A stretch of DNA of 64,000 bases from Squalus acanthias (taxonomy: Eukaryota): positions 15,500,001 to 15,564,000 of the forward strand of contig CM059449.1 in assembly GCA_030390025.1 (NCBI GenBank), written 5' to 3'. Positions 1-64,000 of this stretch are shown piece after piece (positions within the stretch are counted from its first letter, which is position 1; each line of letters starts with the position of its first letter). A program made the translations under genes and the position numbers. Below the pieces are notes generated by a model, which was given only the letters and a program-made list of their open reading frames with translations, was not told where the DNA came from and did no database searches.

Positions 1-974
1 GGCCTACTAAAATGTACTGATGGAAATAAATTAACTCACGGACTCCTGACCGACTGTGTTACACATGGAATTATCTGACATTATACCTTCTACTCGACAA
101 TTCAACGTCTTTGCTTTCGACACAATTTATTCCATGAGCAAACGATTCATATTCAAAACATTTCCAACGTTTTCATACTTACACTTGACGTAATATAAAG
201 GACAGGTTTCCGTCTTAAATGATTAAAGATGACAGAAGTGAAATCTTCCCCCAGTAGGACGGTGAAATACAGCTGCGTTGGGAAGTGGTGATTATATTAT
301 GTCAATAGTTTTGCAAAGAAAACCAAGTGTGTGAAAATACAGCAGATCCCCCTTTATAAAGTGACAATTGCCTTTAATTTTTGCACCATAAAGTTCTGAA
401 TGTACACAGCTGTTCAATCTGATTATGGAGTGCAATTTCCCAAAGTTCCGTTGAGAAACTGGAAAAGGACCCAATGTAATGACAGCTGAATACCGGTTTG
501 TAGCTCAATGATTGATGGATCAATCAGCATTTAAAATTCTTCATAATAGCTTGTAAATTGTGGGACACAAGAGATCATTGTGTCCAAAAAAAACCTGTCC
601 CTGTTTGACAGATACATGCTTCTTTCTCCAGAAACACACATGTTGTCTCTTGAATCTATTTGTACTGCCCACTCCCACGGCCGTCTCCAGTAACTTGTTC
701 CACAAATCTCTTACTCTATAGGCGAACAGTTTCCGCCTAACTTCCCTTCTTACAGCTAACTAGTTAACGTCTAAAGTGTGACCCTTGGAAATTAGATCCT
801 TCCCCACAGTGAGCGATCTATCTGGGCTCAATTCATAATAATTGTACAACGCTAATTGACAGGTTGCGGTATGTCCTGTACGGATACATTGATCCTAATT
901 TAATCTAACAAAAAAAGACACCCAGTAACATCAATTAGTGATAGTGGAAGATACTTTAATTTGAGCTTCGCCCC

Positions 975-1785
975 TCATGGCAGATGACATTTAACGCAGG
1001 AAAGTGCGAAGTGATACATTTTGGTGGGAAGAACGAGAAGAGGCAATATAAACTGAAGGTTACGATCCTAAAGTGGGTGCCTGAACAGTGAGACCTGGGG
1101 GTATATGTCACAAATCATTGTAGGTGGCAGGGCAGGTTGACAAAGCGGTTAACAAAGAATGCAGGATACTGGGCTTCATAAATAGAGGCATAGAGTACGA
1201 AAGCAAGGCAGTTATGATGAACCTTTATAAAACACTGGTTCGGCCTCAACTGCAGTATTGTGTCCAGTTCTGGGCACCGCACTTTAGGAATGATGTGAAG
1301 GCCTCAGAGAGGGTGAGGAAAAGATTTACGGACTTGGTTCGGGGATGAGGAACTTCAGTTACGTGGATAGACTGGAGAAGTCGGAGTTGTTCTCCTTCGA
1401 ACAGAGAAGGTTGAGAAAAGATCTGATGGAGGTGTTCAAAATCATGAGGGGTCTAAACAGAGTAGATAGAAAGAAACTGTAACCATTGGCGGAAGGGTTG
1501 TGAACTAGTGGACACAGATTGGCAAAAGAGCCAAAGGCGAAATGAGAAAACCCTTTTTTCGCAGCGAGTGGTTAGTACCTGGAATGCACTGCCTGAAAGT
1601 GTGGTGAAGGCATATTCAATCGTGGCTTTCAGAAGGGAGTTGGATAAGTACCTGAAGGAAAAAATGCAGGGCTACGGGGAAAGGGCGGGTGAGTGGGACC
1701 GGCTGAAGTGCTCTTGCAAAGAGCCGGCACAGGCTCGACGGGCCAAATGGCCTCCTTCTGTGCTGTAACCATTCTATGATTCCAT
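975..1785 (+). mobile_element. CR1-type LINE 3' fragment (copy at about 40512-41325)
   Basis: Broken ORFs YKTLVRPQLQYCVQFWAP and FSQRVVSTWNALP, with an attctatg tail. Confidence 0.88.
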
Positions 1786-1845
1786 ACTGGTCCGTAAATC
1801 TGTAGGTCACTATTGACAGATTGTATTGTTCCATTTATACTCTAG

Positions 1846-2184
1846 ACAGTGGGTTGACGAGTGGAATCAGAGTTTTCCAGTCCCCAGATGCCATCAATGT
1901 AACAGAAGGAGGATCGGTGCAGCTGAACTGCACTTTTGAAGCGATTGGTTCTGTTGGACATGTTGTTTGGAGGCGGGCCACAGAAAACATGGTAGTGTCG
2001 GTTCGGAATCCTTTCTATCAGAGCCGGATAACGAAGTCAGGGCCGAAATTATTTACCGAAAGAATGGCTTTCCTTGAAATCATCAATTTACTGACAATGG
2101 ACTCAGATTTTTACTACTGCGAGGTGGAATTTGCGGCGGTTGGGAAAGCAAGCGGGACAGGAACACAACTTATAATAACTGACA
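1846..2184 (+). CDS. NCR3: V exon of activating-type NKp30/NCR3-like receptor (copy A1), single-exon VJ-type IgV domain
   Basis: Acceptor tatactctag|AC and donor GACA|gtgagt give 339 nt, phase 1-1, no stops. Encodes IRVFQSP..SVQLNCTF..VGHVVWRR..DSDFYYCEVEFAAVGKASGTGTQLII, with B-strand Cys, C-strand Trp, DxxxYYC and a J-like GxGT. This pattern recalls human NKp30 (YVCRVEVLGLGVGTGNGTRLVV). The symbol denotes family resemblance, not proven orthology. Confidence 0.85.
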
Positions 2185-3524
2185 GTGAGTAGAAAAGATC
2201 AGAGTTCGTTTTAAGAATTTACCAATATTTTGACATTGGTATGGCTGTACCTGTGCTATGATATGAGATTTCAGTTCGGTTTTGTGAATTGTGTCTGTGT
2301 GTCAATATCACTTTCAAAGTACATCGGGCACAATTGGTCGACAATTAATATCCTGAAAGTGCCATATATCTGACTTGAATCTGACTATTCAAGGCGCGGT
2401 GCTTTAGGAATAGGAATACAGGAGCTTCAGGCTACTTCCCCACCCACCACCCCACCATCTTAAAGGGAGGGTTATCTCAAAATAGTACTTCGCATTATCA
2501 CTTCATTTTCTTGCTTGGCACCTAACATGTCGCTGTTAAGGCAACTATGTTCGTCCCTTTTTACAAAGCTAATGAGTCCGAGCTTTTCTAGACTTTTGTT
2601 TCTCACATAACCTAGCACTAGAACACGAGGGAACAGGCTAGCGTTCACTCCACCTCCGGGACTTGCATGTCTCCCTTGAGCTGAGTGACCAGAAACATAA
2701 TACTCAAGATGCCATCTGACTAGAGCACCGTATGATTGGATCCCCACACATTTAAAAGGAAACATGCCTTCTATATTTTTGATTCGTCTTGGGATGTGGG
2801 CGTCGCTGGCAAGGCCAGCATTTATTGTCCATCCCTATCTGCCCTTGAGATGGTGGTGGTGAGCCACCTTCTTGAACCGCTGCAGTCCGTGTGGTGAAGG
2901 CACTCCCACAGTGCTGTTAGGGAGGGAGTTCTAGGATTTTGACTCAGCGACGATGAAGGATCAGCGATATACTTCTAAGTCAGGATGGTGTGTGACTTGG
3001 AAGGGAACTTGGAGGTGGTGGTGTTCCCATGCGCCTGCTGCCCTTGTCCTTCTAGGTGGTAGAGGTCGCGCGTTTGGAAGCTGCTGCTGACGAAGCCTTG
3101 GCGTGTTTAATGAAAAAGGCTTCAGGTAGAATTTACTGTTTTCGATATAAGCCTTTACTTTCTACATGTTAGCGTCTTGGTTAAAATGAAGGGTATGTGG
3201 AACGCTAGTATTTCAACAAATAATTATAGTTTTTTTCAGTTTCCACGGGGATGCAGTACCTTAGATTACATATAAAAATAGGGAACGGCCTTTCTTTAAA
3301 GTATAGAACGCCACTGGAATGTTATTTCAGTTTTCATATCCTATAACTGATCAACCAAAATTTAATTATTAAATTGCGAACTAGAGGTCTTCGTTATGTA
3401 GATTTCTGAATCACATCGATTGGGGGGCGGGGGTTGGTGGGGCGGCGGGGTGATCGCCTGTTATACACTCTGCCCAGTCTTGCGTCCAATTGCCTGAAAA
3501 TTAAATTGAATATTGGGCGCACCA

Positions 3525-4140
3525 AAGCCAAATACTGCGGATGCTGGAAATCTGAAATAAGAAACAGAAAATGCTGGAAAATACTCAGCAGTTCAGGCAG
3601 CATCTGTGGAGACTGAAAAACAGCGTTAATGTTTCAGTTTTCTGACAGAAGGTCATCGACCCGAAAAGCAAACTGTTTTTCTCTCTCGCCCTGCAGATGC
3701 TGCCTGACCTGCTGCGTGTTTCCAGCATTTTGTGCTTCTAATATTGAATATTGGGCGAGTTGTACAGCGGTCGGCCAATATGATTCTGTCTGCCTTGCGT
3801 GCCTGTCCATGTCCAATTTCACCCCTACAACACAAAAACAGAAAATGCTGGAAATACTCAGCAGGTCAGGCAGCGTCTGTGGAGAGAGAAACAGAGTTAA
3901 CGTTTCAGGTCGATGACCCTTCGTCAGAACTGGAAAAAGTTGGAGGTGGAACAGGTTTTTAAGCAAGTGTAGGGCCAGGGAAAGGGGGGAGGGGAGGAAG
4001 GAACAAAAGGGAAGGTCTGTGATAGGATGGAAGGCAGGAGAGATTAAAGAGACAAAAGGGATGATGGTGCAAGGCAAAATGAGATGGTAATGGGACAAGT
4101 TAAGAAACAAAAGATGACTCTAGATGAAGTGTAAATGGCA
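3525..4140. mobile_element. Penelope-like terminal-repeat fragments (hairpin about 3565-3735; hammerhead-like motif 3896-3930 on minus)
   Basis: Family motif gaaaatgctggaaatactcagcaggtcaggcagc. The minus strand reads GTT-CTGACGA-A-GGGTC-atc-GACCT-GAAACGTT-AAC. Related fragments at about 16715-16975, 28262-28565, 43082-43700, 57495-57800 and 63725-64000. Confidence 0.65.
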
Positions 4141-4239
4141 CTGACTGAATGATCGATCACTCCACCATTTTCTTACATTATCTTTCCCTTTAACCAAGCG
4201 CCACCATACTGACTATATTATTGTTTCTGTTTCTAACAG

Positions 4240-4361
4240 GAGCTGGAGTCGAGCCTATCTGCCATTTCCCCACACTTAGCGCTGGATTACAAGTTACAAA
4301 AACGGTGCTGCTGATCATTCTCATAATCACAGGCCTGACGACGTACCTCTGTCCCACGTAG
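4240..4361 (+). CDS. NCR3: Stalk/TM/stop exon of activating-type receptor A1: RAGVEPICHFPTLSAGLQVTKTVLLIILIITGLTTYLCPT*
   Basis: Strong acceptor ttgtttctgtttctaacag|GA, phase 1 matching the V exon. It has a stalk Cys, a Lys at the start of the hydrophobic segment, essentially no cytoplasmic tail and TAG at 4359-4361. The exon is conserved at 43800-43921. The leader is expected about 0.9 kb left of the window by homology with 38646-38709. Confidence 0.8.
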
Positions 4362-4739
4362 GGAAAAATAGACTTTGATTTATAACAAGATACATCTGCA
4401 ATCGCTGTTGGAAAAGATGTCGAAAGTCGATGTTAATTTTATCAGGAAGTTCTTTAAGATGCCCGTGGTCGATATATTTTTTTGCAGCATTGCATGGACG
4501 TGGATTAAAGCATGGGCGGGGATAGATATCGTTTTTATTACAAAACATTTGAATTAAAGTTACTGCACCGCCAACAGAATAACTAGCAGATGCTATTCTG
4601 TTGGAGAGACCTGTTTATTTTTTTTCAAAATAACAAATGCATAGATTTTTCTAACTGTCATGGTTGATATAAAATGATCAGTTTGTGCATGATCTTTAAC
4701 GTGACCGCACATGTTCTGTTACCCCATGAAACTCGGCTG

Positions 4740-5243
4740 CCCGTGTCCTAACTCGTACCGAGTCCCGTTCGCACATCTCCGCTGTGCTCGCTGACCTACA
4801 TTGGCTGCCGCTTAAGCATCGCCTCGATTTCAAAATTCTCATGCTTTCTTTCAAATCCCTCCGTGGCCTCGCACCCTCCCGATTGCTGTAATCTCCTTCA
4901 GCCCCACAACCCCCCCCCCCCCCCGAGATATCTGCGCTCCTCTAATTCTCCCCTCTTGAGCATTCCTGATTATAATCACTCAACCATTGGTGGCCGTGCC
5001 TTCTGTTGCCTAGGCCCTAAGCTCTGGAATTCCCTGCCTAAACCTCTCTGCCTCGCTACCTCTCTTTCCTCCTTTAAGACGCCCCTTAAAACTCTTTGAA
5101 CAAGCTTTTGGACATCTGCCCTAATTTCTCCCTATATGGCTCGGTGTCAATTTGTTTTTTCTTATAACACTCCTGTGAAGCACCTTGGGACGTTTTACTA
5201 CGTTAAAGGTGCTATATAAATATAAGTTGTTGTGGTTGTTGTT
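4740..5243 (+). mobile_element. L2-type LINE 3' fragment (copies at about 17200-17692 and 44520-44998)
   Basis: Degenerate LHWLP..RLDFKIL..GGRAF..GPKLWNSLP followed by a (GTT)n tail. Confidence 0.8.
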
Positions 5244-6817
5244 GAATCCTTTAAATGCCATTTTAACAGCAGTCTTGTGCTGGTCAGGAGTCTTGATTAC
5301 TCATCCTGTGACTCGAAAGAAGATCCACTTCCACTGCCTAAGGATGAACTATTTGTTGATAAATTACAATTGTCAAAGTCTCCAGAAGATGTCCTTGGCT
5401 GCTTATGTGGTAGAACTCAACTGACTTTACAAAAGCGACATTCTTATAATGTATTACTTCAACATGATATTTTTATGCTATTATAAATGTCTACTGGGAC
5501 TGCTTTTGTTAATTTTGCTAAGTATTATGAAAGGTTTTGCTGTCTTTAATTCAATAGTGCTCGACATGGGACTAACCTCCATACTTGCTTGCAATGGCTT
5601 TAACTGAATGCTGTACACGATCTATTCAAAATGCATGAATGCTTACGATGTGCTTTTTTATTGGCCCCTTTATGCGAGACTTTCTGATATAATGTGCCGT
5701 ATCTACACCATGTATGAAAGGGCTCTTAGAATTTTTATCGTCGATTAAAGTGAACGCTTTCTTTCTCGTGTTTAATCCAAATTGGTCATTACTTGCTGGG
5801 ATCAGTAGAAGTCCCATCCTCAGCTTGTCAACAACAACTTTCGTGCACCCCAGTGCTTCCTGTAGGGGATTCTAGGAGTAGTGGGCAGAGTCTAAAAATT
5901 AGAGCCAGACCTTTCAAGAGTGAAATTAGGAAACACTTCTACACACATTGTGTGGTACACCTTTGGAACTCTCTTCCGCAGACAGCAATTGATGGCAGAT
6001 CAATTGTTAATTTTAAATCCGAGATTGATAGATTTCTGTTAACTAAAGGTATTAAGGGATATTGGGTCAAAAGTTGGGAAAAGGGAGAATGGCCGGAAAG
6101 AGAGAGAGAGAGCGGGAAAAAGTGAGGCTGTGATTGGAGGAGCAGCGAGTACCAGGGGAGGGTGTGTGTGAAACTCAACAGCACGTGACAAGAAGGGGGA
6201 GGAGCCTCGAAGAGACCGCAGTGCCCCGGGAAAGACCGGCTTTGGAAAGTTGGAGTGCTGCAAATTCATCAGTCGAGGTTTGGGGAGGGAGTTGGGGGGT
6301 GGGGTGCGCTCGGGAAAATCCCCATTAGCCAGTCGGAGTCTGAAGGAAACTTTGCGGGACGGATGAAACTGGTGGAACGGGGTATGTGGGACTATAAATA
6401 CACACGAATACCTCCAACAGCAATTTCCAGGCCTAAAGTGAACGTAATGTGCCTGATGCCACTGCTTCTGATCTGTGATGTGCACCTACATCTGCACTCA
6501 GATTGTGCTGCTAAAGGTATCCCATTCGTTAAGTTATTGACCTATACAGAATGTCACATGCACGAAAGGCCGAACGCCCTCCCTCTGTGCTATATCATTG
6601 AATAGAAGGAGCTCATGGAATGGTGGAGGTGTTGATGTCCAGGTGTCCCACTAAGTTCCTGGCAAGCGTTGTGCAGGACAGGGTTAATGATCGCAAGTGC
6701 AGCCATTGGAATAAAAAGTTGAAATCCGCTCTCATTTCCTTGGCCCAGGGCTGAAACCAGTCACAGATGAAAGACAGCTCTTTCTATTGGATGTGAGGGC
6801 CCCCTGAATAATGCTGA

Positions 6818-7452
6818 ACATAATAAGAAATAGGAGCAGGAGTAGGACATTTGGTCCTTCGAGCATGCTCCGCCATTCAATAAGATCATGGCTGATCTTC
6901 TACCTCATTTCCACTTTCCTGCACTATCCCCATATCCCTTGATACCCTTAATATTCAAAAATCTATCGATCTCTGTCTTGAATATACTCAACGACTGAGC
7001 CTCCACAGCCCTCTGAGGTAGAGAATTCCAAAGATTCAACACCCTCTGAGTGAAGATATTTCTCCTCATCTCAGTCCTAAATGGCCGACCCCTTATTCTG
7101 AGACTGTGAACTGGTTCTAGACTCCCCAGCCAGGGGAAACATCCTCCCTGCATCTACACTGTCAATTCCTGTAAGAATGTTGTATGTCTCAATGTGATCA
7201 CCTCTCATTCTTCTAAACTCTAGAGAATATAGGTCTAGTCTACTCAATCTGTCTTCATAGGACAATCCCCCCATCCCCGGAACCAGTCTGGTGAACCTTC
7301 GTTGCACTCCCTCTAAGGCAAGTTTATCCTTCCTTAGGTAAGGAGACCAAACTGTACACAATACTCCAGGTGCGGTCTCACCAGGGCCCTATACAATTGC
7401 ATTAGGACGTCTTTACTCTTATACTCAAATCCTCTTGTAATAAAGGCCAACA
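6818..7452 (-). mobile_element. CR1-type LINE 3' fragment (copies at about 19258-19890 and 46555-47190)
   Basis: ORFs with WSPYLRKD..RRMRGD and FTQRVLNLWNSLP. Confidence 0.88.
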
Positions 7453-8630
7453 GTCTATTCCCAGTTTCTAATGGATGTTGTTCCACAGCACAAATTTTCA
7501 GCGTTGATTGTCACATAAGTGGAAATCTCAACCAATCGGTAAAACCCTTACTTCTGGGGCAGAAGTTTGCGGCTCAAGGCCCACTCCAGGAGTTGAGCAC
7601 GTAAAGTAGGCGAATGTCCACTGCAACACTGAGGGAGTCTGGGAGTTAAGCCTGGGAGGAGCAAAAGGGAACGTTTGGCTGGGAACGTGGCACTGCAGTA
7701 ACGGAAGGCGCTGGATCTCCTTTCATCAAAATCATAGGAAGGAAATTTCAGCGTTGGAACCTTCCCATGAGATTTTCCTCCATGCTGTGCCCCGGCGATG
7801 CTGAACGCTAGACAGTGAAGACAAAAAATCTACCCGCATCTGTCGGGAAGTAGTTATGTGTGCCGAGCTATGAAACGTCCTGCCAAGTAATCATTTCTCT
7901 GGGAGGTGGTTCTGCCGATCTCCTGCCGTGACTTAGCTGGAAGTTCGGCAGAACTCCGCTTTAGCTATTATGCACTTCTTCTGAATTCCGCCGAGCTTCC
8001 GCCAACGTTACCACAGGGGATGGGAGAACCCCGCAGAAGTCACCCTGCCCCCCTTGAGTTTAACATAAAACATTCATTTTAATAAAAGGTACAACGGAAA
8101 ATCAACAGGACAACCTGACATGGGTCAACTGAGAAGAAATTTTATTACGAAAATATCAAATACTCTATAGGATTATGATGAAATGTAAGGAGTTATGTGA
8201 TGAAACTAGGCTGAGTGAATAGTAACGAGTATGAATGCTCAACATGTTGGTTTTCATTTTAACAGCGGTATGAACCTGCATATCTTCGAGGATAACACGC
8301 CCCTTAAAATAGGGGACTAATACATTTCATACAAATGTGATAAATGTTCACAACTAACACTAAAGAGTCTAATGTTAAAGCATTTGAGATTACAAGCCCT
8401 TGTTACTGAATTATGTGTGGATAAACCTCACTCACTAAGTTAGAGGACAAAACATTCGCCTGGAAATTCCCATGGAGGGTTCTCCGATCATCCGCCGTTG
8501 AAGATGCCACAGAACCCCCGAGCTTCCGCCGAAGTTACGGCGGGAGATCGGGACTGCTCTGCGGAAATTCCACCAGTTGTCCATCGGGGCAGGGGCGTCT
8601 CATCATTGGGGTGAAATGTATCGGCTCCGC

Positions 8631-11600
8631 TTACTTCACCGAAGCGTACAGCACCGCTGCTCGCTTCACAGGGCACTCAGTTTGATTGCTGTCCTGTAGA
8701 TTCAGCGTGGCGTATTGCAACTTGCCATCTCCTTCTCTCTATTGAGATGAAAGGATTTCAGTGTTGAATAAAATATTGCAAACTGATTATAGCGTCGGGC
8801 CTCAAACCCAGCGCACCAGATGTTGTGCAGTTTCAATGGAATATAATTCAACCCAGTAAACATTCTACATATAATTAGAATATGACTCCACCTATCAAAT
8901 ATTGTTTCCTTAAATAGGATATATGGCGCCGTCCTAAATATTCCTGTCCTTTTAAATATATTTCAGCGAGTCAACGATTGCACGATTTAAGTAACAAGCA
9001 AGGGAAACAGTCAATCTAATTAACACATCATTCTAATGTTAAAATCCATGCATTTAGAACAATTCACACTTAATGAATTCAGGAGCGGTGGGTCAGTCAG
9101 CCTATGGGAAAGATAGATTAACATTTGAGAATAACTGTTCAGGAGCACTTTCCGTTGAAGGCAAAGTGCCAGCGGATTACCCTGTGTTGTTTCTTCCAGG
9201 TTCTGACTGACCTACTTTGCATATCCAGCATTTTCTTTTACGGCTTCAGATTTCCAGTTTTCCTCCTTATCTCGACTTGTCAAAGTAGGTGTATTTTTGC
9301 CTGTGTGCGTGTATATGCCTGGGTGCCCCTATTTTGGGGTCTATTTTAATGTTCCTGTGTGTATCTGGTGCTTTGTTTGAACGTTAGTGGGATGTGGGCG
9401 TCGCTGGCAAGGCCAGCATTTATTGCCCATCCCTAGTTGCCCTTGAGAAGGTGATGGTGAGCCGCCTTCTTGAACCGCTGCAATCAACGTACTCCCACAT
9501 TGTTTTTCATAGCGGCTTTTTACAACTGAGTGGCCATTTTAGAGGACAGTTGAGAGTCAACCACATTGCTATCGGTCTGGAGTCACATATAGGACAGACC
9601 AGGTAAGGACGGCAGATTTCCTTCCCTGAGGGGCATTAGTGAACAAGATAGGCTTTTACAACAATCCCATTGCTTCATGTCACCATTACTGATACTAGCG
9701 TTTTATTCCAGATTTATTTAATTACATTTATATTCTCCAGTTGCTGTGGTGGGGCTTGAACTCAGGTCGCACAGATCATTAGTCCAGGTCTAGATGGATT
9801 ACTAGTCCAGTAACATAAGCACTATGCTACTGTTCCCTATATAGGCTTGGACATGCACTTGCGTATTTGTGTGTGGCTATATGTATTTGCGAGTGTCTTT
9901 GAGAGTGTGTCTTTCTGAGTGTGCAGGTGTTTGAATCCTGGGACTGTAAGATTTCATTTCATGTTTTCCTGGTTGGCTTTCTGTTGAATTATAACTAATA
10001 TTCTAGTCCCGGCTATATAGAATTTCGATTTTCAACTTGCCGCGCCTGTGCATAAAATTGGCGTTTGAGATGGGCCGCACCTGTGCTTCACGCTTTTGTG
10101 GGAAGTTGAGAATCTACCCCACATCTTCAAGAAGAAAAGTTGAGGCCGTCCAACCTCGTTCCGTCTTTAGATTTTTACATCCAACTGAGAGAACTTTTTA
10201 CATGATAATCAACCTGGAAAAGTAAGCAGTAGGTTTAAAAATAACAAAAATAGCCCAAGTCATTGTGCTACATACCCGATTTGTTCTTCGTCACTCAGAG
10301 CTGTCATAATTCCTCTCTATAAAGCATAGAAAAAAGAAAAAAGAAAGACTTGCATTCATTAGCGACTTTCACCACCTCAGGATGTCCCAAAGCGCATCAC
10401 AGCAAATGAAGTACTTTTTAAATTGTAGTCGCTGTTGTAATGTAGGAAACGCGGCAGCCAAGTTACGCACAGCAAGCTCCCACAAACGGCAATCTGACAA
10501 TAGCCAGATAATCTGTTTCAGTGATGTTAATTGAAGAATAAACATTGGCCGGGACACCGGGGAGAACTCCCCTGCTCTTCTTCAAAATAGTACCAAGTGA
10601 TCTTTTACATCCAGCTGAGAGAGCAGACTGGGCCTCGGTCTACTGTCTCATCCAAATGACGGCACCTCCGACAGTGCAACGCTCCCTCAGCACTGCACTG
10701 GGAGTGTCAGATTAGATTTTTTTGTGCTCAAGTCTCTGGAGCGGGATTTGAAACCCACAACCTTCAATGTTTCAGAGGCGAGGGTGCTACCAACTGAGCC
10801 GCAGGAAATGACCCTGAATAATTTAATTTACTTGAACAGTGTATATAATACAATACAACATATTGTGCCATAGATATAGCGCTCTAATGCACTGTGGTAT
10901 AATGCTATACGATACAATATAACATGGTAGAAAACAGGAGAACGCAATAAAATAAAATATACAGTAGGATGTACCGTATTGCACAACAATAAAACGATAC
11001 AATTCGTATGGTCCAACATATAATACACTACGGTGCAATATAAAACATCCTAAGGTTTTTCTGTACGATATAAACGGTATTCATACCAGATTCCTAGGCC
11101 CACTATTTTAACTGTTTACTTTAAACTAATGCAAAAAACAATTTGATATGAGCGCGCCAAGCACTCGTTCGAGAATAGGGTGATATCCAGGCGAATCTAC
11201 TATAATATATGATATATAATACATCATAACATTGAAACGTACTTTTAAATATCATGTAATAATTCATCACAAAAAAATCAGGGTGTGGTAAGAAAATATT
11301 TTAAAATATTATATTATCCATAAACCTTAACACTTTCAGTTGACTTTGTGGCCAAGACGTCTAACATGTGTCACTCAATAGCGGTTCTGGAAGCAAGAGC
11401 AATTGAATCATAGAGTCATACAGCACAGAAGGAGGTCATTCGGCCCAACCTGCCTGTGCCGGCTCTCTGAAAGAGCAATAATTAGTCCCACTCCCCCCTG
11501 CTCTTTCCCCATAGCCCGGAAACATTTCCCGTTTTAAGTATTTATCCAATTCCCTTTTGAAAGATATTATTGAATCTGCTTCCACCGCCCTTTCAGGCAG

Positions 11601-11994
11601 TGTATTTCAGATCACAACAACAGGCTGCGGAAAAAAAAATTCTCCTCATCGCCCCTCGGTTTTTTTTGCCAGTATCTTAAATCTGTGTCCTCTGGTTACC
11701 CACATAATAATCAGACAGAACAAGACTGAACTCCTGGTCAACGGATTATACCTTATAGACAAGAAAATTAACCAGATTATCAATTAAAATCAAATTAAAT
11801 CGAAGGAGTAAGCGGTCGGAGTTTATTAAAAGTGACAGGTTGTTCACGTTTCTTTCTGTCACCCACCTGTTTCATGGATCACTGAGTAGAGCGGATCTGG
11901 ACTGAAGCAAAAGAGGACATCAGAAAATTTAGGCATCCAAAAATAAGAAAGTGGCTTTCTTTATATGAAAATAAATCTATGTAAAGTTACCTGG
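8631..11994 (-). pseudogene. Orphan 3' remnant of inhibitory gene (copy I1): exons 11901-11867, 10316-10276 (in-frame TGA), 8738-8631
   Basis: Homology breaks inside the 22-nt micro-exon at about 11994, and no TM, V or leader follows. The ITIM exon is still intact (LQYATL, VLYASV). Confidence 0.78.
10345..10805 (-). mobile_element. tRNA-derived SINE with L2-like tail (DeuSINE/SacSINE-like); copies at about 22793-23250, 36075-36510, 53318-53766
   Basis: Minus-strand head ggctcagttggtagcac..gggtttcaaatccc and tail ..tgtgggagcttgctgtgcg..cctacattacaacag. The family name is tentative. Confidence 0.7.
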
Positions 11995-12507
11995 AGGCTT
12001 GTTATTCCAGAGTAATACTGGTGTTTTGGGCGATGCGATGATTTTTTCGGTTAAATGAGATGCGTGGTGGCCATTTTAATTCATTTTACTGAGGTTCTGA
12101 ATGTGGGTTTATTACTTTGTCTATTTCACTCCATCTTTCTCTGTGTCTCTCTCCATCTTTCTCTGTTATGTGGCTCGATGTCAAATTTTGTTTTATAACG
12201 CTCCTGTGAAGCGCCCTGGGAGGTTTTACTATATTAAAGGCACTATACAAATACAAGTTGTTGTTGTTGTTGTCTCTCTCCAGCTTTCCCCGTCTCCCTC
12301 TCGAGACAGTTAATATCTAAGAAATGCACACACGGCAATGCGATTTGTCATCATTTTAAATGGTAGACAGAAACATTTCAGAGTACATTTCAATCAAGAT
12401 TAAAGCTGAGATAGAGAGAAAGAGAGAGAGAGAGAGAGAGCAGATGAGTAAAAGAAAGAGAAAGAGGGCCAGAGATGGGGACCTAGATAGGAACAGAGAG
12501 AGAGAGT

Positions 12508-12555
<48 letters not shown>

Positions 12556-12766
12556 TTTTGTTTTATAACACTCCTGTGAAGTGCCCTGGGAGGTTTTACT
12601 TTGTTAAAAGCACTATTTAAATACAAGTTGTTGTCTCTCTCCATCTTTCTCTGTCTCCCTCTCTAAACTTTTAACATATAAAACATGCCACACACAGCAA
12701 TGTGATCTGTCTTTATTTTAAATGTTAGACAGAGACATTTCAATCAAGATTAAAGCTGAGATAGAG

Positions 12767-12797
<31 letters not shown>

Positions 12798-14283
12798 GAG
12801 AGCAGATGAGTGAAAGAAAGAAAAGAGGGACAAAGATGGGGACCTAGATATAAACAGAGAGAGGGGGAGAGAGAACAAAAGAGAGGTAGAGATGGGGAGA
12901 GAGAGATAGGGACAGAGAGAGAGAGGGACACAGATGGAGGTGACTGTTAAATGCCAGAAGTGGAAGATGCACTGTAACATTTAATGTAGGCACAGCACCA
13001 GTACTGGCCCGAGCGGGTACGGGGCACTGAGAGGGAGAGGGGCGGGGATCGCCAGTGTTGGTGTGTTTACAATGAGGCAGAAACAGATGGGGAGACAGGC
13101 AGAGAGAAAGAAACGGAGAGGCAGAAAGATGCAGCTGGAATAATGGAGAGAGAGAGAGGCAGAAGGAGAGACACAAAGGGAGAGAGACAGAGAGAAGCAG
13201 AAGGAGAGACAGAGAAACAGAGGGAGAGAGAAACAGTGGGAGAGACAAAGGGAGAGAAACGCACACACAGAAACAGAGAGAGAGAGAGAGAGACAACAAC
13301 AACAACCATTTATATAGTGCCTTTAAAGTAGTAACACGTCCAAGGGCGCTTCACAGGAGCATTAACAAACAAAATTTGACACCGAATCACATAAGGAGAT
13401 ATTAGGACAGATGACCAAAAGCTTGATCAGAGGTAGGTTTCAAGCAGCGTCTTAAAGACAGAAGGAGTTGACTCGGTTAAACACACAGGGAGAGACACAG
13501 GCTTTGGGGGTCTCCTGTGTGTAGTCACTGCCCCGCTCCCAGCCTCTGCAGAAAAGCCCCTCTGTAACACCCTTCCAGAATGTAGGGTTTAAAACTAAAT
13601 CCTGGGACGCCGAGTTTAAAAAGTGTCCCTAAGGAATCAGCAGCATAATCCCTGTTTGTGGGAGCTTGCTGTGCACATATTGGCTGCCGCTTTTCCTACA
13701 TTACAACAGTGAGTACATTGGCGGCTGTAAAGCGCTCATGAGGTTGTGACATTAAAGTCCTCAACATGACCCGTCTAAAGGCTTTTACTAATTCCAGAAT
13801 AATGCTGGTGTTTTGGACAATGCGACGAGTTTGACTGTTAAGTGAGATATGCGGTGGACATTTTAACGAGGTTCTGAGTGTAACATTGTTTCTGTGTCTC
13901 TCTGCACCTCTTTCTGTATCTCTCTCTGATCCAACATTGCCGGGTTTAAACTAACGTGCAAAGATAATATTGTCTCCATCTCTTGTTTCAGTTTCTCAGT
14001 CCCTCTCACTGATTCTGTATATTCTGTATATTAGTTTCTGTATCTGTTTCTCTCACCCTCTCTGTATCCTCGCCCTTTATCTTCTGTTCTCTCCCTCTGT
14101 TTAACAAATGGGGCGAGGAGATTAACAGGGAGAGAGAGAAACAGAGCGACAGGCACAGTGAAAATTCACTATCTTTGCCCAGTCCTGTGTGGGAATTTTG
14201 TGCGGGTGTTTCAGTGGCTAGTGTGTATCAAAAGGTTTTAAATCAGCAAAAAGAATTTCCCTGGTCAGAGCGGTGCTGCCCTG
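11995..14283 (+). repeat. Second duplicated block (homologous to about 60942-63720), rich in (GA)n and L2-tail fragments
   Basis: Colinear match from aggcttgttatt to gtgctgccctg. Internal subrepeats (tttcaatcaagattaaagctgagatagagag) are present, and a further degenerate partial copy lies at about 59565-60360. Confidence 0.85.
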
Positions 14284-14984
14284 GGTTATCCGGGGATTAA
14301 CATATCAACGAACAAGGCAGAATCAGAGATTTGACCTAGTCATACCAGACCACTCCCAGGATTAACATAACAATGGACAGAAACCGGGCGGAGAAAGACA
14401 TCACAAGATGTCAAAGGCCCAAGGGAGGAGCTCCAGCCTGCAGTCTACAAACTGCTGAGCTGGGATGGGGGAGGGTGGGTCCCTGTCCCGTGGGTCCCTG
14501 TCTCAAAACCCACCCCTCTTTCTCCAGGGGAGGTGAGCACATCTCGCGCCTTGTTCAGCCTGTGTGTGTCCTCCACCCCTCTCGCCAATCATCTTCCTCT
14601 TTACATTCTCTGAGTTTATAACTGTAAATGCTGTTGCTGACAGGATATCCCTGGACCTGAGCGAGCGAGAATGAAGGATCTTGTGCTCTTGCTGTGTAGT
14701 TTACTTCTTAATTCATTGCTTGCTTTGTTATAATCAAATTTAATTTTTCTCTCTTCCCCGAGGATAATTTCTATGGAAGCTGCAATGTGACGATGCAGAG
14801 AGTGTTTTGGGACGTGGTATCCTTGGAGAAGAGCTTCCTTCAGAGTTGAGTGACTGAGGCACCTCAGCACAGGCTGCACCCAATGTGTCTGTTCAACACC
14901 CCGGGATTCATTTCCATCGCTTGCTCCCCCAATCGCCCAATATAACTTGTACATATTTCTGCACCTCACTCTCTCTCTGTACCT

Positions 14985-15505
14985 CTGTAGAAAAGGCGCT
15001 TAAGATGGCATACAAGATACTTTCCTTTATTAGCCGAGCAATAGAATACAAGAGCAGGGAGGTTGTGCTAGAACTGTATCAAACACTAATTAGGCCACAG
15101 GTAGAGTACTTTGTACAGTTGTGGTCACATTACAGGAAAGGTGTGATTGCGATAGAGAGGGTAAAGAGGAGATTCACAGGGATGTTGCTAGGATTGGAGA
15201 ATTTTAGCTATGAGGAAAGATTGGATAGGCTGGGTTTGTTTTCTTTGGAATAGATGAGACTGAGGAAGAATAAATAGAGGTGCATAAAATTACGAGGGGC
15301 CTAGATAGAGTGGATAGGAAGGACTTATTTCCATCAGCAGCGAAGTCAATAACCAGGGGACATATATGCACTTGAAGTGCCATAACCTATAAGGCGACGG
15401 ACCAAGAGCAGCAAATTGGGATTAGGCTGGATAGTTTTATAAATCAGCCAGCACAGACACGATGGGCCGAATGGCTTCCCTCTGTGCCATAAACTTGTAT
15501 GATTC
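14985..15505 (+). mobile_element. CR1-type LINE 3' fragment
   Basis: ORF AYKILSFISRAIEYKSRE..LDRLGLFSLE. Confidence 0.85.
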
Positions 15506-15894
15506 CCTTTCTTTGTCCCTATTTTTCCATCTCTATTTCCCTTACAGTCTGGGATCAGTGACAGAGAAACACACAGGCGGTACAGTCAGACACACCTGTC
15601 CCTGTAGACACATCAGGGGTTAAATTTACACTGGAGTTCTCTAGATTGCCGAATGCAAGCTGTATATTCATCTCCCTCCCTCTTTAGTCACATCTCTGTA
15701 TCTGCACATCTTTCTTTAAATCTGTATCTCTCTCCATCTTACTTTATCTCTTCCTGCAACTTTAATCTTTGCATCCGTTCATCTCCCTCTCTACTCTTTT
15801 CTGTATCTACATCTTTCTTGATATCGCTGCCTCTCCATCACTTTCTCTGTATCTGCATCACGCTTTATGTCTTTCTCTATATCTCCAACTCGTT

Positions 15895-16714
15895 ATACAG
15901 GCCGCAGGATACAGGGGGGGGGGGGGGTAGTGGGGTGGATGGAGATATACGGCGGGGGGGGGGATTTAGACAGCGGAGGGGAGGAATTAACAGGGGCAAT
16001 ATAGGGTCAGTTCACAGGGCTGGAGTTAGGAATAAATAGCCGGGGGGCGGGGGAATAAACTGCGTTTTGTGCTTATTGCAGGGGGCAGATATTTTGTGCT
16101 TGGTGAGGGGGGTGGGGGGCAGTCATTTTCTGCTTGGTGCGGGGGAGCAGCCATTTTGTGGTTGTTGCGGGTGGAGTATTTTACACAGTTGTGTAAGTGA
16201 GTCACACAAGGGGCAAAATAGATTTTCACCAGCAGGGGGAGGGTGATTCACAGGGCGGTGGTGGGGTGGGGAGGAGGGGCATTATACATGTATGGAGATA
16301 TATGGGGGTATTATGCAGGGGGCTTGTGGAGTTTCAGCAAGAGTGGGAAGGTGTTTCACAGAGGGAGAGATATACAGGGAGATGGGGTGAATTATACAGG
16401 GGCAGTTATAAAGGGGGAGCATACGGGTGGATTATACAGGGGAGTGGGGAGGAGATAAGCGAGGAGAATTATACAAGTGTGTGTAATTCAAAGGTGTATT
16501 AATCGGGGCATTTCAAAGCGAGGGAAATTATAGGTGGAGATTAAACGGGGAGTTTCATGGGGGGAGCTTCACGAGGGGGCGTAGTATGCAGGGGTATTAT
16601 ACGAGGGGCAGAGGTGGGGAGTTTAATGGGGTGTAGTATACCAGAGGGCAAGGGGTGGAAGATTCACAGGGGTATAGTATACAGGGGTGTGTCACAGGGG
16701 TATAGTATACAGGG
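15895..16714 (+). repeat. G-rich degenerate tandem/low-complexity tract (GGGG..ATTATACAGG-like units)
   Basis: Strong G skew, many G4-G13 runs and recurrent tatacaggg units. It directly abuts the start of duplication copy 2. Confidence 0.7.
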
Positions 16715-17075
16715 GAGTTAACGTTTCAGGTCGATGGCCCTTCGTCAGAACTGGAAAAAGTTGGAGATGGAACAGGATTTTAAGCAAGTGTTGGGGCAGG
16801 GAAAGGGGGGAGGGAGGGAAAGGGGGAGTTGAGGAAAGAACAAAAGGGAAGGTCTGTGTTAGGACGGAAGGCAGGAAAGATTAAGAGACAAAAGGGATGA
16901 TGTTGCAAGGCAAAAGGAGATGGTAATGGGACAAGTTCGGAAACAAAATTAGACTCCAGATGAAGTGTAAATGGCAATGGCAGAATGATCGACCATCCCA
17001 CCATTTTCTTGCATTATCTTTCACCTTAACCAAGCGCCACCATACTGACTATATTATTGTTTCTGTTTCTAACAG

Positions 17076-17134
17076 GAGCTGGAGTCGAGCCTATCTGCCA
17101 TTTCCCCACACTCAGCGTTGGATTACAAGTATAA
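17076..17134 (+). pseudogene. Truncated orphan copy (A2) of the activating stalk/TM exon: RAGVEPICHFPTLSVGLQV*
   Basis: The acceptor is intact. An approximately 375-bp deletion relative to 4295-4670 removes the TM and creates TAA at 17132-17134. There is no V exon between 12 and 17 kb. Confidence 0.72.
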
Positions 17135-20100
17135 TGTCCAGTTTGTGCAGGATCTTTAATGTTACAGCACATGTTCTTTTACCCTATGAAACTCTGCTGC
17201 CCGTGTCCTAACGTGCAGCAAGTCCCGTTCGCACATCTCCCCTGTGCTCGCTGACCTACATTGGGTCCCGGTTAACCAACGCCTCGATTTCAAAATTCTC
17301 ATCCTTGTTATCAAATCCTTCCGTGGCCTCGCCCGTCCCTATTGCTGTAATCAATTCAGCCCCACAAACCCCCGAGATATCTGTGCTCCTCTAATTCTGC
17401 CCTCTTGAGCATCCCTGATTATAATCGCTCAACCATTGGTGGCCGTGCCTTCTGTTGCCTAGGCCCTAATCTCTGGAATACCCTGCCTAAACCTCTCTGC
17501 CTCGCTACCTCTCTTTCCTCCTTTAAGATGTTCCTTAAAACCTACCTCTTTGAACAAGCTTTTGTTCATCTGCCCTAATTTCTCCCTATATGGCTCGGTG
17601 TACATTTTTTTTGACTTACAATACTCCTGTGAAGCACCATGGGACGTTTTACTACGTTAAAGGCGCTATATACAAAGAAGTTGTTGTTGTTGAATCCCTT
17701 AAATGTCATTATAACAGCAGTTTTGTGCTGGTCAGGAGTCTTGATTACTCATCCTGTGACTCTAAAGAAGATCCACTTCCACTGCCTAAGGGAGAACTAT
17801 CTGTTGTTAAATTACAATTGTCCAAGTCTCGAGAACAGGTCCTTGGCTGCTTATATGGTAGAAATCAACTGACTTTACAAAAGCGACATTCTGATAACGT
17901 GATATTTTTATGTTATTATAAATGCCTTCTGGGACTGCTTTTGTTTATTTTGCTAAGTATAATGAAAGGTTTTGCTGTCTTTAATTCAATAGTGCTCGAC
18001 ATGGGACTAACCTCGATATTTGCTCGCAACGCCTTTAACTGAATGCTGTGCACAATCTATTCAAAATGCATGGATGCTTCCGATGTGCTTTTTTATTGGC
18101 CCCTTTTTTGCGAGACTTTCTAATATATAGTGACGTATCTACACCCTGTATGAAAGGGCTCTTGGAATTTTTACCCCCGATTAAAGCGAACGCTTTCTTT
18201 CTCGTATTTAATCCAAATTGTTCTTTACTTGCTGGGATTAGTAGAAGTCCCATCCTCAGCTTGTCTGCAACAACTTTCTTGCACCCCAGTGCTTCCGTAG
18301 GGAATTCTAGGACTAGGGGGCAGTGTCTAAAAATTAGAGCCAGACCTTTCAAGAGTGAAATTAGGAAACACTTCTACACACAAAGGGTGGTAGACCTCTG
18401 GAACTCCCTTCCGCAAACGGCAATTGATGCTAATCAATTGTTAATTTTAAATCCGAGGCTGATAGATTTCTGTTAACTAAAGATATTAAGAGATATGGGC
18501 CAAAGGTGGGAAAAGCGAGAGTGGCCGGAGGGAGATCTAGAGATGCGCGGCAAAAAGTGAGGCTGTGATTCGAAGATCAGCGAGTAGAAGGTGAGGGTGT
18601 GTGTGAAACTCAACCGCACCTGACAAGAAGTGGGAGGAGCCTGGAAAAGGCCGCCGAGCCCCGGGAATGACCGCCTTTAGAAAGTGACAGTGCTGCAAAT
18701 TCAGCAGTCGAGGTTTGGAGAGGGAGGGGGATTGGGGTGGCGGCGGGCGCTCGGGAAACTCCCCCTTAGCCAGTCGGCCTCTGAGGGGAAGTTTGCGGGC
18801 CGGTTGAAACTGGTGGACAGGGGAATGTGGGACTATAAATACACACGAATACCACCAACAGCAATTTCCAAGCCTAAAGTGACCGTAATGTGCCTGATGC
18901 CACTGCTTCTGATCTGTGATGTGCACTTACATCTGCACTCAGATTGTGCTGCTAAAGGTATCCCACTCGTTAAGCTTTTCACATATACAGAGAGGCACAG
19001 GCACGGCGGGCCAAACGCCCTCCTTCTGTGCTATATCATTGAATAGGAGGAACGATTGGAATGATGGAGGTGTTGATGTCCAGGTGTCCAACTCAGTTCC
19101 TGGCAGGCGTTGTGCAGGACAGGGGCAATGAGAGCAAGTGCAGCCATTGGAATAAAAAGTTGAAATCCGCTCTCATGTCCTTGGCCCAGGGCTGAAACCA
19201 GTCACAGATGAAAGACAGCTCTTTCTACTGGCTGTGAGGGCCCCCTGAGAACTGCTGAACATAATATGAATTAGGAGCAGTGCTCAGCCATTTGGCCCTT
19301 CGAGCCTGCTCCGCCATTCAATAAGATCGTGGCTGCTCTTCTACCTCATCTCCACTTTCCTGAACAATCCCCATATCCCTTGATTCACTTAATATTCAAC
19401 ATTCTGTCGATCTCTGCCTTGAATATACTCAATGACTGAGCCTCCACAGCCCTCTGGGGTAGAGAATTCCAAAGATTCACCACCCTCTGTGTGAAGAAAT
19501 GTCTCCTCATCTCAGTCCTAAATGGTCGACCCCTTATTCTGAGACTTTGAACCTTGGTTCTAGTCTCCTCAGCCAGGGGAAACATCCTCCCTGAATTTAC
19601 CCTGTCAAGCCCTTTAAGAATGTTGTATGTTTCAATGAGATCACCTCTCATTCTTCTAAACTCGAGAGAATATAGGCCCAGTCTACTCAATCTCTGCACA
19701 TAGGACAATCCCCCCATCCCAGGAGCCAGTCTGGTGAAACTTCCTTGCACTCCCTCTGTGGCAAGTATACCCTTCCTTAGGTAAGGAGACCAAAACTGTG
19801 CACAATACTCTAGGTGTGGTCTCACCAGGGCCCTTTATAATTGCAGTAAGACGTCTTTACTCTTATACTCAAATCCTCTTGTAATAAAGGCAACCAGTCT
19901 GTTCCCAGTTCCTAACGGATGTGGTTCCACAGCACAAATCTTCAACATTGATTGTCACAAAAGTGGAAATCTCAACCAATCGGTAAAACCCTTACTTCTG
20001 GGGCAGAAGTTTGCGGCTCAATCCCCATTCCAGGAGTTGAGCACGTAAAGTAGGCGAATATCCACTGCAACACTGAGGGTTCTGGGAGTTAAGCCTGGGA

Positions 20101-20586
20101 GGATCAAAAGGGAACGTTTGGCCGGTAACTTGGCATTGCAGTAACGGAAGGCGCTGGATTCTCCTTTCATCAAAATGAATGGAAGGAAATTCCAGCGTTG
20201 GAACCTTCCCATGAGATTTTCCTCCATGCTGTGTCCCGGGGATGGTGAACGCCTAGACAGTGAAGACAAAAAATCTACCCGCATCAGTCGGAAAGTAGTT
20301 AGTTGTGCCGAGCTTTGAGACATCCTGCCAAGTAATCATTTCTCGGGGAGATGGTTCTGCCGATCTCCTGCTGTGACATCGCCGGAAGTTCGGCAGAACC
20401 TCCGGTATAGCTATTACGCGCTTCTGCTGAGTACCGCCGATCTTCCGCCGACGTTACCACAGGAGAGCGGGAGAACCCCGCATAAGTTATCACCCCCCCT
20501 TGAGTTTAACAAAAAGCATTCATTTTAATAAAAGGTATAACGGAAAATCAACAGAACAACCTGACATGGGTCAACTGAGAAGAACT

Positions 20587-20592
20587 TTTATT
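20587..20592 (-). terminator. Candidate poly(A) signal AATAAA of inhibitory gene I2
   Basis: About 0.5 kb past the stop and followed by GT-rich sequence on the minus strand. Retained in the paralogs near 8141 and 47873. A second AATAAA lies at 20725-20730. Confidence 0.45.
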
Positions 20593-21082
20593 GCGAAAAT
20601 ATCAAATACTATATCGGATTATGATGAAATGTAAGGAGTTATGTGATGAAACTAGGCCGAGTGAACAGTAACGAGTATGAACGCTCAACATGTTGGTTTT
20701 CATTTTAACAGCGGCATGAACCAGTTTATTTTCCAGGATAACACGCCCCTTAATATAGGGGACTAATACATGTCATACAAATGTGATAAATGTTCACAAC
20801 TAACACAAAGAGTCTGATGTTAAAGCATTGGAGATTCCAAGCCCTTGTTGCTGAATTATGTGTGGATAAACCTCACTCACTAAGTTAGAGGACAAAACAT
20901 TCGCCTGGAAATTCCCATGGAGGGTTCTCTGATCATCCGCCGTTGAAGATCCCACAGAACGCCCGAGCTTCCGCCCAAGTTACGGCGGGAGAATGGGACA
21001 ACTCTGCGGAAATTCCACCAGTTCTCCATCGCGGGTGGGGGCAGGTGCTTCTCATCATTGGGGTGAAATGTCTCGGCTCCTC

Positions 21083-21190
21083 TTACTTCACCGAAGCGTA
21101 CAGCACCCCTTCTCGCTTTACACGGCGCTCAGTTTGATTGCTGTCCTGAATATTCAGCGTGGCGTATTGCAACTTGTCATCCCCCTCTCT
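21083..21190 (-). CDS. I2 exon 8: terminal exon REGDDKLQYATLNIQDSNQTERRVKREGVLYASVK* with two ITIMs
   Basis: Acceptor tttcatctcaatag|, phase 0. LQYATL and VLYASV both match (I/V/L/S)xYxx(L/V), with the tyrosines 22 aa apart. TAA at 21085-21083. Both motifs are kept in the copies at 8631-8738 and 48322-48429. Confidence 0.85.
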   Translation of the reverse strand, partial: REGDDKLQYATLNIQDSNQTERRVKREGVLYASVK

Positions 21191-24100
21191 CTATTGAGAT
21201 GAAAGTGTTTCAATGTTGAATAAAATATTGTAAACTGAATATAGCGTAGGGCCTCAAACCCAGCGCACCAGATGTTGCGCAGTTTCAATGGAATATAATT
21301 CAACCCAGTAAACATTCTACATATAATTAGCATATGACTCCACCTGTCAGATATTGTTTCGTTAAATAGGATAGATCGCGCCGTCCTAAATATTCCTGTC
21401 CTTTTGAATATATTTCAGCTAGTCAACGATTGCACGATTTAAGTAACAAGCAAGGAAAACCGTCGACCTAATTAACACATCATTATCATTTTAAAATCCA
21501 TGCATTTAGAACAATTCACACTTAATGAATTGAGGAGCAGTGGGTCAGTCAGCATCTGGGAAAGACAGATTAACATTTGGGAATAACTGTTCAGGAGCAC
21601 ATTCCGTTGAAGGCAACGTGCCAACCCACGGTTACCCTCTGTTTTCTCTTCCAGGTGCTGCCTGACCTACTTTGCATATCCAGCATTTTCTGTTACGGCT
21701 TCAGATTTCCTCCTTATCTCGACTTTGTCAAAGTAGGTGTATTTTTGCGTGTGCATGCCTGGGTCCCCCTATTTTGGGGTCCATTTTAATGTTCCTGGGT
21801 GTATCTCGTGCTTTTTGTATTCGTTATTGGGATGTGGGCGTCGCTGGCAAGGCCAGAATTTATTGCCCATCCACAGCAGCCTTTGAGAAGGTGGTGGTGA
21901 GCCGCCTTCTTGAACCGTTGCAGTCAAGGTATTCCCACATTGTTTTTCAAAGCGGCTTTTTACAACTTAGTGGCTATTTTGGAGGAGAGTTGAGAGTCAA
22001 CCACATGGCTGTGGGTCTGGAGTCACATATGGGCCAGACCAGGTAAGGACGGCAGATTTCCTTCCCTAAGGGGCATCAGTGAACAAGGTGGGTTTTTATG
22101 ACAATCCGATAGTTTCATGTCACCATTACTGATACTAGCTTTTTAGTCCAGATTTAATTAATTAAATTTAAATTCCCCAGTTGCTGTGGTGGGGTTTGTA
22201 CTGACGTCGCACGGATCATTAGCCCAGCTCTGATGGATTACTAGTCCAGTAACATCAGCAGTATGCTACCGTTCCCTATATATGCTTGTGCATGCAACCT
22301 GCTTATTTGTGTGTGGCTATATGTATTTGCGAGTGTCTGTGAGAGTGTGTCTTTCTGTGTGTGCAGGTGTTTGAATTCTGGAACTGTTAGGTTTCATTTT
22401 ATGTCTTTCCTGGTTGGCTTTCTGTTGAACTTTAACGAATATTTTAGTCCCGCCTCTCTTCAATTTCGATTTTCAACTTGCCGCGCCTGTGCGTAAAACC
22501 GGCGTTTGGGATGGGCCGCATCTGTGCTTTACGCCTGTGTGGCAAGTTGAGAATCTACCCCATATCTTCAAGAAGAAAAGTTGAGGCCGTCCAACCTCGT
22601 TTCATCTTTAGATTTTTACATCCAACTGAGAGAACTTTTTACATGATAATCTACCGGGAAAAGTAAACAAGAGGTCAGGGTTTAAAAATAACAAAAATAG
22701 CCCAAGTCGTTGTGGTACATACCCGATTTGTTCTTCTGCACTCAGAGCTGTCATTATTCCTGTCTATAAAGCATAGAAAAAAGAAAGAAGAAAGACTTGC
22801 ATTTATATAGCGCCTTTCACCACCTCAGGACGTCCCTAAGCGCTTCACAGCCAATCACGTACTTTTTGAAATGTTGTCGCCGTTGTAATGTAGGAACCGC
22901 GGCAGCCATTTTGCGCACAGCAAGCTCCCACAATCAACAATCTGACAATGGCCAAATAAACTGTTTCAGTGATGTTGATTGAGGGACAAACATTGGTCGG
23001 GACACCGGGGATATCTCCCCTGCTCTTCTTCAAAATAGTGCCAAGTGATATTTTACGTTTAGCTGAGAGAGCAGACGGAGCCTCGGTCTATTCTCACATC
23101 TAAAAGACGGTATCTCTGACAGTGCAACGCTCCCTCAGTACTGCACTGGGAGTGTCAGCCTAGATTTTTGTGCTCAAGTCTCTGGAGTGGGAACTTGAAA
23201 CCCACAGCTTTCAATGTTTCAGAGGCAAGGGTGTTACCAACTGAGCCACGGGAAATGACACTGCCTAATTTAATTTACTTGAACAGTGTATACAGTACAA
23301 TACAACATATTGTGCCTTAGATATAGCGCTGTAATACACTGTGGTATAATGCTATAGGATACAACATAACATAGTATAAAACAGGAGAACGCAATAAAAT
23401 AAAGTATACAGTGGGATGTACCGTATTGCAAAACAATAAACCGATAAAATTAGTATGGTCCAATATATAATACGCTACCACGCAATATAAAACAGCATAA
23501 GGTTCTTCTGTGCGATATAAACGGTGTTCATGTCAGATTCCTACGCCCACTATTTTAACTGTTTACTTTAAACTAATGCAAAAAGCAATTTGATATGAGC
23601 GCGCCAAGCACTTGTACGAGAATAGGGTGATGTCCAGGCTAATCTACTATAATATATGATATATAATACAGCATGACATTGAAACGTACTATTAAATATC
23701 ATGGAATAATTTATCACAAAAAAATCAGCGTGTGGTAAGAAAATATTGGCCCAGAAATTGATCTCGCTCTGTTCCCGCGGGGGTAAGCCTTCCCCGCGCT
23801 GTCTCACCTCGCTTATGCTTTTTCAGATCCAGCTCGCACGAACTTGATGTTCCAGACATCAGCTGTGCTGGGCTTGCGTATCCCAGCGGCGTAGTGAATT
23901 CGTGCGAGCTGTGGGATCACGTGACTCAGTTAGAGCCAATGGCAGCACACCATCTTCCATTCATAAGTCTCAGAGCATGGCTGTGAGACTTATGAATCTT
24001 ACACCCCCCCAAAATAACAGCTAAACCTCAATTAAATTTAAAAAAAAACCATCACATTAATAAAATAAGTATAGTTAATTAAATTAACCATTTTAAATAA

Positions 24101-27100
24101 AAAATTAAATTTTTGAAAAAATTTAAAATCTTTTAAAAAGTTATAAAAATAAACTTACCTGTCTTTAAAGTCTATAAAAAAGATATACCTGTAAAAAAAT
24201 TCAAAAAAATACTTAATTCACTACTTACCTTCTTAAAAGCGGGTCTTACTCCTTTTTACATTTCCAAAATCTTCCCTACTTACCTGCGCGTCCAAAGCAT
24301 GAAGTGCACAGCGTGCGCGCAGCCTGTAGCGCGCACGCGATGCACCCAGGCCCCGCCCCCTTTTCGGAAGAGCAATTGCCGGTTTTCAGCGCATGCGCAG
24401 GGCATGCAGAAAACCGGCAATTGGAGTGGGAATACGCGAGAGTACGCAGTGCGTACTCTCGCGTCCCGGGATCAATTTTCGGCCCATTATAAAATATTGT
24501 ATTATCCATAGACCTTAACACTTCCAATTGACTTTGTGGCCAATATGTGTAACATGTGTCACTCAATAGCGGTTCTGGAAACAAGAGCTTTTGAATCATA
24601 GACTCAAACAGCACAGAATGAGGCCATTCGGCCCAACCTGCCTGTCCCGGCTCTCTGAAAGAGCAATAATTAATCCCACTACCCCTGCTCTTTCCCCATA
24701 GCCCTGAAACAGTTCCCTTTTTAAGTATTTATCCAATTCCCTTTTGAAAGGTATTATTGACTCTGTTTCCACCACCCTTTCAGGCAGCGCATTCCAGATC
24801 ACAACAACTCACTGAGTAAATAAAAATTCTCCTAATTTCCCTTTCGCATTTTTTCCCCAGTATCTTAAATCTGTGTCCTCTGGTTGCCGACAGAATAATC
24901 AGACAGATCAATACTGAACTCATGGTCAACGGATTATACCAGATAGATAAGAAAATTAACCAGATTATCATTAAAATCAAATTAAATCGAATGATTAAGC
25001 GTTCGGAGTTTATTAAAAGTGACAGGTTGTTCACGTTTCTTTCTGTCACCCACCTGTTTCATGGATCACTGCGTAGAGCGGATCTGGACTGAAGCAAAAG
25101 AGGACATCAGAAAATGTAGTCATCCAAAACAATAAAATATATTAAAGGAAAAGAAAGTGGCTTTCTTTTTAAAAAAAAGTAGATCTACGTAAACAGTTAC
25201 CTGGTGGGTTGCTGAAGAGTGACTGTGAGGAGAGAAAGACAAAGACAGAAAAATTAAAGAGCTGAATTTATTGATTATATCTGCAAGAAGCAAATGAAAT
25301 AATTGGTATCGAATGAAGTGAATTAAATTTTGGGGGCAATTTTAACCAAACCCGCGGAGAAACGGACGGGATCGGGTGCAACGTTTTGAAGTCAAATGAG
25401 AGCAATATTGGGCGGGTCTAAACCCGGCGTTCCTCCCGATTCCGTGCGTTTCCCGCCCGGTGAGTTCGGATATAATTACCAGAGAATTTGCCAATCACAT
25501 GAAATTCAGTAGACGTACAATTAGTGCTGTTACCTCTCTTACGATGCCGGCTGATAACAACTATGACTATGATGATGATGATGATCAGGAGGGGAACCGC
25601 TACCGCTGCATAGATCAGTGGTGGGATCATTGGTGCGGACTCGCCGTGTCTGCTCTCTCCACCACCTGTGTGTAAATGTGAAGTTTCTTTTTTGAGACAG
25701 AGCATTCAAGAGCAGGAGAATGGTCACATTGAGATTGAGGATCAGCAAATGGGACACAGATTCCCAATCCCCTTTGACATGCGGGGCTATTTCACACTGG
25801 CATACATCAAACTAGGCCACGGATCAAAAAGCAAAATGTCACCAGTGGGCAACTGGGATATTCCCACCCTGGAAGTAACACTGGGCGAATTTTAATGTCG
25901 GGACGCTTAATGAGTTGGTGCCAGTTTCCTTTCTTTTAAATAGCGGGGAGTGGGGGTGGGGATCGTGTGAGTTCTGTTAACATAGGAACAGGAGGAGGCC
26001 ATTCAGCCCCTCGAGCCTGTTCCACCATTCAATGAGATCATGGCTGATCTGCGACCTAACTCCATATACCCAATATCCCTTAATGCATTTGGTTAACAAA
26101 AATCTATCAATCTTCGATTTAAAATTCACAATTCACCCAGCATCAGTTGTCGTTTGAGGAAGAGAGCTCCAAAGTTTTACCACCCTTTGTGTGTGTAGAA
26201 CTGTTTCCTAATTTCACTCCTGAAATGTCTGGCTCTAATTTTTACACCATGTCCCCTAGTCCTAAACTCCCCAATCAGAGGAAGTAATTTCTCTCTATCT
26301 ACCATCTCTGTTCCCCTTAATATCTCGAGAGTGTCCCGCCCAGTTTTCTTGAATTCACTGGACCCTGGAGATCCAATTGGATCCTGAGCACGAACGAGAA
26401 AATCTTCCCGTCCTATTTGCTGGATGCTTAAGACAAATCGAACATCTGGAAATTAGACGTGCCGACACTGAGTGATCAACGTGGTTCTTCCGCGGACCCA
26501 TCTTTGCATTTTGTTGGCGCGCATTGTTGTAATTTCCATTTACACACACAACTATATCCGTCACTACCTCCATTTACAAGATGACAGTGAAATCTAACGT
26601 ATCATAGACGTGTGGACCGGTTTATTCCTAATATTGTCATGCGGTGATTTCAAGGCTCAAGTGTTGCTCTTATTACTGGGCTCTAGTCTTCGCCTCGCAT
26701 ACTGTAACTGGGTTGACTACTTATCTATAGTCCTACCTAAAATTGTATACAGCAACTGAGTGTAATTAATATCCCCTCCATTCATTTATTTAAAAGATCA
26801 TTCTCGGGATACGGACGACGCTAGCGAGGCGGGCATGTTATTGTCCATCTCTGGTTCATCCCTTGAGAAGGTGGTTGTGGACCGCCTTCTTCTTGAACCG
26901 CTGCAGTCCGGTGTGGTGAAGCTTCTCCCGCAGTGCTGTTCGGGAGGCAGTTCCAGGGTTTTGGAAGGAACAGCGATACAAGTCCAAGTCAGGCTGGTGT
27001 GTGACTTGGAGAGGAACTTGGAGGTGATGGCGTTCCCATGCTTCTGCTGCCCTTGTCCTTCTAGGTGGTGGAGATCGCGAGTTTGGGAGTTCCAATTGAT

Positions 27101-30100
27101 AGAATGGAGAATTTACCTATCCTGACAATATTACCCCTAGAAAAATCCCATATGATTGCGTGCAATTTCATTGGTAAGAATATCTCCACCAATCCAAACT
27201 TACTGTATTGACGCCGTTCCACGATCACTTTTGTCCCGGGTCCGTCTGCTGCAGCGAATCCCACGAGCTCCACTTTGCAGAAATAGAACCCTGTATCTTC
27301 CGGTTTCAGCTGGATTATTCTAATCGAAGCATTTCCCCTCTGGCTGAAATCCTCTTCACTTGCCCCGAACACCCTGCCTCTGTATTCCGCTGTATTGTTG
27401 GAAACTTCATTTCCCTGTTTGTTGCCTCTGTGCCACGTGTAGCTGCCGATTCCTGTGGGACCCTCATATCTACAGAGCAGGTCCGCTGTCTGTCCTGCGG
27501 TTTTGGTGAGAGATTGCGGGCTCTGAATTACGGTGATGTTTCCAACAGTAACTGCTGCAAGTGGGTAAAACAGACCATTTATAAATATACAGGGCACTTC
27601 TTTGCTTCAAAGCACGCCATGGAAGGGCTGGTGGTGGAGGTCGCGAGTTTGGGAGTCCCAATTGATCGAATGGTGAATTTACCTATGCGGACCATATTAC
27701 CCCCTGAAAAATCCCATATGATTGCGTGCAATTTAATTGGTAAGAATATCTCCACCAATCCAAACTTACTGTATTGATGCCGTTCCACGGTCACTGTTGT
27801 CCCGGGTCCCTCTGCTGCAGCGATTCCCACGAGCTCCACTTTGCAGACATAGAACCCGGTATCTTCCGGTTTTAGCTGGATTATTCTAATGGACGCGTCT
27901 CCCCTCTGGCTGAAATCCTCTCCACTTGCCCCGAACACCCTGCCTCTGTATTCCGCTGTATTGTTGGAAACTTCATTTCCCTGTTTGGTGCCTCGGTGCC
28001 ACGTGTAGCTGCCGATTCCTCTGGGACCCTCATATCTGCAGTGCAGGTCCGCTGTCTGTCCCGCGGTTTTGGTGAGTGATTGCGGGCTCTGAATTACGGT
28101 GATGTTTCCAACAGTAACTGCTGCAAGTGGGTAAAACAGACCATTTATAAATATACAGGGCACTTCTTTGCTTTAAAGCAGGCCGTGGAATGGCTGGTTT
28201 TAAGCAAATATTATTTCGGAGGATTTTTGATAAGGTATTCCTGATCTTTAACTTGAGGGAATAAAAACAGAAAATACTGGAAACGCTCAGCAGGCCAGGC
28301 AGCATCTGTGGAGAGAGGAACAGAGTCAACGTTTCAGGTCTATGACCTTTCCTCAGAACTGGAAAAAGTTGGAGATGTACCAGGTCTTCAGCAAATGTAG
28401 GGGCCAGGAAAAGGGGGAAGGGGAGGAAAGAACAAAAGGGAAGGTCTGTGATAGAGTGGAAGGCAGGAGAGATTAAATAACACAAGGGACGATGGGGCAA
28501 GAGAAAAGGAGATGGTAATGGGACAAGTTATGAAACAAAAGATGGGTCTAGAGGGGCTGTACATGGTTAACTTGAGGGCTTTTGGTGCTGGAACTGGAGC
28601 GCCTTTGGTTTTTAGGCGCACTCCTCTGTCAAGTATAGAATGATGCGGAGATGCCGCTGTTGGACTGGGGTGGATGAAAGTGAGAAGTCGGGCAAAACCA
28701 GGTTATAGTCCAACAGCGTTATTTGAAATCACAAGCTTTCGGAGCGCTGCTCCTTCGTCAGGTGAAGTGAAGAAATACATATGGGCACAGCATAAATAGT
28801 CAGAGAACAATGCCAGACGACTACAGTTAATCTTTCTAACTGCCCTTTATCACACCTCGGCAGAGAGACAATCACGGCAATCAAAGGTGTGGATGGTGTC
28901 CAACCAGGTCAGTCAGGAAGACATTACATCAAAGACGATAGCAAAATACAACAAAGACAATGAGGTGGGGTCACAATGGGTCAAATGTGGCAGCTGCTGG
29001 AGTCTGTATGGAAAACTATTTTTTGTTTTACTTTTCTTGCTGGAAATTACAGCAGGCCGCATCTGTGTAGAGAGAACAAGCCAGCGACGACTCGAGTCTG
29101 GATGACTCTACGTCAGGTGGGGTTACAGGTAGCGTGACATGAACCCAAGATCCCGGTTGAGGCCATCCTCATGGGTGCGGAACTTGGCTATCAGTTTCTG
29201 CTCGATGATTTTGCGTTGTCGTGTGTCTCGAAGGCCACCTTGGAGAACGCTTACCCGAAGATCGGAGGCTGAATGTCCTTGACTGCTGAAGTGTTCCCCG
29301 ACTGGGAGGTAACACTCCTGCCTGGCGATTGTTGCGCAGGTGTCCGTTCATACATTGTCGCAGTGTCTGCATGGTCTCGCCGATGTACCATGCTCCGGGG
29401 CATCCTTTCCCGCAACATATGAGGTAGACAACGTTGGCCGAGTCTCATGAGTATGTACCATGTACCTGGTGGGTAGTGTCCTCACGTGTGATGATGGTAT
29501 CTGTGTTAATGATCTGGCATGTCTTGCAGAGGTTGCCGTGGCACTCCAGCAGCTGCCACATTTGACCCCTTGTGACCCCACCTCATTGTCTTTGTTGTAT
29601 TTTGCTATCGTCTTTGATGTAATGTCTTCCTGACTGACCTGGTTGGACACCATCCACACCTTTGATTGCCGTGATTGTCTCTCTGCCGAGGTGTGAGAAA
29701 GGGCAGTTAGAAAGATTAACTGTAGTCGTCTGGCATTGTTCTCTGACTATTTATGCTGTGCCCATATGTATTTCTTCACTTCACCTGACGAAGGAGCAGC
29801 GCTTCGAAAGCTTGTGATTTCAAATAAAGCTGTTGGACTATAACCTGGTGTTGTGCGACTTCTCACTCAAGTATAGAATGGATCTGGTACAAAGTACCTC
29901 TGACCCGTTCCAAATAATAAGCATTCACTTTGATTTCAGTTCTCCCGATATGCTTTCTGTGCAGTTCCCGGTCTCATTTACACTTTGATCGAGGGTGTGA
30001 AATGGGCAATCTCGAAGCCCGATGTTCTCTTCCATTTGGGGGTCATTTTAACTTTGGGTGCTAAATGGGCGAGGTCGGGTCGGCTGCCTGAAATTACAAT

Positions 30101-31748
30101 GGGCGGATGATCCGATGTCGCCCGTTTCAGACGCTCGCGTAAAGTCCAAATCACCTCCAACAAGTGATTTGAAGTTTAATCTCATTAGTCTGATCAGATT
30201 GGAAGTCAGATAGATGCTAAACCCTAGCGACCTTCTCACTAATAATCAGCGGTGACCGGAGAATATGTAAAATTCAAACAGAATATTAATAGTCAAAATA
30301 ATGAATCGATCTGAATGTCCTCAGCTTGTTACATGTAGTGACATTACAAATTGGATGAAAGATTTCCCACTTTGGGTATACCTTGTAAAACCGCCAATAC
30401 CTCTTTAATTTTTTTTCATGATTTTGCTACAACTACGGATCAGAGAAAATAGTCAATGCACTTGCGACCTCGTTCCGCGCAGCAAGCAGCGCTACTCTTG
30501 CCCTGTGCTGATAACTAGAGAAAGTTTGTATCCAATTAAACTGCGAGAAATAATATGAATTGAACAATGAAAATGTCATGCCCTCTGGAAACGGGTGTTT
30601 ACTTGAACACAGCCAGCACTCCAAATATTCACTCCAAGGACTGTTGTGGATACAGAATCTTGACATTTTTGGTAGATATAATATCATAGAATCATAGAAT
30701 AATACAGCAGAGAAGGAGGCAGTTCGGCCCATCGTGTCTGTGCCGGCTGTTTCGAAGAACAATCCAGTTAGTCCCACTCCCCCCTCTCTTTCCCCATATC
30801 ACTGCAATCTTTTTCTCCTTCAAATATTTGTCCAATTCCCTTTTGAAGGCAAATTGAATCTGTATCTACCACCCTATCAGGCAGAGGACAAGGGCAATCT
30901 ATACTTCAGGGAGCAACATACATTATGCTCTACTGGACCAGATACAGTAAACCTCTTTACCCGAGAGCTGATCCGTCTCTCACGTTTACATCTCTCTTTC
31001 TCGCTCTGTCTTCCTCAGTCTCTCTTTCTGTCTCTCACACACACGCACGATTGGAACCTATTTCTCTCTCTCTCTCTCTCGTTTCCTATTCCTATCCATG
31101 ACTTCTTGATTTAACTCGTCTTCCCTCCCACTATTTGCAACCTTGATGCTGTCCTTCGCCATGGGCGATTGGCGCTTCACCTAAATGCCTCAATTCAAAA
31201 TAAGCAACCTCGAAAGCGTTAGCTTCTCTGTGGCGAGCCCTGGTTAACTGGGAGATTGATTATATTACCAGGACATAATTCATTACCACGGCGCTGAGAT
31301 ATTAAGATGGTTAATCTCGCGTCTTTGAGAATTTCCGCACAAACCTGATGTTTTATGATTTGCAGGCGAGCTGGTCATGAATATAAAATTGGTTAAATCC
31401 ACAATCTGGTGCTGTGATCAGCAAATATGGTATATCGGAATAAGATTTAACCAGATACACATATAAATAAGAAAAAAGGATGGGAGGACATCGCTTGGGT
31501 ATTTAATATCTAATTAAGACACACAATATTTCATTAAAGTCATTCCGAAATAATGGAAATTAAATCCAGTCAATTTCAATAAAATGCAGCCACTCCGAAA
31601 CGCCAGCTTAACGCTCAGGCGGCAAGTTGAAAATCTACCCCATATTCTTGAACGGATCTGATGTGTCAGAAATAAGCTTACCGGAGAACATAGCGAATGC
31701 CCAGGTAACTGCAGCCCAATTCATTCTCCCTGTCGGCGGTGATATCAT
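21083..31748 (-). CDS. NCR3: Complete inhibitory-type NKp30/NCR3-like receptor gene (copy I2): leader-V-V-TM-cytoplasmic tail with 2 ITIMs, 8 exons, 368 aa
   Basis: Exons 31748-31682, 28120-27770, 27554-27204, 25665-25534, 25222-25201, 25088-25054, 22763-22723 and 21190-21083. All introns are GT-AG with phases 1,1,1,1,2,1,0. The total of 1107 nt (369 codons) reads without an internal stop. The downstream exons and their splice sites are conserved in the paralogous copies. Confidence 0.8.
22723..22763 (-). CDS. I2 exon 7: 41-nt exon (DRNNDSSECRRTNR)
   Basis: Acceptor ctatgctttatag| and donor TCGG|gtatgt. Phase 1 to 0 exactly bridges exon 6 to the ITIM exon. Copies at 10276-10316 and 53247-53287. 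Confidence 0.68.
23748..24485. mobile_element. Non-autonomous DNA transposon (PIF/Harbinger-like MITE), 738 bp
   Basis: Imperfect TIRs GGCCCAGAAATTGATC / GATCAATTTTCGGCCC and a 3-bp TSD (ATT). Absent from the paralogous sites near 11300 and 54262. Confidence 0.75.
25054..25088 (-). CDS. I2 exon 6: 35-nt exon (SPDPLYAVIHET) with YxxI motif
   Basis: Acceptor cttttgcttcag| and donor ACAG|gtgggt. Only the phase-2 frame is open, as the upstream exon requires. Copies at 11867-11901 (LYSVI) and 54833-54867 (LYTVI). Confidence 0.78.
25201..25222 (-). CDS. I2 exon 5: 22-nt cytoplasmic micro-exon (VTLQQPT)
   Basis: Long polypyrimidine tract ending ctcctcacag| and donor CCAG|gtaact, phase 1 to 2. Conserved at 54978-54999. 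Confidence 0.75.
25534..25665 (-). CDS. I2 exon 4: stalk + uncharged TM (SGGESRHGESAPMIPPLIYAAVAVPLLIIIIIIVIVVISRHRKR)
   Basis: Acceptor tttacacacag|GT and donor AGAG|gtaaca give 132 nt, phase 1-1. The hydrophobic span has no charged residue and is followed by a basic stop-transfer RHRKR. Paralog at 55312-55443. Confidence 0.88.
27204..27554 (-). CDS. NCR3: I2 exon 3: IgV domain V2, tandem duplicate of V1
   Basis: Same splice sites and 351-nt length as V1, repeat period 566 bp, open frame, both Cys, Trp and GPGT retained. About 20 nt and 11 aa differ from V1 by manual count. Confidence 0.88.
27770..28120 (-). CDS. NCR3: I2 exon 2: IgV domain V1 (NKp30-like)
   Basis: NAGNAG acceptor ttgcag|CAG and donor TACA|gtaagt give 351 nt. 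Encodes GIGSYTWHRG..GNEVSNNTAEYRGRV..DTGFYVCKVELVGIAAAEGPGTTVTV, which closely parallels human NKp30 AIGSVTW..GKEVRNGTPEFRGRL..YVCRVEVLG..GNGTRLVV. Confidence 0.9.
28643..29866. mobile_element. Penelope-like fold-back insertion in I2 intron 1: 324-bp inverted repeats around a GIY-YIG fragment, 14-bp TSD
   Basis: Arms 28680-29003 and 29543-29866 are near-perfect reverse complements. The minus-strand spacer reads ..ANVVYLICCGKGCPGAWYIGETMQTLRQCMNGH. TSD TCAAGTATAGAATG at 28629-28642 and 29867-29880, with an empty site near 57860. Confidence 0.85.
28729..28765 (-). ncRNA. Minimal type-I hammerhead ribozyme motif (Penelope-associated)
   Basis: TCAC-CTGACGA-A-GGAGC-agc-GCTCC-GAAAGCTT-GTGA: CUGANGA and GAAA core, stem I TCAC/GTGA, 5-bp stem II, and palindromic AAGCTT in place of stem III. 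The mirror copy is at 29781-29817 (+). Confidence 0.65.
31682..31748 (-). CDS. I2 exon 1: signal peptide MISPPTGRMNWAAVTWAFAMFS(A)
   Basis: ATG at 31748 (alternative in-frame ATG at 31724), hydrophobic core, phase-1 donor TCCG|gtaagc. Joins AVTVG-NITV of the V exon to complete a plausible signal peptide. Confidence 0.72.
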
Positions 31749-31813
31749 TTCAGAAAGAAATTCAAGTAGAGTACAGACAGGAATATTTGAGTAATGCAGT
31801 GGGAGAGTGAACC

Positions 31814-31877
31814 TGAGTCAGAGTCCGGATGTGATGGAATGGAAAACAATGAATTGCAAGCTGTATATACAACCGCA
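31814..31877 (-). promoter_or_regulatory. Candidate proximal promoter of I2: AP-1 (TGAGTCA 31814-31820), ETS (CCGGATGT 31825-31832), RUNX (AACCGCA 31871-31877)
   Basis: Three consensus motifs cluster 65-130 bp upstream of the leader ATG. These are motif matches only. Confidence 0.4.
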
Positions 31878-32296
31878 GATATCTCTCGCACATGGTTGTG
31901 TCTCTCTCTCGCTCACACACACACACACTCTCTCATTCTCTCTCAAGGACAGTTCGCAGCAGATACTCTATCGCGGGTTAGATTCTTGGCTTCACCTGTA
32001 ACCTGGGTACGTCTCTGACCACGGGATAGGAGGCAGAGAGTCGTGGATGTTGCTGTCACTGGTGAGAAGTAGCGTTAGAGTTCAGGAGGACATAGCCTGA
32101 TGAAATGGGCAGGCACATGGCAGATGCAATTTAATGCGTCTAAGTGTGAAGTGATGCACTTTGAGAGGAGCAACATGGAAAGGCACTGTGACCTAAATGG
32201 TGCTATTTTGAGGGGGTGCAGCTGCACAGGGACCTGGGTGTGCACATTCACAAATATCTGAAGGTGGCAGGGCAAGTTGACAAGGCAGTGAAGAAA

Positions 32297-34200
32297 GTCA
32301 TAGAGTCATAGAGTTATACAGCATAGAAAGAGGCTCTTCGGCCCATCGTGTCCGCGCCGGCCATCAAGCCCTGTGTATTTTAATCCCATTTTCCAGCACT
32401 TGGTCCGTAGCCTTGTATGCTATGGCGTTTCAAGTGCTCATCTAAAGGCTTCTTGAATGTTGTGAGGGTTCCTGCCTCTACCACCCTTTCAGGCAGTGAG
32501 TTCCAGATTCCAACCACCCTCTGGGTGAAAAAGTGTTTCCTCAAATCCCCTCTAAACCTCCTGCCCCTTACCTTGAAACTATGCACCCTGGTTATTAACC
32601 CCTCTACTAAGGGGAAAAGTTCCTTTCTATCTACCCTATCTATGCCCCTCATAATTTTGTACACCTCAATCAGGTCCCCCCTCAGCCTTCTCTGCTCTAA
32701 GGAAAACAACCCCAGCCTGTCCAGTCTCTCTTCATAGCTGAAGCGCTCCAGCCCAGGTAACATCCTGGTGAATCTCCTCTGCACCCTCTCTAATGCAATC
32801 ACATCCTTCCTATAGTGTGGCGACCAGAACTGCACACAGTATTCCAGCTGTGCCCTAACTAGCGTTTTGTACAGCTCCATCATAACCTCCCTGCTCTTAT
32901 ATTCTATGCCTTGTCTAATGAAGGCAAGTATCCCATATGCCTTTTTAACCACCTTATCTACCTGTCCTGCTGCCTTCAGGGATCTATGTACATGCACGCC
33001 AATGTCCGGCTGATCCTCTGTCCTTCCTATGGTCCTACCATTCATTGTATATTCCCTTGCCTTGTTAGTCCTCCCTAAATACATCACCTCACACTTTTCA
33101 GGGTTAAATTCCATTTGCCATTGTTCTGCCCATCTGGCCAACCCGTCTATATCATCCTGTAGCCTGAGGCTTCCCGCCTCGCTATTTACCACCCCACGAA
33201 TTTTCGTGTCATCTGCAAACTTACTGATAATACCACCTACATTCATATCTAAATCATTAATGTACACTACAAACAGCAAAGTACCCAGTACCAATCACTG
33301 CGGTACACCACTGGACACAGGCTTCCAGTCACAAAAACAACCTTCGACCATCACCCTCTGCCTCCTGCAACTAAGCCAATTTTGGATCCAATGAGCCAAG
33401 TTGCCCTGGATCCCATGGGCTTATATCTTCTTGACCAGTCTCCCCTGCGGGACTTTGTCAAATGCCTTACTGAAGTCCATGTAGACCACATCAACTGCAC
33501 TACCCTCATCCACACACGTAGTCACCCCTCAAAAAATTCAATCAAAATGGTCAGACATGATCTCCCCCTGACAAAGCCATGCTACTATCCTTGATTAATC
33601 CTTGCCTCTCCAAGTGGAGACTAATTCTGTTCCTCAGAATTTTTACCAATAATATCCCTACCACTGGTGTTAGGCTCACTCTCCTGTAATTCCCTGGTTT
33701 ATCCCTACTACCCTTCTTGAATAATGGTACTACGTTAGCTGTTCTCCAGTCCTCTGGCACCTCCCCTGTGGCCAGAGAGGTTCTGAAAATTTGTGTCAGA
33801 GCCCCTGCAATCTCCTCCCTTGCCTCACACAGCAGCTTGGGATACCTCTCGTCTGGGCCTGGGGATGTATGTACTTTTAAGCCTGCTAAAACCGCTAGTA
33901 CCTCCTCCCTCTCAATACTAATTTGTTCAAGTATATCATAATACCCCTGCCTGATTTCTATGCCTACATCGTCCTTCTCCATAGTGAACACAGATGCAAA
34001 ATGTTCATTTAAAACCCCACCTACATCTTCTGGCTCCACAAACAGATTTCCACTTTGGTCCCTAATGGGCACTACTATTTCCCATGTATCCTCTTGACCT
34101 TAATATACTTATAAAACACCTTGGGATTTTCCATGTTTTTGCCCGCCTGTGTTATTTCATGCCCCCGCTTCGCTCTCCTAATTTCTTTTTTAAGTATCCC
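32297..34200 (-). mobile_element. Young 5'-truncated CR1-type LINE (RT C-terminal half), nested in an older plus-strand CR1 fragment (about 32090-32296 and 34203-34410)
   Basis: A 304-aa ORF at 32380-33294 contains SKFADDTK and LEYCVQFWSP, and an upstream fragment contains VPEDWRTANVVPLFKKG. 3' (CTATGA)-type tail. Confidence 0.92.
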
Positions 34201-35389
34201 CTCTGTGTGGGATACGTGGCTTTGTCAATATGGGCATTGAATACAAAAACAAGGAAGTCAAGCTAAGCCTATTCTAAGCACTGGTTAGGAGTCAGCTGGT
34301 GTATTGTGTACAATTCTGGGCACCACTCTTTAGGATGGATGTCAAGGCCCTGGAGAGGCGGCAGAGAATATTTGGGGCGAATGACCTGTTTCTGTGCTGT
34401 AAATTACATGCCATTCTCTGCCCAAACATCGCACCATTAGTCTGCTCGCCTTGTACTAACAATCTATAACAGTTGCCAGATAATAATTTGCCGTTCGTAC
34501 CATTAGCTCTCATTATCCTATCTGTGCTACATCATTGTCCTCATCATTGGTGTCAAGACTGCACATCTGATGGACAAATCTAGGCCCACAGGGCGAGGAG
34601 CTCCTAGAATCAATATACCGTTGATGAGATTGTTAGAGACTCGGAAAATAAGACTTTGTAGGAATGCTGTCTTTAAACGTACGTCTCCTTGAGCCTGTTG
34701 GCAAAGAGAGCATATATGTGTTTATAGTACCGAGACACCTTGGTGAAGGACCAAGTCTCATCGTGGAGAGGATCCGCCAAGGCTCAAAGCAATCGGATGG
34801 GAATATTATGGCCTGCAATACCTATGATTTCTAAGGGGTCTGGCTAAATTCATGGGAAGGAAGGTTTTAAAGGCACGGGGCGGGATGGTCAGGAGAATAG
34901 GGTAACAGTAGCTAGCTCCTGTGCAAGAGCTATAGTGGGTGCATGCGCGATGGGGCGAATAAACTCCTAAGCTACAATTTCTATGATTCAGAGTCCAAAC
35001 AGACCGTCCACATCCCATGAACAAATCAAAAAAATCAACCAATCTCTAACATGTGCAGAGGTTGCTTGTTGCTCGGCAGAACCCAGCTCTACAGCAGCAG
35101 CAGAACTCGGCTTTCCCAATTTCTCACCGTTCCACAAAGGAATGAGTCTGAAACAAGGTCGTGTGAGAGCTTTTAATGATGAAACTATAGTTAGCCAAAA
35201 GAAGCTCGGCAGAGTAAACATTGCGAGAGCGAAGGTCAGACTCCGGCAAAGGGACAAAGTTATCAATTATGCTTCCGAAAATGAAATCAATCAACTCAAT
35301 AATTCTCCATCGTTCAGCCAGATTAGTCAAACTTTGAATCGGCGATCAATGAAATATTCCCCAAGAAGTAAATCAGTCTTCGGTCTATC

Positions 35390-35810
35390 GATTCATCTGT
35401 CTATCTAACTATGAATTAGTTAATCAATAAGTGAATAAATCAATCGGACATTCAATCGAGAGATTTGCAGTTAATCAACCAGTCGAATGATCTATCGATC
35501 AGTCCAGTGATCAGTAAATCAAGCAATGGCTCCTCAAACAATCGGACAAACGCCAATCGGTCAGTTGGCCAATCGGCTGATCGATTAACAGTGAATTAAT
35601 CAATTGGTTTCAGTCAATGAATCAATCTTCCACTTATTCAAAAGATGAATCGTTAATTAATCCTAAATCAATCAAACAATTTTCAACCAATCCTCAGATG
35701 CTCCGACTTTCAGTCTACTCAATCCTCAACCGGTCAGTCAATCAATCTATTAATAAGTCAATTAGTGAATTCGTAAGCCAGCAAATAGCTCAGTCAGTGA
35801 ATGATTGAAA
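35390..35810. repeat. Degenerate (ATCA/TCAA)n low-complexity tract
   Basis: Recurrent aatcaatc / gtcaatc / cagtcaa units. Confidence 0.65.
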
Positions 35811-37224
35811 CCACTGTTGTGAGCATTGGATCGCGGATCGGGAGGGGCGAAGCTGTGCGTGTCACAGTCTGAGACAGGACAATTAGCCACCCAGGAGTTG
35901 GTCAGTGTCCCAGTATTAAAACCACCATTACATTGTTGCCAATAATTAACCCACAACATTACTACTTTGGAGTATTAACTGTATAGTTTACATGAAAATT
36001 CTTGAGAATAATTAATTGAAAACTCCATCACACAGTAGCCTACCCGCGTTTTCTCGTTTAGGAAGAAAAGAAGGAGTTGCATTTATATAGCGCCTTTCAT
36101 CTCCTCAGGACGTCGCAAAGCGATTTACAGCCAATGAAGTACTTTTTGGACTGCAGTCACTGTTGTAATGTCGGAAACGCGGCAGTTAATTTGTGCTCAG
36201 CAAGCGCCCACAAACAGCAATGCGATCAACTGTTTTGTCGTGATGTTGATTGAGGGATAAATATTGACCAGGTCATAGGGAGAACTCTCCCTGCTCTTCT
36301 TCGAAATAGTACCATGGGATCTTTTACCTGAGAGAGCAGACAGGGCCTCGGTTTAACGTCTCATCCGAAAGAAGGCACATCCGACAGTGCAGCGCTCCAT
36401 CAGCACTGCCACTGGAGTGTCAGCATAGATTTTTGTGCTCAAGTCCCTGGAGGGAGACTTGAACCCACGACCTTCAGAGACTCGGGTGCTACCCACTGAG
36501 CCACAGCTGAATCGTAAAGGGGTCCTGTTCCTTAATTTTACTTCACACGCACATAGTCAAGAGTTCCCTTTTCAGCTTACCTAATGTGCGATGAGGTTTC
36601 CTTTCCCGATCGTTGCTCTCTCTGAAGAATTTGTCACATTGCGTGTACACACACACACATATAGATATATATATATACATAAATCTAACTGCAACAGCAG
36701 TGCTGGGCTGACTGGGCGTGTATGAGCGCACGTGTGTGAGAGAAAGGTCTGTACAGATTGTGTACGTGCGAATCAGAAGGATAGTAAGGGCTTTCTGCAC
36801 AGTGTATCTGACAGTTTGTCAGGGTCTGCAGCGACCTGCGAGCTATTGACGTTCGTGGCCCTGGTGTCAGTCAACACGTAGACTCGGCTCTGCGGTCAGC
36901 TGCGTGCCAAGACTGAAGCTGTGTGGGCGTCCAGCGCTTCGCTGCCCAGTCCAACCTGTTAACCTCAGCGAGTGTTTTGAAAACTCGCAGATGAAGTCCT
37001 GTAAATTATTCTAGCGAGATCGACAACTGACTGAAATGTGGTTATCGCTGAACGCTACAAGTGGGGAACCACACGGACAGATTATGAGGTTTGAACTGTG
37101 AGTGGGTAACTGCAGAGAATCATCTCGCAAATATTTCCACTGCTTTAGTGTGAGGCCTATTTTGCCTTAAAGCAAATCTAGAGGTCAATGATATATCAAA
37201 TAGGGAATTCAGAAGAAGCTTCTT

Positions 37225-37825
37225 ATAGAATCATAGAATGGTTAGAGCACATAAGGAGGCCATTCGGCCCGTCGAGCCAGTGCAGGCTCTCAGAACTTCA
37301 GTTAGTAACCCCCCCCCCCCTCCCCCTGCGCCCTTTCCCCGTAGCCCCGCATTTTTTTTCCTTCTGGTACTTATCCAATTCTCTTTTGGAAGCCACGATT
37401 AAATCTGCCTCCACCACCATTTCAGGCCGTGAATTCCAGATCCTAACCACTCGCTGTGTAAAAAAGTTTTTCCTCATGTCGCCTTTGGTTCTTCTGCCAA
37501 TCATCTTAAATCTGTGTCCTCTGGTTCTCGACCCTTCCGCCAATGGGAATAATTTCTCTCTATCTACTCTGTCTAGACCCCTCATGATTTTGAACAGCTC
37601 TATCAAATCTGCTGTCAATTTTCTCTGCTCTAGGGAGAACAACCCCAGCTTCTCTGGTCTATCCACGGAACGGAATTTCCTCATCCCTGGAACAATTCTT
37701 GTAAATCTTTTCTGCACCCTCTCTAAAGCCTTTACATCTTTCCTTAGGTACGGTGCCCAGAATAGGACACAATACTCCAGTTGTTGCTGGACCAGTGTAT
37801 CATAAAGGTTCATCGTAACTTCCAT
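37225..37825 (-). mobile_element. CR1-type LINE 3' fragment
   Basis: 175-aa ORF LEYCVLFWAPYL..FFTQRVVRIWNS. Confidence 0.88.
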
Positions 37826-38645
37826 TGATATGAAAAGGTAAATCGGGTGGGGTTTATTTCAGGCTGCCGATCCGCCACTGCCCGTTTTCCGCTCCCAAAG
37901 GAAGTTGACATTTGACCCTGCTGTCCTTTTTCCAGGTGCTCTCCCCTATTTGTAACTACAGTGTTGATTTATCCCAGTATAGGCTCTGGTCGTCCTACCG
38001 CAGCATTATAGTTTCTTGGGACAGATAACTCTTAAAAGTACACGATATTTAAAAAAAAGTTTGGCTGGAATAAGTAGCAAAAAGCACTAATCATGTCGTG
38101 CCCGTCGAAACCGCTCTGAAAGTGAAAGGCATGCTGTTGAATTTACACAACTGGGCTCAGCACCATTCCGTGACATGTGGCCAACACATGTTCATGTTTT
38201 AGACAATTGCCAGGCACTATTCATTTAAGTCAAACCCGAGTACTATCACCGGTTCTCATTTACAAACTCTGCGCCCTCTCAGTTCATTCTAATAAATTTG
38301 TCATTGTTTAAACAGGTGCAAGATGAGTTCCAATCCCCCGGGTTCGTAAACACCCACTGAAATTAGTGAAGGATGAAACTGAACTGCGAGGCGTTATTCC
38401 TTTGTTTCAATGTACCCCTTGTGTAATGTTAAAGTAGTGCTTCTTTCTTAAATATTCTTAAAATATGACGTTTCCGACTACAATTGGAAAACGTGCTTCG
38501 TGAACAGAGCTCTACTGTGCGGTGTTAAAGCACCAGAAGGTTTCGTCATATAAGTGAGCGTCTGTTGTGGGATGTTTGTTACACTTAACAGCACTTTGGA
38601 ACGCTGCAGGTCAGATGTTAGCTCGTAGAGTCCTACGGAGCAAGA

Positions 38646-41600
38646 ATGAAAATGCAAACTATTCACATGTGGATGTTCTTGAATTGACGGACCATACTTT
38701 TGCATGTCGGTGAGCCGCTGTCTTCTGATGTACACATTTTAATGTTTTTTCGGGTTTTTTAAATTCGCTTATGGGTTCTGTGCGTCGCTGGCAAGGCCAG
38801 CATTTATTGCCCATCCATAATTGCCCTTAAGAAGGTGGTGGTGAGCCGCCTTCTTGAACCGCTGCAGTCCTTGTGGTGAAGGTACTCCCACAGTGCTGTT
38901 AGGGAGGGAGTTCCAGCTTTTTGATCCAGCGACGATGAAGGATGGTGTGTGACTTGGAGGGGAACTTCGAGGTGCTGGTGTTCCCATGCGCCTGCTGCCC
39001 TTGTCCTTCTCGGTGGAAGAAGTCGCGGGGTTGGGAGGTGCTGCCAAAGAAGCCTTGGCGAGTTGATGCAGTGCATCTTGTAGATGGTACACACTGCAGC
39101 CACGGTACGCCGGAGGTGGAGGGAGTGAATGTTTAAGATGGTGGATGGGGTGCCAATCAAGTGGGCTGCCTTGTCCTGGATGGTGTTCGAGCTTCTTGAT
39201 TGTTGTTGGAGCTGCACTCATCCAGGCAAGTGAAGAGTATTCCATCACACTCCTTACTTGTGCCTTGTAGATGGTGGAAATTCTATATTTATTAAGGCGT
39301 ACGATTATTTGGTTGGGCAGGTTGTTTCCTTATGCAGAACTAATATATAACGAAGTTACATTGTTAAGATAAATTGTTTTATTTTATTATGCTGTGTTAC
39401 TTTGCGTTGAATCCACCATTTCAACGGTATAAGCATTTTATCTTTCGGGGAACTTTATATATATATTATACACATTAGCGTTCTCCTCCATGCAGATGCT
39501 GTAAATTGCATTATACAATTAACATAATTAATAGGGCCTACTAAAATGTACTTATGGAAATAAATTAACTCACGGACTCCTAACCGACTGTGTTACACAT
39601 GGAATTATCTGACATAGTAAACCTTCTACTCGACAATTCAACGTCTTTGCGTTCTACACAATTTATTCCATTAGCAAAAAGTTGATATTCAACACATTTC
39701 CAAAAGTTCCCATACTTACAATTGACATAATAGAAAGGACAGATTTCCTTCTTAAATGATTAAAGATGACAGAAGTGAAATCTGTCCCAAGTAGGAGTGT
39801 GAAATAGAACTGCGTTGGGAAGTGGTGATTATATTATGTCAATCATTTTGCAAAGAAAACCAAGTGCGTGAAAATACAACAGATCCCCCTTTATAAAGTG
39901 ACAATTGCCTCTAAGTTTTGCACCATAAAGTTCTGAATATATACAGCTGTTCAATCTGATTATGGACTGCAATTTCCCAAAGTTCCGTTGAGAAACTGGA
40001 AAAGGACCCAATGTAATGACAGCTGAATACCGGTTTGTAGCTCAATGATTGATGGATCAATCAGCATTTTAATTTCTTCATAACAGCTTGTAAATTGTGG
40101 GACACAAGAGATCATTATGTCCAAAAAAAACCTGTCCCTGTTTGACAGATCAATGCTTCTTTCTCCAGAAACACACATGTTGTCGCTTGAATCTATTTGT
40201 ACTGCCCACTCCCACGGCCGTCTCCAGTAACTTGTTCCACAAATCCCTTCTTCTATAGGCGAACAGTTTCCGCCTGACTTCCCTTCTTACGGCTAACTAG
40301 TTAAAGTCTAAAGTGTGACCCTTGGAAATTAGATCCTTCCCCACAGTGAGCGATCTATCTGGGCTCAATTCATAATAATTGTACAACGCTAACTGAGAGG
40401 TTGCGGTATTTAATGTACGGATACATTGATCCAAATTTATTCTGACAAAAAAGGACACCCTGTAACATCAATTAGTGATGGTGAAAAATACTTTAATTTG
40501 AGCTTCGCCCCTCGTGGCAGATGACATTTAACGCAGGAAAGTGCGAAGTGATACATTTTGGTGGGAAGAACGAGGAGAGGCAAAATAAACTGAAGGTTAC
40601 GATCCTAAAGTGGGTGCCTGAACAGTGAGACCTGGGGGTATATGTGCACAAATCATTGAAGGTGGCAGGGCAGGTTGACAAAGCGGTTAACAAAGCATAC
40701 CGGATACTGGGCTTCATAAATAGAGGCATAGAGTACGAAAGCAAGGGAGTTACGATGAACCTTTATAAAACACTGGTTCGGCCTCAACTGCAGTATTGTG
40801 CCAACTCTGGGCACCGCACTTTAGGAATGATGTGAAGGCCTCAGAAAGGGTGAAGAAAAGATTTACGAGAATGGTTCGGGGATGAGGAACTTCAGTTACG
40901 TGGATAGACGGGAGAAGGCGGAGGTCTTCTCTTTAGAGCAGAGAAGCTTGAGAAGAGATCTGATAGAGGTGTTCAAAATCATGAAGGGTCTCGACAGAGT
41001 AGATAGAAACTGTTCCCATTGGCGGAAGTGTTGAGAGCTAGAAGACACATATTTTAGGCGATTGGCAAAAGAACCAAAGGCGAAATGAGAAAAACCTTTT
41101 TACTCAGCGAGTGATTAGGATCTGGAATGTACTGCCTGAAAGTGTGGTGGAGGCAGATTCAATCGTGGCTTTCAAAAAAGAGTTGGATAAGTACCTGAAG
41201 GAAAAAAAATGCAGAGCTACGGGGAAAGGGCGGGGGAGTGGGACTAGCTAAAGTGCTCTTGCGTAGAGCCGGCACGGGCTCAACGGGCCGAATGGGCTGC
41301 TTCTGTGCTGTAACCATTCTATGATTCTCTGCTGGTCTGTAAATCTGTAGGTCACTATTGACAGATTGCATTGTTCCATTTATACTCTAGACAATGGGTT
41401 GATGAGTGATATCAGAGTGTTCCAGTCCCCAGATACCATTAATGTAACAGAAGGAGGATCGGTGCAGTTGAACTGCACTTTCGAAGCGAATAGTTCTGTT
41501 GGACAAGATGTTTGGAGGCAGGCCTCACAAAGCATGGAAGTGTCCGTTCGGAATCCTTTCTATCAGAGCCGGATAACGAAAACAGGGACGAAATTATTTA

Positions 41601-43921
41601 CCGAAAGAATGGCTTTCCTTGAAATCATCAATTTAATGACAATGGACTCAGATTTTTAGTACTGCGAGGTGGAAATTGCGGCGGTTGGGAAAGCAAGCGG
41701 GACAGGAACACAACTTATAATAACTGACAGTGAGCAGAAAAGATCAGAGTTCGTTTTAAGAATTTATCAATATTTTGACATTGGTATGGCTGTACATGTG
41801 CTATGCAAAGAGATTTCAGTTCGGTGTGCTGAATTGTGTCCGTGTGTCAGTATCACTTTCAAAGTACATCGAGCACATTTGGTCGACAATTAATATCCTG
41901 AAAGTGCCATATATCTGACTTGAATCTGGCTATTCAAGGCGCGGTGCTTTAGGAATAGGAATACACGAGCTTCAGGCTACTTCCCCACCCCCACCACCCC
42001 ACCACCTGAAGGGGAGGGTTATCTCAAAATAGAACTTCGCATTATCCCTTGAGTTTCTTGCTTGGCACCTTACATATCTCTGTTAAGGCAGCTATGTTCG
42101 TCCCTTTTTACAAAGCTAACGAGTCCGAACTCTTCTAGTCTTTTCTCTCTCTCATAACCTCGCACTGGAACTCGAGGGAACAGGCTAGCGTTCACTCCAC
42201 CTCCGGGACTTGCATGTCTCCCTTGAGCCTGAGTGACCAGAAATAAGCACAATACTCAAGATGCTATATGACCAGAGCACTGTACGGTTGGATCCCGCAC
42301 CATATAAAAGGAAACATGCCTTCTATATTTTTTATTCGTTCATGGGATGTGGAATTCGCTGGCAAGGCCAGCATTTATTGCCCATCCCTAATTGCACTTG
42401 AGAAGGTGGTGGTGAGCCACCTTCTTGAACCGCTGCAGTCCGTGTGGTGAAGGCACTCCCACAGTGCTGTTAGGGCGGGAGTTCCAAGATTTTGACCCAG
42501 CGACGATGAAGGATCGGCGATATACTTCTAAATCAAGATGGTGTGTGACTTGGAGGGGAACTTGGAGGTGATGGTGTTCCCATGCGCCTGCTGCCCTTGC
42601 CCTTCCAGGCGGTAGAGGTCGCGAGTTTGGGAGCTGCTGCTGGAGAAGCCTTGGCGAGTTTAATGAAATAGGCTTCAGGTAGAATTTACTGTTTTCGATA
42701 TAAGCCTTTATTTTAAACAGGTTAGCGTCTTGGTTAAAATGAAGGGTATGTGGAACGACAGTATTGCAAAAAATAATTATAGTTTTTTTCAGTTTCCACG
42801 GGGATGCATTACCTTAGATTACATATAAAAATAGGAAACGGCCTTTCTGTAAGGTATAGAACGCCGCTGGAATGTTATTTCAGTTTTCATGTCCTATAAC
42901 TGAGCAATCCAAATTAAATTATTAAATTGCGAACTAGTGGTCTTCGTTATGTGGATTTCTGATTTCAATTGATGGGCGGTGGTGGGGGGCGTGGGGGGTG
43001 GGCGGGGTGATCGCCTGTTATGCACTCCGCCCAGTAATGCGTCCAATTGCCTTAAAATAAAACTGAATATTGGGCGCACCAAAGCCAAATGCTGCGGATG
43101 CTGGAAATCTGAAATAAGAAAGAGAAAATGCTGGAAAATACTCAGCAGTTCAGGCAGCATCAGTGGTGAGTGAGAAACAGAGATAACTTTTCAGGTTTCG
43201 GAAAGAAGGGCAACGACCCGAAACTTAAACTCTGTTTCTCTATCTCTGCCTGCAGATGCTGCCTGACCTGCTGAGTGTTTCCAGCATTTTCTGCTTTTTA
43301 TATTGAATATTGGGCGTGTTGTACAGCGGTCGGCCAATATGATTCTGTCTGCCTTGCGAGCCTGTCCATGTCCAATTTCACCCCTATAACAACACAAAAA
43401 CAGAAAATGCTGGAAATACTCAGCAGGTCAGGCAGCATCCGTGGAGAGAGAAACAGATTTAACGTTTCAGGTCGATGACCCTTCGTCAGAACTGGAAAAA
43501 GTTGGAGATGGAACAGGTTTTTAAGCAAGTGTAGGGCCAGGGAAAGCGGGGAGGGGAGGAAAGAACAAAAGGGAAGGTCTGTGATAGGATGGAAGGCAGG
43601 AGAGATTAAGAGACACAAGGGATGATGGTGCAAGGCAAAAGGAGATTTTAATGGGACAAGTTAAGAAACAAAGATGACTCTAGATGAAGTGTAAATGGCA
43701 ATGGCTGAATGATCGACCACCCCACCATTTTTTTGCATTATCTTTCACTTCAACCAAGCGCCACCATACTGACTATATTATTGTTTCTGTTTCTAACAGG
43801 AGCTAGAGTCGAGCCTATCTGCCATTTCCCCACACTCAGCGCTGGATTACAAGTTACAAAAACGGAGCTGCTGATCATTCTCATAATCACAGGCCTGACG
43901 ACGTACCTCTGTCCCACGTAG
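38646..43921 (+). pseudogene. Activating-type NCR3-like pseudogene (copy A3): leader 38646-38709, V 41391-41729, TM 43800-43921
   Basis: The V exon is near-identical to 1846-2184 but has TAG at 41657-41659 in the FYYC motif. The candidate leader MKMQTIHMWMFLN*RTILLHV|gtgagc has TGA at 38685-38687. The TM has V>E (KTELL). The leader assignment is the least certain part. Confidence 0.8.
38765..39280 (-). mobile_element. 3' fragment of a second CR1/L2-clade LINE family (others at about 2785-3105, 9388-9835, 21828-22272, 26805-27088, 42343-42660, 49062-49421, 56605-56890)
   Basis: Shared motif gtcgctggcaaggccagcatttattgcccatcc and ORF GSKSWNSLPNSTVG..LQRFKKAAHHHLLKG. Confidence 0.8.
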
Positions 43922-44146
43922 GGAAAAATAGACTTTGATTTATAACAAGATACATCTGCAAACGCTGTTGGAAAAGATGTCCAAAGTCGATGTAAATTTT
44001 CTCAGGAAGTTCTTTATGTTGCCCATGGTCGATATCTTTGTGTTACAGCATTGCATGGATGTGGATTAAAGCATGGGCGAGGATAGATATCGTTTTTATT
44101 ACAAAATATTTCAATTAATTTTACTGCACCGTCAACATAATAACTA

Positions 44147-44356
44147 TGATGTGGAGATGCCGGTGTTGGACTGGGGTGGACAAATGTGAGAAGTCGCACA
44201 ACACCAGGTTATAGTCCAGCAGCTTTATTTGAACTCACAAGCTTTCGGAGCGCTGCTCCTTTGTCAGGAGAAGTCACCTGACGAAGGAGCGGCACTCCGA
44301 AAGCTTGTGATTTCAAATAAAGCTGTTGCACTATAACCTGGTGTCGTGCGACTTCT
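44147..44356. mobile_element. Short hairpin-shaped derivative of the same Penelope-like terminal repeat, 13-bp TSD
   Basis: Same 5' sequence as 28643 and internally inverted. TSD AACATAATAACTA at 44134-44146 and 44357-44369, with an empty site near 4573-4585. Confidence 0.8.
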
Positions 44357-47300
44357 AACATAATAACTAGCAGCTGTCATTCTGTTTGAGAGACGTTTTT
44401 AATTTAAAAAATGACAAATGCATAGATTTTTTTAACTGTCATGTTCGGTATAAAATGTCCAGTTTGTGCATGATCATTAATGTTACAGCAAATGTTATTT
44501 TACCCTACGAAACTCGGCAGGCCGTGTCCTAACTCGCACCAAGTCCCAGCTCCCCTGTGCTCGCTGACCTACATTGGATCACGGTTAAGCAGCGTCTCGA
44601 TTTCAAAATTCTCATCCTTGTTTTCAAATCCCTCCGTGGCCTCGCCCCTCCCTATTGCTGTAATCTCCTTCAGCCCCCCAACCCCCCCGAGATATCTGCG
44701 CTGCTCTAATTCTGCCCTCTTGAGCATCCCTGATTATAATCACTCAAGCATTGGTGGCCGTGCCTTCTGTTGCCTAGGCCCTATGCTCTGGAATTCCCTG
44801 CCGAAACCTCTCCGCCTCGCTACCTCTCTTTCTTCCTTTAAGACGCTCCTTAAAACCTACCTCTTTGATCAAGCTTTTGCTCATCTGCCCTAATTTCTCC
44901 CTATATGGCTCGGTGTACATTTTTTTTGTCTTACAACAACATGGGACGTTTTACTGCGTAAAAGGCGCTATATACATACAAGTTGTTGTTGTTGTTGATG
45001 AATCCCTTAAATGTCATTATAACAGCAGTTTTGTGCTGGTCAGGAGTCTTGATTACTCATCCTGTGACTCTAAAGAAGATCCACTTCCACTGCCGAAGGA
45101 TGAAATATCTGTTGGTAAATTGCAATTCTCAAAGACTCCAGAACAGGTCCTTGGCTGCTTATATGGTAGAACTCAACTGACTTTACAAAAGCGACATTCT
45201 TATAACGTATTACATCAACGTGGTATTTTTATGCTATTATAAATGTCTTCTGGAACTGCTTTTGTTTATATTGCTAATTATTATGAAAGTTTTTGCTGTC
45301 TTTAATTCAATAGTGCTCGCCATGGAACTAACCTCCATACTTGCTTGCAATGCCTTTAACTGAATGCTGAACACGATCTATTCAAAATGCATGGATGCTT
45401 AAGTTGTGCTTTTATATTGGCCCCTTTATGCGAGACTTGGATTATAATGTGACGTATCTACACCATGTATGAAAGGGCTCTTCGAATGTTTTCCCCGAGT
45501 AAAGCGAACGCTTTCTTTCTCGTGTTTAATCCAAATTGTTCTTTACTTGCTGGGAACAGTAGAAGTTCCATCCTCAGCTTGTCAGTAACAACTTTCGTGC
45601 TCCCTAGTGCGTCTTGCAGGGAATTATAGGACTAGGCGTCATAGTTTAAAAAGTAGAGCCAGACCCTTCGGGAGTGAAATTAGGAAACGCTTCTACACAC
45701 AAAGGGAGGTACACGTTTGGAACTCTCTTCCACAAACGGCAATTGTTAATTTTAAATCCGAGATTGATAGATTTCTGTTAACTAAAGGTATTAAGGGATG
45801 TTGGATCAAAAGTTGGGAAAAGCGAGAGTGGCCAGTGAGAGAGAGAGAGCGGGAAAAAGTGAGGCTGTGATTGGAGGATCAGCGAGTACCAGGGGAGGTT
45901 GTGTGTGGAACTTAACAGCACGTGACAAGAATGGGAAGGAGCCTGGAAAAGGCCGCAGTGCCCCGGGAAAGACCGGCTTTAGAAAGTTAGAGTGCTGCAA
46001 ATTCATCAGTCGAGGTTTGAGGAGGGAGTGGGTCGCGGCGGGCGTTCGGGAAAATCCCCCGTTAGCCAGTCGGCCGCTGAGGGGAAGTTTCCGGGCCGGA
46101 TGAAACTGGTGGACAGGGGAATGTGGGACTATAAATGCACACGAATACCACCAACAGCAATTTCCAGGCCTAAAGTGACCTTAATGTGCCTGATGCCACA
46201 GCTTCTGATCTGTGATTTGCACCTTCATCTGGACTCAGATTATGCAGTTAAAAGTATCCCATTCATTACGTTATTCACATATACAGATAGGCACATGCAC
46301 GACGGGCCGAACGCCATCCCGCTGTGCTGTATCATTGAATAGGAGGAACTAATGGAATGATGGAGGTGTTGATGTCCAGGTGTGCAACTAAGTTCCTGGC
46401 AGGCGTTGTGCACGACAGGGGGAATGAGAGCAAATGCAGCCATTGGAATAAAAAGTTGAAATCCGCTCTCATTTCCTTGGCCCAGGGCTGAAACCAGTCA
46501 CAGATGAAAGACATCTCCTTCTGCTGGCTTTGAGGGCCCCCTGAAAAATGCTGAACATAATAAGAAATAGGAGCCTGAGTAGGACATTTGGTACTTCCAG
46601 CCTGCTCCGCCATTCAATAAGATCATGGCTGATCTTCCACCTCATCTCCACTTTCCTGCACTATCCCCATACCCCTTGATTCCCTTAATATTCAAAAATC
46701 TACCGATCTCTGTCTTGAATATCGTCAACGATTGAGCCTCCACGGGCCTCTGGGGTAGAGAATTCCAAAGATTCACCACCCTCTGAGTGAAGACATTTCT
46801 CCTCAACTCAGTCCTAAATGGCCGACCCCTTATTCTGAGACTGTGACACCTGGTTCTAGACTCCCCAGCCAGGGAAACATCCTCCCAGCATCTACCCTGT
46901 CAAGCCCTTTACGAATGTTCTATGTCTCAATGAGATCACCTCTCATTCTTCTAAATTCTAGAGAATATAGGCCTAGTCTGCTAAATCTGTCCTCATAGGA
47001 CAATCCCCCCATCCCAGGAACCAGTCTGGTGAACATTCGTTGCACTCCCTCTATGGCAAGTATATCCTTCCTTAGGTAAGGAGTTCAAAACTGTACACAA
47101 TACTCCAGGGGTGGTCTCACCAGGGCCCTATATAATTGCAGTAAGACATCTTTACTCTTATACTCAAATCCTCTTGAAATAAAGGCCAACAGTCTATTCC
47201 CAGTTACTAATGGATGTGGTGCCACAGCACAAATCTTCACCATTGATTGTCACATAAGTGGAAATCTCAACCGATCGGTAAAACCCTTACTTCTGGGGTA

Positions 47301-49421
47301 CAAGTTTGCGGCTCAAGGCCCACTCCAGGAGTTGAGCACATAAAGTAGGCGAATCTCCATTGCAACACTAAGGGAGTCTGGGAGTTAAGCCTGGGAGGAG
47401 CAAAAGGGAACGTTTGGTTGGGAACTTGGCACCGCAATAACGCTGGATTCTTCTTTTATCAAAATCATTGGAAGGAAATTCCAGCGTTGGAACCTTCCCA
47501 TGTGATTTTCCTTCATGATGTGCCCCGGCGATGCTGAACGCCTAGACAGTGAAGACAAAAATTCTACCCGCATCTTTCAGGAAGTAGTTAGGTGTGCCGA
47601 TCTATGAAACGTCCTGCCAAGTAATAATTTCTCGGGGAGGTGCTTCTGCCGATCTCCTGCCGTGACTTCTCTGGAAGTTAGGTAAACCCCGCTTTAGCTA
47701 TTACACGCTTCTCTGAGTTCCGCCGATGTTCCGCCGACGTTACCGCAGGAGAGTGGGAGAACCCAGCAGAAGATATTTCCCCCCCTTGAGTTTAACATGG
47801 AACATTCATTTTAATAAAAGATACAACAGAAAATCAACAGAACAACCTGACATGGGTCAACTGAGAAGAACTTTTATTGTGAAAATGTCAAATGCTTTAC
47901 AGGATTATGATGAAATGTAAGGAGTTATGTGATGAAACTAGGCCGTGTGAACAATAACGAGTACGAACGCTCAACATGTTGGTTTTCATTTTAACAATGG
48001 CATGAACCAATTTATTTTCTAGGATAGCCCGCCCCTTAATATAGGGGACTAATACATTTCATACAAATGTGATAAATGTTCACAACTAACACTAAAGAGT
48101 CTGTTGTTAAAGCTCACTAACTAAGTTAGAGGATAAAATATTCGCCTGGAAATTCCCATGGAGGGTTCTCCGATCATCCGCCGTTGAAGATGCCACAGAA
48201 CCCCCGAGCAACCGCCCAAGTTACTGCGGGAGATCGGGACAACTCTGCGGAAATTCCACCATTGTCCATCGCGGGTGGGGGCAGGTGCGTCTCAGCTTTG
48301 GGGTGAAATTTGTCGGCTCTCTTACTTCACCAAAGCGTACAGCACCGCTTCTCGCTTCACACGGCGCTCAGTTTGATCGCTGTCCTGAACATTCAGCGTG
48401 ACGTATTGCAACTTGTCATCTCCCTCTTTCTAGTGAGATGAAAGTTTTTCAGTGTTGAATCAAATATTGTAAACTGAATAGAGCATAGGGCCTCAAACCC
48501 AGCGCACCAGATGTTGTGCAGTTTCAATGGAATATAATTCAACCCAGTAAACATTCTACTTAAAGTTAAAATATGACTCCACCTATCAAATATTGTTTCG
48601 TTAAATAGGATAGATCGCGCCGTCTTAAATATTCCTGTCTTTTTGAATATAATTCAGCGAGTCAACGATTGCACGAGTAACAAGCAAGGGAAACAATTGA
48701 CGTAATTAACACATCAGTATAATGTTAAAATTCATGCCTTTAGAACAATTCACACTAAATGAATTCAGGAGCAGTGGGTCAGTCAGCATCTGGGCAAGGC
48801 AGATTAACATTTGGGAATAACTGTTCAGGAGCACTTTCCATTGAAGGCAAAGAACCAGCCCACCGGTTACCCTGTGTTTTCTCATCCAGGTGCTGACTGA
48901 TCTACTTTGCATATCCAGCATTTTCTGTTGCGGCTTCAGATTTCCTCCTTATCTCGACTTGTCAAAGTAGGTGTATTTTTGCGTGTGTATGCCTGGGTGA
49001 CCCAATTTTGGGGTCTATTTTAATGTACCTAGGTGTATCTAGTGCTTTTTTTATTCATTCATGGGATGTGGGCGTCGCTGGCAAGACCAGCATGTATTGC
49101 CCATCGCTAGTTGCCCTTGAGAAGGTGGTGGTGAGTCGCGTTCTTGAACCGCTGCAGTCAAGGTACTCCCACATTGTTTTTCTTAGCGGTTTTTTACAAC
49201 TGAGTGGCCATTTTAGAGAACAGTTGAGAGTCAACCACATTGCTGTGGGTCTGGAGTCACATTTAGGACAGACCAGGTAAGGACGGCAGATTTCCTTCCC
49301 TAAGGGGCATTAGTGAACAAGATGGGTTTTTACGACAATCCGATAGTTTCATGTCACCATTACTGATACAAGCTTTTTAGTGCAGATTTTTTCATTAAAT
49401 TTAAATTCCCCAGTTGCTGTG

Positions 49422-52400
49422 TCATAGTCATAGTGTCATAGAGTTATACAGCACAGAAAGAGTCCCTTCGGCCCATCATGTCCGCGCCGGCCATCAAGCC
49501 CTATCTATTCTAATCCCATTTTCCAGCACATGAACCGTTGCCTTGTATGCTATGGCGTTTCAAGTGCTCATCTAAATGCTTCTTGTTTGTTGTGAGGATT
49601 CCTGCCTCTACCACCCTTTCAGGCAGTGAGTTCCAGATTCCAACCACCCTCTGGGTGAAAAACTTTTTCCTAAAATCCCCTCTGAACCTCCTGCCCCTTA
49701 CCCTGAAACTATGCCCCCTGGTTATTGACCCCTCTACTCAGGGGAAAAGTTCCTTTCCATCTACCATATCCATGCCCCTCATAATTTTGTACACCTCAAT
49801 TAGATCCCCCCCTCAGCATTCTCTGCTCTAAGGAAAATAACCCCAGCCTGTCCAGTCTCTCTTCACAGCTGAAGCGCTCCAGCCCAGGTAACATCCTGGT
49901 GAATCTCCTCTGCACCCTCTGCAATACAATAACATCCTTCCTGTTGTGTGGCGACCAGAATTGCACACAGAATTCCAGCTGAGACCTAACTACTGCTTTG
50001 TACAGCTCCATCATAACCTCCCTGCTCTTATATTCTATGCCTCGGCTAATGAAGGCAAGTATCCCATATGCCTTTTTAACCACCTTATCTACCTGTCCTG
50101 CTGCCTTCAGGGATCTATGTACATGCACATCAAGTTCCCTCTGATCCTCTGTCCTTCCTCGTGTCCTACCATTCATTGCGTATTCCCTTGCCTTGTTAGT
50201 CCTCCCAAAATGCATCACCTCACACTTTTCAGGGTTAAATTCCATTTGCCACAGTGCTGCCCATCTAACCAACCCGTCTATATCCTCCTGTAGCCTGAGG
50301 ATTCCCTCCTCGCTATTTACCACTCCACCAATTTACGTGTCATCAGCGAATTTACTGATCACACCTCTTACATTCATTTCTAAATTATTAATATACACTA
50401 CAAACAGCAAAGGACCCAGCACCGGGCTCTTACCTTCTTGACCAGTCTCCCATGTGGGACTTTGTCAAAAGCCTTACTGATGTCCATGTAGACCATATCA
50501 ACTGCACTACCCTCATCCACAAACCTAGTCACCCTCTCGAAAAATTCAATCAAATTGTTTAAACATGATCTCCCCCTGACAAAGCCATGCTGACTATCCT
50601 TGATTAATCCTTGCCTCTCCAAGTGGAGACTAATTCTGTCCTTCAGAATTTTTTCCAATAATTTCCCTGCCACTGATGTTAGGCTCACTGGCCTGTAATA
50701 CCCTGGATGAACCCTACTAAGCTTCTTGAATAATGGTACTACGTTAGGTGTTCTCCAGTCCTCTGGCACATCTCTTGTGGCCAGAGAGGTTCTGAAAATT
50801 TGTGTCAGAGCCCCTGCAATCTCCTCCCTTACCTCACACAGCAGCCTGGGATACATATCGTCTGGACCTGGGGATTTATCCACTTTTAAGCCCGCTAAAA
50901 CCGCTAGTACCTCCTCTTTCTCAATACTAATTTGTTCAAGTATATCACAATCCCCCTGCCTGATTTCTATGCCTACATCGGCCTTCTCCAGAGTGAACCC
51001 AGGTGCAATATATTCATTTCAAACCTCACTTACATCTTCCAGCTCTACACACAGATTGCCACTTTGGTCCCTAATGGGCCCTACACTTTCCCTGGTTATC
51101 CTCTTGCGCTTAATATACTTATGAAGCACCTTGGGATTTTCCTTTATTTTGCCCACTAGTGTTTTTTCATGCCCCCTCTTCGCTCCCCTAATTTCTTTTT
51201 TAAGTACCCCCCTGCACTTTCTGTACTCCACTAGGGCTTCCACTGTTTTTAGTCCATTGTATCTGCCAAAAGCCTCCCTTTTTTTCCTAATAAATTCCTG
51301 TATATCCCTTGACATCCAGGGTTCCCTAGGCTTGTTGGTCCCACCCTTGACCTTTATGGGAACATGTTGACGTTGTACTCTCTCTATTTCCTTTCTGAAA
51401 TACTCCCATTGCTCGGATGTGGATTTTCCTACAAGTAGCTGATCCCAGTCTACTTTGGCCAGATCCTGCCTTATATTAAAATCGGCCTTCCCCCAATTTA
51501 GAACCTTTATTTCCGTTCAATCTTTGTCCTTTTCCATGACTACCTTAAATCTCACCGAATTATTGGTCACCGTCACCAAAATGCTCTCCTACTGACACTT
51601 CTACCACTTGCCCGGCTACATTCCCTAGAATTAGGTCCAGCACCGCCCCCTCTCTTGTAGAGCTTTCTACATCCTGGCTCAAAAATCTCTCCTGGATGCA
51701 CTTTAAGAATTCGGCACCCTCTAAGCCTTTCACACTCTGACTATCCCAGTTAAAATTGGGGAAGTTGAAATCCCCCCCTATTATTTCTATACTTCTCAGG
51801 GATTTGCCTACATATCTGTTGCTCTATCTCCCCCTGACTGTTTGGGGGCGTTTAGTACACTCCCAGCAAAGTGCTTGCCCCCTTTTTGCTTTTCAGTTCT
51901 GCCCAGATGGCCTCATTAGAGGAACCTGCTAAGATATCATCCCTCCTTACAGCAGTAATTGACTCCATGATTAATATTGAGACACCCGCTCCACTTTTAC
52001 ACTTCCCTCTGCCTCGCCTGAAGATTCTATACCACGGAATATTGAGCTGCCAGTCCTACCAGGGCGACACGGTGGCATAGTGGTTAGCACTGATGCCTCA
52101 CAGCACCAAGGACCCGAGTTCGAATCTGACCTCGGGTGACTGTCTGTGTGGAGTTTGCACATTCTCCCCGTGTCTGCGTGGGTTTGCTCTGGTTTCCTCC
52201 CACAGTCCAAAAATGTGCGGGTTAGGTTGATTTGGCTATGATAAATTAACCCTTAGTGTTAGGGGGGGGGGTTAAATATGTGGGGTTGTGGGGATAGGAT
52301 GGGATATGTTAGGGGAAATTAAATACGTGGGGTTACAGGGGTAGGGTGGGATATGTGTACTGTGGGGATTAAAGCAGGGACGGGGTACTGGATTTAGATG

Positions 52401-52705
52401 ATCAGCCATGATCGTATTGAATGGTGGAGCAGGTCGACTGGCCGACTCCTGCTCCGAGATTCTATGTTTACCCCTCCCTCAACCATGTCTCTGTGATAGC
52501 AACAATATCATACTCCCATGTGTTCATCAACAACTTCAATTCATCTGCCTTACTCGCAAGACTCCTTGTATTAAAATAAATGCCATCCAACCTTGCCATA
52601 CTCCCTTGTGCCGTTACATATGTGCTCTGCCTTTCAGGCTGACTTGTTTTTTCCTCTATATTTGGCTCTGCATCACCCCCTACTATAGCTCCACTCCGTA
52701 TCCCG
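49422..52705 (-). mobile_element. About 3.3-kb CR1-type LINE inserted in the last intron of I3, same subfamily as 32297-34200, with a nested SINE
   Basis: RT motifs KAFDKVPH and QHGFVRGRSC, with frameshifts. It splits an older repeat that is contiguous near 22185 and 9745. Confidence 0.9.
52061..52466 (+). mobile_element. HE1/V-SINE-type tRNA-derived SINE nested in the CR1
   Basis: tRNA-like head (ggtggcatagtggttagc..gagttcgaatc), V-domain tgtgtggagtttgcacattctccccgtgtctgcgtgggtt and a LINE-derived tail. Confidence 0.85.
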
Positions 52706-55700
52706 TATGTGGTCGGGTTTGAATTACACGTCGCCCGGATCCTGCGTCCAGGTCTCTGGATTACTGGTCCAGTAACATAACCACTATGCTGCCGTTCCCT
52801 GTATATGCTTGCGCATGCACCTGCTTATTTGTGTGTGGCTATATGTATTTGCGAGAGTTTGTGCGAGTGTGTCTTTCTGTGTGTGCAGGTGTTTGAATTC
52901 TGGGACTGTTATATTTCATTTCATGCCTTTCTTGATTGTCTTTCTCTTGAATTATAACTAATATTTTAGTCCCCGTCTCTATTCAATTTCGATTTCCAAC
53001 TTGCTGCGCCTGTGCGTAAAACTGGCGTTTGGTTGGGCCGCACCTGTGCTTTACACCTGTGTGGCAAGTTGAGAATCTACCCCACATCTTCAAGAAGAAA
53101 AGTTGAGGCCGTCCAACCTCGTTTCATCTTCAGATTTTTACATCCAACTGAGAGAACGTTTTACATGATAATCTACCTGGAAAAGTAAACCAGAGGTCAG
53201 TAGGTTTAAAAATAATATAATTAGCCCAAGTCATTGTGCTACATACCCGATTTGTTCGTCTGCACTCAGAGCTGTCATAATTCCTCTCTATAAAGCATAG
53301 AAAAAGGAAAAAAAGAAAGACTTGCATTTATATAGCGCCTTTGACCACCTCAGGACGTCCCAAAGCGCTTCACAGCCAATCAAGTACTTTTTGAATTGTA
53401 ATCGCTGTTTTAATGTAGGAAACGCGGCAGCCAAATTGCGCATAGCAAGCTCCCACAAACAGTAATCTGACAATGGCCAGAAAATCTGTTTCAGTGATGT
53501 TAATTCAGGAATAAACATTGGCTGGGACACCGGGGAGAACACCCCTGCTGTTCTTCAAAATAGTACCACGGGATCTTTTACTTCCAGCTGAGAGGACAGA
53601 CGGGGCCTCGGTCTACTGTCTCATCCAAAAGACGGCACCTCCGACAATGCAACGCTCCCTCAGCACTGCACTGGGAGTGTCAGCCTAGATTTTTGTGCTC
53701 AAGTCTCTGGATTGCGACTCGAAGGCCACAACCTTCAATGTTTCAGAGGCTAACAACTGAGCCACTGGAAATGACATTGCACAATTTAATTTACTTGAAC
53801 AGTGTATACAATACAATACAACATATTGTGCCGTATATATAGCGCTATAATGCACTGTGGTCTGATGCAAAAGGATACAACATAACATGGAAGAAAAGGA
53901 GAACGCAATAAAATAAAATATACAGTAGGATGTACCGTATTGCACAACAATAAAACGATACAATTCGTATGGACCAACATATAATACGCTACCACGCAAT
54001 ATAAAACAGCATAAGGCTTTTCTGTGCGATATAAACGGTGTTCATATCAGATTCCGAGGCCCACTATTTTAACTGTTTACTTTAAACTAATGGGAAAAGC
54101 AATTTAACATGAGCGCGCCTAGCACTCGTACGATAATAGGGTGATGTCCAGGCTAATCTATTATAATAGATGATATATAATACAGCATAACATTGAAACG
54201 TACTTTTCAATATCATGTAATAATACATCACACAAAAAAATCAGCGTGTGGTAAGAAAATATCATAAAATATTATATTAGCCACGAACCTCAAAACTTCA
54301 AATTGACATTGTGACCAAGACGTCTAAAAAGTGTCACACAATAGCCGTTTTGGAAGCAAAAGTTATTGAATGATAGAGTCATACAGCACAGAATGAGGCC
54401 ATTCGGCCCAATATGCCTGTGCCGGCTCTCTGCAAGAGCTATTAATTAGTCCCAATCCCCCCTGCTCTTTCCCCATATCCTGGAAACATTTCCCTTTTTA
54501 ACTATTTATCCAAATCCCTTTTGAAAGTTAATGTTGAATCTGCTTCCACCGCGCTTTCAGGCAACGCATTCCAGATCACAACAACTCACTGAGTAAATAA
54601 AACATCTCCTCATCTCCCCTTGGCTTTTTTTTTGCCAATACCTTAAATCTATGTCCTCTGGTTACCCACAGAATAATCAGACAGATCAATACTGAACTCT
54701 TGGTCAACGGATTATACCTGATAGATAAGAAAATTAACCATATTATCAATTAAAATCGAATTAAATCGAAGGAGTAAGCGTTCGGAGTTTATTAAAAGTG
54801 GCAGGTTGTGCACATTTCTTTCTGACTTCCACCTGCTTCATCGATCACTGTGTAGAGCGGATCTGGACTGAAGCAAAAGAGGACATCAGAAAATTTAGAT
54901 ATCCAAAACAATAAAATACATTAAAGAAAAAGTAAGTGGCTTTCTTTAAATAAAAGTAGATCTATGTAAACAGTTACCTGGTGGGTTGCTGAAGAGCGAC
55001 TATGAGGAGAGAAAGACAAATACAGAAAAATTAAAGAGCTGAAGTTATTGATGATATCTGCAAGAAGCAACTGAAAAAAATTGGTATCGAATGAAGCGAA
55101 TCACATTTTGGGGGCAATTTTAACCAAACCCGCGGAGAAACGGACGGGATCGGGTGCAACGTTTCGAAGTCAAATGAGAGCAATATTGGGCGGGTCTCAT
55201 GCCGGCGTTCCACCCGATCCCGTGCGTTTCCCGCCCGGTGAGTTCGGATAAAATTACCAGAGAATTTGCGAACCACATGGAATTCAGTAGAGGTACAATT
55301 AGTGCTGTTACCTCTCTTACGACGCCGGCTGATAACAACTATGATTATGATGATGATGATGATCAGGAGAGGCACCCCTACCGCTTCATAGACGAGTGGT
55401 GGGATCATTGGTGCGGACTCGCCGTGGCTGCTCTCTCCACCACCTGTGTGTAAATGTAAAGTTTATTTTGTGAAACAGAGCAGTCAAGAGCAGGGCAATG
55501 GTCACATTGAGATTGAGGATCAGCAAATGTGAGACAGATTCCCAATCCTCTTTGACATGCGGGGCTATTTCACACTGGCATACATGAAACTAGGCCACCG
55601 ATCAAAACGCAAAATGTCACCAGTGGGCAGCTGGAGATATTCCCACCCGGGAAGTAAGACTGGGAGAAATTTAATGTAGGGACGTTTAATGGGTTGGTGA

Positions 55701-58700
55701 CAGTTTCCTTTCTTTTAAATGCCGGGGGGTAGGGGTGGGGTCGTGTGAGTTCTGTTAACATTGGACCTTAGAAACAGGAGGAGTCCATTCAGTCCCTCCA
55801 GCCTGTTCCAACATTCAACGAGATCATGGCTGATCTGCGACCTAACTCCATATAACCGCCTTTGGCCCATATTCCTTAATACGTTTGGTTAACAAAAATC
55901 TATCAATCTCCGATTTAGAATTAACAATTGATCTAGCATCAGTTGTCGTTTGAGGAAGAAAGTTCCAAACTTCTATCAGACTTTATGTGTGTAGAAGTGT
56001 TTCCTAATTTCACTCCTGAAAGCTCTGCTATAATTTCTACACCATAGCCCCTAGTCCTAAACTCCCCAACAAGCCGAAATAATTTCTCTCTATCTACCAT
56101 CTCTGTTCTCCTTAATATCACGAGAGTGTCGCTCCTCCCGCTCAGTTTTTTTGAATTCAGTAGCCCCTGGAGATCCCATCGATCCTGAGCACGAACCAGA
56201 AAATCTTCCCCTCCTATTTACGGGATGCTTAAGACAAAAGGAACATCTGGAAATTATAAGTGCCGAGACTGGGTGGTCAACGTGGTTCTTCCGCGGACCC
56301 ATCTTTGCATTTTGTTGGCGAACAATGTTGTAATTTCTATTTGCACACACAACTATATCCGCCACTACCACCATTTACAGGATGGCAGTGAAATCTAACT
56401 AATCATATACGCGTTGACCGGTTTATTCCTAATATTGGCACGCGGTGATTTCAAGGCTCACGTGTTGCTCTAATTACGGGGCTCCAGTCTTCGCCTCGCA
56501 CACTGTAACTGGGTTGACTACTTATCTATAGCCCTATCTAAAATTGTATACAGCAACTGAATGTAATTATTATCCCCACTATTTATTTATTTTAAAAGGT
56601 AATTCTCGGGATACGGGCGACGCTGGCGAGGCGGGCATGTTATTGTCCATCTCTGGTTGACCCCTTGCGAAGGTGGTGGTGGGCCGCCTTCTTCTTGAAC
56701 TGCTGAATTCAGTGTGGTGAAGGTTCTCCCGCAGTGCTGTTAGGGAGGCAGTTCTAGGATTTTGGAAGGAACAGCGATACAAGTCCAAGTCAGGCTGGTG
56801 TGTGACTTGGAGGGGGACTTGGAGGTGGTGGTGTTCCCATGCGCCTGCTGCCCTTGAACTTCTAGGTGGTGGAGGTCGCGTTTTGGGAGTTCCAATTGAT
56901 GTAATGGAGAATTTTTCTCTACGGCCGATATTACCCCTAGTAAAATCCCATATGATTGCGTGCAATTTCATTTGTAAGGACATCTCCACCAATCCAAACT
57001 TACTGTATTGACGCAGTTCCACGGTCACTGTTGTCCCGGTTCGTGAGCTGCAGCGATTCCCACGAGGTGCACTTTGCAGGAATAGAACCCGGTATCTTCC
57101 GGTTTCAGCTGGATTATTCTAATGGTCGCGTCTCTCCTCTGTCTGAAATCCTCTTTACTTGCCCCGAACACCCTGCCTCTGTATTCCGCTGTATTGTTGG
57201 AAACTTCATTTCCCTGTTTGGTGCCTCGGTGCCACGTGTAGCTGCCGATTCCTGTGGGACCCTCATATCTACAGAGCAGGTCCGCTGTCTGTCCCGCGGT
57301 TTTGGTGAGAGATTGCGGTCTCTGAATTACGGTAATATTTCCAACAGTAACTGCTGAATCTGGGTAAAACAGACCATTTATAAATATACAGGGCACTTCT
57401 TTGCTTTAAAGCAGGCCGTGGAAGGGCTGGTTTGAAGCAAATATTTGTTCGGAGGATTTTTGATAAGGTATTCATGATCTTTAACTTGAGGGAATAAAAA
57501 CTGAAAACACTGGATACACTCAGCACGTCAGGCAGCATCTGTGGAGAGAGAAACAGTGTTAACGTTTCAGCTCCATGACATTTCGTCAGAACTGGAAAGG
57601 TTGGAGATGTACCAGGTTTTAAGCAATTGCAGAGGCAGGGAAAAGGAGGAAGGGGAGGAAAGAAGAAAAGGGAGGTTCTGTGATAGAGTGGAAGGCAGGA
57701 GAGATTCAATGACAAAAGGGATGATGGTGCAAGACAAAAAGAGATGGTAATAGGACAAGTAAAGGAACAAAAGATGGGTGCAGGAGGGGTGTAAATGGTT
57801 AAATTGAGGGATATTGGTGCTGGAGCTGGAGCGCCTTTGGTTTTTGGGATCACTCCATGTCAAGTATAGAATGGATCTGGTACAAAGTACCTCTGTCCCG
57901 TTCCAAATAATCAGCTTTAACTTTAATTTCAGTTCTCCCGATATGTTTTCTGTGTTGCCCGCTGGTCTCATTAACACTTTGAGCGAGGGTGTGAAATGGG
58001 CAATCTCGAAATTAAACGCCTTGCCCGATGTTCTCTTCCATTTGGGTGCCATTTTAACTCTGGGTGCTAAATGGGCGAGGTCGGATCGGCTGCCTGAAAT
58101 CAAAATCGGGGCAGGTGTACAACTGCGGCTGATCCGACGTCGCCATAGCTCTCCATATATCTTTCTACTTCTTTTCTTGATCTGTCTTTGCATTTCTCAC
58201 TGTCTGCTTTCTGGTTCTCAGTTTCTCTCACTGGTTCTCTGTGAATTTGGGAGTGATGAAACAGGAGAATGAAAGATGTTTTATTTAAATTTGGAGAGAC
58301 AGGCGTTGAGGGTCCCTGGGTTACATTCTGGGACCAGTGGGGGACACACGCAGGCTGTGCAAAGACTGGTGTCCTGTATCTCTAATTCTTTTCATTATAT
58401 CTCTGTATCTCTACAGTTTTCTTTATATCTCTATTCCTCTCTCTCTATGTGCCTATCTGTATGTCGATCTCGCTTTATATTTCTGTATCTCTCTGTACCT
58501 TTCCTTTATAACTTTATAATTTTGTATTCCTTGAAATCTCCACATCTCTCTCTTTGAAACTCTCAGAATGTCTGTTCTCTTTTTCTCTCAGGATCCCTCT
58601 CAGGCCTATTATTTGAGAGAGACATTTTAAACTTAAACAGAACCTGCTCCAAAGACACAAGAGATGCGGAACTAGAATGTGTGCCAACACCTTCTGCCTC

Positions 58701-60941
58701 ATCTGGACTGGGAACCTTGGGTTTTGTACATTCCACCATCTCCTGTCCATACAATAAACACCTTGCATCCTGTGTAGTTCAGAACAGATTAACAGATCAG
58801 GAAAAGCATGTCCCTTGCCAGAGTGCTGCCCTGGGCTATCCATGGATTAGCAGGTCAATGGACAGGCCCCCTAGCGAGCAAAGCCAACATGTCAATGGCT
58901 AAAGGGGTGGAGTCTGCAATCTGCTCACCTGGTGGGGGCGGGTTGTGGGTGGTAAGATCCAAGTCCCAATCCTTCCTCCCTCCAGAATAAGGGACGTCTC
59001 TCAGTCTGCTGTGTGTGTGTTTGTTGTGCTGTGTGCAATTTCTCTCTGTCTCAATCTTTAACTCTTTAGATTCTCTGGTTTCTAAGCGGGGTTTACTTGT
59101 AATGTGATGTTGTCGAGAGATTGTCTGTGTAACTGAGAGAGGGAGCCCTGGGCTCTTGCTGTGCTTTTTTTGCTTTGTTTCTCCACCAATCTCTTTTCTC
59201 TCTCTCTTCTCCCAAGGACATATTTTATATTTGCAAAGCTGTAACAAGATGCAGAGAAAGCGTGAGAGCTTTGGGACAAGGAATACCTTGGACAAGATCT
59301 TCCTCCGCAGTGGACAATCCGAGGCCTTCACCAAAGGCTGCACCCAAATGGCCCACGTGAGTCTATGTCTGTTTATAACCCCGGGGTTTAATTTCCTCTT
59401 GGGGAGCCTGGGATTCTGGTGCCTCGGGTTAACTTGTTCCTGTTGGATTGTGCGCCTTGAGTTTCCAACAGGTTTAAAGCCTGGGGTTAAAGTAGCCCCG
59501 GCCTTGCAATGTGGCACAAACACGTTAACCCCTGGTGCGCGACAAAGACGCCCCCAAAGAGGAAATTAAAGTCCTCAACGTGTACCCGTGTTAAAATTAC
59601 AGAATAATGCTGGTGTTTTGAGCAGTGCGATTAATTTGACATTTAAATGAGTGTGCGTTCTCCATTTTAATTCATTTTACTGGTGTTCCGAGCGTGGATT
59701 TATTACTGTGTCTATTTCACTCCAGCTTTCTCTGACTCTCTCCATCTTTCTTTGTCTCTCTCCATCTTTCTCTGTTATGTGGCTCGATGTCTAATTTTGT
59801 TTTATACCACTCCTGTGAAGCGCCCTGGGAGGTTTTACTACATTAAAGGCACTATACAAATATAAGTTGTTGTTGTTGTTATTATCTCGGCTTTCCCCGT
59901 CTCTCTCCAGATTTCTCTCTCTCTCTCTCTCTCTCTAGCTTTTTCTCTCTCTCTTTGCAAAGCAACCGAATTTTCCCCCTTAACATCTAATAAATGCAGC
60001 CCACAGCAATGTGATTTGTCATCATTTTAAGTGATAGACAGAAACATTTCAAAGTACATTTCAATCAAGATTAAAGCTGAGATAAAGAGAAAGAAAGAGA
60101 GAGAGAGAGCGGATGAGTGAAAGAAAAAAAGAGGGTCAGAGATGAAGACTTAGATTGGAACAGAAAGAGGGGGTGAGTGAACAAAAGAGGAGAGATGCGG
60201 ATGCACTGTAACATTTAATGTACGCACATCACAAATCCTGGGCCGAACGGGTACAGAGCACAGAGTGAGAGAGGCACGGGGATCGCCAGTGTTTGTTTTT
60301 TCATAATGAGGCAGACGGCGACTTTAATAAGTGTCCCAAAGGAATCAACAGCTTAATCCCTGTTTAAAGAATGAGTTCTGCACTTTCTGGGGAGTGAGGG
60401 GTTGTCCGCAGGCTTGGAATACATGCCGGGGGAGAGTGGGTTACAGCGGGCGAGAGGGGGCGGGGGGACGATAGGGAAGGAGTAGGTCCCACTCCCCACT
60501 TGCTCCTTTCAGCCTGTCTATGAGTTTGGGTGTGAGCTGTGGGTGGAATCGAGCGGTTTCACTGGGGCCTGTTCTTGGCCCCGCTCCCCTGTGTGGGTTC
60601 AGCGTTTGAGATTTTCAAACTGCAGTAATGTTTCTCTGTCTATCACCTTCTGTATCACTCACTCCAGAGTTGCACACCTTTCTGTTCCTCTCCCTCTGTT
60701 GGTGTCTCTCTATCACTGCACAGAGAGTTACGCACCTATCTCTACCTCCCTCTGCTGGTGTCTCTCTCTCATGTCCTGGGGCCAATATTTATCCCTCAAC
60801 CAACGTCACTGAAACGGATCATCTGGTTATTATCACATTGTTGTTTGTGGGAGCTTGCTGTGCACAAATTGGCTGGTACGTTTAGCTGTACAGCGCTCCT
60901 GAGGTTGTGAAATTAAAGTCCTCCACGTGAACTCGTGCAAA

Positions 60942-62212
60942 GGCTTGTTATTGAATAATACTGGTGTTTTGGGCGATGCGATGATTTTTTCGGTTTAATG
61001 ATATGCGTGGTGGCCATTTTAATTCATTTTACTGATGTTCTGAATGTGGGGTTATTACTGTGTCTATTTCATAGAAACATAGAAACATAGAAGATAGGAG
61101 CAGGCGTAGGCCATTCGGCCCGTCGAGCCTGCTCCACCATTCATTACGATCATGGCTGATCATCCAAATCCAGTACCCTGTCCCTGCTTTCTCACACATA
61201 ATCCCCACAGTACAGATAGAGGCCATTTCGGCCCATCGAGCCTGCACTGACACATATCCCACCCTATCCCCGTAACCCCACGTATTTAATTCCCCCTAAC
61301 ATATCCCATCCTATCCCCGTAACCCCACATATTTAATCCCCCTAACACTAAGGGTCAATTTATCATAGCCAAATCAACCTAACCCGCACATTTTTGGACT
61401 GTGGGAGGAAACCGGAGCACCCGGAGGAAACCCACGCAGACACGGGGAGAATGTGCAAACTCCACACAGACAGTCACCCGAGGCCAGATTCGAACCCGGG
61501 TCCCTGGCGCTGTGAGGCACCAGTGGTAACCACAATGCCACCGTGTTGCCCATTTCACTCCATCTTTCTCTGTGTCGCTCTCCATCTTTCTCTGTTATGT
61601 GGCTCGATGTCAAGTTTTGTTTTATAACGCTCCTGTGAAGCGCGCTGGGAGGTTTTATTACATTAAAGGCACCATACAACTACAAGTTGTTGTTGTTGTC
61701 TCTCTTCAACTTTCCCCATCTCCCTCTCTAGACCTTTAACATCTAAAAAATGCACACATGGCAATGTGATTTGTCGTCATTTTAAATGGTAGACAGAAAC
61801 ATTTCAGAGAACATTTCAATCAAGATTAAAGCTGAGATAGAGAGAAAGAGAGAGAGACGAAGAGAGAAAGATAGCAGATGAGTGAAAGAAAGAGAAAGAT
61901 GGACAGAGATGGGGACCTAGAAAGGAACAGAGAGAGGGGGAGAGATCATGAAAGAGAGAGAGAGAGAGAGGGGGGGGGGGAGAGAGATTGAGATTTTGCT
62001 TTATAACAATCCTGTGAAGTGCCCTGAGAGGTTTTACTTTGTTAAAGGCACTATATAAATACAAGTTGTTGTCTTTCTCCATCTTTCTCTGTCTCCCTCT
62101 CGAAACCTTTAACATAGAAAACATGCCACACACAGCAATGTATTTTGTCTTTATTTTAAATGGTAGAGAGAGAGACATTTCAATCAAGATTGAAGCTGAG
62201 ATAGAGAGAAAG

Positions 62213-62244
<32 letters not shown>

Positions 62245-63720
62245 CAGATGAGTGAAAGAAGGAAAAGAGGGACAGAGATGGGAACCTAGATAGGAACAGA
62301 GAGAGGCGGAGAGAGAACAAAAGAGGTAGAGATGTGAAGAGAGAGATAGGGACAGAGAGAGAGAGGGACACAGATGGAGGTGACTGCTAAATGCCAGAAG
62401 TGGAAGATGCACTGTAACATTTAATATACGCACAGCACCAATCCTGGCCTGAGCGGGTACGCGGCACTGAGAGGGAGAGGCACGGGGATCGCCAGTGTTT
62501 GTGTGTTTACAATGAGGCAGAAACGGATTGGGAGACAGGCAGAGAGAAAGAAACGGTGAGGCAGAAAGATGCAGCTGGAATAATGGAGAGAGAGAGGCAG
62601 AAGGAGAGAAGCAGAAGGAGAGACAGAGAAATAGAGGGAGAGAGTAACAGTGGGAGAGACAAAGGGAGAGAGAGACACGCACAGAAACAGAGGGAGAGAG
62701 AGAGAGAGAGAGAGACAACAAGAACAACAAACATTTATACAGCGCCTTTAACGTGGTAAAACCTCCCAGGGCACTTCACAGGACCTTGAATAAAAAAAAT
62801 TGACACCGAGTCACATAAGGAGATATTAGGACAGATGACCAAAAGCTTAGTCAGAGGTAGGTTTCAAGCAGCGTCTTAAAGAAAGAAGGAGTTGACTGGG
62901 TTAAACACACAGGGCGAGACACAGGCTTTGGGGGTCTCCAGTGTGTAGTCACTGCCCCGCTCCCAGCCTCTGCAGAAAAGCCCCTCTGTCACACCCTTCC
63001 AGAATGTAGGGATTAAACCTAACTCCTGGAACGCCGAGTTTAAAAAGTGTCCCAAAGGAATCAGCAGCTTAATCCTAGTTTGTGGGAGCTTGCTGTGCAC
63101 TAATTGGCTGCCGCTTTTCCTACATTACAACAGTGACTACATTACAACAATGAGTTCATTGTCTGTAAAGCGCTCATGAGGTTGTGAAACTAAAGTCCTC
63201 AACATGACCCGTCGAAAGGCTTTTAATAATTCCAGAATAATGCTGGTGTTTTGGACAATGCGATGATTGTGACTGTTAAGTCAGATATGCGGTGGACATT
63301 TTAACGAGGTTCTGAGTGTAGCATTGTTTCTGTGTCTCTCTGCACCTGTTCCTGTATCTCTCTCTGATCCAACATTGCCCGGTTTAAACTAACATGCAAA
63401 GATAATATTGTCTCCATCTCTTGTTTCAGTTTCTCAGTCCCTCTCACTGATTCTGTATATTCTGTACATTAGTTTTTGTATGTTTCCCTCACCCTCTCTG
63501 TATCCTCGCCCTTTATCTTCTGTTCTCTCCCTCTGTTTAACAAATGGGGCGAACATATTAACAGGGAGAGAAAGAAACAGAGCGACAGGCACAGTGAAAA
63601 TTCACTCTCTTTGCCCAGTCCTGTGTGGGGATTTTGTGCGGGTGTTTCAGTGGCCAATGTGGGATCAATAGGTTTTAAATCAGCAAAAGAAATGTCCCTG
63701 GTCAGAGCAGTGCTGCCCTG
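60942..63720 (+). repeat. Copy of block 11995-14283, with an extra SINE insertion
   Basis: Direct similarity, interrupted at 63720 by a Penelope-like fragment. Confidence 0.85.
61072..61551 (-). mobile_element. HE1/V-SINE-type SINE with about 6-bp TSD (ATTTCA)
   Basis: Reverse complement of the same family, with a (TTTCTATG) tail. Empty site near 12123-12128. Confidence 0.85.
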
Positions 63721-64000
63721 ATACGATAGCAAAATACTGCGGATGCTAGAAATCCGAAATAACAACAGAAAACGCTGGAAAAACTCAGCAGGCCAGACAA
63801 CATCCATGGAGAGAGAAAGAGAGTTAACGTTTCAGGTCGAAACCCTTCGTCGGAACTGAAAGAGCAGGAAATAAACAGATGCAAGGGGGAGGCTGGGGGG
63901 AGGAATAAAAGAACAAAAGGGATGGTCTTTAGTAAGTAGAGACATTGAGAAATGCTCAAGGCAAGACGAGATGGTAATGGCACAGGTTGAGAAACAAAAG

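What the first reader, a model, noticed from the sequence alone, without database searches (positions are those of the whole stretch)
1846..57353. Paired activating/inhibitory NKp30-like receptor cassette, duplicated as a unit
Seen in sequence: two divergent NKp30-type V domains are attached to opposite signalling modules. The plus-strand gene ends in a Lys-containing TM with no tail. The minus-strand gene has an uncharged TM and two ITIMs. They lie tail-to-tail within each unit and head-to-head between units (leaders at 31748 and about 38646), and the pair was copied three times. Established: a TM basic residue with a short tail marks adaptor-coupled (FcR-gamma/CD3-zeta/DAP12) activating receptors, and tandem ITIMs recruit SHP-1/2. 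Mammalian NCR3 is a single activating-type gene, and multigene NCR3 families are known in sharks and frogs. Inference: this is a KIR/Ly49/NITR-style paired-receptor system built on the NKp30 fold in a cartilaginous fish. I cannot confirm from here whether this linked paired arrangement has already been described.
Basis: partly seen in the sequence, partly recalled or inferred. Interest (0 to 1): 0.9.

Follow-up and report, generated by a model that had tools for sequence, protein, structure and literature searches.

The report
Shark NKp30-like receptor cluster, mostly decayed copies
This stretch of a shark chromosome holds one intact inhibitory NKp30-like immune receptor gene, one probably intact tail-less partner of a different V lineage, and broken copies of both; it is an ordinary piece of a known, fast-evolving gene family rather than a new kind of paired-receptor system.

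Summary
The sequence features are real, but the reading is overstated.

**What holds.** Both V exons are V-set domains whose best solved relative is human NKp30/NCR3. The plus-strand V exon (1846-2184) is followed by an exon (4240-4361) coding a Cys stalk, a Lys, a hydrophobic stretch and a stop. The minus-strand gene (31724 down to 21083) has two tandem V exons, an uncharged TM, micro-exons of 22, 35 and 41 nt, and a last exon with two ITIMs. It matches a Heterodontus RefSeq protein exon by exon.

**What does not.**
- The three units are partial copies.
- Unit 1 keeps the tail-less gene but only a relic of the ITIM gene.
- Unit 2 is the reverse.
- Both genes of unit 3 carry stops or a frameshift.
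- The two V types are about 31% identical and belong to separate old lineages. They are not a KIR-style pair with matched ectodomains.
- No transcript joining V-A to its TM exon was seen, and that exon also fits a GPI signal.

Heterodontus RefSeq proteins of this family already include Lys-TM and ITIM forms. This scan noted similar genes in other windows of the same genome. Verdict: new member of a known kind.

The parts
1846..2184 (+). V-A exon of the intact tail-less gene (unit 1). It is a VJ-type V-set domain, phase 1 at both ends; the leader lies before the window start.
   Evidence: Splice sites read. Pfam V-set 1.2e-06, above the cut-off. PDB top hit NCR3 2e-07. A 340-nt contig of run X1 lies exactly on 1846-2184.
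4240..4361 (+). TM-A exon: Cys stalk, Lys, about 17 hydrophobic or neutral residues, then CPT and a stop. Either an adaptor-type TM or a GPI signal.
   Evidence: Strong pyrimidine tract plus CAG acceptor, and phase 1 fits the V-A donor. 119/122 identical to the unit 3 copy, against 91.6% background. No contig of X1 lay on it at 88% or more.
8631..11901 (-). Unit 1 relic of the ITIM gene. The 35-nt exon (11901-11867) is open. The 41-nt exon (10316-10276) has TGC>TGA. The ITIM exon (8738-8631) is open. There is no TM, V or leader.
17076..17130 (+). Unit 2 relic of the tail-less gene: the first half of the TM-A exon, cut by a deletion. No V-A exon.
21083..21190 (-). Last exon of the intact inhibitory gene. 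It holds LQYATL and VLYASV (two canonical ITIMs) and the stop codon.
   Evidence: 56% identity to the Heterodontus P0002 C-terminus, E 3.4e-07.
22723..22763 (-). 41-nt cytoplasmic micro-exon (enters in phase 1, leaves in phase 0).
   Evidence: Of 9 open AG..GT/GC candidates it has the best pyrimidine tract (0.85), with a GTATGT donor. Its peptide resembles P0002 'TNNSSERRGTN'.
25054..25088 (-). 35-nt micro-exon coding PDPLYAVIHET, a third tyrosine that is not a canonical ITIM.
   Evidence: It resembles P0002 'PDPINAEI' and nurse-shark P0001 'NPLYADM'.
25201..25222 (-). 22-nt micro-exon (enters in phase 1, leaves in phase 2).
   Evidence: the only 22-nt candidate in that interval. Pyrimidine tract 0.9, GTAACT donor. 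Its peptide resembles P0002 'TRQQPA'.
25534..25665 (-). Stalk plus uncharged TM exon of the inhibitory gene, ending in basic stop-transfer residues.
27204..27554 (-). V-I(b) exon, 351 nt, phase 1 at both ends.
   Evidence: Pfam V-set 7.2e-13. PDB NCR3 8.6e-14.
27770..28120 (-). V-I(a) exon, a tandem duplicate of V-I(b) 566 bp away. 20 of 348 nt differ; dN/dS 0.36.
31682..31748 (-). Leader exon of the inhibitory gene. ATG at 31724, in-frame ATG at 31748, phase-1 donor after 31682.
34451..34513 (-). Possible upstream first exon, similar to the N-terminus of Heterodontus P0002.
   Evidence: tblastn: 62% over 21 aa, E 0.012. Weak.
38646..38706 (+). Leader of the unit 3 V-A copy, with an in-frame TGA at codon 14.
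41391..41729 (+). Unit 3 V-A exon, disabled by TAC>TAG at the first Tyr of the YYC motif (41657-41659).
   Evidence: dN/dS against unit 1 is 0.77.
43800..43921 (+). Unit 3 TM-A exon copy, with Val>Glu just after the Lys.
48322..57353 (-). Unit 3 copy of the inhibitory gene, disabled. The V exon (57353-57004) has a 1-bp deletion. The TM exon (55443-55312) has Ala>Glu. The micro-exons and the ITIM exon (48429-48322) are open. A retroelement sits at 49426-52708. No leader was found.

Best explanation
The window is a piece of a large shark NCR3 (NKp30)-like multigene cluster that evolves by gene birth and death.

**History (inferred).** An ancestral two-gene unit had a V-A gene on the plus strand and a V-I gene on the minus strand, tail to tail. 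It was duplicated to three copies, which then decayed.

**What is left (shown).**
1. One intact inhibitory-type gene (about 31.7 kb down to 21.1 kb). It has a leader, two tandem V exons, an uncharged TM, 22-, 35- and 41-nt micro-exons, and a last exon with two ITIMs.
2. One apparently intact tail-less gene: the V-A exon at 1846-2184 plus the Lys-bearing hydrophobic exon at 4240-4361. Its leader lies outside the window.
3. Relics and pseudogenes of both.

**Mechanism (inferred from established ITIM and adaptor biology, not shown).**
- The V-I receptor binds a ligand, its ITIM tyrosines are phosphorylated, and it recruits SHP-type phosphatases to damp lymphocyte activation.
- The V-A receptor most likely sits in the membrane. 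It would pair its Lys with the acidic TM residue of an ITAM adaptor (FcR-gamma, CD3-zeta or DAP12 type).
- The two V domains are only about 31% identical. They probably see different ligands, so they are neighbours of opposite sign rather than a matched pair.
For: - **Architecture:** self-BLAST blocks and tblastn copy counts.
- **NCR3 affinity:** human NCR3 fills the top 4 rows of each PDB search. Single sequences: V-A 2e-07 against 1.1e-05 for the next hit, V-I 8.6e-14 against 3e-10. Lineage profiles: 3.4e-14 against SIRP-alpha 6.8e-09, and 1.1e-17 against SIRP-beta 2.4e-11.
- **Names:** 16 of the 30 homologues I chose to look up carry an NCR3 or NCR3-like name.
- **I-gene model:** every exon has AG/GT sites, and the phases chain 1-1-1-1-2-1-0. 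The tail follows Heterodontus P0002 (268 aa, two ITIMs) exon by exon.
- **Both V-I exons are open**, with dN/dS 0.36.
- **A-gene model:** phase-compatible strong acceptor, and an open frame ending in a stop.
- **RNA-like evidence:** a contig of run X1 ends exactly at both V-A exon borders. Its depth is 56 against 2-3 in the intron, which is what splicing at those borders would give.
- **Family habit:** short-tailed NCR3-like proteins with a basic TM residue exist in other species, for example Hemitrygon P0145, Xenopus P0095, Pleurodeles P0149 and Polypterus P0049.
- **Decay:** lesions read.
Against: - No transcript joins V-A to the TM-A exon. In run X1 nothing lay on 4240-4361 at 88% likeness or more.
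- X1 comes from a relative or a paralogue (39 of 339 letters differ), so this neither confirms nor refutes the join.
- V-A orthologues in Heterodontus, Stegostoma and one unnamed protein (P0101) carry a different, conserved TM plus a long tyrosine tail. Nothing like it is in the window. The Lys exon is therefore lineage-specific or unused.
- The A leader is off the window, so I could not show the gene is intact.
- Deletions and single-base lesions could be assembly errors. No reads of the source individual were available: the best DNA holder held 0.25 of the words.
- MHC linkage, ligand and signalling are untested.
Confidence: 0.72

Rival explanations
1. This is a functional KIR/Ly49/NITR-style paired activating/inhibitory system on the NKp30 fold, kept as three working cassettes whose partners sense the same or related ligands.
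For: - Opposite 3' modules sit tail to tail in every unit.
- Leaders lie head to head at 31724/31748 and 38646.
- Both V types are NCR3-like.
Against: - V-A and V-I share about 31% identity and sit in separate starred clades with orthologues across elasmobranch orders.
- Unit 3 has a leader TGA, a V-A TAG, a V-I frameshift and acidic TM substitutions.
- Unit 1 lacks V-I and TM-I, and unit 2 lacks V-A.
Confidence: 0.08
2. The tail-less gene is GPI-anchored (or shed as a decoy), not adaptor-coupled. Exon 4240-4361 would then be a GPI-attachment signal. It has small residues (S-A-G) as the attachment site, a six-residue polar spacer that holds the Lys, and a hydrophobic stretch running to the C-terminus with no basic stop-transfer residues.
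For: - Read directly from the exon translation. The order of small triplet, short spacer and terminal hydrophobic run is the textbook layout of such signals. That layout is recalled knowledge; no predictor was available.
- There are no cytoplasmic basic residues after the hydrophobic run, unlike TM-I, which ends in SRHRKR.
Against: Other NCR3-like proteins have a basic residue a few positions into a terminal TM and tails of only 3-7 residues. Examples are Polypterus P0049, Xenopus P0095 and Pleurodeles P0149. The same shape is therefore the family's usual adaptor-type anchor.
Confidence: 0.2
3. Exon 4240-4361 is not used. V-A is then an orphan exon or pseudogene. Alternatively it splices to a TM or tail exon outside the window, or to one too diverged to detect, such as the conserved 'DCPP' TM and tyrosine tail of its orthologues.
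For: - Orthologues P0004, P0005 and P0101 share a different TM and tail.
- The V-A-like transcript contig in X1 has no partner on the TM-A exon.
Against: - No trace of the orthologous TM or tail anywhere in the 64 kb (tblastn at E up to 5 and up to 1).
- The next gene downstream is on the other strand.
- The TM-A exon has a very good acceptor in the right phase and is kept better than its surroundings: 97.5% against 91.6%.
Confidence: 0.15

Closest known systems
Shark NCR3 (NKp30) multigene family. Sources: nurse-shark NCR3 entries MT914154-914161 and Kinlein et al. 2021, Immunogenetics 73:333; RefSeq 'NCR3-like' models of Heterodontus francisci, Hemitrygon akajei and Pristis pectinata.
   Same: - VJ-type V-set domain in one exon.
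- 64-70% identity of V-I to nurse-shark P0001, Heterodontus P0002, Scyliorhinus P0009 and Chiloscyllium P0057.
- 49-65% identity of V-A to P0004, P0005, P0006, P0008 and P0101.
- ITIM tails built the same way.
- Lys-TM and ITIM members both occur on one 74.47-Mb Heterodontus record (contig lengths; TM and tail).
   Different: - Here the V-A lineage carries a Lys-bearing, tail-less exon instead of the TM plus tyrosine tail seen in its orthologues.
- The V-I gene has a tandem V-exon duplication.
- I could not read the 2021 paper (not held). I therefore cannot say whether this layout is described there.
Human NKp30 / NCR3
   Same: It is the best solved relative of both V domains. Recalled, not tested here: a single V domain, a basic residue near the outer end of the TM, and signalling through CD3-zeta or FcR-gamma.
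   Different: - Human NCR3 is a single gene with Arg and a 30-odd-residue tail varied by splicing (recalled).
- Here there are many genes, an ITIM-tailed form and a form predicted to carry two V domains.
Classical paired receptor families: KIR2DL/2DS, Ly49, SIRP-alpha/beta, PIR-A/B, teleost NITR
   Same: Linked genes of one Ig family with either ITIM tails or a basic TM residue and a short tail. They evolve by duplication, exon loss and pseudogenes.
   Different: In those families the activating and inhibitory partners have near-identical ectodomains (recalled). Here V-A and V-I share about 31% identity and are old, separate lineages.

Membership tests
NCR3 / NKp30 family | V-set Ig domain whose closest characterised relative is NKp30 | tested here: met
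   - Pfam V-set above the cut-off for all 3 intact V exons.
- Human NCR3 fills the top 4 PDB rows in 4 of 4 searches.
- No tree with outgroups was made.
NCR3 / NKp30 family | VJ-type domain: V and the J-like G strand (GxGTxL) coded in one non-rearranging exon | tested here: met
   GTGTQLIIT (V-A) and GPGTKVIV / GPGTTVTV (V-I) lie inside the single V exons. NCR3 is named as a single-exon VJ gene in PMC12227049 (passage).
NCR3 / NKp30 family | Linkage to the MHC (class III region) | not testable with these tools
NCR3 / NKp30 family | Binding of a B7H6-type ligand | not testable with these tools
   This needs binding experiments.
Paired activating/inhibitory receptors (KIR, Ly49, SIRP type) | Partners share highly similar ectodomains | tested here: not met
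   About 31% identity over 116 aa. The two fall in separate clades with 98/98 and 99/99 support.
Paired activating/inhibitory receptors (KIR, Ly49, SIRP type) | One partner has ITIMs; the other has a basic TM residue and a short tail | tested here: met
   By motif only: LQYATL and VLYASV, and Lys plus a hydrophobic run plus a stop. A GPI reading of the latter is not excluded.
Paired activating/inhibitory receptors (KIR, Ly49, SIRP type) | Close genomic linkage of intact partners | tested here: inconclusive
   The intact V-A gene (1846-4361) and the intact V-I gene (21083-31748) lie 17 kb apart with relics between them. The only complete tail-to-tail unit (unit 3) is disabled.
Paired activating/inhibitory receptors (KIR, Ly49, SIRP type) | The activating partner associates with an ITAM adaptor | not testable with these tools
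   This needs co-precipitation.
ITIM-bearing inhibitory receptors | One or more (S/I/V/L)xYxx(I/V/L) motifs in a cytoplasmic tail behind an uncharged TM | tested here: met
   Two motifs, with tyrosines 22 residues apart, sit in the last exon. The TM is uncharged. The tail is joined by phase-consistent micro-exons. Splicing is inferred from homology to P0002, not from RNA.
GPI-anchored proteins | C-terminal signal: small attachment-site residues, a short polar spacer, and a terminal hydrophobic run without a cytoplasmic tail | tested here: inconclusive
   The layout fits by eye. No GPI predictor was available.

The most novel reading that the evidence does not exclude
The V-A lineage is tyrosine-tailed in other sharks. 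Here it has acquired a different 3' exon that makes it a tail-less, Lys-anchored (activating or GPI) receptor. Beside it sits an inhibitory gene that has just doubled its V exon. That would be a caught-in-the-act example, in the oldest jawed vertebrates, of opposite-sign and multi-domain NKp30 receptors arising by exon swapping and exon duplication within a birth-and-death cluster.
Probability: 0.3. Interest if true: 0.5.

Novelty: new member of a known kind. Interest (0 to 1): 0.33.

Why it matters
NKp30 is one of the few NK-cell receptors traceable from sharks to humans. The window shows that a shark has NKp30-like genes of both signalling types side by side, with micro-exon-built ITIM tails and V-exon duplication. 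This illustrates how such families diversify. It adds an annotated example to a published family and does not open a new question. Its practical value is for annotation: the real genes are split into exons as small as 22 nt, which ORF-based calling misses, and two thirds of the apparent copies are relics.

Tried and rejected
- **Wrong first candidate for the Lys TM.** The hydrophobic ORF at 5425-5604, with copies at 17.9 kb and 45.2 kb, has no usable acceptor. I dropped it in favour of 4240-4361.
- **Length window of the word search.** The search for homologous proteins with the V-A exon alone found nothing (1 candidate). That reflects its length limits. The all-against-all search then gave 173 hits.
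- **Orthologue tails.** I looked in the window for the TM and tail shared by the V-A orthologues and found none.
- **Possible weak donor over the TM-A stop.** A GTAGGG overlaps the stop, and a neighbouring window's note prompted me to check it. blastn-short found copies of the 22-, 35- and 41-nt micro-exons only on the minus strand. I did not pursue a tailed isoform.
- **RNA.** No run on record as RNA holds the stretch. The one read-laying run used contigs of relatives.
- **Phylogeny.** The tree used 30 rows: 3 window V exons plus 27 domains from 22 proteins that I picked because they had names. It has no non-NCR3 outgroup. It shows two lineages, not NCR3 monophyly.
- **Literature.** Five searches found no open paper describing shark NKp30 signalling types.
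  - Kinlein et al. 2021: seen only in reference lists.
  - Flajnik et al. 2012 and Ohta & Flajnik 2015: seen only in reference lists.
  - PMC12227049 and PMC10751288: passages read.
  - PMC12272517, PMC10450919, PMC6514059 and PMC11302387: passages read, nothing relevant beyond citations.
  - I did not ask for supplements. They may list shark NCR3 genes.
- **Joined model.** The spliced proteins were never joined or searched as one sequence. Exons were searched apart.

Full report
**What is in the window.** The window has no N. Self-BLAST shows three partial repeat units at about 88-92% identity.
- Unit 1 (1-14283) matches unit 3 (39535-63720). Unit 3 carries an extra 49426-52708, with reverse-transcriptase ORFs (Pfam RVT_1). 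Unit 1 lacks the equivalent of 54908-61546.
- Unit 2 (16715-28642) matches 43456-57873.
- tblastn with the window's own exons finds:
  - the plus-strand V exon twice (1821-2189 and 41366-41734, 84.6% at protein level);
  - the minus-strand V exon three times (27.2 kb, 27.8 kb and 57.1 kb);
  - its TM exon twice (25.5 kb and 55.3 kb).

**The two V types are NKp30-like.**
- All three intact V exons pass Pfam's V-set cut-off.
- In PDB sequence searches the top four rows are human NCR3 each time:

| Query | NCR3 (best E) | Next best hit |
|---|---|---|
| V-A alone | 2e-07 | TCR alpha, 1.1e-05 |
| V-I alone | 8.6e-14 | a diabody, 3e-10 |
| V-A lineage profile (6 rows) | 3.4e-14 | SIRP-alpha, 6.8e-09 |
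| V-I lineage profile (6 rows) | 1.1e-17 | SIRP-beta-1, 2.4e-11 |

- The nearest proteins are elasmobranch.
  - For V-I: nurse-shark 'NCR3' P0001 (66%) and Heterodontus P0002 (68%), the only 2 hits among 38 candidates.
  - For V-A: 173 hits at E up to 0.001 in the representative library. The best single-domain hits are Heterodontus 'NCR3-like' P0004, Stegostoma P0005, Chiloscyllium P0006 and Pristis P0008.
- Of the 30 homologues I chose to look up, 16 carry an NCR3 or NCR3-like name.
- Both exons hold the J-like GxGTxL strand, so they are VJ-type single exons. A passage of PMC12227049 says the same of NCR3.

**The inhibitory gene (unit 2, minus strand).** All splice sites and phases were read, and enumerated.

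| Exon | Coordinates | Note |
|---|---|---|
| Leader | ATG 31724 (in-frame ATG 31748) to donor after 31682 | |
| V-I(a) | 28120-27770 | |
| V-I(b) | 27554-27204 | |
| Stalk plus uncharged TM | 25665-25534 | |
| Micro-exon, 22 nt | 25222-25201 | only candidate of that length |
| Micro-exon, 35 nt | 25088-25054 | |
| Micro-exon, 41 nt | 22763-22723 | best of 9 candidates |
| Last exon | 21190-21083 | LQYATL, VLYASV, stop |

- The phases chain without a break.
- The tail follows the Heterodontus RefSeq protein P0002 piece by piece: TRQQPA, PDPINAEI, TNNSSERRGTN, then the ITIM exon at 56% identity and E 3.4e-07.
- I found the 35-nt exon on my own.
- The two V exons are a 566-bp tandem duplication. 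Both are open with intact splice sites. They differ at 20 of 348 nt and 11 of 116 aa, with dN/dS 0.36.
- Both V exons can be included in frame, giving a two-V receptor, or either can be skipped. Which happens is not known.

**The tail-less gene (unit 1, plus strand).**
- V-A is 1846-2184.
- The next phase-compatible exon is 4240-4361, behind a long pyrimidine tract and a CAG.
- It codes a short stalk with one Cys, a Lys, about 17 hydrophobic or neutral residues, then CPT and a stop.
- By homology with unit 3, the leader should lie about 0.9 kb before the window.

**The state of the copies.**
- Unit 3, V-A copy:
  - a TGA at codon 14 of the leader;
  - TAC>TAG at the YYC motif and a GTGAGT>GTGAGC donor;
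  - Val>Glu in the TM.
- Unit 3, V-I copy:
  - a 1-bp deletion in the G strand;
  - Ala>Glu in the TM;
  - a retroelement in an intron;
  - no leader found in the window.
- Unit 1 keeps only the 3' part of a V-I gene: the 35-nt exon, a 41-nt exon with TGC>TGA, and an open ITIM exon.
- Unit 2 keeps only the first half of the TM-A exon.
- At face value the window holds one working gene of each kind, in different units, with relics between them. I could not check the lesions against reads of the source animal.

**Are they a pair?**
- The V-A and V-I domains share about 31% identity.
- In a 30-row tree, V-A groups (98/98) with Heterodontus, Pristis, Stegostoma and Chiloscyllium proteins.
- V-I groups (99/99) with Scyliorhinus, Heterodontus, Ginglymostoma and Chiloscyllium proteins.
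- The two lineages therefore predate much of the elasmobranch radiation. The V-A clade includes a batoid.
- The tree has no outgroup and only rows I selected.
- Classical paired receptors have near-identical ectodomains (recalled). That feature is not met here.
- The V-A orthologues P0004, P0005 and P0101 share a different TM and a long tail with tyrosine motifs (motifs). The Lys exon here is thus a departure from its own lineage.
- A true partner of V-A, if any, would be a V-A-like gene with such a tail elsewhere in the cluster.

**RNA evidence.**
- No run on record as RNA holds the stretch. The best DNA holder has 0.25 of the words, so the source individual's own reads do not appear to be among the runs served.
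- Laying contigs of four runs on 1750-4500 at 88% likeness gave one telling piece. In X1 (RNA by guess only), a 340-nt contig lies on exactly 1846-2184. It has 39 differences, and its depth is 56 against 2-3 in the intron behind it.
- A contig that stops at both exon borders is what splicing there would produce. It shows that a V-A-like exon is used in a relative or paralogue.
- Nothing lay on 4240-4361 in X1, X2 or X7.
- At 88.5% identity for the V exon, a 122-nt partner could fall under the threshold. It could also be that this transcript uses the orthologous TM and tail. The result is open.
- X18 (DNA of a relative, about 90-93% alike) covers the whole stretch at single-copy depth, including the TM-A exon.
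- The bins 2762-3129 and 3498-4141 are high-copy repeats.

**How it most likely works.**
- For the V-I gene, the inhibitory reading (ITIM phosphorylation, SHP recruitment) follows from two canonical motifs behind an uncharged TM, and from a tail conserved with other sharks. It is inferred, not shown.
- For the V-A gene, an adaptor-coupled anchor is the most likely reading. NCR3-like proteins of a ray, frog, salamander and bichir show the same basic residue with a tail of a few residues up to 15.
- A GPI signal fits the same exon, and non-use of the exon is not excluded.

**Comparison and novelty.**
- A shark NCR3 multigene family is published. I saw Kinlein et al. 2021 only in reference lists. 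Nurse-shark entries MT914154-914161 are cited in PMC12227049.
- Several NCR3-like proteins sit on one 74.47-Mb Heterodontus record:
  - ITIM forms P0002 and P0054;
  - the V-A orthologue P0004 (XP_067865593);
  - the Lys-TM form P0091 (XP_067865594), which has the next accession number.
  - Sources: names and contig lengths; TM and tail classes from my scan.
- This scan has also noted NKp30-like genes of both types in other windows of the same genome. They reach from about 1.9 Mb before this window to about 30 kb beyond it. Those notes are unchecked.
- I file this as a new member of a known kind.
- Two features are mildly new: the Lys exon on the V-A lineage, and the fresh V-exon duplication.

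Noticed in passing
window 2762-3129 and 3498-4141: High-copy interspersed repeats lie in the V-A intron. Summed contig depth reaches millions in a relative's DNA run and about 1e5 in RNA-sized runs of three other organisms. The repeats probably account for much of the 5-12% word shares of those runs; in X1 the V-A-exon contig also contributes.
   Followed up: partly
window 32380-34072 and 49796-51315 (minus strand): Reverse-transcriptase ORFs (Pfam RVT_1). One sits in the first intron of the intact inhibitory gene. The other is part of the 3.3-kb insertion in the unit 3 copy.
   Followed up: partly
window 11842-11926 versus 25029-25113: The 35-nt micro-exon with its flanks is 84/85 identical between unit 1 and unit 2. 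The surrounding block is 90.7% identical. This points to gene conversion or constraint on the splice signals.
   Followed up: no
window 12.3-13.3 kb and 61.8-62.7 kb: Long CT-rich simple-sequence blocks read as LSLSLS... ORFs of up to 304 aa on the minus strand. They are not genes. They mark the homologous ends of units 1 and 3.
   Followed up: no
window 34451-34513 (minus strand): A short open stretch resembles the N-terminal extension of Heterodontus P0002 (62% over 21 aa, E 0.012). It may be a conserved upstream exon of the inhibitory gene.
   Followed up: no
P0009 (Scyliorhinus canicula XP_038671257, 469 aa): This RefSeq model looks like two neighbouring genes fused. The first is an ITIM-tailed V-I-type receptor. 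The second is a V domain with an Arg-bearing TM and a short tail, whose stalk begins VEPI like the TM-A exon here.
   Followed up: no
window 5425-5604, 17554-18039, 45181-45360 (plus strand): A hydrophobic Lys-containing ORF segment recurs in all three units but has no splice acceptor. I take it for chance within duplicated intergenic DNA.
   Followed up: yes

What the first reader, a model, noticed from the sequence alone, without database searches (positions are those of the whole stretch)
21083..25665. Hidden three-tyrosine inhibitory tail assembled from 22-, 35- and 41-nt micro-exons
The tail is not recoverable from the ORF track, which only reads through the TM intron. The predicted tail is RHRKR-VTLQQPTSPDPLYAVIHETDRNNDSSECRRTNR-REGDDKLQYATLNIQDSNQTERRVKREGVLYASVK*. 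Exon phases 1-2-1-0 close exactly. All three Tyr motifs are preserved in all three copies while neighbouring residues vary (YAVI/YSVI/YTVI, YATL/YVTL, YASV/YALV). The two ITIMs are 22 residues apart, which suits tandem-SH2 phosphatases. This points to an ITIM-bearing, checkpoint-like NKp30 relative.
Basis: partly seen in the sequence, partly recalled or inferred. Interest (0 to 1): 0.8.

Follow-up and report, generated by a model that had tools for sequence, protein, structure and literature searches.

The report
Shark NKp30-like receptor with dual-ITIM tail
A shark gene of the NKp30 immune-receptor family really does build its inner tail from three tiny exons plus a last exon carrying two inhibitory tyrosine motifs, but the same design is already annotated in other sharks, lungfish and salamanders.

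Summary
On the minus strand, gene A has a TM exon (25534-25665), micro-exons of 22, 35 and 41 nt (25201-25222, 25054-25088, 22723-22763) and a terminal exon (21083-21190).

The exons are not chance. e41 and e35 rank first among 706 candidate AG..GT exon/frame pairs when scored against homologue tails. The V domain is NKp30-type.

Annotated proteins of horn shark, bamboo shark and catshark carry the same tail.

Only the last two tyrosines are canonical ITIMs. Their 22-residue spacing recurs in sturgeon, bichir and lungfish NCR3-like proteins.

The first tyrosine has Pro at -2 and is lost in two shark species.

The "three copies" argument is weak:
- Copy C is a tail-only fragment with an in-frame TGA in e41.
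- Copy B's V exon has a 1-bp deletion.
- pN/pS is about 1.

Two first-reader notes in this scan describe the same design about 1.6 Mb away in this genome.

Verdict: real, and a new member of a known kind.

The parts
31682..31724 (-). Gene A leader exon. It starts at an ATG, translates MNWAAVTWAFAMFS plus one base, and is followed by the donor gtaagc.
   Evidence: Matched by tblastn to the leaders of P0001, P0002 and P0004. Sequence and frame are shown. The borders were worked out by hand from those calls.
27770..28120 (-). Gene A V exon, upstream copy (V2). It is about 351 nt and phase 1-1. Coordinates are approximate.
   Evidence: Open frame. Pfam V-set, E = 4e-12. 71% identical to nurse-shark NCR3. 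Flanks are shown.
27204..27554 (-). Gene A V exon, downstream copy (V1). It is a tandem duplicate of V2. Coordinates are approximate.
   Evidence: The 569-bp tandem unit is 94% identical between copies. Pfam V-set, E = 2.5e-12. The top four PDB matches are NKp30.
25534..25665 (-). Gene A stalk/transmembrane exon. It has no charged residue in the hydrophobic stretch and ends in the basic anchor RHRKR. It leaves the frame in phase 1.
   Evidence: It aligns to the TM regions of P0001 and P0003.
25201..25222 (-). The 22-nt micro-exon (e22). It encodes (V)TLQQPT.
   Evidence: AG/GT borders with a long pyrimidine tract. TLQQP is identical in bamboo-shark P0004.
25054..25088 (-). The 35-nt micro-exon (e35). 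It encodes (S)PDPLYAVIHET. Its membrane-proximal tyrosine is not a canonical ITIM.
   Evidence: It is the second-ranked distinct exon among 706 candidates.
22723..22763 (-). The 41-nt micro-exon (e41). It encodes (D)RNNDSSECRRTNR.
   Evidence: It ranks first of 706 candidates. SECRRTNR is identical in P0004.
21083..21190 (-). Terminal coding exon with two canonical ITIMs (LQYATL and VLYASV), Tyr-Tyr distance 22, and stop codon TAA. Tandem AG acceptors (atAGAGAGAG) could trim one or two residues.
   Evidence: tblastn to P0002 gives E = 2e-7.
20725..20730 (-). AATAAA poly(A)-signal-like hexamer, 352 nt after the stop codon.
48322..57354 (-). Copy B. The TM exon (55312-55443), e22 (54978-54999), e35 (54833-54867), e41 (53247-53287) and terminal exon (48322-48429) are all open. 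The V exon (about 57034-57354) has a 1-bp deletion.
8631..12001 (-). Copy C, a tail-only fragment. It holds e35 (11867-11901), e41 (10276-10316, with an in-frame TGA) and the terminal exon (8631-8738). It has no e22, TM or V exon.

Best explanation
Gene A (minus strand, about 20.7-31.7 kb) is an apparently intact member of the shark NCR3 (NKp30) gene family.

Structure. It encodes a type I membrane protein. The parts in order are a signal peptide, one or two NKp30-type VJ-like V domains, a short stalk, an uncharged transmembrane helix and a tail of about 75 residues. The tail comes from three micro-exons (22, 35 and 41 nt) and a terminal exon.

Mechanism. The terminal exon carries two canonical ITIMs with tyrosines 22 residues apart. 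The inferred (not shown) mechanism is the usual one for such receptors. Ligand engagement leads to phosphorylation of the two ITIM tyrosines by Src-family kinases. The tandem SH2 domains of SHP-1/SHP-2, or the SH2 domain of SHIP, then dock and damp activating signals.

Splicing logic. None of the micro-exons is a multiple of three. Skipping any single one meets a stop within eight codons, and reading through the e35 donor meets a stop after two codons. Splicing can therefore decide whether the ITIMs are translated. The pair e22+e35 (57 nt) is an in-frame removable cassette that carries the non-ITIM tyrosine.

Shown here: exon anatomy, reading frame, family membership of the V domain, the ITIM pattern and its conservation across species.

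Inferred: expression, phosphorylation, phosphatase recruitment and the inhibitory outcome.
For: - Exon borders and phases are established.
- The micro-exons are the best of 706 candidates against homologue tails.
- The same exon-by-exon tail layout appears in horn shark XP_067865395.1, bamboo shark XP_043533718.1 and catshark XP_038671257.1.
- Nurse-shark NCR3 QTT61898.1 contains the e22 and e35 equivalents.
- Horn-shark isoform X3 diverges exactly at the e35/e41 junction and then reads e41 in another frame (and frame 2).
- The V domain is NKp30-type.
- Both ITIMs pass [ILVS]xYxx[ILV], and the 22-residue spacing is exact in 10 of the 23 sequences examined. These 10 include sturgeon, bichir and lungfish NCR3-like proteins. 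A spacing of 21-23 occurs in 14 of the 23.
- The TM helix of A has no charged residue.
- The leader, both V exons and a poly(A) signal are intact.
- The stops produced by exon skipping can be read from the frames and the exon sequences.
Against:
- The supporting homologues with the full tail are computer gene models, and I could not inspect their RNA support.
- The one GenBank-submitted sequence (nurse shark) stops right after the e35 equivalent and has no ITIMs.
- Within the window the tail shows no purifying selection. pN/pS is 1.07 for the A against B tail and 0.89 with the TM exon included.
- Two of the three copies look defective.
- The 23 sequences used for the spacing count were hand-picked for having tail matches, so the fractions are not an unbiased census.
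Confidence: 0.75

Rival explanations
1. The dominant product is a short-tailed receptor, and the ITIM exon is used rarely or never. Transcripts would end after e35 by reading through its donor, which gives two codons and then TGA. Or they would skip a micro-exon and stop early, as in the nurse-shark NCR3 record that ends three residues after the e35 equivalent.
For: - P0001 (QTT61898.1) ends ..LYADMHDRGE with no ITIMs.
- In gene A the sequence after the e35 donor reads GGT GGG TGA.
- Horn-shark isoform X3 loses the ITIMs through a frame change after e35.
- No RNA evidence was obtained here.
Against: - The terminal exon with both ITIMs and the exact 22-residue spacing is kept in four other shark species and in sturgeon, bichir and lungfish. 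That is hard to explain if it were not translated.
- The splice sites of e41 and of the terminal exon are canonical and are kept in copies A and B.
Confidence: 0.15
2. The whole local cluster, gene A included, is decaying, and gene A is an unexpressed recent duplicate. The tail motifs would then survive only because the copies are young.
For: - pN/pS is about 1 between copies.
- Copy C is truncated and carries a stop.
- Copy B has a V-exon frameshift.
- Gene A carries an unusual tandem V-exon duplication and a 740-bp intron insertion that is absent from B and C.
Against: - Every exon of gene A is open, with intact splice sites, start codon, stop codon and poly(A) signal.
- Both duplicated V exons are open and phase-symmetric.
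- The 1-bp deletion in B lies in a short C run and could be an assembly error.
Confidence: 0.08
3. The micro-exons are chance AG..GT-bounded open stretches and the reader's splice model is an artefact.
For: Short exons are easy to invent. There are 706 open candidate exon/frame pairs in the interval.
Against:
- SECRRTNR and TLQQP are identical in bamboo shark.
- The phases close.
Confidence: 0.02

Closest known systems
Horn shark (Heterodontus francisci) XP_067865395.1 / XP_067865393.1 / XP_067865396.1. NCBI names them SIRP-alpha-like (isoforms X1 and X2) and NCR3-like (isoform X3).
   Same: - The V domain is 68-70% identical.
- The TM segment is uncharged.
- The tail has the same order of segments: ATRQQPA, then the e35 equivalent, then the e41 equivalent, then the terminal exon.
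- It ends ..VQYATL..(22)..VLYATVK*, with the same four residues after the last Tyr.
   Different: - The e35-equivalent tyrosine is Asn.
- There is an extra 10-residue stretch before the terminal exon.
- Isoform X3 has an additional exon after e35 that was not found in the window.
- These are predicted models, not experimental sequences.
Whitespotted bamboo shark (Chiloscyllium plagiosum) XP_043533718.1, and catshark (Scyliorhinus canicula) XP_038671257.1.
   Same: Both have the same micro-exon-sized tail segments. TLQQP and SECRRTNR are identical in the bamboo shark. Both have two tyrosine motifs 22 apart.
   Different: - In bamboo shark the second motif has Met at -2, and the tail runs 26 residues further.
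- The catshark model is a fusion of two neighbouring genes. Its first motif has Met at -2, and the e35 tyrosine is Cys.
Nurse shark NCR3, QTT61898.1 (P0001).
   Same: It is the closest V domain, at 71% identity. It has an uncharged TM segment and equivalents of e22 and e35 (ATPEQLES / MSNPLYADMHD).
   Different: It ends three residues after the e35 equivalent and has no ITIM. Its proximal motif reads NPLY..M rather than DPLY..I.
Mammalian NKp30 (NCR3; PDB 3NOI, 3PV6, 6YJP, 9FWW).
   Same: The V domain is VJ-like. It is the best solved-structure match, with E = 1.1e-13 over 107 residues, and it shares the ..YxCxVE..G..G.GT..VVE end of the domain.
   Different: Mammalian NCRs have a basic TM residue that pairs with ITAM adaptors, and their tails have no signalling motif of their own (passage of PMC6514059). 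Gene A has no charged TM residue and carries two ITIMs. It would therefore signal in the opposite direction.
NCR3-like proteins of lungfish (XP_043938374.1), sturgeon (XP_058852856.1), bichir (XP_039626090.1), newt (XP_078502137.1) and axolotl (XP_069489054.1).
   Same: Each has an NKp30-type V domain, a single TM segment and a C-terminal pair of ITIMs. The spacing is 22 (lungfish, sturgeon, bichir) or 23 (newt, axolotl). The first motif is often xQYAxLNL.
   Different: The membrane-proximal parts of the tails are unrelated in sequence.
SIRP-alpha-type and other tandem-ITIM receptors (for example hit P0148).
   Same: Each has a V-type ectodomain, an uncharged TM segment and paired ITIMs about 24 residues apart.
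   Different: - It is a different V-domain family. SIRP structures score 1e-7 to 1e-8, against 1e-13 for NKp30.
- It has four motifs instead of two.

Membership tests
NKp30 / NCR3 family | A single V-set Ig domain of the non-rearranging VJ type, ending in a G-x-G-T..V J-like strand | tested here: met
   Pfam V-set, E = 2.5e-12. The domain ends ..DGPGTKVIVE. The motif definition is recalled, but it is consistent with a passage of PMC11599192.
NKp30 / NCR3 family | Closer to NKp30 than to other V-domain families | tested here: met
   The top 4 of the 60 listed PDB matches are all NKp30 (E = 1.1e-13 to 2.1e-13). The next best is an antibody at 1e-9, and SIRP is at 6e-8. The nearest database protein is nurse-shark NCR3, at 71% identity.
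NKp30 / NCR3 family | A basic residue in the TM helix for pairing with CD3-zeta or FcR-gamma (the mammalian form) | tested here: not met
   The TM segment of A is IPPLIYAAVAVPLLIIIIIIVIVVIS, with no K, R, D or E. The feature itself is taken from a passage of PMC6514059.
NKp30 / NCR3 family | Linkage to the MHC and binding of a B7H6-type ligand | not testable with these tools
   The window holds only NKp30-like genes and repeats. MHC linkage of shark NCR3 is recalled from the abstract of Kinlein et al. 2021, a paper that is not held.
ITIM-bearing inhibitory receptor | At least one cytoplasmic (I/V/L/S)xYxx(I/V/L) motif, typically two about 20-30 residues apart | tested here: met
   LQYATL and VLYASV are 22 residues apart in A, and LQYVTL and VLYALV are 22 apart in B. 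The consensus is recalled. PMC6514059 calls ILYHTV an ITIM.
ITIM-bearing inhibitory receptor | The membrane-proximal tyrosine (e35) is also an ITIM | tested here: not met
   PLYAVI has Pro at -2, as do PLYSVI and PLYTVI in the other copies. The tyrosine is absent in horn shark and catshark.
ITIM-bearing inhibitory receptor | The motifs are translated: mRNA joins the TM exon to the terminal exon in frame | tested here: inconclusive
   The frame closes on paper, and other species' models use the same layout.
ITIM-bearing inhibitory receptor | Tyrosine phosphorylation and recruitment of SHP-1, SHP-2 or SHIP | not testable with these tools
   This needs biochemistry.

The most novel reading that the evidence does not exclude
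The terminal exon may be the ancestral NKp30 tail. It has two ITIMs with a fixed 22-residue tyrosine spacing, and the first often reads xQYAxLNL. It is kept from sharks through sturgeon, bichir and lungfish, and with 21-23 spacing in salamanders and a gecko. If so, NKp30 began as an inhibitory receptor, and mammals later turned it into an activating one by losing this exon and gaining a basic TM residue.

In sharks, the frame-shifting micro-exons (22, 35 and 41 nt; the e22+e35 pair is in frame) would act as a splicing switch between ITIM-bearing and tail-less isoforms of one gene.

I could not establish whether this has been said in print. The two key papers (Flajnik et al. 2012; Kinlein et al. 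2021) are not held. Searches found no statement of it.
Probability: 0.35. Interest if true: 0.5.

Novelty: new member of a known kind. Interest (0 to 1): 0.27.

Why it matters
NKp30 is the one natural-killer receptor traceable across jawed vertebrates, and in mammals it is an activating receptor. This locus adds another shark member whose wiring is inhibitory. It also shows the exact exon anatomy: three frame-shifting micro-exons ahead of a dual-ITIM exon. That anatomy explains why ORF-based annotation misses such tails.

The practical value is for annotation of shark immune gene clusters. It also gives a testable idea that splicing of the micro-exons turns the inhibitory tail on or off.

It does not reveal a new kind of system. 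Equivalent proteins are already in public annotation for several sharks, basal bony fishes, lungfish and amphibians.

Tried and rejected
Junction evidence therefore stayed unchecked.

I used isoform differences instead.

3. Literature.
- Flajnik et al. 2012 (PMC3709836) and Kinlein et al. 2021 (PMC8273117) are not held. What I say of them is recalled from their titles and abstracts or taken from reference lists.
- Searches found nothing on ITIM tails of non-mammalian NKp30.
- I read passages only of PMC12227049, PMC10450919, PMC12272517, PMC6514059, PMC11599192 and PMC5371597.
- PMC12272517 says human NKp30 isoforms carry an ITAM or an ITIM. That conflicts with PMC6514059, and I did not rely on it.
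- Supplements were not requested.

4. Tail-only word search. Searching with P0002 residues 190-268 found only P0002 itself.

5. Terminal-exon profile. Alignment A2 was meant to give a terminal-exon-only profile, but it became a 257-position full-length profile. One search is therefore a whole-protein search, not a tail search, and most of its 511 hits are merely V domains.

6. Paralogue conservation as evidence of selection. Rejected because pN/pS is 0.89-1.07 for A against B, 0.53 for A against C and 0.96 for B against C, all on very few sites.

7. The extra exon of horn-shark isoform X3 was not found in the window.

8. A crude hydrophobicity scan found no TM exon for the plus-strand V genes, nor one upstream of copy C.

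9. The joined spliced model was never searched.

Full report
**What is in the sequence**

The finding lies on the minus strand. Reading 20000-26500 and extracting the candidate exons gives five coding pieces for the copy I call gene A:
- a stalk/transmembrane exon at 25534-25665
- micro-exons at 25201-25222 (22 nt), 25054-25088 (35 nt) and 22723-22763 (41 nt)
- a terminal coding exon at 21083-21190 that ends in TAA

Every internal border is AG|...|GT. The acceptors of e22, e35 and e41 follow long pyrimidine tracts.

The TM exon leaves one base. Adding 22, 35 and 41 nt gives phases 2, 1 and 0, and the terminal exon is 36 codons.

The three split codons read Val, Ser and Asp.

An AATAAA lies 352 nt past the stop.

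Each exon was handled separately.

**Is it more than chance?**

I enumerated all AG..GT-bounded segments of 15-60 nt that are open in some frame between the TM and terminal exons. This gave 706 exon/frame pairs, with 23700-24500 left out. I scored each against the tails of four homologues.

The best unrelated candidate scores 29. e22 is too short to stand out this way, but its TLQQP is identical in bamboo-shark P0004. The terminal exon matches horn-shark P0002 at E = 2e-7.

**What the gene is**

Upstream on the same strand are a leader exon (31682-31724) and two tandem V exons (about 27204-27554 and 27770-28120). The V exons sit in a 569-bp duplication that is 94% identical between copies.

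The V domain is Pfam V-set. Its four best solved-structure matches are all human NKp30 at about 1e-13, and the next family scores 1e-9. The nearest database protein is nurse-shark NCR3, at 71% identity.

Gene A is therefore an NCR3-family gene. Its TM helix has no charged residue. Mammalian NCRs carry a basic TM residue and have no signalling motif of their own (passage of PMC6514059).

**Independent support for the tail**

Three public gene models carry the same succession of tail segments and the same ending:
- horn shark XP_067865395.1
- whitespotted bamboo shark XP_043533718.1
- catshark XP_038671257.1, which is a fused model

These are shown.

The nurse-shark NCR3 record QTT61898.1 contains the e22 and e35 equivalents but stops three residues later.

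Horn-shark isoform X3 departs from X1 and X2 exactly at the e35/e41 junction. It then reads the e41 equivalent in another frame (compare frame 2).

**The motifs**

With the pattern [ILVS]xYxx[ILV], the terminal exon has two canonical ITIMs. They are LQYATL and VLYASV in A and C, and LQYVTL and VLYALV in B. The tyrosines are 22 residues apart.

The membrane-proximal tyrosine is in PLYAVI, with Pro at -2, so it is not an ITIM. In other sharks that position reads YAEM or YADM, or it is Asn (horn shark) or Cys (catshark). "Three-tyrosine inhibitory tail" therefore overstates the case. It is a dual-ITIM tail with a variable extra tyrosine.

**A wider pattern**

A full scan of 1.84 billion representatives gave 511 hits at E <= 0.001. 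The query alignment unintentionally produced a full-length profile.

I fetched 17 hits whose match reached the tail and looked up names for 20. Proteins that NCBI calls NCR3 or NCR3-like have an NKp30-type V domain and C-terminal ITIM pairs in these species: lungfish, sturgeon, caecilian, newt, axolotl, a frog and horn shark.

I measured spacing in 23 sequences: 3 window exons plus 20 proteins that I chose for having tail matches.
- Exactly 22 in 10 of the 23: the three window copies, four shark proteins, lungfish, bichir and sturgeon.
- A spacing of 21-23 in 14 of the 23.
- The others have 24-37, or only one motif.

By a crude TM rule, 19 of the 153 proteins on file had two or more ITIM matches after the last TM segment. 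Two of those 19 are inflated by Ig-domain YxC motifs.

The design "NKp30-type V domain plus dual ITIM" is therefore old and already annotated.

**The three copies**

Self-comparison shows that A, B and C are about 88-90% identical over several kilobases, introns included.
- Copy C's homology stops at 12001, inside e22. It has no TM or V exon, and its e41 has an in-frame TGA ahead of both ITIMs.
- Copy B has all five tail exons open, but its V exon lacks one base just before the GxGT motif, relative to both V exons of A. This may be real or an assembly error.
- pN/pS is 1.07 for the A against B tail and 0.89 with the TM exon included.

Survival of the tyrosines in three young copies, two of them probably dead, is therefore not evidence of selection. 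The cross-species data are.

**Splicing logic (inferred)**

None of 22, 35 or 41 is a multiple of three.
- Skipping e22 alone meets a stop after seven codons.
- Skipping e35 alone meets a stop after three codons.
- Skipping e41 alone meets a stop after four codons.
- Reading through the e35 donor meets a stop after two codons.

These follow from the frames and the sequences.

The pair e22+e35 is 57 nt and begins and ends in phase 1, so it is an in-frame cassette. Together with the nurse-shark short form and horn-shark isoform X3, this suggests that splicing decides whether the ITIMs are made.

**What is missing**

There is no RNA evidence for this locus. That place lies in a 740-bp insertion present in A but not in B or C. 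I left it out of later searches and did not study it.

The two papers most likely to describe shark NCR3 tails are not held. Seven library searches found nothing on the point.

Earlier first-reader notes of this scan describe the same design about 1.6 Mb away in this genome, and related cassettes nearby. They are unchecked.

**Verdict**

The interpretation as an ITIM-bearing NKp30 relative is supported for two of the three tyrosines. Expression and function remain untested. The kind is already known from public annotation, so this is a new member of a known kind and of modest interest.

Noticed in passing
window 27064-28198 (minus): There is a tandem 569-bp duplication, 94% identical between copies, each copy holding a complete open V exon with identical splice flanks. 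Both exons are about 351 nt and phase 1-1. Gene A could therefore make a one-V or a two-V receptor.
   Followed up: partly
window 1842-2180 (+) and 41387-41725 (+): There are two plus-strand V exons of a second, divergent NKp30-like type, about 33% identical to the shark NCR3 proteins. The one at 41.4 kb has an in-frame stop (..DSDF*YCEV). A crude hydrophobicity scan found no TM exon downstream of either.
   Followed up: partly
window 34451-34513 (minus): A short open stretch (MRANGTNGKLLSGNCYRLLVQ) matches the N-terminal extension of horn-shark isoform X2, with 62% identity over 21 residues and E = 0.006. It may be an alternative upstream first exon of gene A.
   Followed up: no
window 32380-34072 (minus); also 49426-51211: There are LINE-type reverse-transcriptase ORFs (304 and 173 aa) between the leader and the possible upstream exon of gene A. 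A copy 90-92% identical sits in the e41-terminal intron of copy B.
   Followed up: no
window 23747-24486: A segment of about 740 bp is present in the e35-e41 intron of gene A but absent from copies B and C.
   Followed up: no
window 28679-29003 and 29543-29867: A 325-bp inverted repeat, 97.8% identical, lies in the leader-V intron of gene A.
   Followed up: no
window 28117-28122 and 27551-27556 (minus), leader/V junction: There is a tandem CAG|CAG acceptor at the start of the V exon. Isoforms X1 and X2 of both horn shark and bamboo shark differ by exactly one Ala at this junction. This suggests conserved NAGNAG alternative splicing.
   Followed up: partly

Follow-up and report, generated by a model that had tools for sequence, protein, structure and literature searches.

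A tandemly duplicated NKp30-like V exon in a predicted inhibitory receptor gene of Squalus acanthias

The stretch of DNA analysed here (the window) spans 64,000 nucleotides of Squalus acanthias and contains, on the minus strand, a gene with two NKp30-like V exons, V1 and V2 (Table 1). These exons lie in a tandem repeat of 569 bp with an offset of 566, whose copies are 94% identical. The repeat junction falls in the intron between them and is marked by a 3-nt microhomology at approximately 27630-27632. Both V exons have AG/GT ends and are free of stop codons, and their splice-site surroundings are the same, with acceptors identical over 53 nt and donors over 34 nt. Both cysteines, the tryptophan and a GxGT J-like motif are contained within the single exon. 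V1 and V2 differ at 20 nucleotides over 19 codons, with 11 nonsynonymous and 9 synonymous changes. An initial annotation of this DNA had described a 566-bp tandem duplication with two intact phase 1-1 V exons and a 215-nt intron, and had counted the same differences by hand; all of this was reproduced. It had also placed several replacements in the BC loop and the F-G region, of which the second placement holds (positions 91, 99, 103, 108 and 110), but in our predicted model only one of the 11 replacements (position 33) lies in the BC loop.

Table 1. Positions of the gene features and of the neighbouring paralog within the window
Feature	Position	Strand	Remarks
Leader exon	31682..31724	-	14 codons + 1 nt; tblastn with homolog N-termini; GT donor; 12 copies in cluster
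Insertion in intron 1	28679..29867		1.19 kb; 325-nt inverted ends
Duplicated unit, copy 1	27630..28198	-	78 nt intron + V1 + 140 nt intron
V1 exon	27770..28120	-	Membrane-distal NKp30-like VJ-type Ig domain; 351 nt, phase 1-1
V1-V2 intron	27555..27769	-	215 nt; holds the junction
V2 exon	27204..27554	-	Membrane-proximal NKp30-like Ig domain; 351 nt, phase 1-1
Duplicated unit, copy 2	27064..27632	-	
Stalk + transmembrane exon	25534..25665	-	Hydrophobic stretch without charged residue
Cytoplasmic exon A (predicted)	25201..25222	-	22 nt; AG/GT kept across paralogs; frame fits homolog tails
Cytoplasmic exon B (predicted)	25054..25088	-	35 nt; one tyrosine in non-canonical context
Cytoplasmic exon C (predicted)	22723..22763	-	41 nt
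Last exon	21083..21190	-	ITIM-like motifs LQYATL and VLYASV; stop codon
Neighbouring paralog, single V exon	57004..57353	-	350 nt; frameshifted

Starting at the ATG that lines up with the starts of homologs, the eight-exon gene model, in which the small cytoplasmic exons are predicted from conservation and frame, encodes 360 aa with both V exons or 243 aa with one. The product sizes given previously, 368 and 251 aa, are instead obtained from a second in-frame ATG, which lies 8 codons upstream of the leader start and precedes all 12 leader copies. The ITIM consensus is (I/L/V/S)xYxx(L/V). Both ITIM-like motifs of the tail are kept in all three two-V genes found in this genome (see below) and are similar to those of catshark P0001 and horn shark P0002. 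Because the transmembrane segment is uncharged and the tail carries two ITIM-like motifs, the product of the window gene is predicted to be an inhibitory receptor, unlike human NKp30. The inhibitory-type tail did not feature in the initial annotation. The insertion in intron 1, which may resemble a Penelope-like element (GIY-YIG-type motif), is common to the three two-V genes, and none of the five leader-bearing single-V genes compared has it.

The assignment to the NKp30 (NCR3) family made earlier is supported by sequence, by fold and by grouping with shark NCR3. The top four PDB sequence matches of the V domain are NKp30 (best E 3e-14), and Foldseek comparison of the predicted V1 model (pLDDT 86.6) likewise places NKp30 at ranks 1-4, with TM-scores of 0.76-0.81, so that human NKp30 (NCR3, PDB 3PV6 and 3NOI) is the best match on both counts. 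In a tree built without human NKp30, the V domain forms a clade with the nurse shark NCR3 record P0003 (support 100/97). The NCR3 domain is of the non-rearranging VJ type and encoded by a single exon, according to the portion of PMC12227049 drawn on here. Among the positions through which NKp30 contacts B7-H6, 6 of 11 match human NKp30 in both V exons and 5 of 11 differ from it; the ligand may belong to the B7 family, for instance B7-H6. As regards linkage to the MHC, class I-type exons occur 15-23 Mb away on the contig of the window (30.7-38.4 Mb), and the best-scoring class I matches are on other contigs.

Among 40 scored genome matches, the V1-V2 intron with its junction is matched over its full length in three places, all on contig C26, which carries the window. 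The three two-V genes (the window gene, gene A and gene B) differ by up to 4%, with A and B 98.6% alike, and in each of them all eight exons are intact with AG/GT sites. Of 21 other V copies, which are related rather than independent, 3 sit in a fully intact gene and 18 in incomplete or broken genes; half (3/6) of the fully intact genes of the window-gene subtype are two-V genes. Codon 95 encodes Glu in 6/6 exons of the two-V genes and in 0/14 other 351-nt copies, which fits an origin of the second exon within one gene. A crossover between two diverged paralogs is less likely, as the six exons share this one diagnostic site and the introns downstream of them have shared states, although V1-V2 conversion could produce a signal like the intragenic one. 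The V-exon tree is poorly resolved, with 11 of 24 branches open.

Tandem V exons also occur in four other subtypes of the same cluster. A rough scan for transmembrane exons, which chose a downstream acceptor in a control gene, found no transmembrane segment for the pair at 15.409 Mb or for its one-V paralog. An 8.5-kb 45-nt array (C26, 14.778-14.786 Mb) was tested as a candidate stalk exon of mucin type and discarded; it has stops in all three frames, and the transmembrane exon has a separate acceptor. The paralog "I3", with which the window gene had been contrasted, is taken to be the V exon at 57353-57004, the sole other V exon of the subtype in the window. It does have one V exon, but it makes a poor comparator because it is frameshifted and no leader was found nearby.

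The reading that we favour, at a probability of about 0.65, is that one V exon was duplicated in tandem in these three genes and that both copies are likely spliced in, giving a predicted two-domain inhibitory receptor. A single intragenic duplication would have been copied afterwards along with the whole gene, as the shared microhomology junction suggests. The main mRNA would then run leader-V1-V2-TM-tail (360 aa), with single-V skips minor at most. Judging from the uncharged transmembrane segment and the ITIM-like motifs, ligand binding would recruit SHP-type phosphatases and dampen the cell. V2 may be held as a conserved binding site or spacer, a role to which its slower protein-level change, weakly shown, points, and V1, farther from the membrane, may vary and add reach or avidity.

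The likely outcome of splicing bears directly on this reading. Exons used as mutually exclusive pairs have an intervening intron that is too short, mismatched U2/U12 sites, or a frameshift upon double inclusion, and the steric limit for splicing an intron is roughly 50 nt. The V1-V2 intron is of the GT-AG type, with 188 nt separating its donor from a branch-point-like site, and double inclusion and either single skip all keep the frame. Docking/selector RNA pairings are a mechanism of mutually exclusive exons, as treated in the part of PMC7404189 used here. No strong RNA pairing was found: apart from the hairpin of the inserted element itself, there are 29 inverted repeats between the transmembrane and leader exons. 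The longest measures 30 nt at 70%, and of those that reach the V1-V2 intron the best has 26 nt at 81%. As nothing in intron length, splice-site type, frame or inverted repeats pointed to a device for mutually exclusive splicing, inclusion of both V1 and V2 is likely the default on this sequence evidence. The two-domain product proposed initially is supported as a likely outcome with an open frame through both exons. The "switchable exons" of the same proposal are unsupported, given the frame kept with both exons, their identical splice-site surroundings and the lack of strong pairing.

A broader version, in which V1 and V2 are alternative cassettes and regulated skipping yields V1-only, V2-only and V1-V2 receptors with different binding, seems unlikely to us, and strict mutual exclusion is its extreme case and a very small fraction of it. 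Either exon can be skipped in frame, recent duplicate exons with equal splice sites can be skipped, and V1 and V2 differ at the equivalent of NKp30 Ser82, which contacts B7-H6, and next to two further contacts. However, V1 and V2 agree at 10 of the 11 contact-equivalent positions, the inverted repeats are short and imperfect, the 215-nt intron and its branch-point spacing are far above the steric limit, and horn shark multi-V models retain all their V domains (7/7 isoform models listed in RefSeq for two multi-V relatives). Against our favoured reading, no transcript of the window gene was seen, no RNA run was listed as covering 27000-28300, and no V1-V2 joint is present among the joints listed for four sequencing runs; the lone run guessed to be RNA (X12), in which two contigs end at 27204 and 27555, is labelled as another organism.

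The excess of silent changes between V1 and V2 had been read as constraint on both copies. Within the window gene this excess is not significant (dN/dS 0.38-0.46, Fisher p 0.057-0.121), and the corresponding values in the two sister genes are 0.65-0.79. It is the comparison between sister genes that supports constraint, and for V2 alone: between gene A and the window gene, V2 has 4 nonsynonymous and 8 synonymous changes (dN/dS 0.16-0.19, p 0.002-0.006) and V1 has 13 and 5 (dN/dS 0.86-1.03), a contrast of 13 versus 4 that gives p 0.045. These p-values are marginal after correction for the 18 pairs tested. The low V2 ratio arises partly because its silent changes exceed those of neighbouring introns (8/94 versus 3.9%, p 0.03), and its replacements are only borderline low (4/254, two-sided p 0.052). 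Divergence between sister genes is patchy, at 0.8-5.7% along the gene, which points to recombination or conversion and makes these readings less secure. V1 is 19 nt from its sister V1 and 15-18 nt from unrelated paralogs, distances for which neutral drift or conversion is as good an explanation as selection. The data therefore weakly suggest that V2 is constrained between sister genes and V1 is not.

These results leave some room, in our judgement not much, for the extra exon being a neutral passenger spread by segmental duplication, with V1 drifting or overwritten by conversion in a gene that is perhaps little expressed. The V1 ratio near 1 resembles that of broken or orphan V copies (mean 1.09), cluster turnover is fast, as the many incomplete or broken copies attest, and the repeated tandem V duplications may reflect a mutational tendency. 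Against this, all three V1 copies retain frame, both cysteines, the core tryptophan and splice sites, for which the neutral chance is roughly 0.04-0.24 for each unused exon lineage, and the two-V genes are intact in all three cases.

That the tandem copy is an assembly artefact merging two haplotypes or paralogs is scarcely credible: many cluster copies have near-identical twins, A and B included, and some duplicated blocks could be haplotypes, but the junction recurs in three genes differing by up to 4%, has clean microhomology, lies in a block without an N gap, and is bridged by one 215-nt contig from another sample (run X6; gapless over 27520-27711, depth 2.8). Runs X1 and X5 have no piece across the junction among the pieces listed and no depth over 27660-27703, and such contig holes prove nothing. 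Because three intact genes share the junction and another sample bridges it, a haplotype merge is very unlikely, and the worry about an artefact raised initially is largely removed.

On its own, the window-gene duplication is an ordinary case of a duplicated exon in an immune cluster with fast turnover, since repeated V domains are common among shark relatives. A more ambitious proposal, which we put forward tentatively and consider doubtful, is that V-exon number (1 to 5) is a recurrent, selected dial for reach and avidity in shark NKp30-family genes. In the lineage of the three two-V genes, the proximal V would be kept fixed and the distal V would diversify at a site of ligand contact, while single-V receptors with other specificities would be added by optional skipping. 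If so, this would be an inhibitory NKp30 with a small germline repertoire. As three of the six fully intact subtype genes have two V exons, the contribution of an added Ig domain could be tested naturally on matched one-V and two-V genes of one genome.

Shark NCR3 proteins of the same subtype (nurse shark QTT61898.1 [P0003], horn shark P0002, catshark P0001, and bamboo shark P0065 and P0072) have V domains 64-72% identical to those of the window gene, with which they form one clade (support 100/97), a similar leader and an uncharged transmembrane segment, with tail tyrosine motifs in P0001, P0002 and P0065. All five have one V of that type, whereas three Squalus acanthias genes have two; the second V of P0001 is of another subtype, follows the transmembrane segment and tail, and probably reflects a fused model. 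Multi-V NCR3-like RefSeq models are found in horn shark (XP_067865773.1, 3 V; XP_067865605.1, 2 V), Mobula (XP_062903898.1, 5 V), bamboo shark (XP_043533794.1, 2 V) and catshark (XP_038671255.1, 2 V). Like the window gene, they carry NKp30-like V domains in tandem that arose by exon duplication, in many cases specific to one species, but they belong to other subtypes and are predicted models rather than tested proteins. Their automatic names (SIRP-, pIgR- and turtle-like) hide the NCR3 relationship. A two-V arrangement of another subtype is common to sawshark, horn shark and Squalus acanthias. None of the titles listed by our literature search concerned shark multi-V NKp30, from which we claim no absence. 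Kinlein 2021, reportedly on shark NCR3 genes, may already describe multi-V or ITIM-bearing members, as may Ohta and Flajnik 2015 and Flajnik 2012.

SIRP-alpha and KIR2DL/3DL are ITIM receptors with variable numbers of Ig domains, and the window gene would share with these and other ITIM receptors a multi-Ig ectodomain, an ITIM tail and faster change in the distal domain. It is not a member of this group: it has no C1 or C2 domains, and SIRP matches are five orders of magnitude weaker than those to NKp30. Human NKp30 has one IgV domain and a transmembrane arginine that pairs with CD3zeta/FcRgamma, as given in the part of PMC6514059 drawn on here, whereas the window gene has two V exons, an uncharged transmembrane segment and ITIM-like motifs. 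The contrast with a canonical one-V NKp30 made at the outset therefore stands for the human receptor but not as a novelty, multi-V members being common in the shark family. The view of NKp30 as a fixed one-domain activating receptor is corrected by this: its shark family has predicted inhibitory members and changes its number of V domains repeatedly.

The tandem V exons of the minus-strand NKp30-like gene are real, intact and common to three genes, and we consider it likely, at a probability of about 0.65, that the product is a two-domain inhibitory receptor of the NKp30 family. Self-comparison gives tandem 569-bp copies (27064-27632 and 27630-28198) with an offset of 566 and 94% identity, and the duplication junction reuses three bases common to both parent ends. 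V1 (membrane-distal) and V2 (membrane-proximal) lie 215 nt apart, and 20 nucleotide differences spread over 19 codons separate them, of which 11 are nonsynonymous and 9 synonymous; the counts of the initial annotation (566 bp, a 215-nt intron, and 20 differences split 11 and 9) proved correct on recount. The non-coding part of the duplicated unit differs at 14 of 218 nt. As a diagnostic exon site is exclusive to two-V exons (6/6, against 0/14 other full-length V copies), duplication within one gene would be the favoured origin.

The genome search, with 150 of 208 candidates scored, gave 70 V-like matches, every one on contig C26 (CM059449.1). The 1,044 kb examined around them, which exclude 15.27-15.39 Mb and the greater part of 13.5-14.0 Mb, hold 27 close V copies, six of which make up three two-V genes: the window gene and its sisters A and B. 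Only these three returned the full-length V1-V2 intron in a whole-genome DNA search (40 hits scored), and they have the duplication junction and an intron-1 insertion in common. With 98.6% identity between them, A and B could be two haplotypes of a single gene; the window gene differs from each by ~4% mid-gene. The insertion (28679-29867), which marks the three two-V genes, has 325-nt inverted ends that are 98% complementary and could form a long pre-mRNA hairpin enclosing no V exon.

Positions of tandem V exons and multi-V genes (V1 and V2 in window coordinates, the others on contig C26)
Feature	Position	Strand	Description
V1 exon	28120-27770	-	351 nt, AG/GT ends, phase 1-1
V2 exon	27554-27204	-	351 nt, AG/GT ends, phase 1-1
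Two-V gene A	15.029-15.039 Mb		
Two-V gene B	15.186-15.196 Mb		
Four tandem V exons	14,770,396-14,777,739		then single TM-like exon; V exons intact
Four tandem V exons	14,886,524-14,892,444		then single TM-like exon; V exons intact
Three tandem V exons	13,673,028-13,681,903		V exons at 13.676-13.682 Mb, before lysine-bearing TM (activating type)
Two tandem V exons	15.409-15.412 Mb		

Based on homolog proteins and on conservation across 10 paralogous regions, the gene has a leader exon, the V1 and V2 exons, a TM exon, three small exons for the tail and a last exon, eight in total. The frame stays open with both V exons included (360 aa) or with one (243 aa), and an upstream ATG adds 8 aa; the V1-V2 or single-V products proposed initially fit this model. 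The V1 and V2 acceptors are identical over 53 nt and the donors over 34 nt. In the V1-V2 intron, 188 nt separate the donor from a branch-point-like site. All seven isoform models listed for two multi-V relatives in horn shark retain every V domain, and both V exons are likely included by default here. Two contigs of X12, an RNA-guessed run with a different organism label, stop at exon edges and continue into off-stretch sequence, as would be expected if a relative splices at these sites; among the joints listed for the 4 runs aligned, none links V1 to V2.

That V1 and V2 are alternative cassettes is rather unlikely given that the frame is kept with both, and a search for inverted repeats found no strong pairing of the docking/selector kind described in PMC7404189. 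In favour of cassettes are differences at the ligand face. The 11 NKp30 residues given in Table II of PMC3135353 as touching B7-H6 were carried over by NKp30 sequence alignment; the glycosylated asparagines reported in PMC12272517 served to fix the numbering. At these positions 6/11 are identical to NKp30 in both exons and V1 equals V2 at 10/11; the sole difference, position 66 (NKp30 Ser82), is also the site with the most states, four in the 11 V exons from leader-bearing genes. Positions 33 and 99, which also differ between V1 and V2, adjoin NKp30 contacts. This pattern would allow a small difference in specificity.

That the extra V exon is a neutral passenger would suit the dN/dS of V1 between genes (0.86-1.11) and the mean of broken or orphan V copies (1.09; intact copies, 0.65). 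It is quite unlikely, however, as canonical splice sites and 8/8 exons are retained in all three two-V genes, and a rough neutral model gives an unused exon lineage a chance of 0.04-0.24 of staying intact. The other 21 V copies include three in fully intact genes and two in genes whose last exon is damaged; the remainder have no leader, TM or tail that could be recognised (a diverged leader might escape detection) or carry stops or frameshifts. The paralog presumably used initially as comparator (57353-57004, minus strand) does have a single V exon but is frameshifted. At 8631-11901 (minus strand) lies a truncated paralog that consists of tail exons (B, C with a stop, and the last one) and has no TM, V or leader.

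V2 copies of the three genes form one clade (support 89/87), and the window V1 falls outside the group of sister V1 copies. V2 between genes has a dN/dS of 0.16-0.21 (p 0.002-0.006), with A and B giving comparisons that are not independent of each other. The inference that both copies were under constraint is unsupported by the V1 versus V2 test (window 0.38-0.46, p 0.057-0.121; A and B 0.65-0.79). Measured against the 3.9% divergence of neighbouring introns, V2 is low in replacements (two-sided p 0.052) but also high in silent changes (p 0.03); V1 does not stand out. Since 18 pairs were tested and divergence along the gene is patchy, the asymmetry, with V2 perhaps constrained more than V1, is suggestive only.

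An assembly artefact, including the haplotype merge that had been a concern, is very unlikely: the junction is common to the window gene and to A and B, both ~4% divergent from it mid-gene, and a contig of DNA run X6 (organism label unlike the best-matching runs) spans 27520-27711 over it with 6 differences and no gap, no bridging piece being among those listed for the other three of the 4 runs aligned.

The cluster also holds plus-strand V exons of another NKp30-like subtype (1863-2177 and 41402-41722 in the window, the second with an in-frame stop), copies of which alternate head-to-tail with minus-strand genes. On C26, near-identical twins of several V copies at 15.06-15.77 Mb lie in a second block at 17.03-17.15 Mb, ~1.3 Mb from the cluster; this block is either a segment duplicated recently or a haplotype kept in the assembly. 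At 15,756,058-15,772,467 and 17,132,082-17,148,043, V-TM-tail units on the minus strand have their nearest leader ~16 kb off on the plus strand, as if severed by inversion. MHC class I-type exons are also on C26, 15-23 Mb off; NKp30/NCR3 is placed in the MHC by PMC10751288 and PMC12227049.

Tandem V exons occur in four other NKp30-like subtypes of this genome, each array presumably belonging to a single gene. Orthologous shark and ray models of the four-V genes have 1, 2, 3 or 5 V domains. The two-V core of the three-V gene is common to horn shark and sawshark models, which makes it an old multi-V NKp30-family receptor. A screen of 160 database proteins left 22 above the similarity cut; in this set, some models from horn shark, sawshark, catshark, bamboo shark and devil ray carry 2, 3 or 5 V domains in tandem. 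A domain tree built from 20 of the 22 proteins (55 domains, with P0007-type fused, redundant and partial rows excluded) has several strongly supported within-gene clades and one older cross-species two-V arrangement. As 5/5 database proteins of the window-gene subtype have one V, the novelty is the two-V form of this subtype; multi-V forms of other shark and ray subtypes are known from database models. An 8.5-kb minisatellite with a 45-nt unit (14,778,036-14,786,514) occupies the intron between a fourth V exon and its TM exon. The catshark protein P0001, a 469-aa model with V, TM and ITIM tail, after which come another V and TM that belong to a different subtype, is probably two adjacent genes joined by annotation.

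Database homologs of the window gene are all from sharks and rays. Both V1 and V2 contain a Pfam V-set domain. Among solved structures, human NKp30 is closest to the V domain in sequence; it is also the best fold match of the predicted V1 model. The TM is devoid of charged residues, and two ITIM-like motifs are encoded by the last exon. Human NKp30 is described in PMC6514059 as having a single IgV domain and a TM arginine, whereas the window gene has two V exons, an uncharged TM and an ITIM-like tail; with an NKp30-like V but a different TM and tail, it belongs to the family and is predicted to have signalling opposite to that of human NKp30.
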